A stretch of 64,000 nucleotides of DNA, taken from the NCBI GenBank assembly GCA_963666345.1, contig OY762721.1, positions 3,776,001 to 3,840,000 on the forward strand. Reading direction: 5' to 3'. The notes below the pieces were generated by a model. The model had not been told where the DNA came from. It ran no database searches and saw only the letters and a program-made list of their open reading frames with translations. Source of the DNA: Desulfatiglandales bacterium (GTDB taxonomy: Bacteria > Desulfobacterota > DSM-4660 > Desulfatiglandales > Desulfatiglandaceae). Positions 1 to 64,000 of the stretch are shown piece after piece. How positions within the stretch are numbered: position 1 is the stretch's first letter; each line of letters starts with the position of its first letter. A program made the translations under genes and the position numbers.

Positions 1-1712
1 GATGGCACGCTATAAGCATTATGACTACGAACAGTTAATGATGGTGCCGGTATCACTGGAAGAGCAGCTTATACCAGGCACCTTGGAATATGCGATTCAT
101 CATGTTGCAGAAGAAAGACTTGACCTGAGTATCTTTGACAACCGCTATTGCAACGATGAGACGGGCCGCAAGGCGATAGACCCCAAGGTTCTGATAAAGA
201 TTGTGCTCTTTGGTTATTCACGAGGTTTGATTTCATCACGATCATTGGAGCGGGCCTGCAAGGAAAACATTACGTTTATGGCTCTTTGCTGTGGCCAGAA
301 ACCGGATCACAGTACGATTGCAGCCTTTGTAACATCCTTAGATAAAGAAATAGAGCCGTTATTCACGAAAGTGCTGCTGATTTGCGATGAAGAGGATTTG
401 TTGAGTGGAACTCATTTCAGTTTGGATGGATTGAAACTTTCTTCGAATGCAGCAAAGGAATGGAGTGGTAAATTCGAGGATTTGAAGAAAAAACAGAAAG
501 CCCTTAAGCGTAAAGTAAAGGAAGCAGTTAGAGAACATCGTGCAGAGGATAAAAGAGAAGGCAAAAGGAATGGTACAGATAGTGCCAGGAGGAAAAAGCG
601 GATAAAGAGACTGAAACAAAAAGCGGATCGCATTGAGAAGTTTCTTTCTGAGAACGAACCGAAGATCGGTTCCAGGGGCAAGGAGATCCAGAGTAACGTC
701 ACGGACAATGAATCAGCCAAGATGGCCACTTCACACGGTGTATTGCAGGGCTATAATGCCAACGCAGTAGTGGATGAGAAACATCAGATAGTGGTGCATG
801 GTGAGGCTTTTGGAAAAGGTGAGGACGGCACAAACATGGAGCCGTTGCTGGAAGGAGCGAAAGAGAAACTGGAAGCTATTGGCTGGAAGGATCCTCTGAA
901 AGATAAAAGGTCAGTGCAGACACGGGCTATTACAGCGTGAAGAATCTGGAGGCATGTAAGGATTATGAGATTGATGCTTATGTGCCGGACCGTCAGTTTA
1001 GAAAACGAGACATCCGTTTTGCAGGTGCAGGTCGTCACCGCCGTTCGGTGGACAAACGCCATGAAAGATACAAATCGAAGAAGCGCTGGTTCAGCGTAGA
1101 AGACTTTAAGCTTGATGACCGCACCGGCAAACTTATCTGTCCTGCGGGCCACGGGCTATATATAAAGAATCGGAATTTTCAGACGGCCGAAGGATACAAG
1201 GCCATTGCATATCAGGCACCGAAGACGGCCTGCCGTGATTGCCGATTACGTTCCAAATGCTTGCATAAACCCAACACGGTATCACGACAGGTTCATGTTT
1301 TTTATGGAAAACGTCCCGGCAGCCTTACAGATAAAATGAAGCGGAAGATGGACGCCGCATTTATAGTAAAAGGATGGGCATAGTAGAACCGGTGTTTGGG
1401 AATATTGGCACGTGCAAGAGAATGGACAGGTTTACCTTACGGGGGCATGTCAAAGTAAATATTCAATGGATGTTATACTGCCTTGTTCACAACATTGAAA
1501 AGATCTCCAATTTTGGAAAAAGCTATGCCATTGCTTAATGATGATAGGAGATATATCTTACACAAAAGCCCTATTCGCTATGATAGAAGCACTTATTTTC
1601 GCAACCGGCATGTAATTAGAGCAATAGCATCTTCGTGAATATTCCAAGTTCCATTAACATTTTACTCTGCTGTCACGAAAATCGTATCGCAAACTGGTTT
1701 TTCGACAGCCTC
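1..1712 (+). mobile_element. IS1182-family element (left end outside window); right terminal IR TTTTTCGACAGCCTC at 1698-1712
   Basis: Transposase plus a 15-bp terminus whose reverse complement recurs at 16415-16429. Confidence 0.8.
2..1538 (+). pseudogene. IS1182-family transposase, frameshifted (three pieces: 2-940, 937-1383, tail to 1538)
   Basis: N-terminal DUF772-like 'PKVLIKIVLFGYSRG..SSRSLERAC..PDHSTIA', 'LDGLK', 'TDNES', 'GYNANAVVD', a Cys cluster, and a terminal frame 'IVEPVFGNI..RFTLRG..VNIQWMLYCLVHNI' ending at TAA 1536-1538. Frame breaks near 905-915 and ~1350-1380. Confidence 0.88.
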
Positions 1713-1761
1713 GTTCGGCTAAATAATGGATCTGGCCCTGTACAGCAAGTTTGCATATAAG

Positions 1762-2387
1762 ATTTAACAACCACCCCTAAAAGGGGTGGACTAAAAGGTG
1801 ACCCTAAAAGGGTAACATTTACATCCTTATACTAGGCAATTACATGCGCTTATCTTTTTCCAACTGCCATTTGACATACTTTCTGATCTTCTCCTCATCC
1901 AGTCCTATGGTACTGACACAGTATCCCTTCGCCCAAAAATGCCTTCCCCAGTACCGCCTTTTCAACTCCAGATGCCTATCAAAGATCTTTATGGCGCATT
2001 TGCCTTTCAAAAAACCTGTTACTTCCGAAACCGATAACTTCGGTGGTATTGATATCACAAGATGCACATGGTCTTTCTGGACATTCATTTCCAGAATTTC
2101 AAGCTTCTTCCATTCGCACAGCTGCTTTATAATTTCACAGACTGATTTTCTTACTGCACCTTTCAGAATCCTGAATCGATATTTCGGGCACCAAACTATG
2201 TGGTATTTGCAATCCCAGATCGCATGTGCTAATTTTCTAAAATCATTCATTGAATACCTCCTTTTATCTTCAGGGTCACCTACCCCGATATTATGGAGGT
2301 ATTCTTTTTTTGTCACCACCACGCTACCCGCTTAGCATAGCTGGGACCCACCAGTAAAACTGGTGGATTAAGGGGTTATTTAACAAC
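1762..2387 (-). mobile_element. IS200/IS605-family element (tnpA only)
   Basis: Y1 transposase with subterminal hairpins CCACCCCT-AAA-AGGGGTGG (~1771-1788) and CCACCAGT-AAA-ACTGGTGG (~2348-2366). Leader inverted repeat GAATACCTCC/GGAGGTATTC (~2252-2304) covers the RBS. Confidence 0.85.
1840..2250 (-). CDS. tnpA: IS200 HuH/Y1 transposase
   Basis: 'CKYHIVWCPKYR', HuH 'DHVHL', 'FWAKGYCVST', 'IRKYV..Q'. ATG at 2250 is preceded by GGAGG. Confidence 0.93.
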   Translation of the reverse strand: MNDFRKLAHAIWDCKYHIVWCPKYRFRILKGAVRKSVCEIIKQLCEWKKLEILEMNVQKDHVHLVISIPPKLSVSEVTGFLKGKCAIKIFDRHLELKRRYWGRHFWAKGYCVSTIGLDEEKIRKYVKWQLEKDKRM

Positions 2388-2443
2388 TTACTCCGGTACG
2401 CAACCACAGCACAAATAGACTAAATGACATTCAAGAGGGCCTA

Positions 2444-4021
2444 ATGCCACTTCAACTTTTTGACCTACTGAGCAAGGGTTACTTCCCGAAAGAATTACCG
2501 CCGCCATTCACAACAGAAACCTACGCTCAGGCTCTAGCTGGTCCACAGGCTACCCCGCCTCCTGGCAGTTTTTCTTCTCGCCCGTGGTTCTCTATGTCAT
2601 GTACCCATAATCTTGTTAGAACAGGAGGACTTCGCAGGAACCTCAGCATTCCGAACCCAAAGCATTACTTCCGTTTGGCTGAACACATAGTCGCGAATTG
2701 GGCCAATATGACAACGCTTACGAATGCAACGCCCTTTTCGTTCAGCAAACCTGTTGATATCCATCTTGGCAGATCTATATCTCCTGAACATCGTTTAGCC
2801 GAGAGAGCTGCCTCACGAGTCCATCTTAGATCAACGGGTCGTATTCTTTTAAAGGCAGATATAACAAGATTCTTCCCATCTGTTTACACTCATGCGATTC
2901 CATGGGCCATTATGGGAAAGACCGCGGCAAAAAATGCTCATGCGGCTGGAACGTTGAAAGGTTCTTGGGAAGATAGGGTGGACCTCTTGTCCCGGTCATT
3001 GAATAGTAATCAAACAGTAGGCATTCCTATTGGCCCTGACACATCACTACTCATCGCAGAGGTACTACTCGCACGAATTGATTTAGAACTCAGCCAGAAA
3101 TTTCCCAATCTCAAGTGTTTAAGATATATCGATGACTACGAGTTTGTCTTTACAACAAGATCAGAGGCAGAGGAAGTACTTGGATACTTACAATTTCTGC
3201 TTAATAACTTCGAATTTGCGATTAATCCTAATAAAACTTTTATCATTGAATTGCCTGGGCCTCTAGAGAGTATATGGACTACTAATCTAAGATATTTCAT
3301 CTTCCGCGATGCTGGAGTAACAGGGCAACAGAACGATTTAGTGGCATTTTTCGACACAGCCTTTGAATTGTTCAAAAGGTATCGGGAAGAAGGTCTCATG
3401 AAATATGCAGTTGCTTGCCTGAGGGGGTTAAATGTCCAAGAAGAGAACTGGGAACTTCTTGAAGGTCTCTTGATGCATTGCATATCGATTGAGCCTGCTT
3501 GCCTCCCACAAGTATGCGATCAGGTTGTTTACTACCTTTCTTTGGGTTACCCGGTGAAGACAGACCTTTGGTCTGTTTGTCTAAATAATATTGTAATAGA
3601 AAAGACTCCATTGGGGCAAGCTAGTGAAGTCGCGTGGGCTATGTGGCTCATGAAAATTCTTGATATAAATCTTCAGGATAAATGTTCACAGGCGGTAGGT
3701 GATAGCGAAGACTCTGTCGTTGGGCTAATGGCACTTGGTCTGGCTACAGCTGGATTAGCAAGCATGGCAAATCTGGCCGGGCTTCATCGTTACTCTCAGC
3801 ATAATTTTCTGTTTGAGTCCCAATGGCTTCTTTGCTACCAAGGCAATCTAATGACGTGCCTTGGTCCTGGAGGTGGTCCAGTTAATCTCCAAACCGACTC
3901 GGCCTTCTCATACATGGAGGCTCAGGGAGTTTCATTTTTTGATATCAACGTTCCTGTGCCACCAGCAATTCGGTACGCGGTTCCTCCCGCCTATGGTGGA
4001 GGTGGCGGCGGTGGTTATTAA
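2444..4021 (+). CDS. Abi/UG (DRT-like) reverse transcriptase with C-terminal helical region, 525 aa
   Basis: RT motifs 'RRNLSIPNP', 'ADITRFFPSVYTHAIPWA', 'GIPIGPDTS', catalytic 'RYIDDY', 'INPNKT'; N-terminal 'GYFPKELPPPFT'; no retron VTG motif. Confidence 0.88.
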   Translation: MPLQLFDLLSKGYFPKELPPPFTTETYAQALAGPQATPPPGSFSSRPWFSMSCTHNLVRTGGLRRNLSIPNPKHYFRLAEHIVANWANMTTLTNATPFSFSKPVDIHLGRSISPEHRLAERAASRVHLRSTGRILLKADITRFFPSVYTHAIPWAIMGKTAAKNAHAAGTLKGSWEDRVDLLSRSLNSNQTVGIPIGPDTSLLIAEVLLARIDLELSQKFPNLKCLRYIDDYEFVFTTRSEAEEVLGYLQFLLNNFEFAINPNKTFIIELPGPLESIWTTNLRYFIFRDAGVTGQQNDLVAFFDTAFELFKRYREEGLMKYAVACLRGLNVQEENWELLEGLLMHCISIEPACLPQVCDQVVYYLSLGYPVKTDLWSVCLNNIVIEKTPLGQASEVAWAMWLMKILDINLQDKCSQAVGDSEDSVVGLMALGLATAGLASMANLAGLHRYSQHNFLFESQWLLCYQGNLMTCLGPGGGPVNLQTDSAFSYMEAQGVSFFDINVPVPPAIRYAVPPAYGGGGGGGY

Positions 4022-4107
4022 GACGGTCTAATGATGTCTCCAATAGATAAAGGGAGATTCTGTCCGTGATTTACATTCTACCCTCTGAAATGTTTATCAG
4101 CGAAATC

Positions 4108-4168
4108 GTCGAACCAGCGGATCATGATCGGCTCGCTAATCGCTCGCGACTTATCCGGATCGTTAGCT
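4108..4168 (+). other. attC site
   Basis: GTCGAAC-CAGC-GGATCA...TTATCC-GGATC-GTTAGCT; 61-bp imperfect inverted repeat directly after the RT gene. Confidence 0.8.
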
Positions 4169-4271
4169 ATGACCTATGTTGAACAGTTACTGAAAGGCGA
4201 AAGATGACAACTGGATGCCGGAAAGTGTAGTATTGTGGATAGATTTTCTTTGAATTGTAAAGTGGGGCGAA

Positions 4272-6059
4272 ATGTACAGTAGCAATTCGGCAACTGCGCA
4301 GACTATCTATGGGCATATGGACGTAGCGGCATTCCTTCGTGCCTATCAGATGCGTACGAGCAGCGTTATGTGGCTTCTAGGCGCTGGCGCCTCCCGTTCC
4401 GGCGGCATCAAGACTGCCGGTGACATGATCTGGGACTTCAAACAGAACCTCTACCGCTCGCACAAGAAGCTCCCGCCCAATGCGATTACCGACCTGGGTG
4501 ACCCGGCCGTTCAGCGCAAGCTTCAGCGGTATTTCGATGAGCTTCCGGAATTTCCAGCAGGCGGAGCACCTGACGAGTACGCGCAGTACTTCGAGGCCAC
4601 TTATCCGCATGCCAATGACCGGCGGGCGTATCTCGACAAGCTCATCAGGCTCGGTAAGCCGTCCTACGGGCATTTATCGCTCGCCTTGTTGATGCGCGAA
4701 GGGTGTTGTCGCATAGTCTGGACGACCAATTTCGACCGAACAGTGGAGGATGCGGCCGCCAAGATCTACGGGACAACGAACGACCTCGTGGTGGCGGACC
4801 TTGGTGAGCCGAAAAAGGTCGCCGATGCGCTCAATGCCAAGCGCTTTCCGATCTATGGCAAACTGCACGGCGACTATCATTCCGTCGCCCTCAAAAACAC
4901 GGACGAAGAGCTCAGAGAGCAAGACGCCGAGATGTGCCGCGCGTTTTTTCAAGCGTGCAAGACGAATGGGCTGGCAGTGGTTGGCTACAGCGGTCGGGAT
5001 GCCTCCGTCATGGAAACCCTGAGGGAGGCGTTGGACGATGGGCGGGGATTCCCGAATGGGCTGTTCTGGTTTAAGCGGTCCGGTGAAGAGCCCTTCGAGG
5101 CAGTGACGGAGTTGATCACAGAGGCGCGTCGCCTGCGGGTGGACGCCCATCTTATCGACAACGAGACTTTTGACGAGCTTCTGTCTGACCTTGTTCGGTT
5201 TTTGCCTGAAACCTCTGGCAAGCTCGGGGATATTGAAGGGGCCAAGCCACCGCGCCTTGGTAGTGCACCGCTGAAGGCACCAGGTGCAACGACCCCCTCA
5301 ATCCGGACCAATGCGTTGCCGATCATCTCGCACCCTGTTATGTGTCAGCTGATCGACTGCGACATCGGGGGTTGGGCGGAGATACAGGGAGCAATCGAGA
5401 CGGCTGGCGTTGATATCGTTGCCAGGCGGATTAAGGACGGCGTTATCGCTTTCGGGCGAGATCCGGATATCCGGGCAGCCTTTAATGCATTCGGCATTAA
5501 AAGGTTCGAGACACGTTCCATTCCCGATAAGAACCTCTCCTACGAGAGCGAGGAACGCCGCCTCATCCGGGATGCGCTTGTGCGTGCCCTGAGCAGTCGG
5601 CCGGGCATCGAGATCATACGCCGTGGGTGGCATGTTCTCGCGCTTCCAAACATGCAAACCGTGAAGCCGGGCCACTTTCAGTTTAATACCATCAAGCCCG
5701 TTGATAGTCTCACCGGCACGGTAGGGAAAACAGGCATTCGCTGGACTGAGTGCTGCGAACTACGTCTTGACTACAAGCTTGACCGGTTATGGCTCCTTAT
5801 GGAACCGCGCATCCACCGCGATATTCCGGTAGAGGCCACCTCAGCGCAGATCGACGAGTCCAAGGAATTTGTGCGTTCGAGGTTGGCGGGTCGCTTTAAC
5901 CCAAAGGCCAACGCCATGCTGAGCGGGTGGGCTAGCCTTCTTCTCGGGACAGACCGAAACGTCCGATCCGTCACGCTACGTAGCTTCGGCATATCCGACG
6001 GCATTGATGCGACCTTCGAGGTGTCGTCGATCACAGGATTTAGCGGGGTGAGCCGATGA
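4272..6059 (+). CDS. SIR2-APAZ NADase effector (short pAgo partner)
   Basis: SIR2 motifs 'LLGAGAS', 'WTTNFD', 'KLHGD', 'VVGYSGRD'; long C-terminal region; stop overlaps the pAgo start (ATGA). The start may be ATG 4317. Confidence 0.9.
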   Translation: MYSSNSATAQTIYGHMDVAAFLRAYQMRTSSVMWLLGAGASRSGGIKTAGDMIWDFKQNLYRSHKKLPPNAITDLGDPAVQRKLQRYFDELPEFPAGGAPDEYAQYFEATYPHANDRRAYLDKLIRLGKPSYGHLSLALLMREGCCRIVWTTNFDRTVEDAAAKIYGTTNDLVVADLGEPKKVADALNAKRFPIYGKLHGDYHSVALKNTDEELREQDAEMCRAFFQACKTNGLAVVGYSGRDASVMETLREALDDGRGFPNGLFWFKRSGEEPFEAVTELITEARRLRVDAHLIDNETFDELLSDLVRFLPETSGKLGDIEGAKPPRLGSAPLKAPGATTPSIRTNALPIISHPVMCQLIDCDIGGWAEIQGAIETAGVDIVARRIKDGVIAFGRDPDIRAAFNAFGIKRFETRSIPDKNLSYESEERRLIRDALVRALSSRPGIEIIRRGWHVLALPNMQTVKPGHFQFNTIKPVDSLTGTVGKTGIRWTECCELRLDYKLDRLWLLMEPRIHRDIPVEATSAQIDESKEFVRSRLAGRFNPKANAMLSGWASLLLGTDRNVRSVTLRSFGISDGIDATFEVSSITGFSGVSR

Positions 6060-7486
6060 CAGCATCCCCTCAGCCATTTCAACTGCCCGGCTATTCTGTC
6101 CTGACGGAACAGGAGCTACGCTTTGGAGCGGCGGACCCAAAGGCCGTGGATGCGCATCCGCTGCGAGGGTTGCTTCGGTTTGGCCCGTATTCCCGCGATA
6201 AGCTTGCGGCGATCGCCGATCCAATCCGAGTCGCCATCATCGCGCCTGCCGGACAGCTTGAACGGGTCAACGGCCTCTTGCGGGAACTTCAGCAATACCA
6301 TCAGCCGCGTGAGCGACGCCAGTACCTGCCGGGCTTTCCGGGCTTCTCAAAGGTTTTTTACGTGAACATGGGGGCCGCAGGCCCGCACGCGAACGTTGAG
6401 CTGCCAGTGGACCTGACAGAGCAGATGAAGCGGGTCGAGAAGCCCCATCTCAAGCTGGCCGAGGCGCTTCAGCATGCGCTCCACGCCCTCCACCATCAGA
6501 GAGATGCCTTCGATGTCGTCTACATCCTACTGGATAAGGCGTGGGAGGCCGGCTTCTTCGGCGGGGAGGGGGATGACTTCAACCTTCATGACTATGTGAA
6601 GGCCATTGCCGCCTTCGAAGGCATCCCTACCCAGTTCCTTAATGAAGATCGTGCGTTGGTGTATCGCTGCCGTGCCAGTGTGATGTGGCGTTTGGGCATC
6701 GCCCTCTATACCAAGGCTGGCGGCGTGCCGTGGGTCTTGGCCAATATCGATCCGGGAACGGCGTATATTGGAATCGACTATGCCCTCCGACCAAATACGG
6801 ACGTGGATTCGCGGTTTGCGATCTGTTGCAGCCAGGTTTTCGACGCTGAAGGCTCGGGCCTGGAGTTTGTCGCCTACGAGGCCAGTGGTGTCCGGATGTT
6901 TGGGAAGAACCCCTTCCTCCACCGGGATCAGATGATGAAGGTGATGTCCCGCAGCCTGGCTGTGTATCAGCGCAAACACGCAGGCGCTGTGCCCTCACGC
7001 ATCGTGGTGCACAAGAACACTGAATTTAAGCCCTACGAGATCGACGGAGTTTTCGACGCCTTCCCGAATACGGAGAACATCGAACTCGTCCACGTACAGC
7101 AGAATAGCGGATGGCGCGGTGTTTACATCACTAAGCCTCAGCAGCCGAATGGCTATCCGTGTTTGCGGGGCAGCACGTTCCAACTTGGCCAGCATACCTC
7201 CTTGCTCTGGACGCAGGGTGACCTGCCGGTCGTGGCTGACGGGAGTTCCTACTTCAAGGAAGGCAAAGGGACGCCTGAGCCTCTTATACTGAACCGACAC
7301 GCCGGCCGTGGTGCGATGGACGACTTGTGCAAAGAGACTCTTGCGCTCACGAAAATGGACTGGAACAACGACAGCCCCTATGACCGCATGCCGGTCACGC
7401 TCAACTTCGCCGGAACGCTTGCCGCTGTGGTCAAGCAGATGCCCAAACTGGAGCCTCGCTCGTACCCAGTGCGCCTGTTTATGTAA
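6056..7486 (+). CDS. Short prokaryotic Argonaute (MID-PIWI)
   Basis: 476 aa; MID 'HDYVKA..GIPTQ..IALYTKAGGVPW'; PIWI 'YIGIDY', 'IVVHKN', 'LTKMDWNN', 'PVTL'; catalytic tetrad incomplete. Confidence 0.93.
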   Translation: MTASPQPFQLPGYSVLTEQELRFGAADPKAVDAHPLRGLLRFGPYSRDKLAAIADPIRVAIIAPAGQLERVNGLLRELQQYHQPRERRQYLPGFPGFSKVFYVNMGAAGPHANVELPVDLTEQMKRVEKPHLKLAEALQHALHALHHQRDAFDVVYILLDKAWEAGFFGGEGDDFNLHDYVKAIAAFEGIPTQFLNEDRALVYRCRASVMWRLGIALYTKAGGVPWVLANIDPGTAYIGIDYALRPNTDVDSRFAICCSQVFDAEGSGLEFVAYEASGVRMFGKNPFLHRDQMMKVMSRSLAVYQRKHAGAVPSRIVVHKNTEFKPYEIDGVFDAFPNTENIELVHVQQNSGWRGVYITKPQQPNGYPCLRGSTFQLGQHTSLLWTQGDLPVVADGSSYFKEGKGTPEPLILNRHAGRGAMDDLCKETLALTKMDWNNDSPYDRMPVTLNFAGTLAAVVKQMPKLEPRSYPVRLFM

Positions 7487-7537
7487 GAGCATATAGAACC
7501 GCGCCAACTCCTATAACACCAGATTAGGTAGCATAGC

Positions 7538-7556
7538 CGCTAACAAATCGGCGGAG
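7538..7556 (+). other. Left half of attC (inverse core CGCTAAC), truncated
   Basis: CGCTAAC-AAATC-GGCGGAG follows pAgo. GCTAAC complements GTTAGC at 4162, which opens this cassette. No right half is visible. Confidence 0.55.
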
Positions 7557-7580
7557 ATACAGAAATTTGTCTGATGGATT

Positions 7581-7908
7581 GGGGGACGGGCCACGATAAT
7601 ATTACGAAATAACTTAGAAAGAAGTCTGAAAAAGAGCAAAGATAGGGCCTATATTGCGATTTTTGATACCGAAAAGGGCATTATAGGTTCTGCGTGATGG
7701 CAAGAGCAAAAAGGCATTTATTGAAAAATTACTTCTGCCTGGAACCGCAATCGACAGAAAGGTAAGACAATCCGGAAATGGCTATGAGTTTGAGGAGCGG
7801 TGAGTCCCTGCATCGTCTGTTTTGGGACGAAAACCGGTGATACAGGCCTCAGAAGGTGCTTTTGGGATGATTATCATGTATAACCAATAAGTTATCATGG
7901 GCTACCCC
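7581..7908 (+). mobile_element. Internally deleted non-autonomous element, copy 1
   Basis: Imperfect terminal IR GGGGACGGGCCACGATAA / TTATCATGGGCTACCCC. Both ends resemble 9581-9684 (29-bp identity, 7855-7883 = 9632-9660). Short ORF remnant MARAKRH at 7697. Confidence 0.6.
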
Positions 7909-7985
7909 AGGCGACAAGCTCCAGGGGATCCAAAGGACCATACCATGATCAAGAAGAAGGCCGGTAAAAAACAGGCGCGCTCATC

Positions 7986-9210
7986 TAGTACCATGTAACA
8001 GTTAAGATTGCGTATTTATGTTTTTATGATATACTAGCGACAACCTTATAGAGGAGGTCGCTATGGCACCAAGATATCGAGTAACGCTGCGCAAACAAGA
8101 GCGCCAAGAGCTTGAAACGATGACGCGCAAGGGGAAAATCGAAGCGAGACGATTCAAAAATGCTCGTGCGTTGCTGCTCTGCGATGCTGGGCCGGAGGGC
8201 CCTGGCTGGAAAGTTGCTGATGTGGCGTCAGCCCTTGGGATGAGCAGACGATCGATCGAGAATCTAAAGAAACGGTTTGTGGAAAAGGGGCTGGAGGCCG
8301 CCCTTGCTCGTAAGAAGCGTGAAAGACCTCCCCGAGAGATCAAGTTCGATGGGGCGTTCGAAGCGAGATTAATCGCGTTGGCCTGTTCGAAAATCCCAGA
8401 TGGATACCGACGCTGGACGGTAAGGCTTTTGGCCGAAAAGGCGGTTGAGCTGAAGTTTGCAGAATCCGTATCGCATATGTCAATACAACGGGTGTTAAAA
8501 AAAACGAACTTCAGCCTCACCGAAGCAAATACTGGAAAATCCCACCGAAAGGCAGCGCCGCGTTCGTAGCGTGCATGGAGGATGTTCTTTGCCTCTATCA
8601 CCTGCCGTACGATCCGGACTACCCAGTGGTATGCATGGATGAGTCCTGCAAACAGATGGTGGGCCAAGTGCGTGAGCCGATTCCGTGTAAGCCGGGGCGC
8701 CCTTTGCGTATGGACGACGAGTATGTCAGAAAAGGTGTGGCGCAAATTTTTATGGAAGTAGAGCCTCTTGCAGGTAGAAGGCATGTGGCGATTGCCGAAC
8801 ATCGCAGGAGGAAGGATTGGGCTGTGCAGATCAAGGCAATGCTTGATGAACGATATCCCAATGCGATCAAGGTGCGTCTGGTTATGGACAATCTCAATAC
8901 CCACAATACCGCCTCACTGTACGAGATGTTTGAAGCCGATGAAGCTAGGCGTTTGGCGCAACGACTGGAGATCCATTATACGCCGAAACACGGCAGTTGG
9001 TTGAACATGGCCGAGATTGAACTCAGTGTTTTGAAAGGCCAATGTCTTAATGACCGGATCCCCGACATGGCGACCATGGAGCGCCAAGTGGTCGCATGGA
9101 AAAAATCCGAAACAACCACGCAAGGAAAATTTTTTGGCAATTTACAACTCCTGATGCGAGGATTAGACTGAAACAGCTCTATCCGCAATTATAAATGTTA
9201 CATAGTACTA
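7986..9210 (+). mobile_element. IS630-family element
   Basis: IRs TAGTACCATGTAACA (7986-8000) / TGTTACATAGTACTA (9196-9210); CTAG context at both ends (TA target). Confidence 0.92.
8063..9171 (+). CDS. IS630 transposase in two ORFs (HTH 8063-8569; DDE to 9171), probably joined by a -1 frameshift at the A8 run near 8497-8504
   Basis: 'RWTVRLLA', 'CMDES', 'VMDNLNTH', 'YTPKHGSWLNMAEIE'; slippery TTAAAAAAAAC. A further frameshift is likely near the 3' end. Confidence 0.88.
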
Positions 9211-9580
9211 GTCGCGTTTCAGACTGCGGGTCGTCGTCGGATTTGCCAAGCCGCTACCCGGAGGTATTTGAATACGTTAAGGATCGCATTCGTGCCGCTC
9301 AGATCAGAGCTTCACTGTCGGTCAATCGGGAACTTATCTCCCTGTACTGGGACATCGGCAAGGCGATCGTCCGGCGACAGGAGATAGAGGGCTGGGGCCG
9401 ATCTGTCGTTGAACGGCTTTCCACAGATATTCAGAAGGAGTTTCCCGGCATTCGTGGGTTCTCGCCGCAAAATCTTTGGCACATGCGATCGCTGTTCCTC
9501 GCTTGGACAAGCGAAGCGGAAAATCTCCAACAAGCTGTTGGAGGAATGGATGGCGATAATTTCCCACAGGCTGTTGGATT

Positions 9581-9684
9581 GGGTCGGGCCGCGATGACAA
9601 TATGAAATAACAAAGAAAGAAGGCCGAAAGGGGTGCTTTTGGGATGATTATCATGTATAATCAGCAAGTTGACTTGGAGACCCC
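9581..9684 (+). mobile_element. MITE-like copy 2 (ends only) of the element at 7581-7908
   Basis: GGGTCGGGCCGCGATGACAATATGAAATAAC..AGAAAGAAG joined directly to GGTGCTTTTGGGATGATTATCATGTATAA..CTTGGAGACCCC. Confidence 0.6.
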
Positions 9685-9699
9685 AAGTGACAACTTTAT

Positions 9700-9760
9700 G
9701 GTTAACATTATGCTGCGATGGACGCACAAAGACCTCACGCGCCTGAGCAGCAGGTTATGC
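9700..9760 (+). other. attC site
   Basis: GGTTAAC-ATTA-TGCTGC...GAGCA-GCAG-GTTATGC, 61 bp. Confidence 0.72.
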
Positions 9761-9835
9761 CTTTTAAATAAGCACTTGATTGCACCAAAAATTGTATGTT
9801 ATTGTGTACAAAATTAAGACCAAAAGAGGTGCAAA

Positions 9836-10116
9836 ATGCAAAAGCTGAAAATTGATCAGGACATCAGGCCACTGTCAGAAGTGAGAAATGCCATGGCTTC
9901 CTACATCAAGCAGGTCATGATACTAAGCGTCCGGTAATAATTACGCAGTACGGTAAAGGCGTTGCTGTACTGTTGGGCGCAAATGAATTTGAAGCCATGC
10001 AGGAAAAAATAGAGCTTTTATCAGACGTCCAAACCTCTCTCAACCAACTGGCAAAAGGAGAAGGTATATCCCACCAAAAGGCCAAGGAAAGATTATTGAA
10101 GAGAGTTCCTGAATGA
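9836..10116 (+). pseudogene. Phd/YefM antitoxin with a 1-bp frameshift near 9917
   Basis: MQKLKIDQDIRPLSEVR..KQV then, in another frame, TKRPVIITQYGKGVAVLL..RVPE*. The stop overlaps the toxin ATG. Confidence 0.85.
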
Positions 10117-10409
10117 AAATAGTATGGTCTCCCCATGCTGTTGAAAGGGCATCGGAAATAGTCGATTACATCGCTCAAGATAAACCTTTGGCAGCTGATA
10201 AATGGATTCATACGGTATTTTCAAAAGTTGACCGGCTTCGATCTAATCCGGAAATTGGGCGGATTGTCCCTGAAATCAATGAGCATCAATTCAGGGAGCT
10301 GATTTACGGAAATTATCGAATCATCTATCATATCGAAAAAAAACAAATATCCATACTAACTATCCGACACGGCAAACAGATATTGCCGATAGATGAAATC
10401 AAGGCATAA
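10113..10409 (+). CDS. RelE/ParE family toxin
   Basis: 'MKIVWSPHA..YIAQDKP..NPEIGRIVPE..RELIYGNYRIIYHI..ILTIRHG'. Confidence 0.92.
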   Translation: MKIVWSPHAVERASEIVDYIAQDKPLAADKWIHTVFSKVDRLRSNPEIGRIVPEINEHQFRELIYGNYRIIYHIEKKQISILTIRHGKQILPIDEIKA

Positions 10410-10455
10410 AGATTCACTTACCGTACCGCTCGCCTGATGAATTCAGCCGTTATAT
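10404..10455 (+). other. Degenerate attC site
   Basis: GCATAAA (overlaps the toxin stop; near-complement of GTTATGC at 9754)-GATTCA...TGAATT-CAGCC-GTTATAT. Confidence 0.6.
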
Positions 10456-10629
10456 GGCACAACATAGATTGGATGAGGTGTGTTTGTATTTGACATCCCC
10501 TTTAATGGGCGTCAAGTGACATCGGTTAAGGCCGGCGTTGGCGTACCCATATAATGCCGTGAGGTTTTTTTAAAGGTTGCCTTGAAGTCTTGTTGGTGGT
10601 GCTTATAAAGGTACGCAAGGAGGTACTAT

Positions 10630-10911
10630 ATGGGAAAATTATCAAATATTATTCCGGTGAGCGATTTAAGGCAAAATGCTGCAAATTTATTGAAACAATT
10701 ACAGAACAGCAAAGAGCCTTTGATAATTACACAAAGAGGACGGGCAACAGCGGTAATAATCGGTGTTGATGCCTATGAGAAATCTGAGCGGGAGAAAGAG
10801 CAGTTGCGCCTTTTGGCTAAGGGAGACAGGGAAACCGAAACGGGTCAAGGGTATGATCTGGATACAATTTTTGGTGAAGCCGACGCCCTTTTGGCTAAGG
10901 AGCCTTTGTGA
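10630..10911 (+). CDS. Phd/YefM antitoxin
   Basis: 'IIPVSDLRQNAA..PLIITQRGRATAVII'; RBS GGAGG; overlaps the toxin start (GTGA). Confidence 0.92.
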   Translation: MGKLSNIIPVSDLRQNAANLLKQLQNSKEPLIITQRGRATAVIIGVDAYEKSEREKEQLRLLAKGDRETETGQGYDLDTIFGEADALLAKEPL

Positions 10912-11285
10912 AGGTCAAATTTGCACCCTCTGCAAGGACTCAATTTCTTTCCGCGCTATCTATTCGAAAGGATAAGTCTTCGGCGGCCCTTGACTTTCGT
11001 AATAAAGCTGAAAAAATTCTGCGAGGACTTGAGGATTTTCCTGAATCCGGAAAAATCATACCAGAGTTTCCGGAACTCCCCTATCGAGAAATGATCATAT
11101 CGCCGTATCGATTTTTCTATAAAATCAAAGACGATACCGCCTGGATTGTTGCTGTGTGGCGTGACCCGACCCCAAATGAACAAATGAAACAATTAAACGT
11201 TATTGGTCAGCTACCGGACGTAAACGTCGGTTCGCCGTTTGTGCCAAAATGGCCTCAGTCAAAATCACCATTTATGAGGTCCTAA
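10908..11285 (+). CDS. RelE/ParE toxin with its C-terminus replaced by intron-derived sequence after ~11160
   Basis: 'FPESGKIIPE..YREMIISPYRFFYKI..IVAVW', then an unrelated tail that overlaps the intron ORF remnant. Confidence 0.8.
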   Translation: MKVKFAPSARTQFLSALSIRKDKSSAALDFRNKAEKILRGLEDFPESGKIIPEFPELPYREMIISPYRFFYKIKDDTAWIVAVWRDPTPNEQMKQLNVIGQLPDVNVGSPFVPKWPQSKSPFMRS

Positions 11286-11565
11286 GGTGGCATGCCATTG
11301 GTATCAAAAGATACATCAAGATAAAGGCCGATTCAAACCCTTACTTGCCGGAGTATGCAGGATATTTCTGGTACAGACGGAATAAGAAGGGCAGCAAACT
11401 GTTAGCGGCACTGTCTGCTCGTGAGTCTCGGGCCATGCAGGCCGTTTAGGAGGTTAACAGCCGGGCAACTCCCTAAGGGCTGCCTTTTGAGAGGCTTGAG
11501 CCGTATGATGGGAAACTATCACGTACGGTTCTTAGGCTTACTATTACCCATAAGTCTAGACGATT

Positions 11566-11877
11566 TTATCGCCGAGTTTCTTCCTTAAAAGCCTCAATAT
11601 TTGCCTCAACAAGTTGCTCGATCAGTTTCCTTAGTCGGGCATAATTGGCGATCATCTTTCGCATTCTGGTTAACTGGTCTCTTTTAACATAAACGCTACG
11701 TGTTTTTTGTTGGCTATCCTTATAGGTCAGCCGATATGCCATCCGGGATGACTTTTTTGAGCATATGCATCTCGCTCTGTTGCATGTGGAACAAACGCTT
11801 GTAATCGACCCGCGAACAAATTCAGGGAATTGGGCTAATTTTTTTAAAAGATCATTTCGTTTTTTGACAGGATTCAT
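11566..11877 (-). CDS. Small Cys-containing passenger protein inside the IS (DUF6788-like)
   Basis: 'RGSITSVCSTCNRARCIC..YRLTYKD..KTRSVYV'; RBS GGGAGG before ATG 11877. Confidence 0.65.
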   Translation of the reverse strand: MNPVKKRNDLLKKLAQFPEFVRGSITSVCSTCNRARCICSKKSSRMAYRLTYKDSQQKTRSVYVKRDQLTRMRKMIANYARLRKLIEQLVEANIEAFKEETRR

Positions 11878-11958
11878 CCTTGACACCTCCCTATCGTAAT
11901 AGTAGACGTATATAATACGTCTACTATACAAATGTCAACTTTTAATGGGAGGCGTTCA

Positions 11959-13404
11959 ATGAACCCAAAAAATAGATCAAGTTGGGCGGCGGAAGAGTTT
12001 GCAGAGGTCAAGCTCGGAGATAAAAGACTCGATGCAAGGCTGATTAAGCTGTGTGATAGATTTTCGGATGCTCCAGAGAGCCCCATCAACCAAGCATGCG
12101 TGGATTGGGCAGAGACCAAAGCTGCTTATCGTTTTTTTCAAAACAACAAAGTTGAGGTTGGTAAGATGTTGGCGGCCCACCGATGTAAAACAGCTCAGCG
12201 TACTAAGGAACACAAAACGGTTCTTGCACTCCAAGATACCAGTTATTTTGTCTATACTGACCATCCGAAGACCGAAGGACTCGGGAAGATGTCTTTAAAG
12301 AAGGGTAAAAACGTGAAAAATATCTATTCCAACGGCCTGATAATGCATACATGTCTGGCTGTAACAACTAAAGGCCTCCCACTCGGACTGTTGGATCAAA
12401 AAATATTTTCACGGAAACTCCGGAAAAAGGATAACAAAAAAGCAAAACCTCACGCCAATCTCCCGATAGAGGAAAAGGAAAGCTATAGATGGCTTGAGGC
12501 ATTAGAAAACACTAAGGAATTAACAGGTTGTACCCGAATCGTCACAGTCTGCGATCGAGAAGCCGATCTATACGATTTCTTTATGCGTAGCCATCAAATC
12601 AATGCCCCTGTCCTCGTTCGAGCAAACGTAGATAGGATTATAAATCGTAAATCCCGTTATGCAGAAAAGAATGTCGAAAAACTTTGGGAGAATATGCGAA
12701 AACAGCCTGATTCAGGTTCTTACGTGGTAGAAATCGCGAAAAGGTCTAAGTCGAAGCATGCCAAAGAAAGGGAAGCACGCACCGCGATGGTCTCTGTACG
12801 TTTCGGCTCTTTTACCCTCAATCCTCCCCGCAATAGTATCAGGCACAGCACTGAGAAACTTCCAGACATTGAGATGCACGCAGTCTATGTTATAGAAACA
12901 AATCCGCCTGATAGCGAGGAAGCTATCGAGTGGATGCTCCTGACCAATCTTCCAGTCATGTCGTATGAAGATGCTTATGAAAAAGTTTTGTGGTACTGCT
13001 TACGCTGGCGAATTGAAATGTACTTCAAGGTCTTAAAGTCCGGTTTTAGGGTCGAATCATGTCGGCTAGGGCATGCCGATCGGCTGGCAAAATACCTCAC
13101 AGTTATGAGCATTGTAGCTTGGAGGATCTTCATGATTACCTTGATCGCTCGTACCGATCCGACAACACCCTGCTCAACTTTCCTTACCGATCAGGAGTGG
13201 AAAGCCCTTTTCCTGCATGCAAATATAAACAAACCTATACCGAAAAAGCCACCAACCATTGGTATTGTAGTCATCTGGATTGCAAAACTAGGAGGTCACC
13301 TAGCCCGAAAAAACGATGGGCCTCCTGGTACTATCACATTATGGAGAGGATGGAAGCGTCTTGCAGATCTGAGTGAAGGCTTGAAACTGGCGGATCAGCT
13401 ATGA
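11959..13404 (+). CDS. IS4-family transposase
   Basis: 'LGDKRLDARL', 'LQDTS', 'VCDREAD', YREK 'YCLRWRIEMYFKVLKSG', 'PPGTITLWRGW'. Confidence 0.95.
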   Translation: MNPKNRSSWAAEEFAEVKLGDKRLDARLIKLCDRFSDAPESPINQACVDWAETKAAYRFFQNNKVEVGKMLAAHRCKTAQRTKEHKTVLALQDTSYFVYTDHPKTEGLGKMSLKKGKNVKNIYSNGLIMHTCLAVTTKGLPLGLLDQKIFSRKLRKKDNKKAKPHANLPIEEKESYRWLEALENTKELTGCTRIVTVCDREADLYDFFMRSHQINAPVLVRANVDRIINRKSRYAEKNVEKLWENMRKQPDSGSYVVEIAKRSKSKHAKEREARTAMVSVRFGSFTLNPPRNSIRHSTEKLPDIEMHAVYVIETNPPDSEEAIEWMLLTNLPVMSYEDAYEKVLWYCLRWRIEMYFKVLKSGFRVESCRLGHADRLAKYLTVMSIVAWRIFMITLIARTDPTTPCSTFLTDQEWKALFLHANINKPIPKKPPTIGIVVIWIAKLGGHLARKNDGPPGTITLWRGWKRLADLSEGLKLADQL

Positions 13405-13506
13405 TACTTATGGGTAATAGTAAGGTTCTTAGGGGGGGAGACACCCCTGACCTACCCGGTATGACTACATTTGAGGAGCGTCTTTGATTTACCGAAAGGA
13501 TTGATC

Positions 13507-14367
13507 ATGATGAATATCGCACAACAATTCATGGAAAGCGAAAATACTTTACAAAGAGTTCTTGTAATATTGTTCCTGGCACTTGGATCTCATGGCTTCG
13601 TCTTGATGGTCAAAGCACTATGGAAGCATCTAAAGGGAATCGCCTCTTCCAAGCCTCAATCGAAGTTCAAATCTATTGCAAGCCTGACACAGAGCTTTCT
13701 TATTTTTATACTTTATTTCGGAGCGTTCGGGCTTATTCTTCGCGAGCTGGGTGTCTCTTTAACCGCTTATTTAGCTAGCGCTTCTGTCCTCGGCTTGGCA
13801 ATCGGTTTTGGTTCCCAAGGACTGGTTCAAGACGTTGTAACGGGTTTGACATTGGTTCTGTCAGATTTGATTAAAATTGGGAATATGGTGGAAATCGGGG
13901 GCCAGACAGGAATAATTCGTTCCATTGGAATGCGTTTCATTGTTATCGAGAACGCCCTTGGCGCAGAGGTGTTTATTCCGAATCGAAGCATAATGAATGT
14001 AATTAGTTATTCTTGTGGCTACGTGAGATGTATTGTTGATGTGACACTATCAAATGAGCCTGGATCGAGAGATAAGATAAAGGGATTCATCGAAGAAACC
14101 ACCAACTCTTTTATAAAACAATTCCCGGGCATCCTCATAAAACCAGTCAGTATTGAAGGTGTTATTAAAACTGCTCCTGGAAAAGAAATTTTCCGTATCA
14201 AGTTCAGGATTTGGCCGGGGCGAGGTACCCCTATCGAAACCTCGTTCAGACAGGAATTGATTCAAAGATTAAAAATAGTTGATTCTTCTTATTCCGACTG
14301 GATGGTATCAGTAAATTACGAAGTAGAGAAAGCGCCTTCAAATAATAGCCTGTCATGCGGTAGTTAA
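13507..14367 (+). CDS. Small-conductance mechanosensitive channel family protein
   Basis: TM helices; 'GLAIGFGSQGLVQDVVTG'; 'IPN' motif. Start uncertain (13471-13510). Confidence 0.88.
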   Translation: MMNIAQQFMESENTLQRVLVILFLALGSHGFVLMVKALWKHLKGIASSKPQSKFKSIASLTQSFLIFILYFGAFGLILRELGVSLTAYLASASVLGLAIGFGSQGLVQDVVTGLTLVLSDLIKIGNMVEIGGQTGIIRSIGMRFIVIENALGAEVFIPNRSIMNVISYSCGYVRCIVDVTLSNEPGSRDKIKGFIEETTNSFIKQFPGILIKPVSIEGVIKTAPGKEIFRIKFRIWPGRGTPIETSFRQELIQRLKIVDSSYSDWMVSVNYEVEKAPSNNSLSCGS

Positions 14368-14422
14368 CAATCACTTCACCCGACGCCATAAAGCCTGGCG
14401 CTGGTGAGCTCAAACATTGACT
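14362..14422 (+). other. attC site (core mutated GTT->ATT)
   Basis: AGTTAAC-AATCA-CTTCACC-CGACGCCA..TGGCGCT-GGTGAG-CTCAAAC-ATTGACT; overlaps the MscS stop. Confidence 0.8.
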
Positions 14423-14449
14423 GGTTAAAATTAAAAGGATGAAAGTACT

Positions 14450-16324
14450 ATGGAAACTAATTTAAAAGTGCTTTTTGTTGATGCCGGAACATCGTTTTAT
14501 CGAATCAATCGTTATAAAGTGGGCAATTTTTTCGGACCAGTTGATTTAGGGCTGTATTTATCTGGCAAACACAACAGCTTAAATATCGGGACAGGACTTT
14601 TGGCAGGTTCCATTTTTCCAGGATCAAACCGATTAATCTTCTCCGGCTTTTCTCCCTGCTGGGGCGGATTTTTTATATCCTCGATGGGTGGTGCAGGTTT
14701 GGTTTTTGATAACCTGGGTATTAATATGCTTTCCATTGTGGGTAAGGCTGCCCCTCTCTCTGTTTTATACCTCAACCGAAAACATGGTGAAGAGATTCAA
14801 ATCGAAGTTCGTCCGATAGAAATCCAAAAAGTATGGAATGAAGGGCGAAGAGGGGTATATTCTTTGATGAATCATACTTTTAACCTGTTTGGAGATAGCT
14901 ATAGTAACGATCCCAGGATACTGGCAACAGGTCCGGCATCTCAGGCTACCGATTTCGGGGCAATATGTTCTGTTCCAATTAACAAGGGGGAATTAACCTT
15001 TGTCGATACATGGGCAGGCAGAGGTGGGTTTGGGACTAAACTTTTCAGAGACCATGGTATCGCAGCAATAATTTACGGCGGAACATTTATTGATGAAGAT
15101 TTTCGCGACCGCAAAGTCGCCGACCAATGGTTTATTGATAAATATCAGATGAAAATGTCGGCAAAAGACATGGAGGCTACTGCCAAATATCGTTTCGATC
15201 CCAAGTTTGAAACCGGAGGAACCTTTGGGGCAAATTATGCAAGTTTAGGCGGCAGCATGTTCTCTTTCAATTATAAAAGCGTTTATATGGACGAAAGTGA
15301 GCGATTGGCAATCCATGATAAATTTATCATGAATCACTATCTCAAACAATTTAACGAAGAAACAATTAAACCGAAAAAACAAAAAAATTGCGGCGAACCA
15401 TGTGTTGCGGTCTGCAAAAAAATGCACGGTGAGTTCAAAAAGGATTATGAACCCTATCAGGCAATGGGACCACTAGCAGGAATTTTTGATCAACGTGCCG
15501 CCGAAAAACTAAATCATCATGCTGACATGTATGGTTTTGATGCCATCTCTGCCGGAGGTGTACTTTCCTGGCTCATGGAGTGCTTGTCTGAAAGAAATAT
15601 AACACCCCTGGAATTAGGCATAAAAAATATCCCGGTATTTTCAATTAAAAATTTCGATGAAGTTTCTACTTCAATGTATAACTCAGATATTGGTGTTGCG
15701 CTCCTGGATTCGATTATCGAAAAGCGGGGCATTCTCGATCTTAGCGAAGGAGCACGCAAATTTGCCCGGCGCTTATCGAGACAAAAAGGAAAGAAAATTC
15801 TGGATTCTTTTGTTTATGCTGCCTATGGCCGCAAAGGATGGATGGTGCCGAATCAGTATTGGACGCCGGGGGTGCTTTCTCCTTTGGCTATTATGGGGAA
15901 ATACTACATGTATTATGGACAGGATTTCATTCCTCCCAGGGAATTGGGTAATAGAGGTGCAGCAAGGCTAAGAGGAGAATTAATAATGGATAATCTCGGA
16001 ATATGCCGCTTCCACCGAAACTGGGCAGAAGAAATCATGCCCGAAATAATTGATTCGCTGTATGGGTTAAAACAGCAATTTATAGAAAATAATCATATCA
16101 CAGCCAGCCGGATAAACAGCCGTAACTCATCCGTGTTTTGGGAACCTGACAGAAATATCGATATTGTTTATGCCTTTTTAAAAAGAAAACACATTCTGGA
16201 AAATAACAATGATACTGAACTTATTAAATGGATGAATTATTTTAAAAAAAACAAACATGAAGCTGCCCTGAGTTTCTGGTATGAAATGCACAAAGGGATT
16301 CAGGAATCTCTTAGAGAGTTTTAA
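14450..16324 (+). CDS. Aldehyde:ferredoxin oxidoreductase-like protein
   Basis: 'SSMGG', 'AGRGGFG', 'CGEPCVAVC', 'GFDAISAG', 'DNLGICRF'. Confidence 0.8.
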   Translation: METNLKVLFVDAGTSFYRINRYKVGNFFGPVDLGLYLSGKHNSLNIGTGLLAGSIFPGSNRLIFSGFSPCWGGFFISSMGGAGLVFDNLGINMLSIVGKAAPLSVLYLNRKHGEEIQIEVRPIEIQKVWNEGRRGVYSLMNHTFNLFGDSYSNDPRILATGPASQATDFGAICSVPINKGELTFVDTWAGRGGFGTKLFRDHGIAAIIYGGTFIDEDFRDRKVADQWFIDKYQMKMSAKDMEATAKYRFDPKFETGGTFGANYASLGGSMFSFNYKSVYMDESERLAIHDKFIMNHYLKQFNEETIKPKKQKNCGEPCVAVCKKMHGEFKKDYEPYQAMGPLAGIFDQRAAEKLNHHADMYGFDAISAGGVLSWLMECLSERNITPLELGIKNIPVFSIKNFDEVSTSMYNSDIGVALLDSIIEKRGILDLSEGARKFARRLSRQKGKKILDSFVYAAYGRKGWMVPNQYWTPGVLSPLAIMGKYYMYYGQDFIPPRELGNRGAARLRGELIMDNLGICRFHRNWAEEIMPEIIDSLYGLKQQFIENNHITASRINSRNSSVFWEPDRNIDIVYAFLKRKHILENNNDTELIKWMNYFKKNKHEAALSFWYEMHKGIQESLREF

Positions 16325-16352
16325 TGAACAGAATGTACGAAATATTAGAACC

Positions 16353-16418
16353 ACCTAATCGTTCCACCTGGCATTTTTCCGCTTCACTCCAAAATGCAGG
16401 TGAACTCAAATGTTGAGG
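16353..16418 (+). other. attC site
   Basis: ACCTAAT(C)-GTTCCACCTGGCATTTT...AAAATGCAGGTGAAC-TCAAAT-GTTGAGG; the left core is degenerate. Confidence 0.75.
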
Positions 16419-16429
16419 CTGTCGAAAAA
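16415..16429 (+). repeat. Orphan IS1182-type terminal IR
   Basis: GAGGCTGTCGAAAAA is the exact reverse complement of 1698-1712. It is followed by a very AT-rich tract with no transposase. Confidence 0.7.
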
Positions 16430-16595
16430 GTATTTTTGTATATTTTTATGCCAAAACAATCCTATAAACGCTAAATTATGATAATTAAAATATTTTTATA
16501 AATTTAATGTTATATAATTTTATTATGCAATACATTGCATTGAAAATTAATATCTTATGCTGGATGGGTGGCCCCAAAATGACAAATTTACAAAC

Positions 16596-16644
16596 CGGAT
16601 GGTGTGGGAGGAGGGGAGGTCGTGAGACCCATTCCTATCCCGAT
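16596..16644 (+). mobile_element. Group IIC intron 3'-end remnant
   Basis: GGTGTGGGAGGAGGGGAGGTCGTGAGACCCATTCCTATCCCGAT: end of domain V plus domain VI with the class C-type terminus CTATCCCGAT. Confidence 0.7.
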
Positions 16645-16667
16645 TCGGCTAAAAGAGGAATTAGATA

Positions 16668-17597
16668 GTGAGCGTCGATACAACAATATTTCGGAAAGAT
16701 AGGGGACTGCTAAGCAAGTCAGGTACAATACATTTTGTGGGGCTGGTCGCCTGCCTGGTATTTTTAATTTCAGCCTTTGGATATTCACCGGCAGAAGCGG
16801 AATGGCCCCACATTGCCTTTTCAAAAGATGGTACACTAATCTCATATGAGATCTTCGGCGTAGGAGAACCGACTCTGGTATTTGTACATGGGTGGAGTTG
16901 CGATGCTCGCTACTGGCGCGCCCAGGTGCCAGTATTTTCTAAAAAACATCGTGTTGTCGTTATTGATCTTGCAGGCCACGGCCATTCAGGGATGTCCCGC
17001 GCAAAATATACCATGGGCTCCTTCGGAGAGGATGTTCGGGCAGCAACAGAATCAACGGGCAGTCATAGCGTTATTCTAATAGGTCATTCAATGGGCGGCT
17101 CAGTGATTGCCGAAGCGGCCCGCATAATGCCTGATCGTGTCATCGGATTAATCGGTATAGATACCCTTGAAAACATAGAGTATCCGATGACTCGCGAAGA
17201 ACTCAAAAAGATGATCGCTCCCCTGAAGGAAAATTTTCGAGATGGAAGCAGGCAGTTTGTGAGCGAGATGATAGGACCTAAGACCGATCCGCAGCTCCGC
17301 GAATGGATACTTTCAGATATGTCAGCTGCGCCGCCCAGCGTTGCCATTAGCGCTATGAATGAAATGATGACTCAATACATCACCGGTGAAGCGGCAAAGG
17401 TATTTAAACAAATCCGAATTCCAGTTATAACCGTAAATGGAGGCCTTTGGCCCATCAACTATGAAGCAAACCGTCGGCATATGTTTTCTTTCAATGCTAT
17501 TGTTCTTGAGGAAGCGGATCATTTCTTGATGATGGATCGTGCCATTGATTTCAACAAAGCATTGGAAAAAGCAATCCTTATGCTAACAGGAAAATGA
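16668..17597 (+). CDS. Alpha/beta hydrolase with N-terminal signal/TM segment
   Basis: 'FVHGW', 'DLAGHGHS', nucleophile 'GHSMGG', 'ADHF'. Confidence 0.92.
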   Translation: MSVDTTIFRKDRGLLSKSGTIHFVGLVACLVFLISAFGYSPAEAEWPHIAFSKDGTLISYEIFGVGEPTLVFVHGWSCDARYWRAQVPVFSKKHRVVVIDLAGHGHSGMSRAKYTMGSFGEDVRAATESTGSHSVILIGHSMGGSVIAEAARIMPDRVIGLIGIDTLENIEYPMTREELKKMIAPLKENFRDGSRQFVSEMIGPKTDPQLREWILSDMSAAPPSVAISAMNEMMTQYITGEAAKVFKQIRIPVITVNGGLWPINYEANRRHMFSFNAIVLEEADHFLMMDRAIDFNKALEKAILMLTGK

Positions 17598-17605
17598 TTG
17601 AAGAA

Positions 17606-17721
17606 ACCGAACCAGGGCGTTCAGTGGGTCACAAAAAGCATACGCCCACTGATTCCCAACGTGTATGCCGGGTGGTTTGAAAGAAGGGGAGTCTCGAGGC
17701 TCCTCCCTATCCCGATTAGAA
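17606..17721 (+). other. attC site with its core GT|TAGAA split by an intron remnant
   Basis: ACCGAAC-CAGGG-CGTTCAGTGGG...CCCACTGA-TTCCCAAC-GT[17663-17716]TAGAA. Confidence 0.75.
17663..17716 (+). mobile_element. Group IIC intron 3'-end remnant
   Basis: GTATGCCGGGTGGTTTGAAAGAAGGGGAGTCTCGAGGCTCCTCCCTATCCCGAT. Confidence 0.72.
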
Positions 17722-17856
17722 GACTGAAATGGAAAGACGAGGGAAAAGGTCGGGCCTAAGAAAGTCGGCGGTACACTTCCTTGCGATGTCCAATTTTGAG
17801 AATAAGGATCAAAATGATAGGCGACCCCACATGAACCTTTTATTTCCGGATGTAAT

Positions 17857-18483
17857 CTAACTGGTGCTCAAGGCGTCATATATGTCCTTTATGATCTTTT
17901 CCGATGCGCCTTTCATGGCCTTACTCATGGCCTCGGCAAGCGCCCTGGGGGTTTTCTGCGAGCATTCCCGGGTCTCGCGATACACCTTGTCCAGGATCAC
18001 GCGCCTGCTTATGTCGGGCTCGTTCTGCTTTATAAGGGTGATGCCTATGCCGAGCGTGGCCTTCCAGCCGGTCGAGCTGTCCTGTTCATAGAACTCATCG
18101 ACCGAGCCTTCGATCAGATGGGAGGAGCGGGAAACGCTTCCGGGAGAGAGCACCGCGTTGAACAGGCCGGAACGTCTGATGTCGCGTCCTATGAAATAGG
18201 TAGCCAGATCGGCCGGATTCGCCCTCCAGCGGTGGTACGCGTAGTGCTCCCTTTCAAAGGATTTCTCCCTGTAGACTATCTGGTTGGTGTTGTAAAAGGG
18301 CGCCACACTGAATCTTTCAAGTTTCAGGACAAACGGAAGGGGCCTTTTTTCAGTAAAGGCGGGTTCGGCATACTCCAGGGTGTAAAAGGATATCTTGTTC
18401 CTAGGCTGCTTAAGATTGACACATGCACCGAGCATCAGTGATGCAACCAGGACGATTATCATCCCTACCCGTTTTACGTTCAT
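17857..18483 (-). CDS. ABC transport auxiliary lipoprotein (PqiC-like)
   Basis: Lipobox 'LGAC'; 'YHRWRANP'; last gene of an Mla-like operon. Confidence 0.85.
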   Translation of the reverse strand: MNVKRVGMIIVLVASLMLGACVNLKQPRNKISFYTLEYAEPAFTEKRPLPFVLKLERFSVAPFYNTNQIVYREKSFEREHYAYHRWRANPADLATYFIGRDIRRSGLFNAVLSPGSVSRSSHLIEGSVDEFYEQDSSTGWKATLGIGITLIKQNEPDISRRVILDKVYRETRECSQKTPRALAEAMSKAMKGASEKIIKDIYDALSTS

Positions 18484-18535
18484 GACCTGCTCTCCCTTTC
18501 CGATTAATCCCCATCCGGAAATTAAACGGTGAAAA

Positions 18536-19549
18536 TTAATTACCTTCATTTGATTCAACCTTCCTGGGCAGGGGAGGCTCCCCGAAAATAAGCTGAGACG
18601 GCTGATCCGCAAGCAGCTCAAACACCCTGTTGAGATTTTCACTCGCCCTTTCCATGTTCTGCCCCACCACCAGGAGTTGACGGGTAAGATTGGCAAGTGC
18701 GTCGTCGGATCCCTTTGCCAGGTCAGAGCCCTTTTCCAGGAACATATCGGCCTTTCCTACGGCGACCCGCAGGTCCTCTATGGCCTTTGCGATATTTTCC
18801 CTGTTTTCCCTTATAAGGCCTCCTGCCTGCTCAAGTGTGCTGTCTATCCTGCCCAGGCTTCCTCCGACCCTGCCAAGGAGTGCCCTGGCCGAGCCAAGCG
18901 TCTTTTCAGTTGAAGCCAGTATCTGCTCCCATCTGTCGCTGTCGATTATCCTGTCCACATTTTTGAGTGTGACCTTCAACTGCCCGGATACCCCCTGCGC
19001 GTCGGCATCTGAAAGGAAGGCCGATACATTGTCCAGGGTCGTCTTGATCTTTTGGGAAATACCCGCCAGGTCAACCAGGCGGACCTGGTTTATGATATCG
19101 TCAAGCCCGTGTATCAATTTGCTTATATCGGAAGGTTTTGAAGAGACAATGGGATTGTTGGAGGGAAAATCGATTCGGGGCGACAGGTCTGGTTGTCCCG
19201 GTTTTTTCCTGTCGATTTCAACAAACATGCTTCCGGTAATTCCTACCGTTTTGAGCTGGGCAACCATGCTGCTGTCGAGACTCTGATCGGTTTCCAGCTT
19301 GAGAATCACCTCAATCAGTTTTTCATCAGGTGCAACCCCTATCCTGTCCACCCTGCCTATGGGCACCCCCCTGTATTTCACGGGCGAGTCCTTGTCCAGT
19401 CCCTGAACCGATTCGTTGAAATAGGTGGCGTAGAATTTACCCTTCTGCAGGAACCTGGACATGCCCAGCCATATGAAAGAGGTAAGGGCGATGGTTATTC
19501 CAAACGCCACGAACAGCCCTACACTGAATTTAGCCCTCTTGGAGGCCAT
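18536..19549 (-). CDS. MCE/MlaD family protein
   Basis: N-terminal TM; 'SVQGLDKDSPVKYRGVPIGRV'; helical C-terminus. Confidence 0.92.
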   Translation of the reverse strand: MASKRAKFSVGLFVAFGITIALTSFIWLGMSRFLQKGKFYATYFNESVQGLDKDSPVKYRGVPIGRVDRIGVAPDEKLIEVILKLETDQSLDSSMVAQLKTVGITGSMFVEIDRKKPGQPDLSPRIDFPSNNPIVSSKPSDISKLIHGLDDIINQVRLVDLAGISQKIKTTLDNVSAFLSDADAQGVSGQLKVTLKNVDRIIDSDRWEQILASTEKTLGSARALLGRVGGSLGRIDSTLEQAGGLIRENRENIAKAIEDLRVAVGKADMFLEKGSDLAKGSDDALANLTRQLLVVGQNMERASENLNRVFELLADQPSQLIFGEPPLPRKVESNEGN

Positions 19550-20331
19550 CAGGAAATATCCTCCCTGTTTTGTGAGTCATCTTCCGCAAGCCGGTTGAAA
19601 AACCTTTTAACAAACGGATTGCGGCTGTTTTTTTTCAGGTATTCGGGATCGCCTTCAGCCACTATTCCCTTGACTGTCTTGTCCAGCATGATAACCCTCT
19701 GGGCCACACTGAAGATGCTTTGAAGCTCATGGGTCACGATCACCATTGTCGTGCCGAGGCTCCTGTTGAGCCTTAAGATGAGGCTGTCCAGCTCAGCCGA
19801 CGTGACCGGGTCAAGGCCTGCGGACGGCTCGTCAAAAAAAAGGATCTTGGGGCTGAGGGCCATTGCGCGAGCAAGACCCGCCCTTTTTTTCATGCCCCCG
19901 CTTATCTCCGAAGGAAGGTGGTTTTCGTAGCCCCCGAGATTTACCAGGTCCAGTTTCATGCCCACTATTTTCCCTATCAGATCAACCGGCAGGTCGGTAT
20001 ATTCAAGTATGGGCATGGCAATGTTTTCAAACAGGGTCATGGATCCGAAAAGCGCCCCGCTCTGGTAGAGGACCCCTATCTTTCGAAATACCTGGTTGAG
20101 TTGCTCCTCATTGCCGTCCGATATGTCGATCCCGTCGATGGTTATCCTGCCTGACTGAGGCTGCATCAGCCCTATCAGGTGCTTCAGTAGGGTGCTTTTT
20201 CCGCACCCGCTTCCGCCAAGTATGACAAATACCTCGCCTTCATATACATCAAAGGATACGCGCTCAAGTATGGTGCTGTCCCCATAGCCGCCTGTAAGCT
20301 CTTTTACCTGAATCAGCCTGTCGCCTCTCAT
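19549..20331 (-). CDS. MlaF-like ABC ATPase
   Basis: Walker A GGSGCGKS; 'ISGGMKKR'; 'FFDEPSAGLDP'. Confidence 0.93.
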   Translation of the reverse strand: MRGDRLIQVKELTGGYGDSTILERVSFDVYEGEVFVILGGSGCGKSTLLKHLIGLMQPQSGRITIDGIDISDGNEEQLNQVFRKIGVLYQSGALFGSMTLFENIAMPILEYTDLPVDLIGKIVGMKLDLVNLGGYENHLPSEISGGMKKRAGLARAMALSPKILFFDEPSAGLDPVTSAELDSLILRLNRSLGTTMVIVTHELQSIFSVAQRVIMLDKTVKGIVAEGDPEYLKKNSRNPFVKRFFNRLAEDDSQNREDIS

Positions 20332-20339
20332 TAGCCGTC

Positions 20340-21485
20340 CTATCCCCAGTAGCGGAGAATAACCGCGAAAAGGGAATCGATCACGATTATCATGAATATG
20401 CTGCTTACCACGGCCGAGGTGGTCGCCCGGCCTACCGATGAGGGCCCTCCGATCACCTGAAAGCCCCTCAGACATCCTATAAAGGATATTATGAGGGCGA
20501 ATACGCCGCTTTTAAAGATACCCCAGTAGATATCAAAGAGGGTGAGCGTGTCGACCGTCTGATTTATGTAGGCGCTTGCGGTAAGATCCAGCATGGACAC
20601 ACCCACTACAAGGCCTCCCGCCATGGCGAAGATGTTTGAAAAAAGGGTCAGCAGGGGTACCACGATCACGGCCGCGATCATCCTGGGCGCGACAAGAAAC
20701 AGGACCGGATCAAAGCCCATGGTAAAGAGAGCATCGACCTCTTCCGACACCTTCATGGTGCCTATTTCCGCGGCAAAGGCGGACCCTGACCTGCCGGCCA
20801 CGATAATCGAGGTCATAATGGGCCCCAGCTCCCGGGTCATTGCAAGCCCTACAAGGGAGGCCACATATATGTTGGCTCCGAACTGCTGGAGCTGAACAGA
20901 TGACATGAAGGCCATTATGAGCCCGAGCAGGAAACTGATGAGTCCCACAATCGGAAGGGCCGCCACCCCTGTCTTGTGCATGAAAGACAGCGTGTCATCC
21001 AGCCTCAGCCCTCTGGGCCGCCTTGCTATTGAAAAAAATGAAAAGATCACCGAGCCCAGAAAAAAAATCATGTCTCTGGCGTTTGCCATATCACGGATGA
21101 TAGAGTTTCCCAGCCGGACCATGACCCCTTCATTCTGATTCTGGGGCAGGGAAAGGCCTTTTACCAGGGAGGGGAAATGGTGGAGAAATAATATCTCCTT
21201 TGCCTCTTTGCCCAGGTTTTTGAGCCTGTAGTCACCCGCGCCTTCAGAGGAAATCCTTTTAAGCTCGGATAGCAGAAGCACACCGAAATCATCCAGATAA
21301 TTCACCTTTTCCATGTCCACAGTTAGCGAACCGGGCGCGGATTTTCTGAGAATGGAAACAAGGCGCTTGATTATACCGGGTGATGAGGCGGCATCGAGAC
21401 TGCCCTTCAGGGCGATAGTGATACCGTCTTCACCATCCTCGGTTATTTCAAAGCCCGTATTTTCCGAATATCTTTCCGGTTTCAT
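20340..21485 (-). CDS. STAS-MlaE fusion permease
   Basis: N-terminal STAS; 'RELGPIMTSIIVAGRSGSAFAAEIGTMKVSEEVDAL'. Confidence 0.93.
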   Translation of the reverse strand: MKPERYSENTGFEITEDGEDGITIALKGSLDAASSPGIIKRLVSILRKSAPGSLTVDMEKVNYLDDFGVLLLSELKRISSEGAGDYRLKNLGKEAKEILFLHHFPSLVKGLSLPQNQNEGVMVRLGNSIIRDMANARDMIFFLGSVIFSFFSIARRPRGLRLDDTLSFMHKTGVAALPIVGLISFLLGLIMAFMSSVQLQQFGANIYVASLVGLAMTRELGPIMTSIIVAGRSGSAFAAEIGTMKVSEEVDALFTMGFDPVLFLVAPRMIAAVIVVPLLTLFSNIFAMAGGLVVGVSMLDLTASAYINQTVDTLTLFDIYWGIFKSGVFALIISFIGCLRGFQVIGGPSSVGRATTSAVVSSIFMIIVIDSLFAVILRYWG

Positions 21486-21489
21486 ATTA

Positions 21490-22800
21490 TCAGGGTCCGC
21501 TTATCCTGAATGATTTTAACTGTTCTTCATCCATGTCGTAATTATTTTTGAGTACCTCCAGGTCCATCTGGAATACTATCCAGCCTGTGGGGCGATCTTT
21601 TTCCCGCAGTCTCATTGCCACTTCAACGCATTTTTTGCCCATCGGGTGGTCGCTGTCTCTTCTGTAGAGACAGAGCACCTTGTGAATCGATCTGTCGTCC
21701 CCCTCAAAGCAGATTCCCGTATAGCTGTTTCCTATCAATTGCTCAGGATCAATCGATTTATCAATGGAATAGGCGTCAAAGACCTTTTTGCCCCGCCCCA
21801 GCAGGACAAGCCCTGAGTATGGCGCGGTCTTTGCGGTCTGAACAGAGAAAAACTGCTTCATCAGGCGGGTGGTTTCCCGTCTGTTTCCGGCTGAAAAGGG
21901 TTTTTCAAGTAGTGATTTCAGGACAAGATAGTCCTTGGCCAGCTGGTTCCGGAGGTATTCCTTCTGAATATCTGAACTGAATGAGCCCTTTTTATAATAG
22001 GGGTACCCGTAAAAGACCGCGGCCGCCATGAGCAGGAGCAGTAAAATCGAAGGGATAAGCCAGTACCTGGCCATTTTGTATCTTCTTTCGATCTTTACCG
22101 TCTCAGTGACATCGCGGCCAAGGGAAAGAATGCCCTGGAAATTGTGGTGACCGTCGTACAGGACCGTAGTGGTGGTGGAGATGAAGCGAACACCCTTTTC
22201 AGGGTGCCTTATCTTGAAGACATCCTTATCCGGCCGGTTTCCCGCCTTGATCTTCTTGAGAAGGTCCCTGTAGGCCGCGGGGTCCTCATATATGTCGTCG
22301 GCGCGTTTTTCTTTTTTCGCGTCCCAGTCGGTGCCGTAAAGGTTCTGCGCCGCACTGTTCCAGGTAAGTATCTTGCCGTCCCTGTCGGTGATCAGGACCG
22401 CGTCCGGGAGTTGATCACAGAACTCCTTGAACCCGTATACCATCTGCCCTGTCTCATCCAGCCGCTGAGCCAGAAGGGTCGCTATCTGCCTTGTAATCTC
22501 GGGGGACTCATTGAGCAGCGTGGACAGGGCGTCTTTGGGAACACGCAGTGCCTCCACATCGCTTGAGGCCTTGACCGTCGCGGTCCTCCTTGCCCCGAGG
22601 AAAAAAGACATCTCACCGAAAAGGCTCCCCTCTTTGGTGATCTCCGATATCTTTTTCTGCCCCTTGAAGATATCCACACTGCCTGAGATAAGGAGGTAGA
22701 GGTCTTCTGAATTGTCTCCCTCAAGGAAGATTATCTGTCCGACATCATAATTCGTGACATACTTTTTCAGATCGGGTCTGTTTATGATGTCTTCCAGCAT
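21490..22800 (-). CDS. cNMP-binding + PAS domain membrane protein
   Basis: 'FGEMSFFLGARRTATVKA'; PAS 'PDAVLITDRDGKILTWNSAA'; one TM; C-terminal extracytoplasmic region. Confidence 0.82.
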   Translation of the reverse strand: MLEDIINRPDLKKYVTNYDVGQIIFLEGDNSEDLYLLISGSVDIFKGQKKISEITKEGSLFGEMSFFLGARRTATVKASSDVEALRVPKDALSTLLNESPEITRQIATLLAQRLDETGQMVYGFKEFCDQLPDAVLITDRDGKILTWNSAAQNLYGTDWDAKKEKRADDIYEDPAAYRDLLKKIKAGNRPDKDVFKIRHPEKGVRFISTTTTVLYDGHHNFQGILSLGRDVTETVKIERRYKMARYWLIPSILLLLLMAAAVFYGYPYYKKGSFSSDIQKEYLRNQLAKDYLVLKSLLEKPFSAGNRRETTRLMKQFFSVQTAKTAPYSGLVLLGRGKKVFDAYSIDKSIDPEQLIGNSYTGICFEGDDRSIHKVLCLYRRDSDHPMGKKCVEVAMRLREKDRPTGWIVFQMDLEVLKNNYDMDEEQLKSFRISGP

Positions 22801-23056
22801 GGGTATCCCATCGACTGCGCGGTTGAAGCCCGAGCGATCTTATAAAGATCAGGTTGAAAGGGGCGGCCTAAATGAAAAAAGGGCGGTAAACAATTTGAAG
22901 AGATTATACGAGAACGGCCCTTTTATCAATATCAAATCGAAAATCGCGCACGGTCTTGGAAAAAAGGACCCAAAATATTTGATTATTGACCTGAAGCGGT
23001 TTATGGTTAAAATCGTAAATGATCAAAATCGTGTAAAAAATTCGGAGGTCTTTGTC

Positions 23057-23992
23057 TTGAAAGGAAACATAGTATATGGCCCGGTCCCTTCCAGGAGGCT
23101 GGGACGTTCACTGGGTGTCGATCTTGTACCCTATAAGGTCTGTTCTTATGACTGCGTGTACTGTCAGTTGGGCTCCACAGGCCAAACCGTAATCGAGCGC
23201 AAACCCTACATCCCTCTTGACGCCATACTTTCTCAGCTTTCCAAAAAGCTCAAAAGCGGGGTAAAAGCGGATTTTATAACCCTTGCCGGTTCAGGCGAGC
23301 CCACGCTCAACAGCGAACTCGGCGATATCATAAAAGAGATAAGAAAGATTTCGGACCTGCCTCTTTCCCTTATCACAAACGGATCTCTGTTCTGGGATGA
23401 GCGGGTAAGAAAGGCGGCCGTTGGCGCGGATCTGGTACTGCCTTCACTTGATGCGTGGGATCAGAAGGGTTTTGAGACCATTAACCGGCCCAATTCCGGG
23501 ATCATGTTCAATGAAATGGCTGAAGGACTCGTGACATTCAGCAGGGAATACTCCGGCGCCATATGGCTTGAGATCTTCCTGCTTGAAGGGATAAATTCAA
23601 CGGAAGAGGACGCGGGGCGTTTCAGGGAGTGGATAAAAAGGATGGATCCTGAAAGGGTGCAGATAAACACGGCCGTTCGCCCGCCGGCCGAGCGCAAGGT
23701 GTCCGCGGTTGATATGCCGGGCCTGGATAATTTCTGCCGCCTGCTCGGGGAAAAGGCTGAGATTGTCGCATCCTTTAAAGACCATGATGCGCCGGGAAGC
23801 AAGCCTGGCCTTGAGGCGGATATCCTTGAACTCCTGGAAAGGCGGCCGTGTACGCTGGAAGATATCTCGTCCGGGCTGGGCGTGCACAGAAACGAGGTAA
23901 TAAAATATCTGGATTCGCTTCTTTCAACAGGTCAGGTGGAACAGGTTGAAAGAGAATCGGCCGGATATTACCGGGTCAGAAGGGATTCCTGA
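23057..23992 (+). CDS. Radical SAM protein (TYW1/COG0731-like)
   Basis: 'YGPVPSRRLGRSLG'; CxxxCxxC 'CSYDCVYC'; 'GSGEPTL'; TTG start after GGAGG. Confidence 0.9.
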   Translation: MKGNIVYGPVPSRRLGRSLGVDLVPYKVCSYDCVYCQLGSTGQTVIERKPYIPLDAILSQLSKKLKSGVKADFITLAGSGEPTLNSELGDIIKEIRKISDLPLSLITNGSLFWDERVRKAAVGADLVLPSLDAWDQKGFETINRPNSGIMFNEMAEGLVTFSREYSGAIWLEIFLLEGINSTEEDAGRFREWIKRMDPERVQINTAVRPPAERKVSAVDMPGLDNFCRLLGEKAEIVASFKDHDAPGSKPGLEADILELLERRPCTLEDISSGLGVHRNEVIKYLDSLLSTGQVEQVERESAGYYRVRRDS

Positions 23993-24011
23993 TTCTGCAG
24001 GGTGATGCCGG

Positions 24012-24172
24012 GGCTCAAAGGTTTAAGGATTAAAGGGTCGAGGTGGGGGAGCCGTTTCCCGCTTTTCTCGCCAACTTATAAGACCGGGGAAACCGGGAAC
24101 CCGCTCCGAGGTTTCCGAGGGGTGGGACTGAGCGAAGCGGAGCGGAGCAAAGAAAAAGCCCCGGCGCCTCCG
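24012..24172. repeat. Composite intergenic repeat (octamer tract plus modules shared with 34111-34159 and 45331-45362)
   Basis: 24091-24139 matches 34111-34159 at 43/49 positions; the flanks match 45331-45362. Confidence 0.75.
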
Positions 24173-24223
24173 CTTACACTGATTGAGGCGGATATCGGGC
24201 AAAAGTACCATCCTTGATGGAAA

Positions 24224-25381
24224 CTAGATGACCGGTCCCACCATATATATATCCATGGATGCGGTGTAGCCGGAGATCTCAGCCTTTGTCAGCTTGCCTG
24301 AAGCGACCTCCAGGATCTCCGAAAAGAGCCTTTTGCCTGCCGCGTCCATAGACTCCGATCCCCCAAGGACGGAGCTTACGTCCATGTCCATATGATCGTT
24401 GAGCCTCTCCCATGTCGATTCATTGCCTGTTATCTTGATTACAGGTACAAATGGGAATCCCTGCGGGGCGCCCCGGCCGGTGGTGAAGCAGATCATGTTG
24501 CATCCAGCGGCGGCAAGGCCTGTAAGGATTTCAGGCTCCCTTCCGGGAGAGTCCATGACGGAGAGCCCCTTTACTTCGGGACGGACCCCGTATTCATAAA
24601 CCGCCTGGATAGGGGCGGTTCCGGCCTTGGCAATGGCGCCGAGAGACTTTTCCTCGATGGTGGTAAGCCCCCCTTTGATGTTTCCGCCCGTTGGCTGGCC
24701 CCCCCGTATGTCACAGCCCACCGACTTGGCCCTGTTCTCCATTCTTTCGACAAACTCCAAAATCCTGCCGGCTGTTTCTTCATCTTTGGCGTGTTTTGCA
24801 AGGAGATGCTCGGCCCCTATGAATTCGGTTACCTCTCCAAGTATGGATGTGCCCCCGTTTTCAATCAGGATATCCGAGGCCTTTCCAAGCACGGGATTGG
24901 AGGAAAGCCCGGAGGTCGTATCCGAACTTCCGCATTTAAGACCCAGTATAAGTTCGGATGCGTCACAGGGGACCCTTTTATTTTTTGATGCCTCCTGAAC
25001 CATCTTCTGCACCAGCAGTTCTCCGGCGGCTATCGAGCGGGCGGCCCCGCCTTCCTCCTGTATTACAATCTTCTCCACCCTTTTCCCGGTAAGCCTGATC
25101 GCATCCGCCACCTCTTCGACATCAACGCTCTCACAGCCGAGACTCACCAGCAGCACCGATGCAAGATTGGGATTTTTTCCGAGCCCGATCAGCGCGTCCG
25201 TCACCCTCTTAATGTCGACAGGGGTCTGACAGCACCCCTGATGATGTATGAAAAGGGAGCTTCCCGCCACCCTCTTGGAGATTGCCATTGCAACCTCATT
25301 TGCGCAGGTGACCGTTGTAAGAATCCCAACGTAGTTTCTCGTAGCCACTGCGTCCTGCCTTCTGTATCCCATGAATTCCAT
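24224..25381 (-). CDS. UxaA/GarD family dehydratase large subunit
   Basis: 'RNYVGIL', 'HHQGC', 'KCGSSD', 'GGLTTIEEKSLG', 'FTTGRG'. Confidence 0.92.
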   Translation of the reverse strand: MEFMGYRRQDAVATRNYVGILTTVTCANEVAMAISKRVAGSSLFIHHQGCCQTPVDIKRVTDALIGLGKNPNLASVLLVSLGCESVDVEEVADAIRLTGKRVEKIVIQEEGGAARSIAAGELLVQKMVQEASKNKRVPCDASELILGLKCGSSDTTSGLSSNPVLGKASDILIENGGTSILGEVTEFIGAEHLLAKHAKDEETAGRILEFVERMENRAKSVGCDIRGGQPTGGNIKGGLTTIEEKSLGAIAKAGTAPIQAVYEYGVRPEVKGLSVMDSPGREPEILTGLAAAGCNMICFTTGRGAPQGFPFVPVIKITGNESTWERLNDHMDMDVSSVLGGSESMDAAGKRLFSEILEVASGKLTKAEISGYTASMDIYMVGPVI

Positions 25382-25418
25382 GAATTTGTTTCTCCTGCTT
25401 TTTTTCCGGTTGAAATGT

Positions 25419-25709
25419 CTACTTCCTGTCGCCCCTGCCTCTAAGGCTCTCAATGTTCTGAACATGCGCGTGAAACCCCGCCTGTATGTCCCGGGTGGCG
25501 GCCCCTATCACCTCTCCATACTTGAGGATCTCCTGGCCGGTCTTTATCCCCCGGATAGCGAATTTGTGGCCGTAAGGAATGTCTTCACGCACGGAAAACT
25601 CCCTTTTTTCTTCCCCCTGCGCAATCAGGATCTTTTCATCCGCGCTTATCTGTCTGAGGCTTGTGGCCACGTTATCCTTTTCATTCAGTCTGATCGCATC
25701 TATGTCCAT
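25419..25709 (-). CDS. SAF-domain small subunit of UxaA-type dehydratase
   Basis: 'DNVAT', 'IPYGHKFA', 'KYGEVIG', 'HAHVQN'. Confidence 0.92.
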   Translation of the reverse strand: MDIDAIRLNEKDNVATSLRQISADEKILIAQGEEKREFSVREDIPYGHKFAIRGIKTGQEILKYGEVIGAATRDIQAGFHAHVQNIESLRGRGDRK

Positions 25710-25725
25710 GTCTGTCTCTCCTGAT

Positions 25726-25894
25726 TCAAGTTTTGACGGCGTCGCAAAAAGTCCAACTGCTGCGTTATGCTTCATCTTTCGTCATTGCGACGTACTGTTA
25801 GTACGCCTCATTCCTCAAGATTCGCAAGCCTTGCATTTGAACTTTCTACTGTGCCGTCTGAATTTTGACTTTTTGCGAATGCATCAAGTTTTGA
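25726..25894. mobile_element. MITE-like element (~160 bp)
   Basis: Imperfect TIRs with core TCGCAAAAAGTC / GACTTTTTGCGA; 11-bp direct repeat TCAAGTTTTGA at 25726 and 25884. Confidence 0.75.
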
Positions 25895-26101
25895 GGTCCT
25901 GTTTCATTTTGGAAAAACCGGCTCTCAAAGCCGGGTCTGAAAACAATGGCGGCCCGCCGTTTGCGGCACGCAATGGACCTTAACATACCTTTATAAAGGT
26001 ATCAAAGTCTATCCTGATTTGCGTCTGTGCCCCCGTTCCCTTGTCCCCGTGTCTTCATGTCTGTCCATCCCTGCTTAAAACCGGATCGGGAGATGAATCG
26101 A

Positions 26102-26782
26102 TCAGAACAATCTATTTACCATGTTTGACACGTTATTTGACCACTGCGAGACTATGTCCGATTTTTCTTCAAAATTACTGCCCCGGGCTATTTTATTGTT
26201 CATTACATCGAAAAATGTCTTTTTCAGTTGTTCTTCGAATTCCCCCGATGCCTCGGAATATCTCTCAAAAACCACTTCGTGGCATCGCACCAGGTCGTGA
26301 ATCCGGTTAAGGGGCAGGGTGTCCCTTAGACCCGTGTCGTTCATGTTTTCATGTATACGGCAGAAGACTATGAACGTATCGGTTTCAAGCCTCAGAAGGT
26401 CCGACCGACGGGCCAGAAGGCGGGCTGCGGTCTTTGTGACCCCGCTGTTATAGGCCGCGGCCCCGGTTATGATCCTGGCGACCTTCCGGGCCTCCTGCGT
26501 TCCGTGATACAGCATGAGCGTGTCGGCAACCGCCTTCAGGGTATCGTAGTCCTTTGTCTTTTTTGCCGTCCATTTGAGGGCGGCCTCTACCTTTCCCTCA
26601 AGTTTAGATCCCCTGTAGATCGAAAGCACGTCCCTTATTTCAGGGACCTTTGACAGGAAGGGGACAGCCTTTTCATAACCCGACCTCCTATGCTTCGAAT
26701 AGGGATACAGGAAAAAATCATTGCCCGGATAATGCCTTGAAATCCTGCGTGACGACTTTGATATCATTTTCATCTTTTTCAA
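26102..26782 (-). CDS. Hypothetical helical protein
   Basis: 226-aa ORF co-oriented downstream of the vWA gene; no recognised motif; start uncertain. Confidence 0.6.
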   Translation of the reverse strand: MKKMKMISKSSRRISRHYPGNDFFLYPYSKHRRSGYEKAVPFLSKVPEIRDVLSIYRGSKLEGKVEAALKWTAKKTKDYDTLKAVADTLMLYHGTQEARKVARIITGAAAYNSGVTKTAARLLARRSDLLRLETDTFIVFCRIHENMNDTGLRDTLPLNRIHDLVRCHEVVFERYSEASGEFEEQLKKTFFDVMNNKIARGSNFEEKSDIVSQWSNNVSNMVNRLF

Positions 26783-26853
26783 CTTCTGTTTTGAGATCCG
26801 GCAGGCCGTGGCCTTAACCGGTTGCGCCCTGTCCGATACGAAACCCGGCTGTA

Positions 26854-28836
26854 TCAGATCAGATGCTGGCTGAATATGTCCCTTGTCTTGTAGGGAAGAT
26901 CCGAAGGATCGGATACGATCTTCCTGTCCGTGGCATAGGCCGTAAGTTTTCCGAACCGGGATCTTTCATCACCGGTCAGATCCGTGCTGTTCCTGGTAAG
27001 CATGTAAAAGACCAGTATGCCGGTATCGGCGGCCTCCTTGATTGCCATCCCGGAATCATACAGGGCGTTTTCATAATTACTGTCCGAAGGCATTCCGTCC
27101 GCGAATATAAAGAGTATCCTGGTTTTCTTCGGTTCCATGAGCAGCCTTTCGGCTATGCTCCTTATGGCGGCCCCGTCCCTGTTCGCGTAATGAGAGTCAA
27201 GACCTGTGAGACAGGACACATCCTTTGCCTCATAAATGTCTGTTTCGTTTTTGGACTGGTACATGTAGAGCCTCTGGGTGAAGGAGCCCTTGAGCTCCAG
27301 GTCCTCAATGGCCGTGTAAATGGCGGCCGCTGCGATCTTTTCGATATCAAGCACCTTCATGTCTTTTTTGGGGTCCAGCAGGTCCGCCTGAAAAGGGACG
27401 ATATTGGCGGAGGTGGACCCTGAGGCATCGATCAGGTAATAGATCGCGTAATCTCTTCTGTTTCGGACGGACGCGTCATAATATCTCTGCTCCCTTGCGA
27501 ACTTGGGATCGATACTGGCATAGACCACCCCCACGGGATTGAAGGATTCAGGTATGCCCTGCATCCTTTTCACCTGGAGCCGGTTCAGCTTAAGCTCTTC
27601 AAACTGCTCGGTTATGCTGGATATCAAAGTGGGATAATACCTGCGGATCATGTGAACAAACCTGGGGTCTCCCTGCTCAAGCCGTTGATAATTGACCTTG
27701 AATGGAACGGACTGAAGCCCCCATTTGCCGTATCCGAACACGACCCCCCCCTCAGGCTCAGATTGCGAAAACCCGCCAGGTTCGCCTGCCTCCGTATAAT
27801 CGATGCACAGGTCGGAGGCGATCTTTTTTATCCCGGCCAGCACCTCATCTTCGATGGAAAGGAGGTGCTCCAGGGAATCCGGTTTTACCGGGCCCCGGTT
27901 GAAATCATGGGCCGCGCGCACGGAAGCGGCCGGCATGGTGTTATTTTCTTTGTCTGCCCATTGCGGAAACTGAAGCCTTAAAAGGGGATAAAAACGGCGC
28001 AGCATCCTTATGGAATCAACAATAGATCCGAGGGCAAGGCCTTTTACCTCTGAGTAGAGATGATTTGTCAATTCAAGGTAATTGCTTATTCCCTTTGCCT
28101 TCAGTTCCGGTACGGTCGGTTTGGCGAAAAAGTCCTGCTCTTTACCTGTCAGCTCATCAAGTGAGCCGTAGCTGCCGTTTATGGCGAGCCTTTTTGCCGG
28201 GTCCCGGGAGACAAGTTCGGCAAGGGTCTTCCCGCACATTATCTTCCTTTGAAGGGCGCAGATGAAGTCTTCCTGATCATCGCCCCTGTATTTCCCCTTA
28301 AGCCCGATCATGACCAGGTTCAGAAAGTCAAGACACAGGCCATAGTCCTTCCTGTGCATGAACCTGGCAATGAGGTTGGCCTCGACCCTGAAGTCCTCAA
28401 GGCAGCCTAAGATTCTCCGCGCAAGTTCGGCATTACCCAGTTCCTCGAAGATATCTTCAAGATTGAGCGGTAGGAAACTTCCTTCAAGTATATGGGCCGC
28501 CTCGTGAATCAGGAGCGCTTTGTATATGGTGATATTCCTGTTCCTGTTAGTTACGGCAGGCCCGTCAGCGGGGAAAAGATCAATTGAAGGGGAGAGCCTG
28601 ATCTCGAAAAGGTCCTTTCCCGCCCCCTCCCTCTGTTTTATTACAACGGTTTCGGCAAGCGAACTTCCCGGTCTTACAGGCACGTAATTGTTTAAAAGAG
28701 GAATGGTCACCCCGTGGAAATGGTCTGAAAAAAGGGGTGATAAGAGAAAATCGGTTAGAGAAACACCATCCGTGCAACCGCTTTCAAGGACGGCTCTGAT
28801 CTCCAGCAGGGTCTTCTTTTCAGCTTGATCAAGCAT
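26854..28836 (-). CDS. vWA-domain protein (NorD/CbbO/CobT-like)
   Basis: 'HEAAH', 'LEDFRVE'; MIDAS 'LIDASGST', 'RDGAAIR', 'FADGMPSD'. Confidence 0.8.
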   Translation of the reverse strand: MLDQAEKKTLLEIRAVLESGCTDGVSLTDFLLSPLFSDHFHGVTIPLLNNYVPVRPGSSLAETVVIKQREGAGKDLFEIRLSPSIDLFPADGPAVTNRNRNITIYKALLIHEAAHILEGSFLPLNLEDIFEELGNAELARRILGCLEDFRVEANLIARFMHRKDYGLCLDFLNLVMIGLKGKYRGDDQEDFICALQRKIMCGKTLAELVSRDPAKRLAINGSYGSLDELTGKEQDFFAKPTVPELKAKGISNYLELTNHLYSEVKGLALGSIVDSIRMLRRFYPLLRLQFPQWADKENNTMPAASVRAAHDFNRGPVKPDSLEHLLSIEDEVLAGIKKIASDLCIDYTEAGEPGGFSQSEPEGGVVFGYGKWGLQSVPFKVNYQRLEQGDPRFVHMIRRYYPTLISSITEQFEELKLNRLQVKRMQGIPESFNPVGVVYASIDPKFAREQRYYDASVRNRRDYAIYYLIDASGSTSANIVPFQADLLDPKKDMKVLDIEKIAAAAIYTAIEDLELKGSFTQRLYMYQSKNETDIYEAKDVSCLTGLDSHYANRDGAAIRSIAERLLMEPKKTRILFIFADGMPSDSNYENALYDSGMAIKEAADTGILVFYMLTRNSTDLTGDERSRFGKLTAYATDRKIVSDPSDLPYKTRDIFSQHLI

Positions 28837-28838
28837 GT

Positions 28839-30035
28839 CTAAAGAGTTGTTCCGTCTTCCGGCCTGGGCAGAAGCCCCACTTCGGTCGCAATGATCCTGA
28901 GAAATGTATCCTGATTGCTGTTGTTGTTGAGCTCTCTTTCCTTTAAGGCACCGTGAAGCACCCTGTTCAGGGTGTCATAGGTAACGCCCATCCTTGCCGC
29001 CTTTTCACCGTAACGGGGCAGGTAATCCCTGTACGCCCTGAACCCGTCGGTTACGACCCTCTGGTCGGGGTATACGATCGAAAGTGTCTCGCTTTTCTCC
29101 CTTTCCTGCAGCAGACGGTTTGCCCTTTCGCCAAGCGAGTCATAGGAGAAGACATTTGGGTTTACCAGCCCCCTGAGTGCGGTAAGAAAAATCAGAAAGT
29201 CATAGAAAAAATCCCCCTTGCCCTTGAGCTCGCCTGTAAGCCTGTTTGAGACGTCCCTGTCTTCGATGATCGATCTGTCAAAGTAACGGTATGTCTCCTG
29301 GAGCCGCGTCTGCTCGGAGCTGAGAGCCTTTCCGTCACTGGTCGACCAGCGTCCTTCCCTGTTTTCCGTGAAGATGTAGGCGCCGTTTGAACCATCGCGC
29401 AGTATGCCCCTTTCAACCAGGGGTATGCTGAAATGCTCGCCCATCCTCTCAAAGGCGATATAAGCGGAAAGGATCGAATCAAGGTCCCTGAAATTGAAGG
29501 GATTGACCCTGCTTTTGTGCGAGAACTCGAAGTTGTCCCGTCCCGTGTTGCTCTTGGGCGGATTGAAAGTCTCGGTGTATATGAAATTTTCTATGTCCCA
29601 GCCTTCGTTGTCCCGCATGTAACCAAGGGATCTTTCGTTTCCCAGATCGTCAAGAATGACAAAGTCGAGGTAGTCGTCAGACAGAAGCGTGGAGAGGTAT
29701 TTCTGTATCTCGCGGGGCATCTCGCTTGTCTCCTCGTTGATCAGGATGCCTCCCTGCTTGAGCGCCGTCTTGAACTGCGTGATTGAGTACTCGGTCCTTC
29801 CGTTTACCAGCATCGGCCTTCCGAGGTAGTCGTAGGTCTGTTCATGGAGCTGGCAGTTCCTTGAAAAGACCGCCTTTTTCATGATAGAGGCCACATACCT
29901 TATGGCGCTTGATTTTCCATGTCCCGGATCGCCTGAAAGGGCTATGTTGTTCCTTCTTGAGATGGCGTGGACAAGCCACCTTATCTCGTCTATTTCAGGG
30001 ATGTCCCCCTGGTTTGCGATGTATATTCTTTCCAT
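28839..30035 (-). CDS. Divergent MoxR/CbbQ-like AAA+ ATPase
   Basis: Walker A 'GDPGHGKS'; Walker B-like 'ILINEET'; 'TFNP'; 2 bp upstream of the vWA gene. Confidence 0.72.
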   Translation of the reverse strand: MERIYIANQGDIPEIDEIRWLVHAISRRNNIALSGDPGHGKSSAIRYVASIMKKAVFSRNCQLHEQTYDYLGRPMLVNGRTEYSITQFKTALKQGGILINEETSEMPREIQKYLSTLLSDDYLDFVILDDLGNERSLGYMRDNEGWDIENFIYTETFNPPKSNTGRDNFEFSHKSRVNPFNFRDLDSILSAYIAFERMGEHFSIPLVERGILRDGSNGAYIFTENREGRWSTSDGKALSSEQTRLQETYRYFDRSIIEDRDVSNRLTGELKGKGDFFYDFLIFLTALRGLVNPNVFSYDSLGERANRLLQEREKSETLSIVYPDQRVVTDGFRAYRDYLPRYGEKAARMGVTYDTLNRVLHGALKERELNNNSNQDTFLRIIATEVGLLPRPEDGTTL

Positions 30036-30072
30036 TTTGGACGAGCCTTTATTTCATAATAAAAAATGTGTC

Positions 30073-30133
30073 AAAGTGCCTAAAGTGAACTAAAGTTGAA
30101 AGTGCCTAAAGTTGCGGAGTCGCTTTGCTCCGC
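30073..30133. repeat. Short tandem AAAGT(G/T) repeats plus hairpin
   Basis: AAAGTGCCT-AAAGTGAACT-AAAGTTG-AAAGTGCCT-AAAGTT, then GCGGAG..CTCCGC. Confidence 0.65.
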
Positions 30134-30457
30134 TATTTAAAAGAGTGCCAGGTCCTTTGGGCCGGTGGTTGCGTGCAATCTACTGAGGCCGTTGTCTGTT
30201 TTTCCAGGTGCCTTACAGGGTTGTGAAACATATCAGATGTTCGGCAAAAAAATCAAGCAATTAAATGGGTTGCCGGTCTCAAGACAGGGCATTGGCGCAC
30301 GGGTAGCCGTGCACAGGGGGATTCTTGCGTATGATCAGGATACCGGATGGAAAATAAAAGCGTTCAGGCTTCATTATACATCAATTCGATGATTTACTCT
30401 GAAATATCGATCGGTCATGTTTGGATCGCACAGATAAAAAAGGAAATCCCTATTATT

Positions 30458-33430
30458 TCATCCTCTAATTTTAGCCAGTTCCTCTTTTACCGCAATCCCT
30501 ATCTTTTCTATGGTGTAAGGCTTCTTTACATGTTTTCCCGCACCCAATTTTTGTGCCTCTTTTACCCTCTGTGTCTCAGAAAAACCGCTTGCAATGATTG
30601 CCTTTTGTTTAGGGCATATTTCAAGTATCCGCCTGTATGTTTCAAGACCGTCTATCCCAGGATCCATGATCATATCTAAAACCAACAGATCAATTGAGGT
30701 GCTTCTTATATATTCAACCGCTTCTTCCCCGCCTGACACCGCAGCCACCCTGTAGCCCAATCTAGAGAAAATCATCACGGCTATTTCTCTTTGCTCTTTT
30801 ACATCATCCACAACCAGAATGGACTCTCCATTTCCCGAATACTCATCAATAGATAATTCGTATGCATTTTTTTGCAATTCTTTTCTGGTTACTGGAAAAT
30901 AGAGTGTAAAAGATGTCCCCTTTTTAGGTGCACTTTGAATGTCGATATATCCCTTATGGTCCTTAACCGTGCCCCATACAACGGCCATGCCCAGACCGGT
31001 TCCGCTTCTTCCCATGATCTTTTTGGTGTAGAAGGGCTCGAATATCTTTTCCTTATCCTCTGAAGAGATTCCAACGCCTGTATCTGAAATCGTAAGGGTG
31101 GCGTAATCACCCTCCTTTACCTCGTCATATCCTCTTACCGGTGTGTCAATGTATCTGTTTTCAGTGGATATGATAATCCTGCCCCCGCCGGGCATGGCTT
31201 CGGCGGCGTTGGATACCAGATTCATAACCGTTTTCGAGACATGCACGGGAGAGCCCATAATATTCAGAAGATCTTTTTCAAGATCGGTCTTCACCTCGAC
31301 TTCAGGATGAAATGATTTCAATTTCTCATATTCAGGGCTATCCAGATACTCGGTAATAATATTATTAAGATTCACGATTTCAGTTGCAGCGACGCCTCTC
31401 CTTGCCAAGGTCAACAGATCCTGGACGATTGCGGCGGATTTTATCCCGGTCTTTCTGATGGTTTCAACAGGCTTCCTTAGAGTGCTTTCTTCAGGCAGCT
31501 GCATCAGGAGCAGGTCAGGATAGCTTACGATTCCGCACAGGATATTATTCAAATCGTGAGCCACGCCTCCGGCAAGGGTTCCTATGGATTCCATCTTCTC
31601 AGCACGTCGCAACTGGGCCTGAAGCCTAATTCTTTCCTGTTCTGCTATATTATCGTCGGTGATGTCTTTACAAACGCCGCGGTAGCCGGTTAATTCACCG
31701 CTTTCATCCAGTACGGGGAAGCCGTTGGTCAGAAGGCAAACCCTTTTACCTTCTTTGGACAGGGCAAAATTTTTTAAATCAACAATCGGTTTTTTCGCCG
31801 AAACAAGTCGTTTAAAAGCGTTCACGGCCCATCTCGCTTCGTCTTCCGGCATCAGGTCAAAAAGGGTTTTCCCGATAAGTTCCTCGGGGTCATATCCGAT
31901 AATTTGCTTGGCCGTGTCTGATATGAAAGTGTATTTGCCTTTACTGTCGAGTTCCCAGATGCAGTCTGCCATGCTATATGAGATATCCCTGAAACGCTCT
32001 TTGCTCTTCCTGAGAGTTTCCTGTATATGCTTACGCTCTTCGATCTCTTTTTCAAGTTCAGCAGTCCGTTGCTTGACCCGCTGTTCAAGATCCTCGTTTT
32101 GCTCCTTAAGCACTTGTGTCAGCTTTTCATTTTCATAGAAAACCTTTTCTACAGCTGCAAACCATGGTTTCCATACGAGTGGAATTCCATGGCCCACTGG
32201 CGTGTGTATGCGCTCACTCCTGTCCATGATGAAGCTAACGAATCTTTTTGACGGTAAAATAAATTGTCGCTGCGTAACTGCAAATGCCGTAATGCCCAGA
32301 AGCAACAGCATGACCATAACAGTCATCGGCCCGATGCCTATAAGCTTTATAATTGAACTCCAAAAAGAGTTCGAGTGCTCAATATAAATGACCTGCCAGG
32401 GGGCCTGATTCAGACGGCTCCGCAATATGTTAAAAGAAGCCATGCGGGTGATCTCGTTATCCGGGATCCGCATTAATCCATCAATTGAACCTCGAAGCGT
32501 TTCAGGAAGGGCAGCGCTTAAAGTTTTTTCCCTTCTGTTATCGGATGATATGGTCGTGGGATGGGCTATCAGCTGACCACTGTCGTTTACCAGAAACATC
32601 AGGCCCTGTTCAGGGTTGAATCTTTGCACCACGGTATTAAGGAAATCCACGGTCAGATCTATAGCCACTGTGCCGATAAAACGATCATTATCGTAAACTG
32701 GTGAGGCACAGGTAGTCATGAGACCTTTGCCGAATTCATCAACGTATAACTTTGTCCAGAACCTTTTTCGATCCGGATTGTTTTGTGGAAGTCCTAGGGT
32801 GTAAAATTCATGGGTAAGAAGTTCCTTTGAGAATCTGAAATTTTTTGAGGCAACCCACGGATAGATATTGATGAAATTGTCGCTGGATGTATAGTAAGCC
32901 CAGGCTGAGCCCTTTATGGCCCGGGCTGAGGCTCGAAAAAGGGGGTTCAGGCTCAGGGCCATGTGTATTTCCCTGTAAAAATCTATGCTGCGGTTCTGAA
33001 TGGAGCCCTGACCCGTCAAATTACCGATCATATTCCGGTTGATAGGCGGTTTGAATGTATCAAGGTGATAGCGTTTTATATTATCTGCGTCTGTCAGATC
33101 CTTGAACTCGAGAGGCTGATTCAACACTTCGACGGCGCTGGATTGCAGGAGGTCCGCTTCGGCCGCTATACGCATGCCGTCCACGTGCTCGTTCACCCCG
33201 GCAATCAGGTTGTCCATATGAGCGGTCCGCTCCTTAAAATGCCCCTGGAGGATCTCTTTTTTATGCTTCTGGCCTAAGTTATACTGTTCGGCCAGCATAA
33301 TAAATAGAGCGGTAACAAGAAGGGTAAAAGCCACCAGAATGGACAAGGCTTGACGCATGTGAAATCGACTTACCTGGTCTTTTCCCTTCATTAGGCTATC
33401 GGTTTTTTTTACATCTGAATGCAACGACAT
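30458..33430 (-). CDS. Hybrid sensor histidine kinase (Cache, PAS, HisKA, HATPase, REC)
   Basis: 'GGVAHDLNN', 'NLVSNAAEAM', 'DTGVGI', 'GTGLGM', 'LVVDD..LDMIM'. Confidence 0.95.
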   Translation of the reverse strand: MSLHSDVKKTDSLMKGKDQVSRFHMRQALSILVAFTLLVTALFIMLAEQYNLGQKHKKEILQGHFKERTAHMDNLIAGVNEHVDGMRIAAEADLLQSSAVEVLNQPLEFKDLTDADNIKRYHLDTFKPPINRNMIGNLTGQGSIQNRSIDFYREIHMALSLNPLFRASARAIKGSAWAYYTSSDNFINIYPWVASKNFRFSKELLTHEFYTLGLPQNNPDRKRFWTKLYVDEFGKGLMTTCASPVYDNDRFIGTVAIDLTVDFLNTVVQRFNPEQGLMFLVNDSGQLIAHPTTISSDNRREKTLSAALPETLRGSIDGLMRIPDNEITRMASFNILRSRLNQAPWQVIYIEHSNSFWSSIIKLIGIGPMTVMVMLLLLGITAFAVTQRQFILPSKRFVSFIMDRSERIHTPVGHGIPLVWKPWFAAVEKVFYENEKLTQVLKEQNEDLEQRVKQRTAELEKEIEERKHIQETLRKSKERFRDISYSMADCIWELDSKGKYTFISDTAKQIIGYDPEELIGKTLFDLMPEDEARWAVNAFKRLVSAKKPIVDLKNFALSKEGKRVCLLTNGFPVLDESGELTGYRGVCKDITDDNIAEQERIRLQAQLRRAEKMESIGTLAGGVAHDLNNILCGIVSYPDLLLMQLPEESTLRKPVETIRKTGIKSAAIVQDLLTLARRGVAATEIVNLNNIITEYLDSPEYEKLKSFHPEVEVKTDLEKDLLNIMGSPVHVSKTVMNLVSNAAEAMPGGGRIIISTENRYIDTPVRGYDEVKEGDYATLTISDTGVGISSEDKEKIFEPFYTKKIMGRSGTGLGMAVVWGTVKDHKGYIDIQSAPKKGTSFTLYFPVTRKELQKNAYELSIDEYSGNGESILVVDDVKEQREIAVMIFSRLGYRVAAVSGGEEAVEYIRSTSIDLLVLDMIMDPGIDGLETYRRILEICPKQKAIIASGFSETQRVKEAQKLGAGKHVKKPYTIEKIGIAVKEELAKIRG

Positions 33431-33699
33431 TAAAAACTCCTTTCGAGTCAGTCATACATCACTCAGTCACAGAAGATATATGGGATAGGAAATCGAATTT
33501 TGTCAAGAAAAGTATGAAAATCCGGGTCCACCACCTCAGTAAAGGCGGCGATCAAATTTCGAGGATGCGAGGATTTGAGGGGCCGGCGCTTCTATTTGTG
33601 GGCAAATCCGTGCCTTGCGGATTTTTTATATAACCGTTATCATCGGACCCTGCCCTTGTTTTGGTTTTTGGATTATCTTCAAAAGAGTTGATCTAAATG

Positions 33700-34185
33700 A
33701 AGGATTCAAGGGGTCAAGGGTTCGAGGATTCGAGTGAAATGCTTAAAAATTATAAAGAGTTAAACATTCGGCAAAAATCGTATACGCCTTGTTTGCATAT
33801 CTATAAAGAAACAAAACGTTTTTCAAAAGATGAGCGATACGCTTTGACCTCCTGAATCAGAAGATCCGATTTTTCCATACCATCGAATATCGCCTAAGGG
33901 TATGGGAGAAAAACGGCTATAGAGCATGTGAGATTTCTCTATATTGCATATGGTTCAGCCTGTGAATCGGAAACCCGGGCCATGATATCAGGTGACCTGG
34001 GTTATGTTGAAAAACAGAGGCTTCAGGAATTAGGAGGGGAAATCGGGGATGTCGAGACAATGCTCAAAGCAATGATCAAATCCCTGGAAAGAAACCCCTT
34101 GAATCCTTGAAACCGGGAACCCGCCCTGAGCTTGTCGAAGGGTGGGACTGAGCGAAGCGAAGAATCCTGGAACCCTTGGACCCTC
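33700..34185. repeat. Inverted octamer tandem-repeat tracts flanking the four-helix-bundle gene
   Basis: Upstream GGATTCAA GGGGTCAA GGGTTCGA GGATTCGA; downstream CCTTGAAT CCTTGAAA .. CCTGGAAC CCTTGGAC. Confidence 0.75.
33739..34110 (+). pseudogene. Four-helix-bundle protein (23S rRNA IVP / bAvd-like family) with two in-frame stops
   Basis: MLKNYKEL..ERYALTS*IRRS..SIPSNIA*GYGR..FLYIAYGSACE; TGA at 33853, TAA at 33895. Confidence 0.88.
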
Positions 34186-34360
34186 TTCGCCAACTAAGTT
34201 GGAGAAGAACCTGTTTTTTTTAAGTCTTTCGCGTTTTTCCTGTATGTCTGATCCTGTCAAAAGACAGGATTGCGCAACCTTTCCATATGTATTAGAATCA
34301 CCGTAAACGGTTGAAGGTCAAGGAGTCGGTAAAATCCAGAGACATGCGGAGGAAGAAGAG

Positions 34361-35704
34361 ATGAAATTTCTGATAATCGGTGGTGACGCGGCCGGAATGA
34401 GCGCGGCAAGTCGCGCAAAGAGAAATGCCCCTGACATGGATGTGACGGTACTTGAGGCTACCTCTGATGTCTCTTACAGCGCATGCGGGATGCCCTATAA
34501 TATCGCGGACGCCGGCGTGCCGATAGAAGACCTGGTGGTCAGACAGGCACAGGTCTTCCGGGAAAAGCAGGGAATAGACCTTAAAACAGGCCATAAGGCC
34601 CTGTCTGTGGATAGAGAATCTAAGGTGGTAACAGGGAAAAGGATGGACGGCACCGATTTCGGTATCCCTTATGACAGACTCCTTATCGCTACGGGCGCAA
34701 GACCGATCATGCCGGAACTTCCCGGGTTCGATCTTGAAGGGGTCATGGCCCTTAAGAGCCTTGCCGACGGAAGAAGGATCAAGAGTTTTATCAGGTCAGC
34801 GGATGTAAGAAAGGCGGTCATAATAGGGATGGGGTATATCGCGCTCGAGATGAGCGAGGCCTTAAGGGCGCGCGGGATTGAGGTCTCAATGGTCAAACCG
34901 CGGCCCATGTTCCTTCCCTGGATGAATCAGGATATGGCCAGGGTGGTGAAAAAGGAGGTGGAAGACAATCAGGTTGAAATGCATCCGGGCGAGGAGATTG
35001 TGCGTATCGAACGAAACGGCGGCACCCTGAATGTGATATGCACTCAAAATAAGCTTAAGGCCGATATGGTGCTGGTAGCAGTTGGGGTAAGGCCTTCAAA
35101 CGAGCTTGCCGTGGGCTCCGGACTGGAGCTTGGTCCATCAGGCGCCATCTCGGTTGACAGGGCGCTTAGGACCACCGATCATGACATATATTCGGCCGGC
35201 GACTGCGCGGATGCGTATCATGTCGTCACAGGGGAAAAGACGTGGGTCCCCCTGGCGCTAAGGGCAAACAGGGCGGGCTGGGCCGCGGCCGATAATGTGA
35301 CCGGCAGGGATGTCGAACTTCAGGGTGTGGCCGGCACAGCGGTGTTCAAGGTCTTTGACCTGCAGGTTGCAAGGACCGGCCTAAGCATGAAGGAGGCGGG
35401 AGAATTCGGCTTTGATCCTGTGGAGGTGATGATAAAGGGCAGATCCCGTGCCCATGCGCATCCCATGAACACGAGTCTTTATGTACAGATGATCGGGGAC
35501 GGAAAATCGGGCAGGCTCCTGGGTGCGCAGCTTCTGGGAAGGGAGGGTGCGGCTCACAGGGTCAATGCCCCTGCCGTGGCGCTTCACCAGCAGATGACGG
35601 TAGAGCGGTTCAGCCAGTGCGACCTTGCATACGCGCCCCCGTTCAGCCCGACGTGGGACCCTATGCTCACGGCCGCAAATCAGCTTTTAAAGAAACTGGG
35701 GTGA
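34361..35704 (+). CDS. CoA-disulfide reductase / NADH oxidase family flavoprotein
   Basis: 'IIGGDAAGMSAA'; redox 'SYSACG'; 'GMGYIALE'; 'DLAYAPPFS'. Confidence 0.92.
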   Translation: MKFLIIGGDAAGMSAASRAKRNAPDMDVTVLEATSDVSYSACGMPYNIADAGVPIEDLVVRQAQVFREKQGIDLKTGHKALSVDRESKVVTGKRMDGTDFGIPYDRLLIATGARPIMPELPGFDLEGVMALKSLADGRRIKSFIRSADVRKAVIIGMGYIALEMSEALRARGIEVSMVKPRPMFLPWMNQDMARVVKKEVEDNQVEMHPGEEIVRIERNGGTLNVICTQNKLKADMVLVAVGVRPSNELAVGSGLELGPSGAISVDRALRTTDHDIYSAGDCADAYHVVTGEKTWVPLALRANRAGWAAADNVTGRDVELQGVAGTAVFKVFDLQVARTGLSMKEAGEFGFDPVEVMIKGRSRAHAHPMNTSLYVQMIGDGKSGRLLGAQLLGREGAAHRVNAPAVALHQQMTVERFSQCDLAYAPPFSPTWDPMLTAANQLLKKLG

Positions 35705-35706
35705 TC

Positions 35707-36630
35707 CTAGAGGGTCCGCCCGGATGAAAGCCCCTCTACCTTGTCAGGGGTGTCTGTCCGCTCCTTTGCGGCGAGAAAGATCCCGGTCAAAATAAGGAGG
35801 CCGCCTGCCACCTGTAGAAAGGTGGCCTTTTCACCCAGGAAAAAATAGGCGAGAACGCTTGAGCAGACAGGCTCCCCCAGCACGAATACGGCAACAGTAG
35901 TGGCCGTCACATACTTGAGGGACCAGTTGAGCGAACTGTGGCCCAGAAGCTGCGGGATAAGCGCCAGCAACACGAAATAGAAATAGGTGCTTTGGCTGTA
36001 GCCGGAAAAACCATGGCCCAAGATGATTACAAGGCCCAGAAGCAGAAGGGATGTCAGCGCGTAAACCGGGACGATGTATGAAAGCAGGTCTAGCTCCTTT
36101 CTGACCTTTCTTCCCACCAGGAAATAGCATGAGGCCATAACGGCCCCGCCGAGCGCCATCAGATCGCCGTACGCGGAGTTTCCGGCTCCCGCATGCATGT
36201 CTGACAGGGCTATCAGAATTCCTCCTGCCAGTCCCAGCAATATGCCGATCAAAAGGAAGCTGTGTATCCTTTCCTTAAAAAACAGATAAGAGGCGATCCC
36301 TATGAAGATCGGGTTTGATGTGACGATTACCACGGAACTGAGGACCGAGGTGTGCTTCAGCGATGTGATCCAGAAAAAGAAATGGAGACTCAGAAACAGG
36401 GCTGAAAGAAAGATGAATTTGAGGTGATGTAAAGGGATGCTAAGAGGGCTTTTATCCTTAAAAATCATGGAACCGGGTATAAGGACAATTGAGGCGATGC
36501 CGAGCCTTGCCGCGGCTATCACTACCGGGGGCGCGTCATGACAGAGTTTTATGAATATGGAGGCCGTGGATATGGAAACAATACCCACTGCCAGCATTGA
36601 TATAATAAGCGGCCTTCCGGCTGGCTGCAT
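35707..36630 (-). CDS. DMT/EamA transporter
   Basis: Ten hydrophobic segments; 'LGEPV..YFFLGE'. Confidence 0.9.
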   Translation of the reverse strand: MQPAGRPLIISMLAVGIVSISTASIFIKLCHDAPPVVIAAARLGIASIVLIPGSMIFKDKSPLSIPLHHLKFIFLSALFLSLHFFFWITSLKHTSVLSSVVIVTSNPIFIGIASYLFFKERIHSFLLIGILLGLAGGILIALSDMHAGAGNSAYGDLMALGGAVMASCYFLVGRKVRKELDLLSYIVPVYALTSLLLLGLVIILGHGFSGYSQSTYFYFVLLALIPQLLGHSSLNWSLKYVTATTVAVFVLGEPVCSSVLAYFFLGEKATFLQVAGGLLILTGIFLAAKERTDTPDKVEGLSSGRTL

Positions 36631-36631
36631 A

Positions 36632-37447
36632 TCAATCCTTTCCGAGTTCCAGCGATCGATCTCTGGCGGCCGTAATCGCCTTTTGAGTCATCTGTTCAAG
36701 GCCCAGTTCGTCGAATATTGAAAGCCCGGCCGCGGTTGTGCCCCCGGGAGAGGTCACCATCCGTCTCAGAACGGAAAGGGGCTTGTCCGATTCCTTTGCA
36801 AGGCGGGCGGCCCCTAAAAAGGTCTGAACAACAAGCCTGAGTGACATATCGCTGTCAAGCCCTACTGAGGTGCCGGCCGCCACCATCGCCTCCATTATCC
36901 TGAATATGTAGCCCGGGCCGCTTCCGGAAACCGCTGTAACCGCATCCATCAGGGTCTCCTCGACCTCGAGCGTTTCACCGACCGAATCGAAGATAACCTT
37001 TGCCGCCGCAAGGGCCTGAGCGCTGACTCTTTCATTCCCGGCAAGGGCGCTCATACCCATCTGGATGAGGGCGGGTGTGTTGGGCATTACCCTGATTATC
37101 GGCATGTCCAGACCCGCAAGCGTCCTCAGCCGGCTGATGGATACCCCGGCCGCAATGGAGATGAGGATCTGATCCTCTCTGAAAGAGCCGCTCAATTCTT
37201 CAAATACCTCCGCTGTCTTTTGCGGCTTGACCGCCAGTATTACCATGTCGCACCGGCTTACTATCCCTCTGTTTGTGGACCGGGTCACATTGAAACGGCT
37301 TGAGAGTCTCTCAAGTGCCTCTTCACTTTTATCAGAGACGGAAATTGTGTCAGGCCTGCAGATGCCGCTTTCAACGATTCCTTTTATAAGGGCCGAGGCC
37401 ATGTTTCCCGCGCCAATAAAACCTATCTTCCGGTGAATATCAGTCAT
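36632..37447 (-). CDS. proC: Pyrroline-5-carboxylate reductase
   Basis: 'GFIGAGNM', 'RVMPNTP', 'SGSGPGY', 'VTSPGGTT'. Confidence 0.97.
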   Translation of the reverse strand: MTDIHRKIGFIGAGNMASALIKGIVESGICRPDTISVSDKSEEALERLSSRFNVTRSTNRGIVSRCDMVILAVKPQKTAEVFEELSGSFREDQILISIAAGVSISRLRTLAGLDMPIIRVMPNTPALIQMGMSALAGNERVSAQALAAAKVIFDSVGETLEVEETLMDAVTAVSGSGPGYIFRIMEAMVAAGTSVGLDSDMSLRLVVQTFLGAARLAKESDKPLSVLRRMVTSPGGTTAAGLSIFDELGLEQMTQKAITAARDRSLELGKD

Positions 37448-37705
37448 TTCGCCTCCATGTACAATTTCAGATTTATTTGTCCGTCAATTTTCTACCATGA
37501 ATATTTGGTGTTATAAATAGAAAAATGTTAAGCCTTTTCAATTGAATGATGAATCAGGTGAGAATGCTTGACGGCCCAAAAAAATTGTGATAGCAAGGAT
37601 CTGCTTCAACAGATCTTTCAAAAAAACACCCCTTTATATAGATAATGGGAAAGGATTGATTTCCTTCCCGCAATAATAACCCAATCAAAAAGGAGGTTGA
37701 ACAGC

Positions 37706-39469
37706 ATGGCATATAATGCAGTCGAAATGCAGGATTGGCAGATTTCCGAGGCAGCAGAAGCAAACATGCCAACCCCGGAGGAGTGGGGTCAAAAGCTTGG
37801 ACTTGAAAGGGATGAGATCCTTATCAATGGAAGGCTGTGCAAGCTCGATTTCATGAAGATCATGGACAGGCTCAAGGACAAACCTGACGGCAAGTACATC
37901 GAGGTCACAGCGATTACTCCCACACCACTGGGTGAGGGAAAGAGTACTACGGCCTGCGGTCTGATGGAAGGAATGGGAAAGCTGGGGCTTAACGTGGGTG
38001 GTTGCCTCAGGCAGCCTTCCGGCGGACCTACCATGAATATCAAGGGAACCGCGGCCGGCGGCGGAAATTCTCTTCTTATACCGATGACCGAGTTCTCCAT
38101 GGGGCTGACCGGCGACATCAACGATATCATGAACGCCCATAACCTGGCCATGGTAGCGCTGACCGCCCGCATGCAGCATGAGAGAAACTACAATGACGAG
38201 CAGCTGGAGCGGTTGACCAAGATGCGCCGTCTCAATATAGATCCTACCCGTGTCGAGATGGGATGGATCCTCGATTACTGCGCCCAGAGCCTTAGAAATA
38301 TCATAATCGGGATCGGCGGAAGATATGACGGCTTTACCATGCAGTCCAAGTTCGGTATCGCTGTTTCCTCAGAGTTGATGGCCACTCTTTCCATTATCAA
38401 GGATCTGGCAGATTTGAGGGAGAGGCTGGATAATATCACGGTTGCCTTTGACAAGAGCGGTAAGGCGGTCACAACCGGAGACCTCGAAGTGGGCGGTGCC
38501 ATGACGGCCTGGATGCGAAACACCATCAATCCGACCCTCATGTGCACGGCGGAGTATCAGCCATGCATGGTTCACGCAGGGCCTTTCGCAAACATCGCAG
38601 TGGGCCAGTCCTCAATCATTGCCGACCGTATCGGCCTCAAGATGTTTGATTATCATGTTACGGAGAGCGGCTTCGGGGCTGACATAGGATTTGAAAAATT
38701 CTGGAACGTAAAGTGCCGTTACAGCGGGCTTAAACCGCATGTCTCGGTTCTGACCTCCACCATCAGGGCCCTCAAGATGCACGGAGGAGGTCCCAAGGTC
38801 GTGGCAGGTCTTCCGCTTGACGAGGCCTATACAAAGGAAGGCCTTGGTCTCCTGGAAAACGGGATCTCAAACATGGTCCATCACATCAATACCATCCGCA
38901 AGGCCGGTATAAATCCCGTGGTCTGCGTCAACTGCTTTCATACGGACACAAAGGACGAGATCGCCATGGTGCGGAAGTATGCCGAAGAAGCAGGCGCCAG
39001 GTGTGCGGTGTCGACCCATTGGGCCGACGGCGGAGACGGTGCGGTTGAATTCGCCGAAGCGGTCAAAGAGGCATGTGAGGAAGAAAATGATTTCAAATTC
39101 CTCTATCCTGTTGAAATGAAACTGCGTGACAGGGTCGAGACCATTGCCAAGACGGTCTACGGGGCTGACGGAGTAAGCTGGACTGCGGATGCAGAGGCAA
39201 AGGCAAAGATGCTTGAAGCCGATTCCAAATATGATGAATATACCACGATGATGGTAAAGACACATCTGAGCCTGTCTCATGACCCGACGCTCAAGGGCGT
39301 TCCCAAGGGATGGACATTGCCGATAAGAGACGTGTTGATCTATTCCGGCGCGAAATTCCTCTGCCCGTGCGCGGGAACCATCAGCCTTATGCCTGGAACC
39401 AGTTCCGATCCGGCCTTCAGGAGGGTGGATGTGGACACCAAGACAGGAAAGGTAACCGGCCTGTTCTAA
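37706..39469 (+). CDS. fhs: Formate--tetrahydrofolate ligase
   Basis: '[15 protein letters not shown]', 'HAGPFANIA', 'ALKMHGG'. Confidence 0.97.
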
Positions 39470-39493
39470 ACGACAGCTGAAAGTAGAGAAGAT

Positions 39494-39525
39494 AAGGGGG
39501 CCTTTTTAAAGGCCCCCTTTTTTTT
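39494..39525 (+). terminator. Intrinsic terminator after fhs
   Basis: AAGGGGGCCTTT-TT-AAAGGCCCCCTT followed by a T tract. Confidence 0.85.
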
Positions 39526-39621
39526 GTGCCTGCCGGATTGATTTTATTCCTTTGAAGGTGGATAATGTTTAATCCGATTCGAAAACTCTTTCACCAAGAC
39601 ATCTATTTGAGGACCGGTGCA

Positions 39622-40401
39622 ATGCAGGGCGTGATAGGTATAGACATTGGATCCGCATATTCCAAAGGCGTTCTCATGAGCGGAAGTGATATCGTGCACT
39701 CCGTGGTTCTTCCATCGGGCGGCAATTACGGCTCTACAGCCGATCAGGTCAGGGAAAGGCTTCTGTCCGGCTCCCGCCTTAATGAAGATGATATAAAGAT
39801 GATCGTTGCGACAGGGCTTGGAGCGAAAACGGTGTCATTTGCCCATGAAACAAAGACGGATATCTCCTGCCACAACCTTTGCGTTTCCAGGGCATTTCCA
39901 TCCGTCAGGACGGTGGTCGATGTCGGTGATCTTCACAGCAAGGCGTTCAGGATGGATGAGGCCGGAAACCTGGTCCGATTCCTTATGAGCAGCAAGTGCG
40001 CGGGAGGGAGCGGGCGAGTCCTGAAGGTCCTTGCCCGGGTCCTGCAGGTCCCTGTCGAGGATCTGGGCGAACTGTCTCTGGCCTCTCAAACCAGGGTGGA
40101 TTTTAATACGGGTTGCGCGGTTTTCGCCGAATCCGAGGCGGTTTCCCGCATAGCGGAAGGGACGAAAAAGGAAGACCTTGTGGCCGGTATTCACCGGGCC
40201 CTTGCCGCTCAGATCCTCAGCCTCGCGGAGAGAGTGGGGCTCGAAGGGGATTTCGCACTCACAGGGGGCTGGGCCCGGGACAAGGGGCTTGTCGCGGCAA
40301 CCGGAGAAGCGGTTCCTCTTAAGGTCGTAATCCCGCCAAGACCGATAATGACCGCATCGATCGGCGCGGCAATGTTTGCAGCCGACATGGTCCGTCCGTA
40401 A
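39622..40401 (+). CDS. ASKHA-type acyl-CoA dehydratase activase / benzoyl-CoA reductase ATP-binding subunit
   Basis: 'GIDIGS', 'KCAGGSG', 'CAVFAESE'. Confidence 0.85.
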   Translation: MQGVIGIDIGSAYSKGVLMSGSDIVHSVVLPSGGNYGSTADQVRERLLSGSRLNEDDIKMIVATGLGAKTVSFAHETKTDISCHNLCVSRAFPSVRTVVDVGDLHSKAFRMDEAGNLVRFLMSSKCAGGSGRVLKVLARVLQVPVEDLGELSLASQTRVDFNTGCAVFAESEAVSRIAEGTKKEDLVAGIHRALAAQILSLAERVGLEGDFALTGGWARDKGLVAATGEAVPLKVVIPPRPIMTASIGAAMFAADMVRP

Positions 40402-40668
40402 GATTCGGGGCGTATCAAATCTGTTTTTCGAGCCGATTGGATAATCGTATATAGTTAATATATAGCTATAATGTGAATGTTTTTATTGTTATTTCCTGAT
40501 AACTATTATATAGTTTTTCCTCAAAGAATATCTTTTCCTCGTACCTCCAAAAGACAGTTTAACGGATTTGGCACATTTGTATTCTCTTCGCATCATTCTG
40601 CGTCAAATATCAGGCAGGCTGACCACCTGAAGTCAAAAAGAGATAAATTCAAAAAGGAGATGTAATCG

Positions 40669-41829
40669 ATGGATGAAAATAGCGGCGGCGTGGTTTCAAA
40701 GATCGATTTACTCTATCGTGATTACGGGAAAAGGGCCGGGGCTTTGAAAGATCAGGGGGAAAAGATCATCGGGTATACCTGCTCCTTTGTGCCTGCCGAG
40801 ATAATTCATGCCTCCGGTGCTGTTCCTTTCAGGCTCAGGGGGGATGTAAATGAGCCGATCACGAAGGGTGACAACAATATGGAGACGATAGCGTGTCCAT
40901 ATATGAGAAGCTGCTTTGATCTGTCGGTCAAGGGCAGATATGATTTTTTAAGCGGTCTAATCATTCCCCACGCATGCGACAGCATGGCAAGGACATATTC
41001 GGTCTGGAAATATTGCCTGAATCTGCCTTATTCCCATTTTATCAATATCCCCCATACCCTGAGCGAATCATCAATGGAATTCTTCCGGGAAGAGTTGAAA
41101 GGCTTTATCAGAAGCCTCGGCAGGTTCTTGGGGCGCGATATTACCGATGAAAAATTGAGGGAGTCCATAGCACTTTACAACAGGAACAGGGAAAAGGTCA
41201 GGGCACTTTATGAATTGAGAAAGGCCGATCCCCCCATGATTTCAGGCACGGAGACGGCAGAACTTGTCACGGTTTGCGCCGGCCTGCCCGTGGAGGAGGC
41301 AAACGACCTGCTTGACGAGGCCCTCGATGAATTCAAAAAAAGGGGTGTATCGCCTCTTCAAAAATTTCCGAGGGTGATGATAGACGGCGCATGCATAGAC
41401 AATGTGGATCTCATCAAAGTCATAGAGAAAAGCGGGGCCAACGTTGTGGTGGATACACTCTGCCTCGGCACGAGAGATCTCTGGCCCATGGTCGATGAGG
41501 AAGGGGACCCCGTGGGGTCCCTTGCAAAACGTTACCTGGAGGATCTCAACTGTCCAAGGACCTACAGGGGGAATCAGACCGGGATTTATCAGGATGATCT
41601 CGAACTTCGCTTTGGTGACATAAGGGGCTTTGCCGGAGATTTTGAGGCGGACGGAGCGATAATCTATCATTACAAGTATTGTGACCCTTTCGGTTTTGAG
41701 ATACATGCGAGAAGGACATTCTTCGATTCCCTTGAGATTCCTTCACTATACCTGGAGGATGAGTACTCCTCAGGCACGATCGGCCAGCTCAAGACACGTA
41801 TCCAGGCCTTTGTGGAGATGCTTGAGTAA
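40669..41829 (+). CDS. 2-hydroxyacyl-CoA dehydratase / benzoyl-CoA reductase subunit (HgdB/BzdN-like)
   Basis: 'VPAEIIHASG', 'CPY', 'HACD', 'KYCDP', 'QLKTRIQAFVEM'. Confidence 0.88.
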   Translation: MDENSGGVVSKIDLLYRDYGKRAGALKDQGEKIIGYTCSFVPAEIIHASGAVPFRLRGDVNEPITKGDNNMETIACPYMRSCFDLSVKGRYDFLSGLIIPHACDSMARTYSVWKYCLNLPYSHFINIPHTLSESSMEFFREELKGFIRSLGRFLGRDITDEKLRESIALYNRNREKVRALYELRKADPPMISGTETAELVTVCAGLPVEEANDLLDEALDEFKKRGVSPLQKFPRVMIDGACIDNVDLIKVIEKSGANVVVDTLCLGTRDLWPMVDEEGDPVGSLAKRYLEDLNCPRTYRGNQTGIYQDDLELRFGDIRGFAGDFEADGAIIYHYKYCDPFGFEIHARRTFFDSLEIPSLYLEDEYSSGTIGQLKTRIQAFVEMLE

Positions 41830-41981
41830 AAAGGCAAGGATTTGAAAAAGGCTTCAGGGATTCCAGTATCCGAGGCTTCAACGGGATGATATTTAAGCAT
41901 GGTATTGTTGCCGCATTGAATCTTGTATAGCTTGTGTGCACATATTTTATAGCTGTCTTTCATAAAAGGAGGTGCGGCCAG

Positions 41982-43373
41982 ATGGCAGAAGAGAAAAAAA
42001 GACCAAGAAAGAGAAGGACCGCAACGGTTGCCGCGAGCAATATAGCCCCCATGGTAAAGGAGTCGATAACCGGCACCCTGAAGGCCGCTGAGGAAGGGAA
42101 AAAGCTTGCCTATTCCTTTATATGCTGCAGCTATGATGAGATCCTGATGGCAATGGATATAGTGCCGGTGTGGACGGAAAACTACGCCGGCATATGCGGG
42201 GCAAAAAGGGATGCTGAAAGATTCCTTGAAAGGGCCCAGTCTCTCGGTTTTTCAAGATCCCTATGCACTTATGCCCTCTGCGGGATCGGATTCGATCAGT
42301 GGAGGGAGGAGCTGAAGGAGATGCCGCCCGAGGCCCCCTGGGGAGGGCAGGTAAGGCCGGACTTCATGCTCTCAAGCGGCCAGATATTGTGCGACCCGCG
42401 CAACAAGTGGTATCAGGCGGTCCAGGAGTTCATGCCTGATGTGCCCATCTTCAATGTGGATCTCCCTTATCCCCTTTACGAGGACGATATAGAGGTCTCC
42501 GATGTCCAGGATTATTACATAAGACATATCACGGACGAACTCAGGGGTCTGATTAGGTTCCTGGAAGAGCAGACAGGCAAAAAGATCGATTATGACCGTT
42601 TGAGAGAACTGGTGGATCTGGGGGAAAGGACATGGAACCTGATCTGGGAGACCTATGAACTGAGAAGGGCTGTGCCTACCCCGATGGGTACCGGTGACGC
42701 AATGAACACAATGGTTCCCATGGTCTTTATGCTGGGCACACAGGAGGCGTATGATTTTTTCATGTCTCTTAATGCAGAGCTGAAAGAGAAAATCTCGAAA
42801 AAAGAGGGCGTTGTAAAGGATGAAAAATACAGGCTTCTCTGGGGCGGGGGCCTGCCCGCCTGGTTCGCGCTAAAAGATTTCAACTATTTCAACAGCAAGG
42901 GGGCGGTATTTCCGGCCGAGACCACCTACAGGATGATCGAACCCATTTACAAACTGAACATGCCTGACACGGATGACCCGGTCGAACGCCTTGCCTGGAG
43001 ATGGCTCGGATACTGGACCTACTGGTATGACAAGGCAAAGAAGCGGCCGGGATCTCACCCGGATGTCGAACGCCTGATACAGTACATCGAGGATTACAGG
43101 ATAGACGGGATAGTAATGCATGAGGCCTTTTCATGCAGGACATGGCATTTGAGCCTCATATGGCAGGTAAACCAGCTCCAGAAGATATACAAGCCGGTAC
43201 CGGTGCTGGTTCTGGGCGGAGACGGGAAAGAAAAAGAGATGCAGAGGGAAATCCCCGCCCTTATCCTTGAAAGCGATATCATAGACATAAGCTCCTACTC
43301 GGAGGTCGAGACAAGGAGCAGGATAGATGCCTTCATAGAAACCCTTGAGGGGGTAAAGGGCCGGCAGGCCTAG
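41982..43373 (+). CDS. 2-hydroxyacyl-CoA dehydratase / benzoyl-CoA reductase subunit (HgdA/BzdO-like)
   Basis: 'ENY', 'LCTY', 'LCDPRNKW', 'SCR', 'RIDAFIE'. Confidence 0.88.
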   Translation: MAEEKKRPRKRRTATVAASNIAPMVKESITGTLKAAEEGKKLAYSFICCSYDEILMAMDIVPVWTENYAGICGAKRDAERFLERAQSLGFSRSLCTYALCGIGFDQWREELKEMPPEAPWGGQVRPDFMLSSGQILCDPRNKWYQAVQEFMPDVPIFNVDLPYPLYEDDIEVSDVQDYYIRHITDELRGLIRFLEEQTGKKIDYDRLRELVDLGERTWNLIWETYELRRAVPTPMGTGDAMNTMVPMVFMLGTQEAYDFFMSLNAELKEKISKKEGVVKDEKYRLLWGGGLPAWFALKDFNYFNSKGAVFPAETTYRMIEPIYKLNMPDTDDPVERLAWRWLGYWTYWYDKAKKRPGSHPDVERLIQYIEDYRIDGIVMHEAFSCRTWHLSLIWQVNQLQKIYKPVPVLVLGGDGKEKEMQREIPALILESDIIDISSYSEVETRSRIDAFIETLEGVKGRQA

Positions 43374-43380
43374 AAAGGTT

Positions 43381-44226
43381 GTGGAATTGAAGGAGTATTA
43401 CGCGGGAGTGGATATAGGCTCCACCATGACCAAGGTGGTGATAATGAACCGGGGCATAGCCTCAGCCATTATCGGACCTACCGGAGCGGAACAGCGGCGC
43501 CTTGCGGATCAGGTAATGAAAAAGGCCCTTAAGGAAGCGGGCGTCTCATTTGATTCACTGATCTATATCGTCGCAACAGGTTACGGCAGGATCAATGTGC
43601 CTTTCGCCGACAGGCAGATAACGGAGATAAGCTGTCATGCAAAAGGGGTGTCATATTTTTTCCCCGAATCCGAGATGTGCATAGACATAGGAGGCCAGGA
43701 CAGCAAGGGCATCAGGATAAGAGACGGGAAACCTGTTGATTTTGTAATGAACGACAAGTGTGCGGCAGGCACCGGCAGGTTCCTGGAGATAACAGCGGAT
43801 GCGCTCGGCATAAAGGTGGGAGAGATGGGTGAGATAGCCCTTGCAAGTAAGTCCTCTGTCCAGATAAGCAACCTGTGTACCATATTCGCGGAACAGGAGG
43901 TGGTTGAAAGGCTCGCAGATGGCGTCGCGCTGAACGATCTGGTGGCGGGCATCCTGGAATCGCTCGCAGGCAGGGTGTCCAATATGGTCAAGAGGCTTTC
44001 CGTTCCAAAGGAGATTGTCGTTACAGGCGGTGTGGCCAAAAATGCCGCCATTGTGGATATGCTTTCACGCAGGCTTGGATGTAAGGCGGGTGTTCCTCCT
44101 GAACCCCTTATTACAGGTGCGGTCGGCGCGGCAATGATAGGAAAGGAGATAGTGGAAAAGGCAAAAAAAACAGGGGTGAAACCGGAGAAAAAGCGGCGCA
44201 GGCTGGACAAGGTGAAGATCTTTTGA
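43381..44226 (+). CDS. Acyl-CoA dehydratase activase (HgdC/BzdQ-like)
   Basis: 'GVDIGSTMTK', 'ATGYGR', 'DIGGQDSK', 'MNDKCAAGTG', 'CTIFAE'. Confidence 0.92.
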   Translation: MELKEYYAGVDIGSTMTKVVIMNRGIASAIIGPTGAEQRRLADQVMKKALKEAGVSFDSLIYIVATGYGRINVPFADRQITEISCHAKGVSYFFPESEMCIDIGGQDSKGIRIRDGKPVDFVMNDKCAAGTGRFLEITADALGIKVGEMGEIALASKSSVQISNLCTIFAEQEVVERLADGVALNDLVAGILESLAGRVSNMVKRLSVPKEIVVTGGVAKNAAIVDMLSRRLGCKAGVPPEPLITGAVGAAMIGKEIVEKAKKTGVKPEKKRRRLDKVKIF

Positions 44227-44264
44227 CCGGGTGTTTGGTATAATGTCGAGGCACCATGCTCCTT

Positions 44265-44918
44265 CTACAATGAAGTGAGTAAAAAACTGCCGTTAGCCTC
44301 CTTTTTTACCCGAAGGCCGAACATGGTTATGGTTTCGATCAGGGGCCGGCCCAGGACAAAGTCGAGCTCACCTGCCTCAAGTTTGAATGTCCGGGCGGTA
44401 TTGGGTCTCAGGGCAAGGTCGAAGCGAAGGATCTGAATAATATCTTCCACCGCACGTTCACCATCTTTTTCAATAGACCTTACAATCCCTTCAAGCCTTT
44501 TGAGGCCGCATCTTTTTTCGTGCTCATCAATCAGTTCAAGAAGTTCGGGGTCTTTGAGGATGCCTTTCCTGTCCGCCTTAGGTCTTGAAAATACCTTCAT
44601 GAAATCATCCGTATCCCAGCATTTGAGGGCCTCGCATTGCGTGGGTCTGTTCCGGTAGATAGCGCATGAATGAGTGTCTTCTTCATAAAAGACACAGCCC
44701 CCGTTTTTCTTTTCCCTTATCTTCACAAGTTCCTTTCCAATAATGACAGGTCCGCCTTTGATAGGGTCGGCGGCCAGCTCTCCCTGTCTTATGGTAAAAA
44801 GGTCCTTGAGAGCTATGAAACCTTGTTCAACAAGGATGATATCCTCCTGCTGAAGGGTAGGGCTCGATTTGAGACAGCACTGCCCGCATCTTAAGCATTT
44901 TGTTCTTTGTGCCTCCAT
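44265..44918 (-). CDS. YkgJ/UPF0153 Cys-cluster protein
   Basis: 'CLRCGQCC', 'CVF', 'CAIYRNRPTQC'. Confidence 0.85.
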   Translation of the reverse strand: MEAQRTKCLRCGQCCLKSSPTLQQEDIILVEQGFIALKDLFTIRQGELAADPIKGGPVIIGKELVKIREKKNGGCVFYEEDTHSCAIYRNRPTQCEALKCWDTDDFMKVFSRPKADRKGILKDPELLELIDEHEKRCGLKRLEGIVRSIEKDGERAVEDIIQILRFDLALRPNTARTFKLEAGELDFVLGRPLIETITMFGLRVKKEANGSFLLTSL

Positions 44919-45524
44919 CTTGATGCGCCTCAGAATTCCCCTTTTTTTATTGTCTTAATTGTTTTAAAAAATCAACATAGAAGACCAGCAGCCTGCCGTC
45001 AATTGAATTTAAGGATTCAAGGATTCCAGGGGCAAAGGGTTCGGGTGGGGGCTATCCCTCCGGCACCTCCGATTGTGCGTAAACAGACAGATGTCTTTAA
45101 GAGCGGGCAGGGGTGTCCCCAATTTTTCCATATAACCAGTAACGAATAACACTGCCCGTTCAAGGTGGTTACTGTTCCGGCACCGGCACTCTTTTTCCGT
45201 CCTTCTCTATTTCTTGCGGAAAAGTGACCGCATCCACGGGTTTTTGCAGGCGTTACCTTGGCTGACAGGGCACCGTAAAAGAAAGCCCGGTCTGCGGCCA
45301 CTGCTACTTCCTGTGGTATTTTTTTGTGAGATAAGACCGGGGAAAAAGCCCCGGCGCCTCCGTTTGTTTGTAAGGCAAGCAGAGATATCGGAAAACGGGC
45401 GGAGGCTTTTCACGCCTTTCTCGCCACTTATAATCAGTGATGTGGAACCGTGCAAAACAAGGGGCCTCCCGGATAAACCGGAAAGGCCCCTTTTCGCCTG
45501 GCAAGGAGGAGGAAAGCAGGCGTA

Positions 45525-46724
45525 TTACGAACCAACCTTGAAGATAATCGATGCCCCTGTGTCACCGGCGGCGCACCCGGCCCACAGACCGTACCCGCCG
45601 CCCATAAGGGCGAGTTCCTCTATCATTTCCATCATAAGCCTTCCCGCGGTGGGCGCCTGCGGGTGGCCGTAGATGAGAGAGCTTCCGTAGTTGTTCATCC
45701 ACATGACATCAAATCCCATCTTTTTTGCCATGTTTATGTCGTTTATCGCAAAGGGGTTATGTGTCTTGACCGCCTTGATTTCATCCATTTTGAGCCCGGC
45801 GTTTTTGAGGGCCATCTCGGCTGCGGGCACCGGGGCGGCGGCCATGTAGCCTCTCTTTGCCCTTGAAAAACCGTAGGAGACAATCTGTACGGCCATGGCC
45901 GGGTCCTTGCTCAGTTCCCTGGCCTTTTCCTTTGTAGTTACAATGAAGCCGCAGCTTCCGTCGGCAGGGTGCGTCTGCGCGCCGAAACTGTGCACCCCTC
46001 CAGGTTCCACCGACCTCAATTTGGCAAGACCTTCAGCCGTTGAAGGGGTAACCCCTTCATCTTCTTCCACAAGGATTGTCTTTTTCCTTGATATCTTTAC
46101 TTCCGCGGGAAACATATATCTTTTCTGAAAGGCCCTGTCGTCCGCCAGGGCATCCTGGTACTGTTCATATCTTCGAAAGGCCACCGCATCACATTCTTCC
46201 TTTGTGGCGCCGATTTCTTTGGCCACATTTTCGGCGGTCTGTATCATCTTGAGACCCGCATTCGGATCGCTGTTAAAGTGATCCATCATCCAGTTCTCGG
46301 AGATCACCTCTCCGCCCGGACCCATAGGGTTGGGCCATATCGTATGCGGACCGTTTGAACAGCGGTCCGTCATGAGCGCGAAGGCAGTGTCAAAACTTCC
46401 GCATTCTATGTTCACCGCGGCCAGATGAACGCATGTGGTGGAGGTGGTGCAGGCCTGGTTGATCATAAGGCCGGGAAGATCCTTTTCATTGTCAACCAGC
46501 ATGGCAGCGGCCCAGTTGTGGCTGTAAAAGAGCTCAGGCTGCCCGATGGTGATACCGAAATATAGATACTCCAGCATCTTTGGATCATAGTCGCTTGCAA
46601 GGAGCCACCTGCGGGCCGATTTTGCTCCCAGTTCTATGGAATTTTCATTCTGCATTGTGCCCTGCCAGCGGCAGAAAGGGGTTGAGTAGTAGCCCCCGTA
46701 GGGGATAAATGCCTTGTTTAACAT
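45525..46724 (-). CDS. Thiolase family protein
   Basis: 'NQACTTS', 'HNPFA', 'GHPQA', 'CAAG'. Confidence 0.9.
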   Translation of the reverse strand: MLNKAFIPYGGYYSTPFCRWQGTMQNENSIELGAKSARRWLLASDYDPKMLEYLYFGITIGQPELFYSHNWAAAMLVDNEKDLPGLMINQACTTSTTCVHLAAVNIECGSFDTAFALMTDRCSNGPHTIWPNPMGPGGEVISENWMMDHFNSDPNAGLKMIQTAENVAKEIGATKEECDAVAFRRYEQYQDALADDRAFQKRYMFPAEVKISRKKTILVEEDEGVTPSTAEGLAKLRSVEPGGVHSFGAQTHPADGSCGFIVTTKEKARELSKDPAMAVQIVSYGFSRAKRGYMAAAPVPAAEMALKNAGLKMDEIKAVKTHNPFAINDINMAKKMGFDVMWMNNYGSSLIYGHPQAPTAGRLMMEMIEELALMGGGYGLWAGCAAGDTGASIIFKVGS

Positions 46725-46918
46725 GGATGTCTACCTCCGCTTGTTAAGATATGAGTCTAAACTAAATGGTTTTTCTCCAATTCAGATTGGAGAAAAGGGT
46801 CCGAGTTCCTTTGTCTTGGCTACTGCCGGGCGCTCAGATCTTTAGAATTGTATGGCAGTTCGTTCAGACCATTGAATGATCAGGATTACAAATGCTCGAC
46901 CGGGGATGCGGCAGTCTG

Positions 46919-48499
46919 TCAGGCATCGCTCCACCTGCCGTGTTTTTCCCTCAGTATCCTGTGCAGTATCTTGCCCGTAGGGGTCCTCGGCATTTCGTCA
47001 TCCTGTATGAAGTCGATTGTCTTGGGTCTCTTGAACCCGGCCAGTTTCCCTTTGGTGAATTCGAGTATCTCCTCTGCCAGGGCCTCATCGCCCCGGTAAC
47101 CCTCGTTAAGCACAATGATTGCCTTTACCGCTTCTCCCCATTTGTCATCAGGAATACCTATGACCGCGATATCCCTTACCGCCTCATGCGCCCCGGCAAC
47201 GCTTTCCACTTCCGAGGGGTAGACATTTTCCCCACCCGTTATTATCATGTTGGCCTTTCTGTCAACCAGGACGTAGTAGCCGTCTTCATCCCGTATTACC
47301 ATGTCTCCCGCTGACGACCACTTTCCGTCAAATGCCTGTTTTGTCTTTTCAGGTTCCTTGAGGTATTCCTTGAAGAGCATGGGGGTCCTGTAAAAGAGCT
47401 CTCCCACCTGGCCATCCGGCACGTCGTTTCTATTTTCATCGAGTATCCTTATCCTGTCTGTGCCGAAGATCTCCTTGCCTATGGATCCAAGTTTCTTGAA
47501 CTGATCTTCGGGACGCAGCAGGGTGACCAGTCCGCCTTCGGTACTGCCGTAGGCCTCCCATAGTTCGGCATTCTTAAAATACTCCATTATGGCCAGTTTG
47601 AGGTCCTTTCTTGCGGGCGCCGATGAAATGAGGAGCTGGCGTATCGAACTGACGTCGATATTGCCTTTTATGTCATCAGGCAGGGCGAGCATCATTATGT
47701 AGTGGGTGGGAACCAGGGAGGTAAAGGTGATTCCGTACTTTTCAATGGTTTTGAGCAGGTCCACCGGATCGAAACTTGTCATGTTGTAGACAAAGACGGG
47801 TGCTGATACCAGGGTGTAGGGAAAGGAATAGAATATGGAATTGACATGGCACATCGGCATCACGAGCATGACCTTATCTGTGGGAAGCACCCCCATGTTT
47901 ATGTCGTTCAGGTAATACTGCGCCATGTAGCTTTCATGTGTCCTTACCACTCCCTTTGGCGTGCCGGTAGCACCGGATGTGTACATGATGGTCCAGGTGT
48001 CGTCTCCATCCACCATGATATCCGGCTCTTCGGGCGATGAACCGGCAAGCCAGTCTTCGTAACCGATATAGCCTTCAGGGACCTCTCCGTCCCCCAGATA
48101 GATATAGGCGTCGGCCGGAACAGACAGTTTGTCCCTTATGCCGTTTATAAGCTCCACAAAGGGCTTTTCAACTATAAAGGCCTTGCATTCGGAATGACTT
48201 GCTATGCGTTCGACATCAGGGGCGGCGAGCCTGAACATTATGGGGACTATTATCTGCCCCCCCTTGGCGCACCCGGCGTAGATATCCATCCATTCGCCCC
48301 TGTTGAATGCTATGACTGCAAAGGTCTCTTTGTATCCCACTCCGATACCGGCGAGCCCGTTTGCAAGGCGGCACGATCTTTCGTTCCACTGTTTGAATGT
48401 GTATTCATTGACCTTATCCTGCCACCCGAGCCTGTCAGGATAATTGACGGCATTCATCTTTAATACTGTCCCCGCATGCATCCACTTGCTGGTCGTCAT
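46919..48499 (-). CDS. AMP-dependent acyl-CoA synthetase
   Basis: 'YTSGATGTPKG', 'YGSTE', 'GD..DR..IITGGENVYP', 'PTGKI'. Confidence 0.93.
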   Translation of the reverse strand: MTTSKWMHAGTVLKMNAVNYPDRLGWQDKVNEYTFKQWNERSCRLANGLAGIGVGYKETFAVIAFNRGEWMDIYAGCAKGGQIIVPIMFRLAAPDVERIASHSECKAFIVEKPFVELINGIRDKLSVPADAYIYLGDGEVPEGYIGYEDWLAGSSPEEPDIMVDGDDTWTIMYTSGATGTPKGVVRTHESYMAQYYLNDINMGVLPTDKVMLVMPMCHVNSIFYSFPYTLVSAPVFVYNMTSFDPVDLLKTIEKYGITFTSLVPTHYIMMLALPDDIKGNIDVSSIRQLLISSAPARKDLKLAIMEYFKNAELWEAYGSTEGGLVTLLRPEDQFKKLGSIGKEIFGTDRIRILDENRNDVPDGQVGELFYRTPMLFKEYLKEPEKTKQAFDGKWSSAGDMVIRDEDGYYVLVDRKANMIITGGENVYPSEVESVAGAHEAVRDIAVIGIPDDKWGEAVKAIIVLNEGYRGDEALAEEILEFTKGKLAGFKRPKTIDFIQDDEMPRTPTGKILHRILREKHGRWSDA

Positions 48500-48572
48500 A
48501 ATACCCCCCCCTCTGTCGATTGGGTTACAGTGAGCGCCCGCCGGCACTTTCCGAGTGATACTTCCCTTGTCC

Positions 48573-51164
48573 TTACATGGCATTGGCAACAATTTCGGTG
48601 ATGTCCATTATCTTTATCTTCCCGCGTTCCTCCTTGGGGATGGCCTTTGCGCCTTTTCGAAGGTTGTCCTTGCATGCGGCACAGCCGGAAACGATAATCT
48701 CGGCTCCTACTTCAAGGGCGTCCCTGACTCTTTCTTCAGCCATGTCAACCGACATTTCAGGGTTGTTGGCGCTCACCCCGCCTCCTCCGCCGCAGCATCT
48801 GGCATGGAGCCTGTTGCGCGCCATTTCCACATATTCTAGTCCCGGTATGGCCTTGAGTATGTTTCTCGGCTCCTCAAAAATCTTGAAAGCCCTTCCAAGA
48901 TCGCACGGATCATGGTAGGTAACCTTTTTGCCCAGCTCTTTGCTGAATGTGATCTTTCCCTCATTGATAAGTCTTTCCAGATAATGCACCGAGTGGTAGA
49001 CATCAAGGCCCAGGTCTCCCACTTGAGGGTAGATCTTTTTGAAGGTCTTGTAGCAACCCGCACAGGGCGTGACGAGTTCGCGGGCACCTGTGGCCCTTAT
49101 CTTTTCAATGACCTTTTCCGCGTGTTCCTCGAAGTCGTCCGCGCCCATGAGAAAGAGCGGAAAACCGCAGCAGCCCTCGTCCGCAGCCAGTGTGGTATAT
49201 TCGATTCCTGCCTCCTCAAGAGGTTTTATAAGGCTTGGCACCATTTTCATGTCAAGATAGCTGGGCACACAACCCATGAATAGGAGCGTATCCGCCCTGG
49301 ACTTCAGCTTCCCGTTCCTTATCCTCTCCTTGAGAACAGGAGGATAGATGTCAATCCTGTCTTCTTCGGCGCTTGCATAGACATTACCTGTTTTGCCGAT
49401 ATTCTCCCTTACCGCCATGACAGGTTCAGGCGTGAGTCCGTCATTGAAGAGCTTTTTTCTGACCCCTTCGACGATTTCGTCTACCTTTACCTGGGCCGGA
49501 CAGAAGTAGGTACATGCCTGACAGGTGGTGCAGCTGTAAAATGCCTCCGCGAGGTCGGATGAAGCTGGAAGGGTACCGTAGATGTAATTAAAGGCGAGTG
49601 CATTACGGCCCCTGGCGTTTCTCGATTCCCTGTGGGTTATGCTGAATGTGGGGCAACCCAGCCTGCAGAATCCGCAGTGGATGCAGGCGATTACCTCGTT
49701 GTCGAGTTCAAGGCCGAGTGAATTGACACCTTCCGGGTGATCAAGCAGCGGCTTGAAGGCGAAGTAGTCATATATGTCGTACTTTTTCTTTTCAAGCCCC
49801 ATCTTGCCGGGATTCAGGATGTTGTTGGGGTCGAGTGCGTCCTTTATGGTCCTCATGACATCAAGCGCAGGCCCGAGCTGCTTTTCTATGTACGGCGCCC
49901 GTGCAAGTCCGGTCCCATGTTCGGCTGTCACGGTCCCGCCCATCTCGATGGCCAGATCGGCAAGTTCATCCGCGGCCGGTTTGAGTCTGTCCCATTCGTC
50001 CCTGCTTCTCATGTCGGTTACAAAGGTCGTGTGAACGTTTCCATCCCCGATGTGGCCGAATGTGGTTATGAGAAGCCGGTATTTGTCGGAGATCTCCTGC
50101 GCCCTTTTTATGACTTCGGGAATCCTTGTCGGGGGGATGCCCAGATCCTCTGAAATGGCCACGAGCCTGTTTCCCGGTTTTATCCTGGAAAGGGTAGGCA
50201 CAAGTTTTCCGCGTGCCTCCATTATCTCGGCCGCCTTGGCAGGGTCGTCACTCCATGTGAATTCCTTTACATCACGGCTCCGGCATATCTCCCTGATCCT
50301 TTCCATGTCTTTTACGACGGTTTCCTCCACGCCGTCTGACTCTATGATGAGCATGGCCTCTATGCCGGTGATGTCTCTTTCAATGGCCTTTTCAACGACC
50401 TTGAGGGAGTATTTGTCCAAGATTTCGCAGGCCGTCAACTGAATGCCTGATCCTATTATGTCCTTGACCGCATTACCCGCGGCAAACAGGTCATCGAATA
50501 TTGCCAGGGCCAGGGCGTTGTATTCAGGAACTACCTGAATCGCGACGGTTATTTGCGTTATTATGCCGAGGGTGCCTTCAGAACTCGCAAAGACCCGGTT
50601 GAGATCGTAACCGAAGGAGGATTTCGGGGTTTTGAACCCCGTTTCAATGATAGTCCCGTCGGCAAGTACCACCTTCATGGCCTTGAGATAATCCCTGGCG
50701 GTTCCATATTTGACCGCCCTGTGGCCGCTTGAGTTGGTTGACATCATGCCGCCTATGGTGGCTATCGCCTCGCTTCCCGGGTTGGGGGGGAACATAAGGT
50801 TATGTTCGGCGAGAGCCGCATTGAGCTGGTTGCAGATCACGCCCGGTTCAACGGTGGCGTAAAAGTTGTCCTTGTTTATTTCCAGGATGCTGTTCATCCT
50901 GTGGAGATCAAGCAGGATGCCGCCCTTTACCGGAAGGGAGGCGCCCGTTGTCGCGGTGCCTGAACCCTGAACCGTTACCGGCATTCCATGGCTGTTCGCG
51001 AGACTCATTATCCCTGATATCTGCTCGGTGGTAGTGGCGAATACAACGGCATCAGGAATGCCTTCGTGAACGGAAAGGTCCCTTGAATAGGAAATGCATT
51101 CAACAGGACCGGTAAAGACATTTTCCTGGCCTACGATCTGGATAATCTTAGGTATTATATCCAT
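48573..51164 (-). CDS. FAD-linked oxidase (GlcD-like) fused to Fe-S/CCG domains (GlcF-like)
   Basis: 'GHIGDGNVH', 'AEHGTG'; two 4Fe-4S motifs; 'CCG' motifs; 'YHDPC'. Confidence 0.92.
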   Translation of the reverse strand: MDIIPKIIQIVGQENVFTGPVECISYSRDLSVHEGIPDAVVFATTTEQISGIMSLANSHGMPVTVQGSGTATTGASLPVKGGILLDLHRMNSILEINKDNFYATVEPGVICNQLNAALAEHNLMFPPNPGSEAIATIGGMMSTNSSGHRAVKYGTARDYLKAMKVVLADGTIIETGFKTPKSSFGYDLNRVFASSEGTLGIITQITVAIQVVPEYNALALAIFDDLFAAGNAVKDIIGSGIQLTACEILDKYSLKVVEKAIERDITGIEAMLIIESDGVEETVVKDMERIREICRSRDVKEFTWSDDPAKAAEIMEARGKLVPTLSRIKPGNRLVAISEDLGIPPTRIPEVIKRAQEISDKYRLLITTFGHIGDGNVHTTFVTDMRSRDEWDRLKPAADELADLAIEMGGTVTAEHGTGLARAPYIEKQLGPALDVMRTIKDALDPNNILNPGKMGLEKKKYDIYDYFAFKPLLDHPEGVNSLGLELDNEVIACIHCGFCRLGCPTFSITHRESRNARGRNALAFNYIYGTLPASSDLAEAFYSCTTCQACTYFCPAQVKVDEIVEGVRKKLFNDGLTPEPVMAVRENIGKTGNVYASAEEDRIDIYPPVLKERIRNGKLKSRADTLLFMGCVPSYLDMKMVPSLIKPLEEAGIEYTTLAADEGCCGFPLFLMGADDFEEHAEKVIEKIRATGARELVTPCAGCYKTFKKIYPQVGDLGLDVYHSVHYLERLINEGKITFSKELGKKVTYHDPCDLGRAFKIFEEPRNILKAIPGLEYVEMARNRLHARCCGGGGGVSANNPEMSVDMAEERVRDALEVGAEIIVSGCAACKDNLRKGAKAIPKEERGKIKIMDITEIVANAM

Positions 51165-51390
51165 TTCTTGACCTCCTCAGCCGGTTTTAAGACATCTGGA
51201 AGAAAACAAAGTGGGGAAATGGAAAGTAAACAATTATGGCTATTATTTAGCTATAAAGTGACTATAAAACAGCGCTGAAGGGCTTGTCAAGTCAAATAAC
51301 CTGCAGCATAACCAAGTTGATGGAAGATCGATAATAGAATACCGGGCGCGATTATGGAAACGTGTATAATGTGGATTATATCATGTTTTT

Positions 51391-53394
51391 CTAATCAGGG
51401 GATCTTATTTCCAGCTGTTTTTTCTCAAGCCCTTTGATCCTGTCACGATATTGAGCCGCTTTTTCAAAATCAAGTCCGGCGGCAGCCTCCTTCATCTTCT
51501 CTGTGATTTCTGAGATCATGTCGTCAAGATCTTCGGGAGTTGCATAAAATGCCTCATCCTCAGCCGCCATGGGAAGATCCACATAGTCGGCTTCATAGAC
51601 CGAACTCAATATATTCCGGATGTTTTTACGTATGGAGGTAGGTGTAATGCCGTTCAGGCGGTTGTATTCCCCCTGGCGGCTCCGCCGCCTGTCGCTTTCC
51701 TCGAGGGTACGCCTGATGGATTCGGTCAGCCTGTCCGCATAAAGGACGACCGTTCCGTTTACATTTCTTGCGGCCCTGCCGCAGGTCTGTATCAGGGATC
51801 TCTCTGATCTCAGAAATCCCTCCTTGTCTGCATCCAGGATCGCCACGAGGGAGACTTCGGGAAGGTCAAGCCCCTCTCTGAGCAGATTTATCCCTACTAG
51901 GACGTCAAAAAGGCCCAGCCTCAGGTCCCTGATGATTTCCATCCTCTCTATGGTCTTGATGTCGGAGTGCATATAACGAACGCGCACGTTAAGTTCGGAA
52001 TAGTATTCCGTGAGATTTTCGGCCATTATTTTTGTAAGGGTCGTAACAAGGACCCTTTCATTTTTTTCCGCCCTCTGTCTTATCAGCCCGAGGAGATCGT
52101 CAACCTGATTTGAGGCGGGCCTTATAATGATTTCAGGGTCCAGAAGACCTGTGGGCCTTATTATCTGCTCGGCAGTCATCTGAGTAACTTCAAGCTCGTA
52201 ATGCCCGGGTGTGGCGGAGACATAAATGGTCTGAGGCACCCTTTCCCTGAATTCCTCGAATTGAAGAGGCCTGTTATCCAGGGCCGAGGGGAGTCTGAAT
52301 CCGTAATTTACAAGGGTTTCCTTTCTGGATCGGTCTCCCCTGTACATCCCGTTCAACTGAGGTATGGTGATATGGCTTTCATCTATGATGACAAGGAAAT
52401 TTTTAGGAAAATAATCGAGCAGAGTGGGTGGCGGTTCTCCCTGGTTCCTTCCCGTAAGGTGCCGCGAATAGTTCTCTATGCCGTGACAGTAACCCACCTC
52501 CAGCATCATTTCCAGATCGAAAAGCGTCCGTTCTTCAATCCTCTGGGCCTCCAGGAGCTTGTCCCGAGACCTTAAATATCGAAGCCTATCCTTCAACTCC
52601 TCCTTTATCCCGGTTATGGCACGCTCTCTTATCTTTGTGGTGGTGACATAGTGGCTGGCGGGGTAGACGGTTATCCTGCCAAGGTCCTGAATGATCTTCC
52701 CTGTCAGCGGATCTATCTCCTTTATCTCCTCCACCTCGTCTCCGAAGAAGCATAGCCTAACGGCCCTGTCTTCCTCGTGAACCGGATAAATGTCCAGTAT
52801 GTCGCCCCTTACACGGAACCTGCCCCTGAAAAAATCTATCTCACCTCTTTCATAGTGGATCTCGACTAGCTTTTTGACCGCATCATCCCTTGAAAGAAGA
52901 GAGCCCTTTTCCACGTATAAGAGCATGTCATGATACGCTTCAGGGGATCCCAGTCCATATATGCATGACACGCTTGCCACTATGATGACATCATCCCTGT
53001 CCAGAAGGGATCTGGTCGCGGCATGGCGCATCTTGTCTATCTGTTCGTTAATGGAGGAATCCTTCTGGATATAGGTATCCGACTGGGGTATGTATGCCTC
53101 GGGCTGATAATAGTCATAGTAACTGACAAAGTATTCCACGGCATTTTGAGGGAAAAGATTTTTGATCTCTCCATATAGCTGGGCTGCAAGGGTCTTGTTG
53201 GGCGCCATTATCAGAGTGGGTTTCTGTGCCTTGGCAATGACATGCGCCATGGTGAACGTCTTGCCAGATCCCGTCACTCCCAACAGCACCTGGTGCGACA
53301 GTCCCTTATCTATTCCCTCTGAGAGCAGACTTATGGCGTTGGGTTGATCACCGCACGGTGTCAGGTCGGTAACAAGAGAAAAGGGTGCGCCCAT
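51391..53394 (-). CDS. uvrB: Excinuclease ABC subunit B
   Basis: 'GVTGSGKT', '[10 protein letters not shown]', 'DESH', '[10 protein letters not shown]'. Confidence 0.98.
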
Positions 53395-53580
53395 TTGACT
53401 ATTCCGTTTAAGACTGTTTGATTATGGAAACCCATGTTGTCCGGGTGTTTTTTGCCCCCGGTCGCGGCTTCCGTAACAAACAACCGATTAATGGCAGGAC
53501 AAAAAAATATCCCGGAAAAATTAACAGGAGGCATCGCCTCCTGATTTTTTATCTCCGAAATTAGGTGTGCAAAGACTCGG

Positions 53581-54078
53581 CTACAGGTCCCTGTTATTGC
53601 GAGGTGCCGCTACAAGGCTTGCAACCGCATATGCCTCTATACCTTCAAGCCGGCCGCAAAAACCCATCTTTTCCGTGGTCGTGGCCTTTATGCTGACTAA
53701 GGATTTATCGGATTTGAGCGCCCCTGAAATATTTGTTTTCATGCCGTCAATGTATGTCGAAAGCATCGGTTCCTGGGCGCAGATGGTGGAATCGATATTG
53801 TTTACGCCGAAGCCCTCCCTTTCAGCCATCTCCATTACATTTTCAAGGAGGGATATACTTGAAGCACCTTTGTACAGCGGGTCCTTGTCAGGAAAATGTT
53901 TGCCTATATCGCCCAATGCAAGGGCCCCTAAAATGGCGTCCATAATGGCGTGGGTAAGCACGTCGGCGTCACTATGCCCCTCAAGCCCGAACGCATGAGG
54001 GATATTTATCCCGCCCAGGATAAGAGGCCTGCCCTTTACCAGACGGTGCGCGTCGTATCCAAAACCTATTCGAAACAA
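53581..54078 (-). CDS. ispF: 2-C-methyl-D-erythritol 2,4-cyclodiphosphate synthase
   Basis: 'GFGYDAH', 'HSDADV', 'KATTTEKMGF'. Confidence 0.96.
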   Translation of the reverse strand: MFRIGFGYDAHRLVKGRPLILGGINIPHAFGLEGHSDADVLTHAIMDAILGALALGDIGKHFPDKDPLYKGASSISLLENVMEMAEREGFGVNNIDSTICAQEPMLSTYIDGMKTNISGALKSDKSLVSIKATTTEKMGFCGRLEGIEAYAVASLVAAPRNNRDL

Positions 54079-54225
54079 ATTACCCTCTTAAGAATATAAG
54101 CTGTTTGCGAAGATCGATGCGAGTGTCTTCCTTTGATCCGGGATTACAGCCGCTCAGTTACGGATTATCCGCTTGTTTTGTCTGACAAGCTTCAAATCTG
54201 ATCGGGAGATGACCCATGACTTATT

Positions 54226-54453
54226 CTAGTGGCATGTACTGCAGTTTCCACCGGAACAGGAGGCGCAAGCGGAAGAAGATGAACCTGAAGAGTCGATTGA
54301 TTCTTCGCCTTTGCTCTTAAATCCGCAGGCGGAAATGAGCCGCTCCAGTTTTTCCCCGTCGCATTGCGGGCAGCAGATCTTGCCGCTGCTTTTAAAGACA
54401 AGTGCCTCAAATTCATTTTCGCAGTCGAGGCATCTGAATTCATATATAGGCAT
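54226..54453 (-). CDS. FmdB-family zinc ribbon protein
   Basis: 'MPIYEFRCLDC..CPQC'. Confidence 0.9.
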   Translation of the reverse strand: MPIYEFRCLDCENEFEALVFKSSGKICCPQCDGEKLERLISACGFKSKGEESIDSSGSSSSACASCSGGNCSTCH

Positions 54454-54476
54454 AGAAAATCCTTTCCTTGTTTGTT

Positions 54477-55424
54477 TTATTGATCAAGCCCTTCAATTAT
54501 TGCCGCAGCCATAAGAGGGAACATTATTTCGTGATGGCCAACGAGATTAAAGCCTTTTCCCCCTTCAAGAGTAGGTCGGTTGACAACATTTGTTATAGGC
54601 CTGTACTGCTTGATAAAATCCATATTAACGGTGGTCACGTCTTTAACCTCAAACCCGAGGTTCCTGACAAGGCTCAACGCCTTTAGAAAGACTTCCGGCA
54701 TGATTACGGCTGAGCCGAGGTTGATAAAAACACCTCCCTCAAGACCGGACACGAGGCCTGAAAATATCCTGAAATCCTTGTGGGATGCCTTTCCTATGGA
54801 CCCCCCGTCGGCCTGTGGGTGAAAATGAATTATATCCGTTCCTATTGCCACATGAACCGTTACGGGTATTTCCAGTTCGAAGGCCCTGGCAAGCAGACTG
54901 AGCCTGTTGTAGGGGAACCCTTCCCTGACAAGCATTTCTCCCACTGATCTGCCCAGACCCATGTCCTTTGAGGCTCCCTCTACTATGGCCCTGTTTATAT
55001 GACGTCCGGTCTCTTCCGCCATCCCGAATCTGCCTTCACCGATTTCAGCAGCCACGTCCTCCGATGTATGCCCTACCATCGCGATTTCGGAATCATGTAT
55101 GATTCCGGCTCCATTCAGGGCGAGCCCGGTTATTAACCCTCTTTCCATCAGTTCGAGAATGACGGGATTTAATCCGACCTTGATAGGATGAGCACCCATT
55201 GCAAGTATTATGGTTCTTCCTGAAGAGTGAGCCCTTAAAATTCTCTCCACCGCCTCTTTCATGTCTTCCGCTGCGAGGGTATGCGGCAATGTCTTGAACC
55301 AATCGGAAAGAGATCCGCCGGGCGCCCAGGCACGGCCGAAATGTTCAAGCCTGATCTTGCTTTTCCTTCCCTTAAGCGGATAGGATTTTACCTTTTTAAG
55401 TGATATGGGTTTTATTTCCGTCAT
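54477..55424 (-). CDS. Conserved hypothetical protein (deoxyhypusine-synthase-like fold, by inference)
   Basis: 'MGAHPIKVG', 'IHDSE', 'GSAVIMPEVFLK', 'GHHEIM'. Confidence 0.75.
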   Translation of the reverse strand: MTEIKPISLKKVKSYPLKGRKSKIRLEHFGRAWAPGGSLSDWFKTLPHTLAAEDMKEAVERILRAHSSGRTIILAMGAHPIKVGLNPVILELMERGLITGLALNGAGIIHDSEIAMVGHTSEDVAAEIGEGRFGMAEETGRHINRAIVEGASKDMGLGRSVGEMLVREGFPYNRLSLLARAFELEIPVTVHVAIGTDIIHFHPQADGGSIGKASHKDFRIFSGLVSGLEGGVFINLGSAVIMPEVFLKALSLVRNLGFEVKDVTTVNMDFIKQYRPITNVVNRPTLEGGKGFNLVGHHEIMFPLMAAAIIEGLDQ

Positions 55425-55436
55425 ATCATTCCACTG

Positions 55437-56030
55437 TTAAACCGTCTCATTTGTCATGTGCCCCTGAAAGAGCATATGGTCCACAAGCTCACATAGTATA
55501 TGGCCGGCAAGTATATGGGATTCCTGTATCCTCGCTGTACACTGGCCTTTTGCAATTATTGCAAGATCCACTATTCCTGCAAGCTTGCCTCCGTCCTTGC
55601 CCAGGAAGGCAGCCGTATACATACCCTGAATCCTGGCGTCTTTTACGGCGGATAGGAGATTCTCCGAATTACCGCTGGTACTTATTGCGAGCAGGACGTC
55701 TCCATCCATGCCGAGCGCCTTGATCTGTTTGGAAAATATCTCATTAAAGGAATAATCGTTCCCGATGCTGGTAATTATTGACGAATCGGTGGTAAGCGCC
55801 ATCGCAGGAAGGGGAGGGCGTTCAAGTGAAATCTTGTTAACAAACTCCGCCGCAATGTGCTGAGAGTCAGCCGCACTTCCGCCGTTTCCGCAGATCATGA
55901 GCTTCCTGTCTCCGGTAAAAGCTGATACAACCTTTTCGGCAAGAAGAATAAGGTTTGAGGTATTTTCCCCGATGAAATTTTCCTTCAGGCTTATGCTTTC
56001 CTTTAATATCCCATGAATAAAGTTTTCCAA
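55437..56030 (-). CDS. gmhA: Phosphoheptose isomerase
   Basis: 'CGNGGSAADSQH', 'ISTSGNS', 'RIQESH'. Confidence 0.96.
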   Translation of the reverse strand: MENFIHGILKESISLKENFIGENTSNLILLAEKVVSAFTGDRKLMICGNGGSAADSQHIAAEFVNKISLERPPLPAMALTTDSSIITSIGNDYSFNEIFSKQIKALGMDGDVLLAISTSGNSENLLSAVKDARIQGMYTAAFLGKDGGKLAGIVDLAIIAKGQCTARIQESHILAGHILCELVDHMLFQGHMTNETV

Positions 56031-56669
56031 TTGATTATTCTCGCTCCTAAGATGAAAAATACTGTCCGGCAGTTCAAAAGCTAAAGCTTTTGAGCCTGAA
56101 TGTCAACTTGGCAAAGGGCACCCCGGTCCGCCATAAAGGCATTATATCCGCCTGCACCCAACGTCCTGACGGGTGCCTGAGACAACATGTAACCCTGATG
56201 GACGGTTGATTATGGATTACTCGAATTCCTGATTTTGATCCTTTATGCAGGGTTGAAAGCCTTTTATCAATAAAATATGGTCCATTTTTTGCCTTTCAAT
56301 TGCTGCGCAGGTCTATTTTTTATTGAAAATGTCTATTCCATGTGATAGACAAATACAACTTTGATTAATTCTCGCATTTTAATCCGCCAGAGGCGAACAG
56401 AGGTTTAATTACCCGAAGCTGGCTTCGTTCGATGGGAATGCATTATAGGTGCCATGAAGTCTCTGGAAACGAAGCGAAAAAATCCGTATCTTAAACGTAA
56501 TCAACGGTGAATTCAATTCCACCTATCAAAAGACTATATGCCCGCCTGATGTGCGGTGGCATTTTGAGATTACTTCATTACATTAATTGCAGGAGGGTAG
56601 AGGTCAAAGTTCGTTGATTGGCGGAAGGGTTTCTTTATCTAATAAACATCAATTAAGGGGGGGAAGATC

Positions 56670-56939
56670 ATGACTAAGGCAGAATTAGTTGCTGAATTGG
56701 CCAAGAAGGCAGATTTAACTAAAGCCGATACCGAGAGAGTTTTAAATTCATTCATCGACGTAGCCAAAAAGACTCTTAAGAAAGAGGGCAGGCTTGCTCT
56801 TGCAGGCTTTGGCTCCTTTGTAGTGTCAAAAAGGAAGGCCCGCAAAGGAAGAAATCCTCAGACAGGTGAACCGATCAAAATCAAAGCCAGTAAGGTTGTA
56901 AGGTTCAAGGCTGGGAAGGCTCTGAAGGAGAAGCTTTAA
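56670..56939 (+). CDS. hup: HU family DNA-binding protein
   Basis: 'MTKAEL', 'GFGSF', 'RKGRNPQTGE'. Confidence 0.95.
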   Translation: MTKAELVAELAKKADLTKADTERVLNSFIDVAKKTLKKEGRLALAGFGSFVVSKRKARKGRNPQTGEPIKIKASKVVRFKAGKALKEKL

Positions 56940-56978
56940 GTCTTAGTCGGTCTTCAAGGATACGGCCTTTATATATTA

Positions 56979-57017
56979 AAACGGCGGGGGCGGTAATGTG
57001 CCACCCGCCTTTTTTTT
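56979..57017. terminator. Terminator between convergent HU and selA
   Basis: GGCGGGG..CACCCGCC followed by T9. Confidence 0.65.
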
Positions 57018-57046
57018 AAACTTCCACCCTAACACCTTTTATATCA

Positions 57047-58459
57047 TCAGCTCAAAGAGGCCAGTTCATTGATCGCCCTTGAGATTATTGAAAGCTCCCT
57101 TTCCTGAATGGTCCTTACGTCCAGAAGCACTCTGTCTCTGTCAAGCCGGGTGATTATCGGCGGGTCATATCCTCGAAGCCATTTTTCAATGAAATTAGCG
57201 GTAAGCCCGGCTGGTAAAAGGGAAATCAGTCGTGAAGGAAATTCGGCAAGGGGAAGCGATCCTCCGCCCGGCCTTGAGACACCGTCAACGAGCTTTATGG
57301 TAAAATTGCCATTGTCCGTATCTCCTATCATCCTGACGAGCCTTTCAGCCTTTGCCGCCATTTTTTCATATGGTTCACAGATCATTCTGAGTGTGGGTAT
57401 ATCATCCAGGGCATTTTTTTCATCCCTGTAAATCCTGAGTGTCTCCTCCAGGGCCACGAGTGTCATCTTGTCTATCCTGAGTGCCCTGTTAACCGGATTT
57501 TGCCTGATTGCCTCTATTATTTCCTTTTTTCCAAGCATTATCCCTGCCTGTGGTCCTCCCAGAAGCTTATCCCCGCTGAAGGTTACCAGATCCGGGCCCT
57601 GCGCCAATACCTCCTTGACCGGAGGCTCTTTGACGATCCCGTATTTGCTGAAATCCACAAAACATCCGCTCCCAAGGTCCTCCATAACCGGTATTCCATA
57701 TTTTTTGCCCAGTTTGACGAGATCCGATAACGGGACCTCACTGGTAAAACCGACAATCTGATAGTTACTCGTGTGTACCTTCAGCAGCAGCGCGGTTTCA
57801 GGACCTATAACACTTTCATAATCCCTGAGATGAGTTTTGTTAGTGGTACCCACATCCACCAGTATCGCACCGCTGCTTCTCATCACATCGGGAATCCTGA
57901 AGGACCCGCCTATCTCTACGAGTTGACCTCTGGAGACCGGTACTTCACGGCCTTTTGCCAGTGTCTCAAGGGCTATAAAAACGGCGGCGGCGTTGTTGTT
58001 CACCACAAGGGCGGCTTCAGCCCCTGTCAGTTCTTTTAGGATGTCGACTACATGGCTGTACCTGCTCCCTCTCCTGCCCTCCTCCAGGTCATATTCAAGA
58101 TTGCTGTACCCGCCTGCAACCGGGTGGATCTTTTCAAGGACGCGCTCGGCCAGTATCGATCTGCCCAGGTTCGTGTGTACCACTATCCCGGTTGCGTTTA
58201 CAAGAGGTCTCAGGCTGGGCCGTGATATGAACGCCGCCTTTTTCGCGACGAGGTCTTCTATCGATTCAAGTCTGATATCCGATTCTTCTGATATTTGGCC
58301 TGAAAGAATTTCCTCCCTGAGTTCGTCGAGTACCTCGGTTATGGCCTTAAGCAGCAGTGAACGGGGGTATGTGCCTGTAATTCCGACAACGGTTTCGGTC
58401 ATCAACAGTCGATCGACAGCAGGGATGTTTCTTAACAGTTCTTGCTTGGGGGTTGTCAT
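57047..58459 (-). CDS. selA: L-seryl-tRNA(Sec) selenium transferase
   Basis: 'NATGIVVHTNLGR', 'VEIGGSFRIPDVM', 'FSGDKLLGGPQAG'. Confidence 0.97.
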   Translation of the reverse strand: MTTPKQELLRNIPAVDRLLMTETVVGITGTYPRSLLLKAITEVLDELREEILSGQISEESDIRLESIEDLVAKKAAFISRPSLRPLVNATGIVVHTNLGRSILAERVLEKIHPVAGGYSNLEYDLEEGRRGSRYSHVVDILKELTGAEAALVVNNNAAAVFIALETLAKGREVPVSRGQLVEIGGSFRIPDVMRSSGAILVDVGTTNKTHLRDYESVIGPETALLLKVHTSNYQIVGFTSEVPLSDLVKLGKKYGIPVMEDLGSGCFVDFSKYGIVKEPPVKEVLAQGPDLVTFSGDKLLGGPQAGIMLGKKEIIEAIRQNPVNRALRIDKMTLVALEETLRIYRDEKNALDDIPTLRMICEPYEKMAAKAERLVRMIGDTDNGNFTIKLVDGVSRPGGGSLPLAEFPSRLISLLPAGLTANFIEKWLRGYDPPIITRLDRDRVLLDVRTIQERELSIISRAINELASLS

Positions 58460-58690
58460 CGGTTTTCCCTCCTTGAGATAATGTGAGAGGCTAGCTGAAA
58501 ATATAATCGTTGTCAATCAGCAGCGCCCTGAACCTCCATCAGGAGGAAATGTGCGACGTATAATGGGGCATACGCCTCGGCAATGGCTCTCCGCTTGCTT
58601 CCGGTATCCTGCGGTTGCCGGGGGGAAGGGTGAAGTCTTATCGGCGGACCCGGATGGGATGGAATTCTATGCCGATCAACAGAAACATGC

Positions 58691-58720
58691 TTGCAAAAAG
58701 AAATGTCTTTGTGGTATAAA
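58691..58720 (+). promoter_or_regulatory. Putative sigma70 promoter of tRNA-His
   Basis: TTGCAA-18 bp-TATAAA with an upstream TG, 11 bp before the tRNA. Confidence 0.6.
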
Positions 58721-58731
58721 TAATTTTTCAT

Positions 58732-58808
58732 GGTGGGTGTAGCTCAGTTGGTAGAGCACTGGGTTGTGGCCCCAGTGGTCGAGGGTTCAAGTCCCTTCAC
58801 TCACCCCA
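58732..58808 (+). tRNA. tRNA-His (GTG)
   Basis: G-1 plus GTGGGTG/CACTCAC acceptor stem, C discriminator, CCA; anticodon arm CTGGG-TTGTGGC-CCCAG; TTCAA T-loop. Confidence 0.97.
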
Positions 58809-58821
58809 TAAAATGCAAAGT

Positions 58822-58850
58822 AAAACAGGGAGCTATATGCTCCCTTTTTT
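58822..58850 (+). terminator. Terminator after tRNA-His
   Basis: AGGGAGC-TATAT-GCTCCCT followed by a T tract. Confidence 0.75.
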
Positions 58851-58955
58851 ATTCGGCCTTCGTAAATGATAAGTCTTTTTTGTGAGATTCGGCAGAGAGG
58901 GAGTTCGGACTGAAATCCGGTTTGCGCTGGAATTGGAAAAGAGGATAAGTGAAGA

Positions 58956-58996
58956 TTAAAAGGCCTTCCGGAAGATTGGCCCGGAAGGCCTTTTAA
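58956..58996 (-). terminator. Terminator hairpin downstream of the glutamate synthase gene
   Basis: TTAAAAGGCCTTCCGG..CCGGAAGGCCTTTTAA, a perfect 16-bp stem. Confidence 0.8.
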
Positions 58997-59026
58997 TGCG
59001 AATATCCTGTTTTCAAAAAAACCGTA

Positions 59027-60688
59027 TCAGGAATTGAGAATTTTTTTAGCGCTTTCGTCGTTTACATCGGAGACGTGCGGTATCCCTGTTTCTCGTGAAG
59101 TCTCTCTGTTTCCCGACATCAGATCTCCCCTTGAGACCTGATTCAGCGAAAACTTTCTGGCGCCTGCCATTAGCTGCTGCAGACCGCAGGCAAGCTTGTC
59201 GGCAAGTGTATAGAATGCTATGGCGCCGTATGGGATGTTTTTCATTTCGTCTTTGCCCACCTTTTTCTCCACATCAAAGTAATTGGCAAAGATCTCCTTT
59301 GCGCTGTTACCTATCTGTTTGACGGTCCTGGGCAGTTCGGACCAGTGGCCCCTGAGTTCTCCTCTCCTATCCGGAAAAAGGGCACCTTCGATATTGGATC
59401 CCACGAATCCGGGAATCATTACGGCCCTTCCCATACACACCATCTTGGTAAATGGAGCGCCGAGAGCCAGGGCCTTGAAGATATGATCTTCAAGGGCAAA
59501 TCCTCCCGCAAAGGACATGTCTACAACCCTGTGTCCTTTTGCAGCAAGTATACTGGCGTATTCATATGCCTTTGAGTGGAGATTTATGGACGGCACACCC
59601 CAGCTTTGCATCATGTTCCATGGACTCATTCCGGTTCCTCCGCCTGAACCGTCGATGGTGAGTAGATCCAGTTTGGCATCAGTGGCGAATTTTATCGCCA
59701 TGGCGAGTTCTTCCATGCCGTAGGATCCTGTCTTGAGGGTAATCCTCTTGAACCCCGCATCTCGGAGATAGGCGACGCTGTTCATGAAATCCTCGCGCAC
59801 CTTGTCCCATGAATTAAGATTGGTGGCACCCAGACGGCTGTGGCGGGCAAAGGATTTTATTGAGCCGTTTTCAAAGGCCTGCTGAACCTCTTTCAAGGAC
59901 GGGTCCGGATCCACCACATAACCTCTGTTCTTGAGAAAAAGGGCATAATCAAGACTGGCCACCTGGATTTCACCGCCTATATCCTTTGCCCCCTGTCCCC
60001 ATTTCAGTTCTATGATGCATTTGTCTCCATACTTATCAACCACATATTCGGCGACCCCGTTTCTGGTATCTTCAACGTTAAGCTGCACAATAACCGCCCC
60101 GTATCCATCAAAATAGCGGAGGTATGTTTCAATACGTCTGTCCAGCTCAGGTGAAATCTTGATTTTCCCTTTTCTGTCTTCGCTAGGGCTGATTTCCGAT
60201 TTTCGGTCGACTCCCACGACATTTTCGCCGATTACTATAGGTATTCCCACAAGCGCGCCTCCTATGGCAAAGGAGTCCCAGTATTTTTCCGCGATAAATG
60301 TGGATCCGAGGGCTCCGGTCATAAGCGGTATGCGTGACTTGGTCTTTATCTCATTGCCGAATTGCGTTTCAAGATTTACATTCGGAAAGATACAGTCGTC
60401 CGGATCGGTTGAAAGGCCGTTCGGTACTCCATGAGCGCCGTAGGCATATCCCTGAACGCGGAGCGAGTTGTAGGAAACTCCGACATGGCTGGTGTTATTG
60501 GCGCCAGCGGTTACAAACCCGAAACTTCTCGGATAGAGCAGTTTTCTGCCCACGAGGCTTGAAAGCCATGTCTCGCATTTGCCCTTGCAATCCGCCCGGC
60601 AGAGGGTGCAAAGGCCCGCTTCAGTCGGATTACCCCTGTTGTTTGTGCCCAGTGCGTCGTTACTCTTTGAAAATCTCATGTCTGCCAT
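59027..60688 (-). CDS. FMN-binding glutamate synthase family protein (stand-alone GltB central domain)
   Basis: 'ELKWGQGAK', 'TIDGSGGGTG', 'FKALALGA'; N-terminal Cys cluster. Confidence 0.9.
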   Translation of the reverse strand: MADMRFSKSNDALGTNNRGNPTEAGLCTLCRADCKGKCETWLSSLVGRKLLYPRSFGFVTAGANNTSHVGVSYNSLRVQGYAYGAHGVPNGLSTDPDDCIFPNVNLETQFGNEIKTKSRIPLMTGALGSTFIAEKYWDSFAIGGALVGIPIVIGENVVGVDRKSEISPSEDRKGKIKISPELDRRIETYLRYFDGYGAVIVQLNVEDTRNGVAEYVVDKYGDKCIIELKWGQGAKDIGGEIQVASLDYALFLKNRGYVVDPDPSLKEVQQAFENGSIKSFARHSRLGATNLNSWDKVREDFMNSVAYLRDAGFKRITLKTGSYGMEELAMAIKFATDAKLDLLTIDGSGGGTGMSPWNMMQSWGVPSINLHSKAYEYASILAAKGHRVVDMSFAGGFALEDHIFKALALGAPFTKMVCMGRAVMIPGFVGSNIEGALFPDRRGELRGHWSELPRTVKQIGNSAKEIFANYFDVEKKVGKDEMKNIPYGAIAFYTLADKLACGLQQLMAGARKFSLNQVSRGDLMSGNRETSRETGIPHVSDVNDESAKKILNS

Positions 60689-60891
60689 AATAATTTCTCC
60701 TATTTAAAACCATTTTGTTAGAGGGTAAAAAACTCCATGTTTCCGTAAGACAGAAACAATATTCGCTCTATATGGAAATTTGGCTGTTTCTCCGGTCTTT
60801 TTGCTTCATGCAGAGGAGCAGAATTCTTCAGGAGAACAGGGAGATTAAATTGAAAGAGCGAAAGACCTTTTCACTGACTCATGGCGGGGCA

Positions 60892-60968
60892 TAAAAAAAG
60901 GCGCCTCTCCATAAACGGAAAAGACGCCTTTGTCTTATTCAAGATATGTCACACACGCCATTGTGTGT
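60892..60968 (-). promoter_or_regulatory. ANTAR-type dual-hairpin leader overlapping an intrinsic terminator
   Basis: Minus strand: ACACAC-AATGGC-GTGTGT, 14-nt linker, AAGAC-AAAGGC-GTCTT. Hairpin 2 overlaps terminator AAAGGCGTCTTTTCC..GGAGAGGCGCCTTTTTTT. Confidence 0.82.
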
Positions 60969-61066
60969 AATTAAAACATCACTAAAATATAATCAAAAAT
61001 AATATCAATAAATGCCGTTATGTCAAGTACTTTTTGTTAAAAAGCATCCGAGATTAATATGTCGAA

Positions 61067-61750
61067 CTAATTGCCGAGTTTATTCAGAAGCTCCTTCGAG
61101 ACTTCCTTTACGCCGGGAGTGCCGTCAAGCTCTACTATCTTGGGAACTCCGCCCCTTCCGGCAGATATGCCCTTGTAAAAGATAACCGCGGCCATGGTGC
61201 CTGTTTTGGTATCGTAGTAGATATTGTGTCGCTGATCGATAGCCTCTTCATCCTGATCGTCGCTTCTTGTCTTGAGTTCACCGCCACAGACCCTGCACCT
61301 GTCTCCATCCGGTTTTATCGCGTCGATATAGATATTATTGGGATGGTTGTTGTCATTTACGCACAGGCGCCTTCCCATGATTCGGTTTTTTGCTATCTGA
61401 CGATCAAGTCCCATCTCTATTACTATGTCGATGGTTATGCCTTCCTTTTGGAGGGCCTTATCAAGTTCTTCTGCCTGAGTGAGGTTCCTGGGGAACCCGT
61501 CAAGAAGCCATCCGTTTTTGCAGTCGCCCTCCCTGAGCCGGTCGAGGATCATGGGAATGGTAATAGCGTCAGGCACCAGTTCTCCTCTGTCTATATAACC
61601 CTTTGCCTCTTTACCAAGTTGAGTCTGCCGGGATATGTTTTCCCTGAAAATCACCCCTGTTTCAATATGTGGTATCCCGAATTTATCCTTTACAATAGCT
61701 CCCTGTGTTCCTTTCCCACTGCCGTTGGGTCCGAAAAAGAGTATGTTCAT
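61067..61750 (-). CDS. adk: Adenylate kinase
   Basis: 'GPNGSGKGTQ', 'LDGFPRN', 'RSDD'. Confidence 0.96.
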   Translation of the reverse strand: MNILFFGPNGSGKGTQGAIVKDKFGIPHIETGVIFRENISRQTQLGKEAKGYIDRGELVPDAITIPMILDRLREGDCKNGWLLDGFPRNLTQAEELDKALQKEGITIDIVIEMGLDRQIAKNRIMGRRLCVNDNNHPNNIYIDAIKPDGDRCRVCGGELKTRSDDQDEEAIDQRHNIYYDTKTGTMAAVIFYKGISAGRGGVPKIVELDGTPGVKEVSKELLNKLGN

Positions 61751-61796
61751 TTTCCCCGCTCCTTTCTTGGATTCATTCCTATCCGGAATATAGGAA

Positions 61797-63017
61797 TCAA
61801 GACGCGCCAATAAAGCTGTCAATCATCTCATGACCATTTTCAAAGAAAAGCCCTGATTTGACGGCCTCTTTTTCTGAAAAGGGCCTGTTCTTTGCAGCCT
61901 TGCCGAGTTCCCTTTTGCTGGCCCATGCAAAAGGTGCCGGTTCAGATGTATGGGTTTTTTTGATGACAGGGGTGAAGTGATCACTTGCAACGGCTATCCT
62001 GTAATCATCGAATCGGGCCAATCCCTTGAGCGCGGTACCCACCACCTTTTTATCGAAATCCTGGATCGCCTTTATCTTGTCTTTAAAACTTCCATTATGT
62101 CCCGCCTCATCGGGGGCCTCCACATGGACGAAAACAAAGTCCAGTTCATCAAGACCCTTGAGCGCTGATTCCGCCTTGCCAAGGTAGTTTGTGTCAAGAT
62201 ATCCGGTTGCTCCTTTCACATCGATGGTGCAAAAACCGGCGTAGATGCCAATCCCTTTAAGAAGGTCCACAGCGGAGATTACACCACCCTTAAGCCCGTA
62301 TTTTTTCTCAAAGAGCGGAAGCGTAGGGGCCTTTCCCTCTCCCCAGAGCCAGATGGAATTTGCGGCTGAAAGACCTCTTTCGGCCCTGCTGATATTGACA
62401 GGGTGATCCTTCAGAAGAGGCCATGAGCTTCGTATGATCCCGGGGATCGGATCTTCACCGTTTCCGTTCAGGTATGAGGCCATATCCTGATCCAGGACGT
62501 CATGAGGAGGTATGGTCAGGAGGTTTTCAGGCCCCTTTTTCCATACAAGAAGGTGGCGATAGGCAACACCGGCATAAATCACCGCATCCCTGATTACCAG
62601 TTCATCTGTCAGCGTTTCAACGATGCACCTTGCTTCCGGAGTGGTTATATCCCCTGAGCTGTGGCTCTTCATTACTATCTTACCGCCCTGGCCCCAGTTC
62701 AGGGTAACCAGATTCATCCTGAATGCCATATCATCCTGCCTAAGATTTACTCCCATGCTTGCTGCCTCAAACGGGGATCTTCCGGTATGATAGCGTCCGG
62801 GATCATAGCCCAGAAGACTCAGGTTGGCCACATCGCTTCCTGGTTCCATCCCCTCCGGGATGGTCTTGAGTCTGCCTATCCTGCAAGAGGCTATGCGATC
62901 CATGTTGGGAGTGTGCGCGGCCTCAAGCGGGGTTTTTCCCCCAAGTTCGGAGATGGGGTAATCGGCCATTCCGTCACCGACAAGAAACAGGTGTTTTGTC
63001 TTTTGGTCTGAGGTCAT
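61797..63017 (-). CDS. apgM: Cofactor-independent phosphoglycerate mutase (ApgM type)
   Basis: 'GDGMAD', 'PGSDVAN', 'HVEAPDEAGH', 'SDH'. Confidence 0.92.
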   Translation of the reverse strand: MTSDQKTKHLFLVGDGMADYPISELGGKTPLEAAHTPNMDRIASCRIGRLKTIPEGMEPGSDVANLSLLGYDPGRYHTGRSPFEAASMGVNLRQDDMAFRMNLVTLNWGQGGKIVMKSHSSGDITTPEARCIVETLTDELVIRDAVIYAGVAYRHLLVWKKGPENLLTIPPHDVLDQDMASYLNGNGEDPIPGIIRSSWPLLKDHPVNISRAERGLSAANSIWLWGEGKAPTLPLFEKKYGLKGGVISAVDLLKGIGIYAGFCTIDVKGATGYLDTNYLGKAESALKGLDELDFVFVHVEAPDEAGHNGSFKDKIKAIQDFDKKVVGTALKGLARFDDYRIAVASDHFTPVIKKTHTSEPAPFAWASKRELGKAAKNRPFSEKEAVKSGLFFENGHEMIDSFIGAS

Positions 63018-63061
63018 GTCTATTTCACTATGGAAAGCCCGGTCCTTGGGGTCGGGTTTTT

Positions 63062-64000
63062 TTATTGATTATTATCGTGTCGTTGTCTTTCAACCCTTAT
63101 CATTATGGTCTTGGCGGTCAGCACATCAAGCTCTTCCATCATTGAAAGGGCCTTTCTCACATCCTTTTCTTTTGCCTCGTGCGTCATCATTACAACAGGC
63201 ACGGAGCCGTTCAGATCCCTGCCTTTCTGAATAACCGAATAGAGACTTATATTGTTTCGTCCCAGGACACCTGAGATCTTAGAGAGAACCCCGGGCCTGT
63301 CAATGGCTGAAAATCTGAAATAGTAGGGGGAACGTAGTTCCTCCAGAGGCTGAATCCCGGCCCTTTTTTCAGAACATCTGGCATGGGCCAGCGGCAGCAT
63401 GAAACCTCTTATCCCCAGCCTGATCTGCCTTGCGAGCTCTATGATATCGGAGGCCACAGCGCTTCCCGTTGGCTTTTTCCCCGCCCCCAGGCCGTAGAAT
63501 AGATTAGGACCGACAAAATCACCTTCAAGGTAAATCGCATTAAATGCATCATTGACATTGGCGAGGATGTGGTCTTTTGGAATCATGACTGGATGAACCC
63601 TTGCCTCGACCATGTCTCCCTGGTTTCTAGCGATTGCGAGAAGTTTCAGGCTGTAGCCGAATTCTGTTCCATACCCGATATCATCCGGCGTGATTTCCGT
63701 GATCCCCTCCCTGTAGATATCATTGAAAGATACGGGATAGCCGAGTATGAGAGAAGTGAGTATGGCGATCTTGTGCGCGGCGTCAGTCCCGTCGACATCC
63801 AGATCCGGAGGGTCCTCCGCAAACCCCAGTTTGACTGCTTCACCGACCGCCTCGGAGTAGGTTATGCCATCCTGCGTCATCTTTGTGAGAATATAGTTGG
63901 AGGTCCCGTTCAATATGCCCATTATTGTCCGGATCCGATTGGCGGAAAGGCCTCTTCTCAATGCCCCGATTATGGGGATGCCCCCCCCGACGCTTGCTTC
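63062..64000 (-). CDS. hom: Homoserine dehydrogenase with ACT domain (5' end outside window)
   Basis: 'ASVGGGIPII', 'GILNGTSNYIL', 'DVDGTDAAHK', 'GAGKKPTGSAV'; ACT 'DRPGVL'. Confidence 0.96.
   Translation of the reverse strand, partial: EASVGGGIPIIGALRRGLSANRIRTIMGILNGTSNYILTKMTQDGITYSEAVGEAVKLGFAEDPPDLDVDGTDAAHKIAILTSLILGYPVSFNDIYREGITEITPDDIGYGTEFGYSLKLLAIARNQGDMVEARVHPVMIPKDHILANVNDAFNAIYLEGDFVGPNLFYGLGAGKKPTGSAVASDIIELARQIRLGIRGFMLPLAHARCSEKRAGIQPLEELRSPYYFRFSAIDRPGVLSKISGVLGRNNISLYSVIQKGRDLNGSVPVVMMTHEAKEKDVRKALSMMEELDVLTAKTIMIRVERQRHDNNQ

Follow-up and report, generated by a model that had tools for sequence, protein, structure and literature searches.

The first 17.8 kb of the window (the whole 64,000-nt stretch of DNA analysed) raise the question of whether they form an integron gene-cassette array and whether the two phage-defence modules inside it arrived as cassettes. 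It is quite probable that positions 1–17.8 kb make up the main part of an integron cassette array on the chromosome, with an attI remnant but no integrase gene of its own, and that this array, decayed and invaded by mobile elements, is nonetheless real. Arrival of the defence modules as cassettes is demonstrated by none of the results. A reverse transcriptase (RT) occupies slot 2 and a SIR2-APAZ/short pAgo pair slot 3, followed by two Phd/ParE pairs and then by an MscS-type channel, an aldehyde:ferredoxin oxidoreductase (AFOR)-like gene and a hydrolase; these last three, half of the cargo and non-defence, fill the right third of the array. The features are listed below, R2 and R3 being covariance models described further on.

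1–1712 (+): IS1182-family element, right 1712 nt of 1927 nt (NCBIfam NF033551, Pfam DUF772/DDE_Tnp_1_6)
1713–1719 (+): GTTCGGC, displaced attC1 R′ core, start of cassette slot 2
1759–2386 (−): IS200/IS605 element in the slot 2 leader, TnpA at 1840–2322 (NF033573, 150.6 bits); five other genome copies at 99.5–100% identity
2444–4021 (+): defence-type RT, DRT6/DRT4-like UG RT (PADLOC Drt6 486.5, Drt4 460.5 bits)
4272–7486 (+): SPARSA-type pair, SIR2-APAZ (4272–6059) and short pAgo (6056–7486) (PADLOC)
7575–7917 (+): REP/MITE-like repeat (7575–7720), then RAYT-associated similarity (7711–7917), from genome copies
8063–9171 (+): IS630-family transposase, two ORFs (NF033545, DDE_3); element ~7990–9190, ends approximate
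9195–9605 (+): DUF1016/PDC-S02 gene, N-terminal fragment (Pfam DUF1016_N 88.6 bits, PADLOC PDC-S02)
9700–9760 (+): attC-like site, R″ GGTTAAC, hairpin, R′ GTTATGC (R2 13.5 bits, E 1.2)
9836–10409 (+): TA1, Phd/YefM antitoxin (9836–10116) and ParE toxin (10113–10409) (Pfam PhdYeFM 39 bits, ParE_toxin 69.5 bits)
10630–11285 (+): TA2, Phd antitoxin (10630–10911) and ParE-like toxin (10908–11285) (Pfam)
11496–11536 (+): group II intron domain 5 (Rfam RF00029, 50 bits)
11537–13424 (+): IS4-family element, 19-nt perfect inverted repeats, 9-bp target duplication (11528–11536 and 13425–13433)
13471–14367 (+): MscS-type channel gene (Pfam MS_channel_2nd)
14362–14430 (+): MscS cassette attC (R2 17.4 bits, E 0.12)
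14450–16324 (+): AFOR-family gene (Pfam AFOR_N/AFOR_C)
16353–16414 (+): attC-like hairpin ending GTT, 3′ of the AFOR gene (R3 12.6 bits, E 1.4)
16415–16535 (+): second IS1182-family element, left-end fragment, with 81.6% identity to the corresponding end of the full copy
16590–16644 (+): ~60-nt structured repeat, ending exactly at the hydrolase cassette start
16668–17597 (+): alpha/beta hydrolase gene (Pfam)
17606–17668 (+): hydrolase cassette attC (R2 19.2 bits, E 0.042, best non-training match)
17658–17716 (+): second copy of the ~60-nt repeat

The evidence for an array comes from a sequence homologous to attI, from the features of cassette 1, from matches to attC models at the right-hand sites and from the boundaries of IS elements. 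The attI remnant, which by its sequence appears to head the array, is situated 1.08 kb to the left of the window beside a FabH-like gene and is ~90% identical over ~75 nt to the attI of the native integron found elsewhere in this genome. The homology extends to the same junction as in the native attI, and the window-side junction reads CACTAG/TTGGCC. A cluster of attC sites without an integrase is termed a CALIN, and the initial annotation had placed intI/attI to the left of the window or else proposed such a cluster, which agrees with an attI remnant that has no intI beside it. Of its proposed upstream search for intI, the attI was recovered as a remnant and an adjacent intI was not: a TIGR02249 profile search of the genome found none adjoining the remnant or the array. 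The cut-off was exceeded at one locus only, at 1.359 Mb, where an intact intI (C1:1359012–1359980; 471.6 bits vs a cut-off of 265) lies 2.4 Mb from the array; apart from it, the match to a recombinase closest to the array falls at 3.871 Mb, beyond the window. The native integron has canonical attCs with core/inverse-core complementarity of 7/7 or 8/8 in the cassettes checked by eye, and its attC sequence family is common to the window array. Native cassettes reach ~4 kb, with genes of 1256 and 1270 aa, which makes multi-kb cassettes plausible for this organism.

Cassette 1 directly follows the attI remnant and has a native-type attC, with the closing GGCCAAC giving a 7/7 core match. The attC1 body (L011:19730–19788, left of the window) scored 21.3 bits (E 1e-4) with R1, a covariance model trained on just two native attCs. 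The IS1182-family element begins at L011:19789, with its terminal inverted repeat at 1691–1712 and L011:19789. Its transposase is divided into ORFs at 2–940 and 937–1383, a split that is probably an assembly error, since an extra A after 904 is present in all four run contigs compared. GTT is present on both sides of this copy and would represent a target duplication. Because the element splits the attC1 R′ right after GTT, the GTTCGGC at 1713, previously proposed as a cassette core, is the true remainder of that R′. The second IS1182-family fragment also lies directly 3′ of an attC GTT, and its inverted-repeat match was found.

An attC site consists of an R″ box (..AAC) and an R′ box (GTT..) around an imperfect hairpin of ~55–140 nt with bulged bases. 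All attC models used here were home-made, and the E-values of window sites (0.042 to 1.8) are marginal and roughly calibrated. R2 was trained on three native attCs and attC1, with no window sites, and searched over 84 kb on both strands; R3 is an iterated model. The top three non-training matches of R2 (17606–17668, 14362–14422 and 9700–9760; E 0.042, 0.12 and 1.2) all lay on the + strand, each immediately 3′ of a gene on that strand, and the next three, elsewhere in the window, scored 10.3–10.6 bits. R3 added 16353–16418 as its best new match (fold z −2.5) and ranked 9700–9760 fifth among its listed matches (12.3 bits, E 1.8). The models are narrow: R3 returned only its seven training sites genome-wide at E ≤ 1, and the natives-only R1 gave window matches only at E ~9, with 17606 unreported. 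The covariance models pick out five co-oriented sites (L011:19730, 9700, 14362, 16353 and 17606, all +), where a cassette array or CALIN calls for at least two such sites a few kb apart.

R″ and R′ boxes around an imperfect hairpin are present at 14362–14430 and 9700–9760. The bottom strand of the former folds into an R box, an L box and a stem (−10.5 kcal/mol, z −2.26); the fold of the latter (−9 kcal/mol, z −0.5) is weak alone. The same arrangement is seen at 17606–17668 except that R′ reads GTG in place of GTT; this site belongs to the native sequence family (nhmmer E 5.3 genome-wide), and the ACCGAAC noted earlier at 17606 is part of a real attC. In the fold test this arrangement was not seen at 4108–4168, 7538 or 10404–10455. 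The covariance search suggested in the initial annotation, run with our own models, picked up 9700, 14362, 16353 and 17606 and gave no significant match at 4108, 7538 and 10404. Hairpins had been described after nearly every + strand gene; model-supported ones follow four of the eight non-IS gene units (the DUF1016 fragment, MscS, AFOR and hydrolase), the rest being without. The right-hand sites, thought more decayed, are in fact the best preserved, and a recognisable attC is absent over about half of the array length.

Every core motif named previously was found in place: GTTCGGC at 1713, GTCGAAC at 4108, GTTAGCT at 4162, CGCTAAC at 7538, GTTATGC at 9754, GCATAAA at 10404, TCGGC at 16645 and ACCGAAC at 17606, although the two letters before TCGGC are AT and not the GT supplied in parentheses. 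The proposed match of opening core to closing inverse core is 6/7 for each of five window cassettes. When each 145-nt 3′ flank was shuffled 20,000 times, matches of 6/7 or better had P values of 0.12 (RT), 0.22 (SIR2-pAgo), 0.16 (TA1), 0.41 (AFOR) and 0.22 (hydrolase), and the RT-SIR2 spacer offers four GTTs as candidate cores; complementarity alone is thus at chance level. The sharp change in composition between cassettes was confirmed, GC being 0.56–0.61 over SIR2-pAgo vs 0.40–0.49 in its neighbours.

Mobile elements riddle the array (IS1182, IS200/605, IS630, IS4, REP/RAYT remnants and group II intron fragments). The REP/MITE-like repeat has at least ten related genome copies, two of them inside the native integron array, and 7711–7917 resembles DNA within and next to a broken RAYT-like gene in that integron, the RAYT-like identification resting on ORF translations judged by eye. 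A frameshift at 9915 in the TA1 antitoxin is absent in four of four runs, all of which have an extra C. The attC proposed after TA1 (10404–10455, +; GCATAAA ... GTTATAT) is not supported: its top-strand fold is weak (−4 kcal/mol, z +0.25) and R3 has no + strand match there. The C-terminus of the TA2 toxin is aberrant, with the ParE profile ending at residue 85 of 125, and an intron fragment together with IS4 takes the place of the TA2 3′ end. The intron 3′ end resumes after the IS4 copy at ~13425–13462; this IS4 has two other 100%-identical genome copies, and its empty site is seen in run X3, where one contig runs from 11526 straight on to 13424 and lacks the IS. Only four genome copies of the ~60-nt repeat exist, each followed by T and unrelated sequence, and one lies ~400 nt downstream of a match to intron domains D1–D4; the repeat probably represents a group II intron 3′ end. 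The hydrolase leader has, by eye, a 14-mer with ribosome-binding site in common with a native cassette. The second repeat copy is the right end of the array, ahead of the Mla operon, which is on the minus strand at 17857. Back-joints 17718→9764 and 17718→7642 occur in run contigs; their short sides are 34–56 nt and they may derive from other copies or strains.

Profile matches place both modules among known defence systems, the RT with a tentative subtype. The RT matches the PADLOC Drt6 profile over residues 5–505, full length for a DRT/UG profile, and scores 250.9 bits against the NCBIfam Drt4 equivalog, below its cut-off of 450. SIR2-APAZ adjoins a short PIWI-MID pAgo with a 4-nt gene overlap, as in SPARSA (Aga_SIR2-PNTD1-PNTD2 572 bits, pAgo_I 618.4 bits), and the closest relative, in an alphaproteobacterium, shares 93% protein and 78% DNA identity. 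The proposal that each is bounded by attCs is not supported, the candidate sites failing folding, targeted covariance search, 7-mer statistics and shared k-mers. The candidate RT attC (4108–4168, +) is a decayed remnant at best: it folds at −6.7 kcal/mol (z +1.65), 192 of 200 shuffles fold at least as well, R3 matches the R boxes only (5.2 bits, E 0.6 in 281 nt), and it shares no more 9-mers with native attCs than chance would give (P 0.2). The CGCTAAC at 7538–7544 (+), tried as the inverse core after pAgo, has no hairpin (z −0.3), R3 gives 2.5 bits (E 3.5 in a 281-nt search), and its 9-mers are likewise not above chance (P 0.06). With no recognisable attC after either module, the idea of multi-kb defence modules as shufflable cassettes is left unsupported here. 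Relatives in other genomes show no integron context: neither IntI nor an attC-model match was found at 80 pAgo-relative and five RT-relative loci, one of which (L034) has a generic, 25%-identical recombinase. Among the papers listed on integrons, Argonaute, attC and defence, no title or abstract opening reports a pAgo cassette. On balance the RT may somewhat more readily than otherwise have entered as a cassette whose attC decayed later; for SIR2-pAgo the same history is given slightly under an even chance.

How these modules came to lie in the array can be explained in two ways. Capture of the RT and of the 3.4-kb SIR2-pAgo operon each by IntI, with 4108–4168 and 7538 as mutated or truncated attCs, is possible but falls short of even. 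Both modules lie in cassette orientation between the verified R′ at 1713 and the attC-like 9700, the RT starts ~105 nt from R′ once the IS200/605 is removed, the 6/7 inverse cores lie 86 and 52 nt past the stop codons, and the best R3 match in the RT-SIR2 spacer is exactly 4108–4168. Their size is within that of native cassettes, and the repeat element starting 31 nt after the pAgo core could have severed a pAgo attC. This explanation is weakened by an RT site that folds worse than shuffles and a pAgo site without hairpin, by the poor E-values even in 281-nt searches, by 7-mer matches (P 0.12 and 0.22) drawn from four selectable GTTs, by chance-level 9-mers, and by closest pAgo relatives without nearby attC or IntI. 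Alternatively, the block of RT, SIR2-pAgo, IS630 and DUF1016 fragment may have interrupted the cassettes by an IntI-independent route, such as IS- or REP-mediated rearrangement or homologous recombination, a reading that we hold only tentatively. Folds, R2 and R3 found no attCs in 1720–9700, the segment is dense in IS and REP elements, and the GC jump and alphaproteobacterial pAgo relatives fit foreign DNA. The identical 10-mer TTCGGCTAAA occurs at 1714 and 16645, so the block 1713–16644 may have arrived, or been duplicated, in one piece. Against such entry, the orientation and short leader after R′ fit a cassette, the block is not bracketed by transposon ends, and identity between the two IS1182 pieces is only 81.6%.

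That there is no integron at all, the hairpins being transcription terminators and the core motifs chance, is very improbable. A generic hairpin plus R-box score does fail to tell the sites apart from the 3′ flanks of ordinary genes (P 0.04–0.44), good sites reaching only the top 4–11% of 764 such flanks, because terminators score well too; the 7-mer matches are also non-significant. The attI homology, the 7/7 core of cassette 1 with attC1 at 21.3 bits under the natives-only model, and the location of all top-ranked model matches within the array on the cassette strand speak against it. In the cassette array favoured here, attI would have been the entry point of cassettes, which attC × attI or attC × attC recombination would have shuffled. 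This would need IntI in trans, and the sole intact intI, 2.4 Mb away with its own attI and array, is a possible source that may have acted on the window array. The array has since decayed and taken in mobile elements, with IS1182-family elements at the GTT of two R′ sites.

Among known systems, the region resembles sedentary chromosomal integrons and CALINs (a term in use in PMC7923331) in its co-oriented promoterless genes with attC sites between them, its toxin-antitoxin cassettes and a complete integron elsewhere that could supply IntI. It differs in keeping an attI remnant without intI and in its many decayed or mobile-element-split sites, with about half of its length attC-free. Integron-borne defence cassettes are already published and are not novel as a class: bioRxiv 10.1101/2024.07.02.601719, with a citation of Darracq et al. 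for the Vibrio cholerae superintegron, describes phage-defence cassettes (BRiCs) and homologues of cassette-borne systems outside integrons without attC sites. As in BRiCs, defence genes sit in cassette slots here; unlike them, the DRT-type RT and SIR2-APAZ/pAgo are without demonstrable attC. Mobile elements at attC sites within cassette arrays recall group IIC-attC introns and the IS1111-attC group, which PMC3001079 describes as attC-targeting and inserted in the bottom strand, antisense to cassettes, near the attC 5′ end, whereas the IS1182-family copies and intron 3′ remnants of the window are sense-oriented and at the R′ end. As in defence islands, DRT, SPARSA, toxin-antitoxin pairs and a PDC-S02 fragment cluster with transposases; unlike in those islands, the scaffold is an integron array whose right third carries non-defence cargo.

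The window covers positions 3776001-3840000 of contig C1 (OY762721.1). A genome-wide profile search exceeded the integron-integrase cut-off at one place only, C1:1359012-1359980, 2.4 Mb from the window, where an intact 322-aa open reading frame scores 471.6 bits against a cut-off of 265. Reading of the spacers between the genes diverging from this native intI identified canonical attC sites, each of which combines an inverse core that ends in AAC with a spacer of 7 nt, an imperfect stem, a loop rich in A and a core of GTT. In the native cassettes read by eye, opening core and inverse core of the same cassette are complementary at 7/7 or 8/8 positions (GTTATGT/ACATAAC, GTTATGA/TCATAAC, GTTAGCCC/GGGCTAAC and GTTAAAT/ATTTAAC, for example). 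In two native cassettes the only gene encodes 1256 and 1270 aa, respectively; therefore, cassettes of about 4 kb are present in this organism. The C-terminal part of the 1270-aa gene product (L009:5292-9104, minus strand, in the native integron region) weakly resembles the anti-phage protein Upx, at 31 bits where the cut-off is 1900; large defence cassettes may be present in the native integron too. Far from any intI, at C1:1425510-1425574 (L100), lies a lone attC with native-family sequence (nhmmer E 0.01).

The initial annotation placed an integron cassette array at 1713-17721 of the window and expected intI/attI to the left of the window, or else a CALIN. An attI-like site was indeed found there: within L011, the 20 kb directly left of the window, a homologue of the native attI at ~18840-18921 reaches the same junction (...CACTAG/TT), the native copy having one additional ~56-nt repeat unit. 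No integrase lies beside it, the neighbour being a FabH-like gene on the minus strand. Cassette 1 opens with GTTGGCC and closes with GGCCAAC (7/7 match), and by sequence its attC (L011:19730-19788) is a member of the native attC family. The left inverted repeat of an IS1182-family element lies directly after the GTT of the R' core box of this attC, and the element ends at window position 1712, followed by GTTCGGC. The element therefore splits the cassette 1 attC after GTT, and the opening core proposed at 1713 is a genuine R' remainder. From the sequence we infer that the GTT on both sides of the IS1182 copy would be a target duplication.

Genes and elements in the first 17.7 kb of the window (genes from open reading frame listing and family scans).
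2-1383, plus strand: IS1182-family transposase
1759-2386: IS200/605 element (5 other copies in the genome)
1840-2322, minus strand: IS200/605 TnpA
2444-4021, plus strand: DRT6/DRT4-like reverse transcriptase (RT)
4272-6059, plus strand: SIR2-APAZ
6056-7486, plus strand: short pAgo
7575-7917: REP/MITE repeat, then a stretch resembling native-array DNA at and beside a broken RAYT-like gene
8063-9171, plus strand: IS630 transposase
9195-9605, plus strand: DUF1016/PDC-S02 N-terminal fragment
9836-10409, plus strand: Phd/ParE pair 1 (TA1)
10630-11285, plus strand: Phd/ParE pair 2 (TA2)
11496-11541, plus strand: group II intron domain 5 (Rfam, 50 bits)
11537-13424: IS4 element (9-bp duplication; 2 other copies in the genome)
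11932-13404, plus strand: IS4 transposase
13471-14367, plus strand: MscS
14450-16324, plus strand: AFOR-family oxidoreductase
16415-16535: second IS1182 relative, 125-nt left-end fragment, directly after an attC GTT
16590-16644 and 17658-17716: ~60-nt structured repeat (four copies genome-wide, two of them in a third array near 3.10 Mb)
16668-17597, plus strand: alpha/beta hydrolase

A minus-strand Mla transporter operon comes after the hydrolase gene. The SIR2-pAgo module has a GC content of 0.56-0.61 against 0.40-0.49 in the adjoining DNA. In contigs of all four compared sequencing runs, one more A follows 904 and one more C follows 9915; both the IS1182 transposase and the TA1 antitoxin are therefore probably intact and their frameshifts assembly errors. 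PhdYeFM matches the downstream frame of this antitoxin with 39 bits. In sediment run X3, one contig joins 11526 to 13424, representing an empty IS4 site, and thus intron domain 5 runs on into domain 6. An intron-maturase remnant at 11249-11446 is unproven, given that the 66-aa open reading frame there has no Pfam match.

Rfam scans of the window, with a family set that may or may not include attC, returned no attC-type family, only tRNA and group II intron domain 5; home-made covariance models were used. A model seeded with two native attCs (R1) scored the cassette 1 attC at 21.3 bits (E 1e-4 in 817 nt) and was rejected for general use as too narrow, having missed three other native sites and matched the window only at E ~9. 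R2 was built from three native attCs and that of cassette 1, with no window sequence in the seed, and searched unfiltered on both strands of the 84 kb formed by the window and L011. Its own training site aside, the three best matches were 17606-17668 (19.2 bits, E 0.042), 14362-14422 (17.4 bits, E 0.12) and 9700-9760 (13.5 bits, E 1.2), all on the plus strand and each directly 3' of a plus-strand gene. The next three, at 46.7, 47.9 and 62.7 kb, score 10.3-10.6 bits. R3, to which one further native site and the two best window sites were added, gave as best new matches 16353-16418 (12.6 bits, E 1.4) and, once more, 9700-9760 (12.3 bits, E 1.8). Genome-wide at E <= 1 it recovered only its seven training sites; the attC family is therefore confined to the native integron and the window array. 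E-values are marginal and roughly calibrated, and the case for attCs in the window draws on where the matches rank, on which strand and at which positions they lie, and on the evidence from attI and cassette 1. MAFFT alignments of the attCs were structurally unusable, a plain AAC...GTT hairpin scan was too unspecific, and nhmmer with a four-sequence seed matched the window at 17610-17661 only at E 5.3.

Folded on the bottom strand, 14359-14434 gives an R box, an internal loop and a bulged stem (-10.5 kcal/mol, z -2.26). Of the other sites, 16320-16418 forms a strong hairpin (z -2.5), 17602-17669 a native-like stem with GTG as R', and 9698-9764 a moderate hairpin (-9 kcal/mol, z -0.5). The attCs claimed at 4108, 7538 and 10404, behind RT, pAgo and TA1, gained no support. 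The RT site (4104-4172) folds more poorly than its own shuffles (z +1.65), no hairpin forms at the pAgo site (7534-7600; z -0.3) and the TA1 site (10400-10459) folds weakly. Targeted R3 searches of spacers of 261-281 nt gave 5.2 bits at 4108-4168 (E 0.6, the alignment covering the R boxes only), 2.5 bits at 7538-7584 (E 3.5) and no plus-strand match at 10404. A generic attC-like score (hairpin plus R boxes), calibrated on 764 gene 3' flanks, gave P ~0.005-0.03 for native sites and separated them poorly from window sites: hydrolase 0.043, DUF1016 fragment 0.052, AFOR 0.084, MscS 0.106, RT 0.245, pAgo 0.325 and TA1 0.44. The complementarity of opening and closing cores, offered as the signature of cassettes, is present in all five window pairs but reaches only 6/7 in each (shuffle P 0.12-0.41 each). 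By eye, the RT spacer and native attCs seemed to have arms in common; this was discarded after a k-mer test, shared 9-mers occurring in 20% of random genome segments (P 0.2).

Whether RT and SIR2-pAgo arrived as cassettes was weighed separately for each, and a cassette origin is mildly favoured for RT and put slightly short of even for SIR2-pAgo. The two modules occupy slots 2 and 3, with a verified R' on one side and an attC-like site on the other; they are oriented like cassettes and their leaders are short. Past the RT and pAgo stop codons, inverse cores with a 6/7 match follow at plausible distances, and the integron of the same organism holds cassettes of ~4 kb. However, no test run detected an attC behind either module. 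The closest pAgo relatives, from alphaproteobacteria (93% protein and 78% DNA identity), have only the coding sequence in common with the window, and no attC was seen by eye beside the six best; with homology so limited, the flanks of these relatives are uninformative. Across 85 loci with pAgo or RT relatives, none encodes IntI (tblastn matches came from locus L034 alone, which has a 25%-identical recombinase) and none has an R3 match, the latter a weak negative because R3 is narrow. Only one close RT match came up, a contig that agrees with window positions 2286-6518 at 100% identity. Within the order, pAgo is present in 7 of 209 genomes, this one included, the best relative there being 42% identical. 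Of 105 family genomes, 100 contain the left-flank gene and 59 the right-flank gene, never near each other among the places listed; the genus consists of this genome alone.

A further argument against a cassette origin is the 10-mer TTCGGCTAAA, identical at 1714-1723 and 16645-16654, which hints at block-wise rearrangement. The slot of RT and the hydrolase cassette both open with it, at a distance of 14.9 kb; block insertion, gene conversion or IS1182 right-end sequence could account for it. Contigs of runs X2 and X3 contain the joints 17718->9764 and 17718->7642 (the former also in X7, depth 3.9), in which the ~60-nt repeat ends against a TA1-like leader or the REP repeat. With matching sides of only 34-56 nt, these were not counted as excision circles; related strains with another cassette order, or a further copy, could explain them.

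Mobile elements recur at the R' core. Both IS1182-family insertions, a full copy (junctions at L011:19786-19792 and window 1710-1716) and a fragment (junction at window 16412-16418) that are 81.6% alike, lie in sense orientation immediately past the GTT of an attC R' and, with two events only, may represent a new attC-homing IS group. Each copy of the ~60-nt repeat is followed by T and unrelated sequence, so the repeat ends where a cassette begins. One copy lies ~400 nt downstream of a group II intron D1-D4 match, with an IS4 fragment in between, and we therefore read the repeat as a putative intron 3' end. Under that reading, the hydrolase cassette would open GT/TCGGC, 6/7 complementary to ACCGAAC. 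The REP repeat also has copies in the native array. A ~175-nt GC-rich, strongly self-complementary element has five genome copies (C1:1351340-1358700, in L009, and one at C1:3098500), four of them exactly between G and TT in the native attI and three native attCs, leaving the R' cores and the 7/7 or 8/8 complementarity intact; Rfam returned nothing at these places at E <= 0.1. A third cassette region (C1:3095000-3116000; L010 and L012) contains a 32-residue IntI C-terminal fragment (3097163-3097258), canonical-looking attCs (e.g. 3103507-3103562), a Phd-type toxin-antitoxin cassette, IS200/605 and IS4 copies, group II intron D1-D4 (3101840-3102224) and two ~60-nt repeat copies.

The window array is an integrase-less chromosomal cassette array, a kind already known. 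It shows such an array ageing: the integrase is lost and attI kept, insertion sequences and introns landing at the recombination point erode it, and it still carries defence genes and toxin-antitoxin pairs. Published work already describes integron cassettes with defence systems and notes homologues outside integrons without attC sites (bioRxiv 10.1101/2024.07.02.601719). Judged by title or the opening lines of the abstract, none of the papers found on integrons, attC, Argonaute and defence reports a pAgo cassette. Were the RT and pAgo modules true cassettes, integrons would be known to carry defence systems of a wider span of sizes and types, which present evidence does not establish. The joint reading is unlikely: that a DRT-type RT and a two-gene 3.4-kb SIR2-APAZ/pAgo module were captured as cassettes in a marine-sediment bacterium, and that the attC/attI R' crossover is a shared homing site for IS1182-family elements, a sense-oriented group II intron lineage and the 175-nt GC-rich structured element, none of them described as attC-targeting. 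The repeated insertions exactly at the R' GTT provide a testable lead to new attC-homing elements. As described in PMC3001079, the attC-homing group IIC-attC introns and IS1111-attC elements insert antisense, in the bottom strand near the attC 5' end, whereas the elements observed here are sense-oriented and located at R'.

Follow-up and report, generated by a model that had tools for sequence, protein, structure and literature searches.

A DRT6/UG12-type reverse transcriptase from a Desulfatiglandales bacterium with a conserved glycine-run tail ending in tyrosine

Introduction

Members of the DRT6/UG12 family of reverse transcriptases (RTs) have been reported to defend bacteria against phage (PMC9226505), and a further study describes DRT6 as a source of template-independent DNA that is covalently joined to the enzyme, acting by abortive infection with T5 ORF55 as the trigger and toxic in the absence of sbcB (PMC12783706). 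The validated representative, from Sphingopyxis sp. (PHR10625.1), is the one DRT6 for which these activities are known, and is also available as a cryo-EM hexamer (PDB 9wy8). With respect to DRT4/UG15 of E. coli (PDB 9vdo, 9ltm, 21ou and 9l9s), two preprints report an RNase site formed by H160 and D192, and activation by phage SSB plus dGTP (10.64898/2026.10.21.760695 and 10.64898/2026.10.27.754916), and the primer Tyr125 is reported to be absolutely conserved in 174 DRT4 systems (PMC12783706). AbiK of Lactococcus and Abi-P2 of the P2 prophage (PDB 7r06 and 7r08) are likewise class 1 protein-primed, template-independent enzymes having an alpha-helical repeat (alphaRep) domain at their C-terminus, for which the reported primers, Tyr44 and Tyr61, are located in an N-terminal fingers loop (PMC12783706).

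The priming residues described for class 1 enzymes are reported to sit in flexible elements at differing places (preprint 10.64898/2026.02.16.706125). In passages from the papers mentioning DRT6 or UG12, namely PMC12783706, PMC9226505, PMC13213688, PMC13314766, 10.64898/2026.04.29.721553 and 10.64898/2026.10.21.760695, neither a DRT6 priming residue nor a Gly-Tyr tail is named, the structure paper (doi 10.1016/j.bbrc.2025.152955), which may name the primer, being set apart.

The RT gene considered here lies in a 64,000-nucleotide stretch of Desulfatiglandales DNA (contig OY762721.1, positions 3,776,001 to 3,840,000; the window). As a gene it adds one more ordinary member to a family of defence systems already validated and structurally solved; what appears to be new, on the basis of sequence comparison, is a glycine-run plus tyrosine tail conserved across one branch of the DRT6 family.

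Results

The gene and its product

The list of open reading frames placed an intact frame for a protein of 525 amino acids at 2444..4021 on the forward strand, running from an ATG start to a TAA stop, with a Shine-Dalgarno-like AGAGGG ending 5 nt ahead of the ATG. The intact RT with a YIDD motif that the initial annotation had described was therefore confirmed, the relevant motifs being found where it had placed them: GYFPKELPPPFT at residues 12-23, YTHAIPWA at 148-155, GIPIGPDTS at 193-201 and YIDD at 228-231. The principal features are as follows.

2444..4021, forward strand: DRT6/UG12-type class 1 UG/Abi reverse transcriptase gene, 525 aa plus stop (ORF, PADLOC, and PDB sequence and fold matches)
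2444..3301, forward strand: RT-like fingers and palm, residues ~1-286 (alignment-based residue mapping; Pfam RVT_1 over 116-269)
3314..3922, forward strand: C-terminal alpha-helical repeat (alphaRep) domain (DSSP helices 291-493; block pLDDT 86-98)
3929..3982, forward strand: ordered, conserved C-terminal segment VSFFDINVPVPPAIRYAV, residues 496-513 (block pLDDT and column counts)
3983..4018, forward strand: disordered tail PPAY-G7-Y, residues 514-525 (glycine-run linker and terminal Tyr525, a candidate priming residue)
2323..2443, unstranded: upstream spacer of 121 bp, common to the divergent IS200 tnpA

The gene is present as a single copy in the source genome, has a GC content of 0.454 as against 0.493 for the window, and encodes a product of the length usual for the family. 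Pfam RVT_1 was matched at 37.2 bits (cut-off 29.6), and 799 of 8000 candidates scored were homologues at E<=1e-3; together with the PADLOC Drt6 match at 2.7e-146, these scores lie well beyond what chance would give. The AlphaFold2 model (pLDDT 92.8, pTM 0.90) bore out the helical C-terminal region previously proposed, DSSP helices extending from residue 291 to residue 493.

Family assignment

Scanning with PADLOC returned the UG12-derived Drt6 profile as the top model (PDLC03748; 486.5 bits, 2.7e-146), with residues 5-505 aligned to profile positions 4-483 of 511, and lower scores for the UG15-derived Drt4 model (271.8 bits), UG30 (197.8 bits) and AbiK (127.8 bits). Sequence searches against the PDB matched chain 9wy8_A at 1.9e-64 when the single sequence was used and at 1.8e-114 with the family profile, and Foldseek superposed the AlphaFold2 model on the same chain with an E value of 1.6e-32, TM scores of 0.87/0.92 and an rmsd of 2.5 A; the equivalent TM scores for other folds were 0.79/0.83 with DRT4 (9vdo) and 0.66-0.69 with AbiK. 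The Sphingopyxis DRT6 was accordingly the best sequence, profile and fold match, sharing with the present RT the RT-like plus alphaRep architecture, the catalytic Asp residues and the single-gene layout, although the two proteins are only ~30% identical and the RT falls in a separate clade of 109 members. When 11 chosen relatives were scanned with PADLOC, Drt6 was the top model in nine and second in the remaining two. AbiK and Abi-P2, by way of contrast, gave a weaker and partial sequence match (1e-14), with TM scores of 0.66 and 0.48, respectively.

The traits of class 1 UG/Abi RTs were all recorded: a palm with the motif A Asp and a YIDD motif C, an alphaRep fused in place of the thumb (as judged from the AlphaFold2 model and its full-length superposition on DRT6, DRT4 and AbiK), and neither an ncRNA nor an obligatory partner gene (Rfam, upstream folding and 57 loci). 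The RT is a member of DRT6/UG12, class 1 UG/Abi. Profile, fold and neighbourhood data agree in this respect with the proposal in the initial annotation of a single-gene, class 1 UG/Abi defence-type RT near DRT4. Its more specific label of DRT4/AbiA-like holds for the proximity to DRT4, but the best match was to DRT6/UG12, and AbiA was absent from the best 25 of 67 PADLOC matches. The description of the enzyme as uncharacterised has to be abandoned, given that the family to which it is best matched is one with demonstrated defence, covalent DNA synthesis and a cryo-EM structure (9wy8).

Two older PADLOC models labelled Drt4, PDLC02177 (460.5 bits) and PDLC02179 (438 bits), scored nearly as high as Drt6, which together with the superposition of the DRT4 fold on the model at TM ~0.8 might be taken to indicate a true DRT4 (UG15) system in place of DRT6. 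However, both models also gave high scores with UG12-type proteins in 11 of the 11 relatives tested, and hence do not separate UG12 from DRT4. The UG15-derived model fell well below Drt6, the NCBIfam Drt4 equivalog (NF041749) stayed at 250.9 bits, short of its cut-off of 450, the PDB sequence match to DRT4 was 4.5e-36 compared with 1.9e-64 for DRT6, and the position of the DRT4 primer Tyr125 is occupied by His116 in the RT. Assignment to DRT4 proper is consequently considered very unlikely.

The setting of the gene raised a different alternative, namely that the RT belongs to a retron or to a group II intron, or is a decayed relic without function in IS-rich surroundings: the locus is flanked by transposase genes, and a group II intron RNA domain is present ~7.5 kb downstream of the RT (11496-11541). 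No clustering with retron or group II RTs was seen, the NCBIfam models for the retron (St85) and group II maturase types scoring 29.9 and 38.9 bits against cut-offs of 235 and 300, respectively. Rfam placed no family in the gene or adjoining it, the frame is intact and of the usual length, all catalytic residues are kept, and the model has the high pLDDT given above; this alternative is regarded as improbable in the extreme.

Locus and neighbours

On its own strand the gene is followed, 250 bp downstream, by a SIR2-APAZ/short pAgo pair, and 121 bp separate it from the divergent IS200 transposase gene. Among 57 related loci analysed, the biggest neighbour cluster comprised only five, so there is no conserved neighbour. 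The earlier view of the RT as alone in its own cassette thus stands insofar as no partner is conserved, but not as a description of the locus itself, where the SIR2-APAZ/short pAgo pair follows closely on the same strand. A search of the genomes of 40 relatives returned no full-length match to the RT, and a single weak partial match, which together with the single copy and the lower GC content is in keeping with an accessory gene.

In the upstream spacer region, a hairpin occupies 2348-2366, and a weak promoter-like site spans 2310-2338. An upstream ncRNA was considered and set aside: an Rfam scan, which covers described families, gave no match near the gene or in the 121-bp spacer, and the fold of the 121 nt was no stronger than that of shuffled sequence (z -1.6). 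The hairpin, with the RT start on one side and the divergent IS200 tnpA on the other, perhaps belongs to the IS end, although this is a guess.

Active-site and nucleic-acid residues

The RT contains the catalytic Asp139 together with Y228-I-D230-D231. Of these and other key residues, D139, H150, D180 and D230 are found in every one of the 251 aligned relatives, and 242 of these also have D231. Mapping onto DRT4, read from a pairwise alignment, matched D139/H150/D180/D230/D231 to D149/H160/D192/D240/D241, so that the catalytic Asp triad of the two enzymes is identical and His150/Asp180 are the counterparts of the DRT4 RNase pair H160/D192; in addition, R65, K320 and Y321 align to the DRT4 DNA contacts R75, K336 and Y337. 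The fold and the single-gene layout, together with the catalytic triad, the His/Asp pair and several DNA-contact residues, are features read directly from the sequence, whereas DNA synthesis and its priming, the RNase activity and the role in defence are functions that we infer for this RT by analogy.

The residue that aligns to the DRT4 primer Tyr125 is His116, and this column is variable throughout the 251 relatives (His 103, Tyr 26, Phe 16, Thr 15, Ser 14, Val 12, others 65). Within the clade to which the RT belongs, the loop matching the DRT4 primer loop contains no conserved hydroxyl residue, position 116 being mostly His and position 113 being S, T, A, V or M.

The C-terminal tail

The chain ends RYAVPPAY-G7-Y, and the linker of six glycines described in the initial annotation is in fact one of seven. 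The glycines are encoded by mixed codons (GGT GGA GGT GGC GGC GGT GGT, then TAT TAA), which indicates that the tail is neither a simple repeat nor a frameshift artefact, and an identical tail is present in the closest homologue, P0001 (91% identity). In the AlphaFold2 monomer model, residues 496-513 pack on the core, with pLDDT at 98 across residues 491-500 and at 94 across 501-510; F498 does not vary, and 92 of the 109 clade members have R510. Residues 514-525, at pLDDT <50, form the sole disordered stretch of the model and are docked nowhere by AlphaFold2. Two other tyrosines in this region, Tyr511 and Tyr517, are kept in 16 and 23 of the 109 clade members, respectively.

Conservation of the terminal tyrosine, on which the earlier proposal of a tail primer depended, proved to be substantial. 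Of the 114 close homologues complete at the C-terminus, 106 carry a Tyr among their final four residues, preceded by a Gly-rich linker, and Gly makes up 39% of the final 14 residues of the close homologues; in the remaining eight, Ser/Thr, or Asn-Tyr and then an extension, followed the glycine run, and neither Phe nor Trp was found there. In the 109-member clade, a separate and well-supported group among the 248 sequences sampled to which the tail is common, column 525 contained Tyr in 102 members, Ser/Thr in four, Trp in one and Phe in none. Phe substitutes at six of the eight other Tyr-majority columns of this clade but never at 525, which is also the only such column at which Ser/Thr was seen repeatedly. 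The tail type is constant over 40-91% identity and several phyla.

Outside the clade the picture is different. A Tyr among the final four residues is present in only ~59 of 139 representatives, Phe occupies the column matching Tyr525 in 27 of the 248 aligned sequences, and the tails of the wider family constitute a hypervariable module that includes acidic forms ending DIPF or LPF, 'APLFSL', 'DDDFDLEYLLGDVSG' and the Gly-Tyr form. The tail of the validated DRT6 is long and acidic, whereas that of the present RT comprises 12 neutral residues as a glycine run ending in Tyr: an offset calculation gives a length of ~564 aa for the former, with ~65 extra C-terminal residues including an Asp/Glu run. 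Both profile and pairwise alignments to 9wy8 stop at chain residue ~896-899, and the acidic-tail relative P0242 aligns weakly to the Asp/Glu run at 941-953, which suggests, with the last nine residues of the chain left out of consideration, that the validated DRT6 is of the acidic-tail type. On the same evidence, and with the same nine residues left out, a Gly-Tyr tail in the validated DRT6 was rejected.

Two other roles for the tail were considered and discarded. Mimicry of the host SSB tail was rejected on the grounds that the host SSB ends DDDIPF, unlike G7-Y; a literature search found no case of SSB-tail mimicry in defence RTs, and for the acidic-tail relatives the idea is still a lead. 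A ubiquitin-like conjugation of the C-terminal glycines, with Tyr as a removable cap, was set aside because no conserved partner gene (E1/E2 or protease) accompanies the RT, as the maximum of 5 in 57 loci sharing any neighbour cluster makes clear.

Candidate priming residues

Tail-Tyr priming is plausible, though short of probable, because the tail is conserved, because His116 replaces the DRT4 primer Tyr125, and because DRT9 offers a precedent. The tail being the one disordered stretch of the model, and the known class 1 primers sitting in flexible elements, also speak for it. SenDRT9, the DRT9/UG28 enzyme of Salmonella enterica, is reported to prime, probably, from the conserved C-terminal-tail tyrosines Y496 and Y498 (PMC12483538), and is the sole precedent found, in the literature covered, for a defence RT that primes from its C-terminal tail; however, it is a class 2 enzyme with a TM score of only ~0.33 to the present RT, needs an ncRNA template, produces poly-dA and has a tail that is not Gly-rich.

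Phe cannot prime. The occurrence within the clade of Ser/Thr but never Phe in place of Tyr525 suggests that it is the hydroxyl that is retained rather than an aromatic contact. Tyr525, on its disordered Gly7 tether, is therefore put forward as the leading candidate primer, albeit tentatively. By extension, it is conceivable, though short of probable, that this large DRT6-type clade primes from the hydroxyl of the last residue, or of a Ser/Tyr followed by Pro-x, by way of a disordered poly-glycine tether.

The main rival, which opposes this sub-claim only, accepts the same DRT6-type enzyme but regards the glycine-run/Tyr tail as a regulatory or trigger-sensing element, or as an autoinhibitory plug of the DNA channel, with an internal Ser, Thr or Tyr as the primer. 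The tail is equivalent in position to DRT4 508-540, which is flexible, binds the phage SSB gp44 and is reported to be needed for both RNase activation and defence (preprint 10.64898/2026.10.21.760695), and removal of the 38 C-terminal residues of UG15 is reported to abolish immunity (PMC9226505). DRT4 and the present RT both have a flexible extreme C-terminus, but in DRT4 this is a 33-residue CTD reported to bind phage SSB, and in the RT a glycine run capped by Tyr. DRT4 primes from an internal loop Tyr, its flexible C-terminus being reported as a sensor, which counts against Tyr525 as primer, as do the many members of the wider family that lack a terminal Tyr, the 27 in 248 with Phe at the matching column and the failure of AlphaFold2 to dock the tail. 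The validated DRT6, moreover, is reported to make covalent DNA despite its acidic tail (PMC12783706), and the hypervariable tail types of the wider family would fit a role in interaction or sensing.

When the occurrence of a tail Tyr was compared with that of a Tyr in the DRT4-equivalent loop, 145 of the 248 sequences had the former only, 14 the latter only, 25 both and 64 neither. The tail and loop tyrosines thus showed no complementarity, and the primer proposal derives no support from this comparison; the 64 relatives with neither Tyr indicate that the family must have other primer positions, a result that favours the rival.

Other observations are less readily accommodated by a sensing or plugging tail. 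Poly-glycine has no side chains for specific recognition, so that the sole specific element of the tail would be one Tyr, sometimes followed by Pro-x; the substitution of this Tyr by Ser/Thr to the exclusion of Phe runs against the rival, the stability of the tail type across sequence divergence and phyla is unlike an arms-race surface, and the clade loop matching the DRT4 primer loop lacks a conserved hydroxyl. A non-priming tail is on balance a possibility to be taken seriously without being judged probable.

Discussion

As a homologue of DRT6 and DRT4, the RT would be expected to function as a protein-primed, template-independent ssDNA polymerase, and by analogy with these systems it very probably acts as a single-gene abortive-infection defence by the mechanism of the family. 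In such a scheme the protein would assemble as a hexamer, a dimer of trimers, and continuously synthesise short ssDNA of untemplated sequence, starting from one of its own hydroxyl side chains so that the DNA would be covalently attached, with a host 3'-5' exonuclease keeping the ssDNA short. Should Tyr525 be the primer, the nascent ssDNA would hang from the free swinging tail and not from the body of the enzyme. During infection, a phage ssDNA-binding protein together with raised dNTP levels may stabilise or displace the DNA, and toxicity would then be switched on via ssDNA accumulation, and probably also via the RNase site of the conserved His150 and Asp180.

The value of this RT lies in the sharp and testable prediction that it yields concerning the priming residue of DRT6-type enzymes, a point on which the passages cited above from papers mentioning DRT6 or UG12 are silent. 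If the terminal Tyr does prime, it would extend the striking variety of priming sites in class 1 polymerases by one more position, this being the first class 1 UG/Abi polymerase primed at its extreme C-terminus, and would offer a priming tag, 'Gly-linker plus Tyr', that is both minimal and portable; the other UG12 tail types, such as the acidic, SSB-tip-like form, would in that case represent different functional modules occupying the same place. If Tyr525 is not the primer, the diversity of UG12 tail types still marks the C-terminus as the variable module of the family, at the very place where, by analogy with the work on DRT4, the sensing of phage may occur.

Identity and Family Assignment of the Reverse Transcriptase

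RT gene and motifs of its product (the window protein)
2444–4021, plus strand: RT gene, an intact 525-codon ORF (start ATG, stop TAA)
Residues 12–23: GYFPKELPPPFT
Residues 148–155: YTHAIPWA
Residues 193–201: GIPIGPDTS
Residues 228–231: YIDD

The unbroken ORF is preceded by a ribosome-binding-like AGAGGG with its 3′ end 5 nt before the start, is single-copy in the 4.16-Mb one-contig genome, and was confirmed to encode all the motifs quoted for it in the initial annotation, which had likewise read the RT as intact. While Pfam recorded a generic RVT_1 domain alone (37.2 bits; cut-off 29.6), the UG12-derived PADLOC Drt6 model matched the protein at full length (residues 5–505; 2.7e-146, 486.5 bits), ahead of the UG15-derived Drt4 (271.8 bits), UG30 (197.8), AbiK (127.8) and Abi-P2 (95.4) models. 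The best sequence match among solved structures was 9wy8_A, an MBP-fused DRT6 (1.9e-64 for the query alone; 1.8e-114 for a profile of 97 sequences), followed by DRT4/UG15 entries (4.5e-36) and by AbiK and Abi-P2 (~1e-14). An AlphaFold2 model generated from the 97-sequence alignment (mean pLDDT 92.8, pTM 0.90), in which helices extend from residue 291 to 493, gave the hexameric DRT6 cryo-EM structure as its top Foldseek match (E 1.6e-32, TM 0.87/0.92, rmsd 2.5 Å, 30% identity), with DRT4 (TM ~0.8), AbiK (0.66–0.69) and Abi-P2 (0.48) below. The NCBIfam group II maturase (38.9 bits; cut-off 300) and retron (29.9; cut-off 235) models fell far short of threshold. The RT is therefore a class 1 UG/Abi enzyme of the DRT6/UG12 family: the Abi/DRT-type assignment stands, and the suggestion that it was of an uncharacterised kind does not.

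Assignment to DRT4 proper was considered and rejected, the NCBIfam DRT4 equivalog scoring 250.9 bits, under its cut-off of 450, and the UG15-derived PADLOC model far fewer bits than Drt6. PDLC02177 and PDLC02179, older PADLOC models that bear the label 'Drt4', nearly equalled the Drt6 score on the window protein, scored 11/11 tested UG12-type relatives near the Drt6-model level, and surpassed that model in two of them (P0242 and P0266); they therefore cannot tell DRT4 from DRT6, and automated annotation deploying them could label DRT6-type genes as DRT4.

UG12 was renamed DRT6 once seen to protect E. coli from phages T5 and ZL-19 (PMC9226505). The validated Sphingopyxis enzyme is reported to be oligomeric, to synthesise DNA without a template, the product remaining covalently attached, and to act by abortive infection with T5 ORF55 as trigger, being toxic in sbcB-knockout cells (PMC12783706).

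Genomic Neighbourhood and Distribution

The RT gene sits in an island rich in insertion sequences (IS).

Features flanking the RT gene
2–940 and 937–1383: IS1182-like transposase split into two ORFs (DUF772 and DDE_Tnp_1_6)
1840–2322, minus strand: IS200 TnpA gene (Y1 transposase; Pfam Y1_Tnp 2.7e-40), in divergent orientation to the RT gene
4272–6059, plus strand: SIR2-APAZ gene, 595 aa (PADLOC Aga_SIR2-PNTD1-PNTD2 3.6e-172)
6056–7486, plus strand: short pAgo gene, 476 aa (PADLOC pAgo_I 1.7e-186), overlapping the SIR2-APAZ gene by 4 bp
8063–8569 and 8575–9171: IS630-like element, transposase apparently split into two ORFs (HTH and DDE_3)

A hairpin with an 8-bp stem (2348–2366) lies ~80 bp upstream of the RT start codon; our guess is that it belongs to the IS end, so that the RT may no longer have its native promoter in place. 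Promoter-like and terminator-like matches near the gene were at background level, and no Rfam family matched there. Directly downstream on the same strand, the SIR2-APAZ and pAgo genes (4272–7486) constitute a SPARSA-type defence pair, which was probably acquired separately from the RT because its GC content (0.581) is clearly higher than that of the RT gene (0.454, vs 0.493 for the window). The IS630-like element is flanked by 57-nt direct repeats (7844–7900 and 9621–9677; 81% identity). Further along, an Rfam group II intron domain match (RF00029, 50 bits, 11496–11541), possibly an intron fragment, has a Tn5/IS4-like transposase gene (11932–13404) after it in place of an intron maturase, and at 26857–30035 (minus strand) an AAA_5 ATPase gene (398 aa) adjoins a 660-aa ORF with no match in Pfam or PADLOC.

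The largest neighbour cluster was present in 5/57 related loci, and this lack of a conserved neighbour fits the stand-alone, single-gene system originally proposed. Relatives span many phyla, the close clade including delta-proteobacterial, Planctomycetota and Verrucomicrobiota MAGs. Among 40 relatives' genomes no full-length match to the RT was found, the lone match being a weak partial RT (E 3.9e-4).

Correspondence with DRT4

DRT4 is reported to be a hexamer that primes from Tyr125 (PMC12783706; preprints 10.64898/2026.10.21.760695 and 10.64898/2026.10.27.754916), and to combine synthesis of purine-rich ssDNA with an RNase activated by phage SSB plus dNTP/dGTP (10.64898/2026.10.21.760695, 10.64898/2026.10.27.754916), the RNase catalytic pair being His160/Asp192 (10.64898/2026.10.21.760695). 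Equivalent residues were read individually from a pairwise sequence alignment.

DRT4 residues and their equivalents in the window protein
Catalytic Asp triad: D149, D240, D241; D139, D230, D231
RNase pair: H160, D192; H150, D180
DNA contacts: R75, K336, Y337; R65, K320, Y321
YxDD tyrosine: Y238; Y228
Primer: Y125; H116

The Asp triad, RNase pair and DNA-contact residues are thus matched, whereas the primer is replaced by His. Across 251 aligned relatives, D139, Y148, H150, D180 and D230 never vary and D231 is kept in 242, while the DRT4-primer column is mixed (His 103, Tyr 26, Phe 16, Thr 15, Ser 14). The polymerase site and a putative RNase site are thus retained, and the DRT4 primer is not.

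Conservation of the C-Terminal Tail

The protein had been described as ending in a Gly6 linker and a terminal Tyr: the Gly run and Tyr were confirmed, but the ending is PPAY-GGGGGGG-Y, with seven glycines. Because the codons are mixed (GGT GGA GGT GGC GGC GGT GGT, then TAT TAA), a slippage or frameshift artefact can be ruled out; the nearest homologue (91% identity) has an identical ending. Order in the AlphaFold2 model reaches residue ~510, and 514–525 is the sole segment with pLDDT below 50.

Among the best 120 of 799 matches, 114 were C-terminally complete, the other six being left out for want of a VSFFD-like landmark in the last 60 residues. Terminal Tyr was present in 81/114, and Tyr at −2 to −4 in a further 25, mostly as Gly-run-[D/E]-Y-P-[M/I/E], so that 106/114 carry Tyr among their last four residues. 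The other eight place Ser/Thr (GGGGGGSP, GGGGGGSPPD, GGGGGGGSM, GGGGGST, GGGGGSPD, GGGSGDD, GGAGWTTTSV), or Asn-Tyr plus an extension, immediately behind the Gly run, and none has Phe or Trp in its last four residues. Composition of the last 14 residues (Gly 39.2%, Tyr 9.2%) departs from that of the remainder (Gly 5.5%, Tyr 2.8%, Phe 5.0%).

A FastTree phylogeny of 248 sequences (three of 251 having been dropped for incomplete ends), built on core columns without the tail, placed the query in a 109-member clade with support of 99. The strict Gly-run plus Tyr tail occurs in 82/109 members and in 9/139 sequences outside, dispersed over the tree. Within the clade the last column holds Tyr 102 times, Ser/Thr four times, Trp once and Phe never; Phe replaces Tyr at 6/8 other Tyr-majority columns (47 times at Y228, for example), and 20–31 residues (median 26) separate the invariant F498 from the terminal Tyr. 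Ending in a Gly run and Tyr is a real property of the clade as a whole, of which no description was found in the main text consulted from papers mentioning DRT6 other than its structure paper. The initial observation was confirmed and its interpretation partly supported.

Primer or Sensor

What makes Tyr525 a natural primer candidate is that Ser/Thr but not Phe is tolerated, that the tether is flexible and free of side chains, and that the family must prime from a protein hydroxyl; on this pattern of residues, priming of DNA synthesis from Tyr525 is a tentative proposal, somewhat short of an even chance. Known class 1 primers are reported to vary in place but to occupy mobile elements, namely a fingers loop in AbiK/Abi-P2, an inter-domain linker in AbiA, a palm loop in DRT4 and an alphaRep helix in a UG10 (PMC12783706; 10.64898/2026.02.16.706125), and for the class 2 enzyme DRT9 two C-terminal-tail tyrosines are reported as the probable primers (PMC12483538).

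The tail is about equally likely to be a sensing or regulatory element, the two readings not being strictly exclusive. In DRT4, the closest well-studied relative, the flexible C-terminus (508–540) is reported to be the sensor, binding phage SSB gp44 and being required for RNase activation, with the primer elsewhere (10.64898/2026.10.21.760695). Moreover, the validated DRT6 makes covalent DNA without a Gly-Tyr terminus, its long tail bearing an Asp/Glu run (chain 941–953 of 962) where the window protein has its Gly run and Tyr; tails outside the clade are highly varied, with Tyr in the last four residues in about 59/139; and tail Tyr is not complementary to Tyr in the DRT4-equivalent loop (tail only 145, loop only 14, both 25, neither 64).

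Other Tail Types in the Family

Relatives P0142, P0242, P0246, P0253 and P0252, and locus L080, were seen to carry acidic tails with DIPF, DDLPF, KLPF or ELPF at the end. These endings resemble the C-terminal tip of bacterial SSB, and the window genome's own SSB (L003 1492–1911) has the C-terminus DDDIPF. SSB-tail mimicry by such tails is a lead, since SbcB and phage SSBs are reported to govern DRT4/DRT6 activity; a literature search on such mimicry found no paper. Two further tails also recurred: '...DDDFDLEYLLGDVSG', for which most records are betaproteobacterial, and '...TGVAPSxGxAPLFSL'.

Carriers of the DDDFDLEYLLGDVSG and TGVAPSxGxAPLFSL tails
Genomic loci: L020, L022, L034, L036, L037, L042, L044, L046, L049
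Relatives' proteins: P0155, P0183, P0187

Within the species-representative genome collection, the nearest relative (L004 4001–5605, from a delta-proteobacterial MAG; 65% identity) ends ...NVCHQLAFSP with no Gly-Tyr tail, the match stopping at query residue 501; either a frameshift or a replaced tail may account for this. The family's variable module is its extreme C-terminus.
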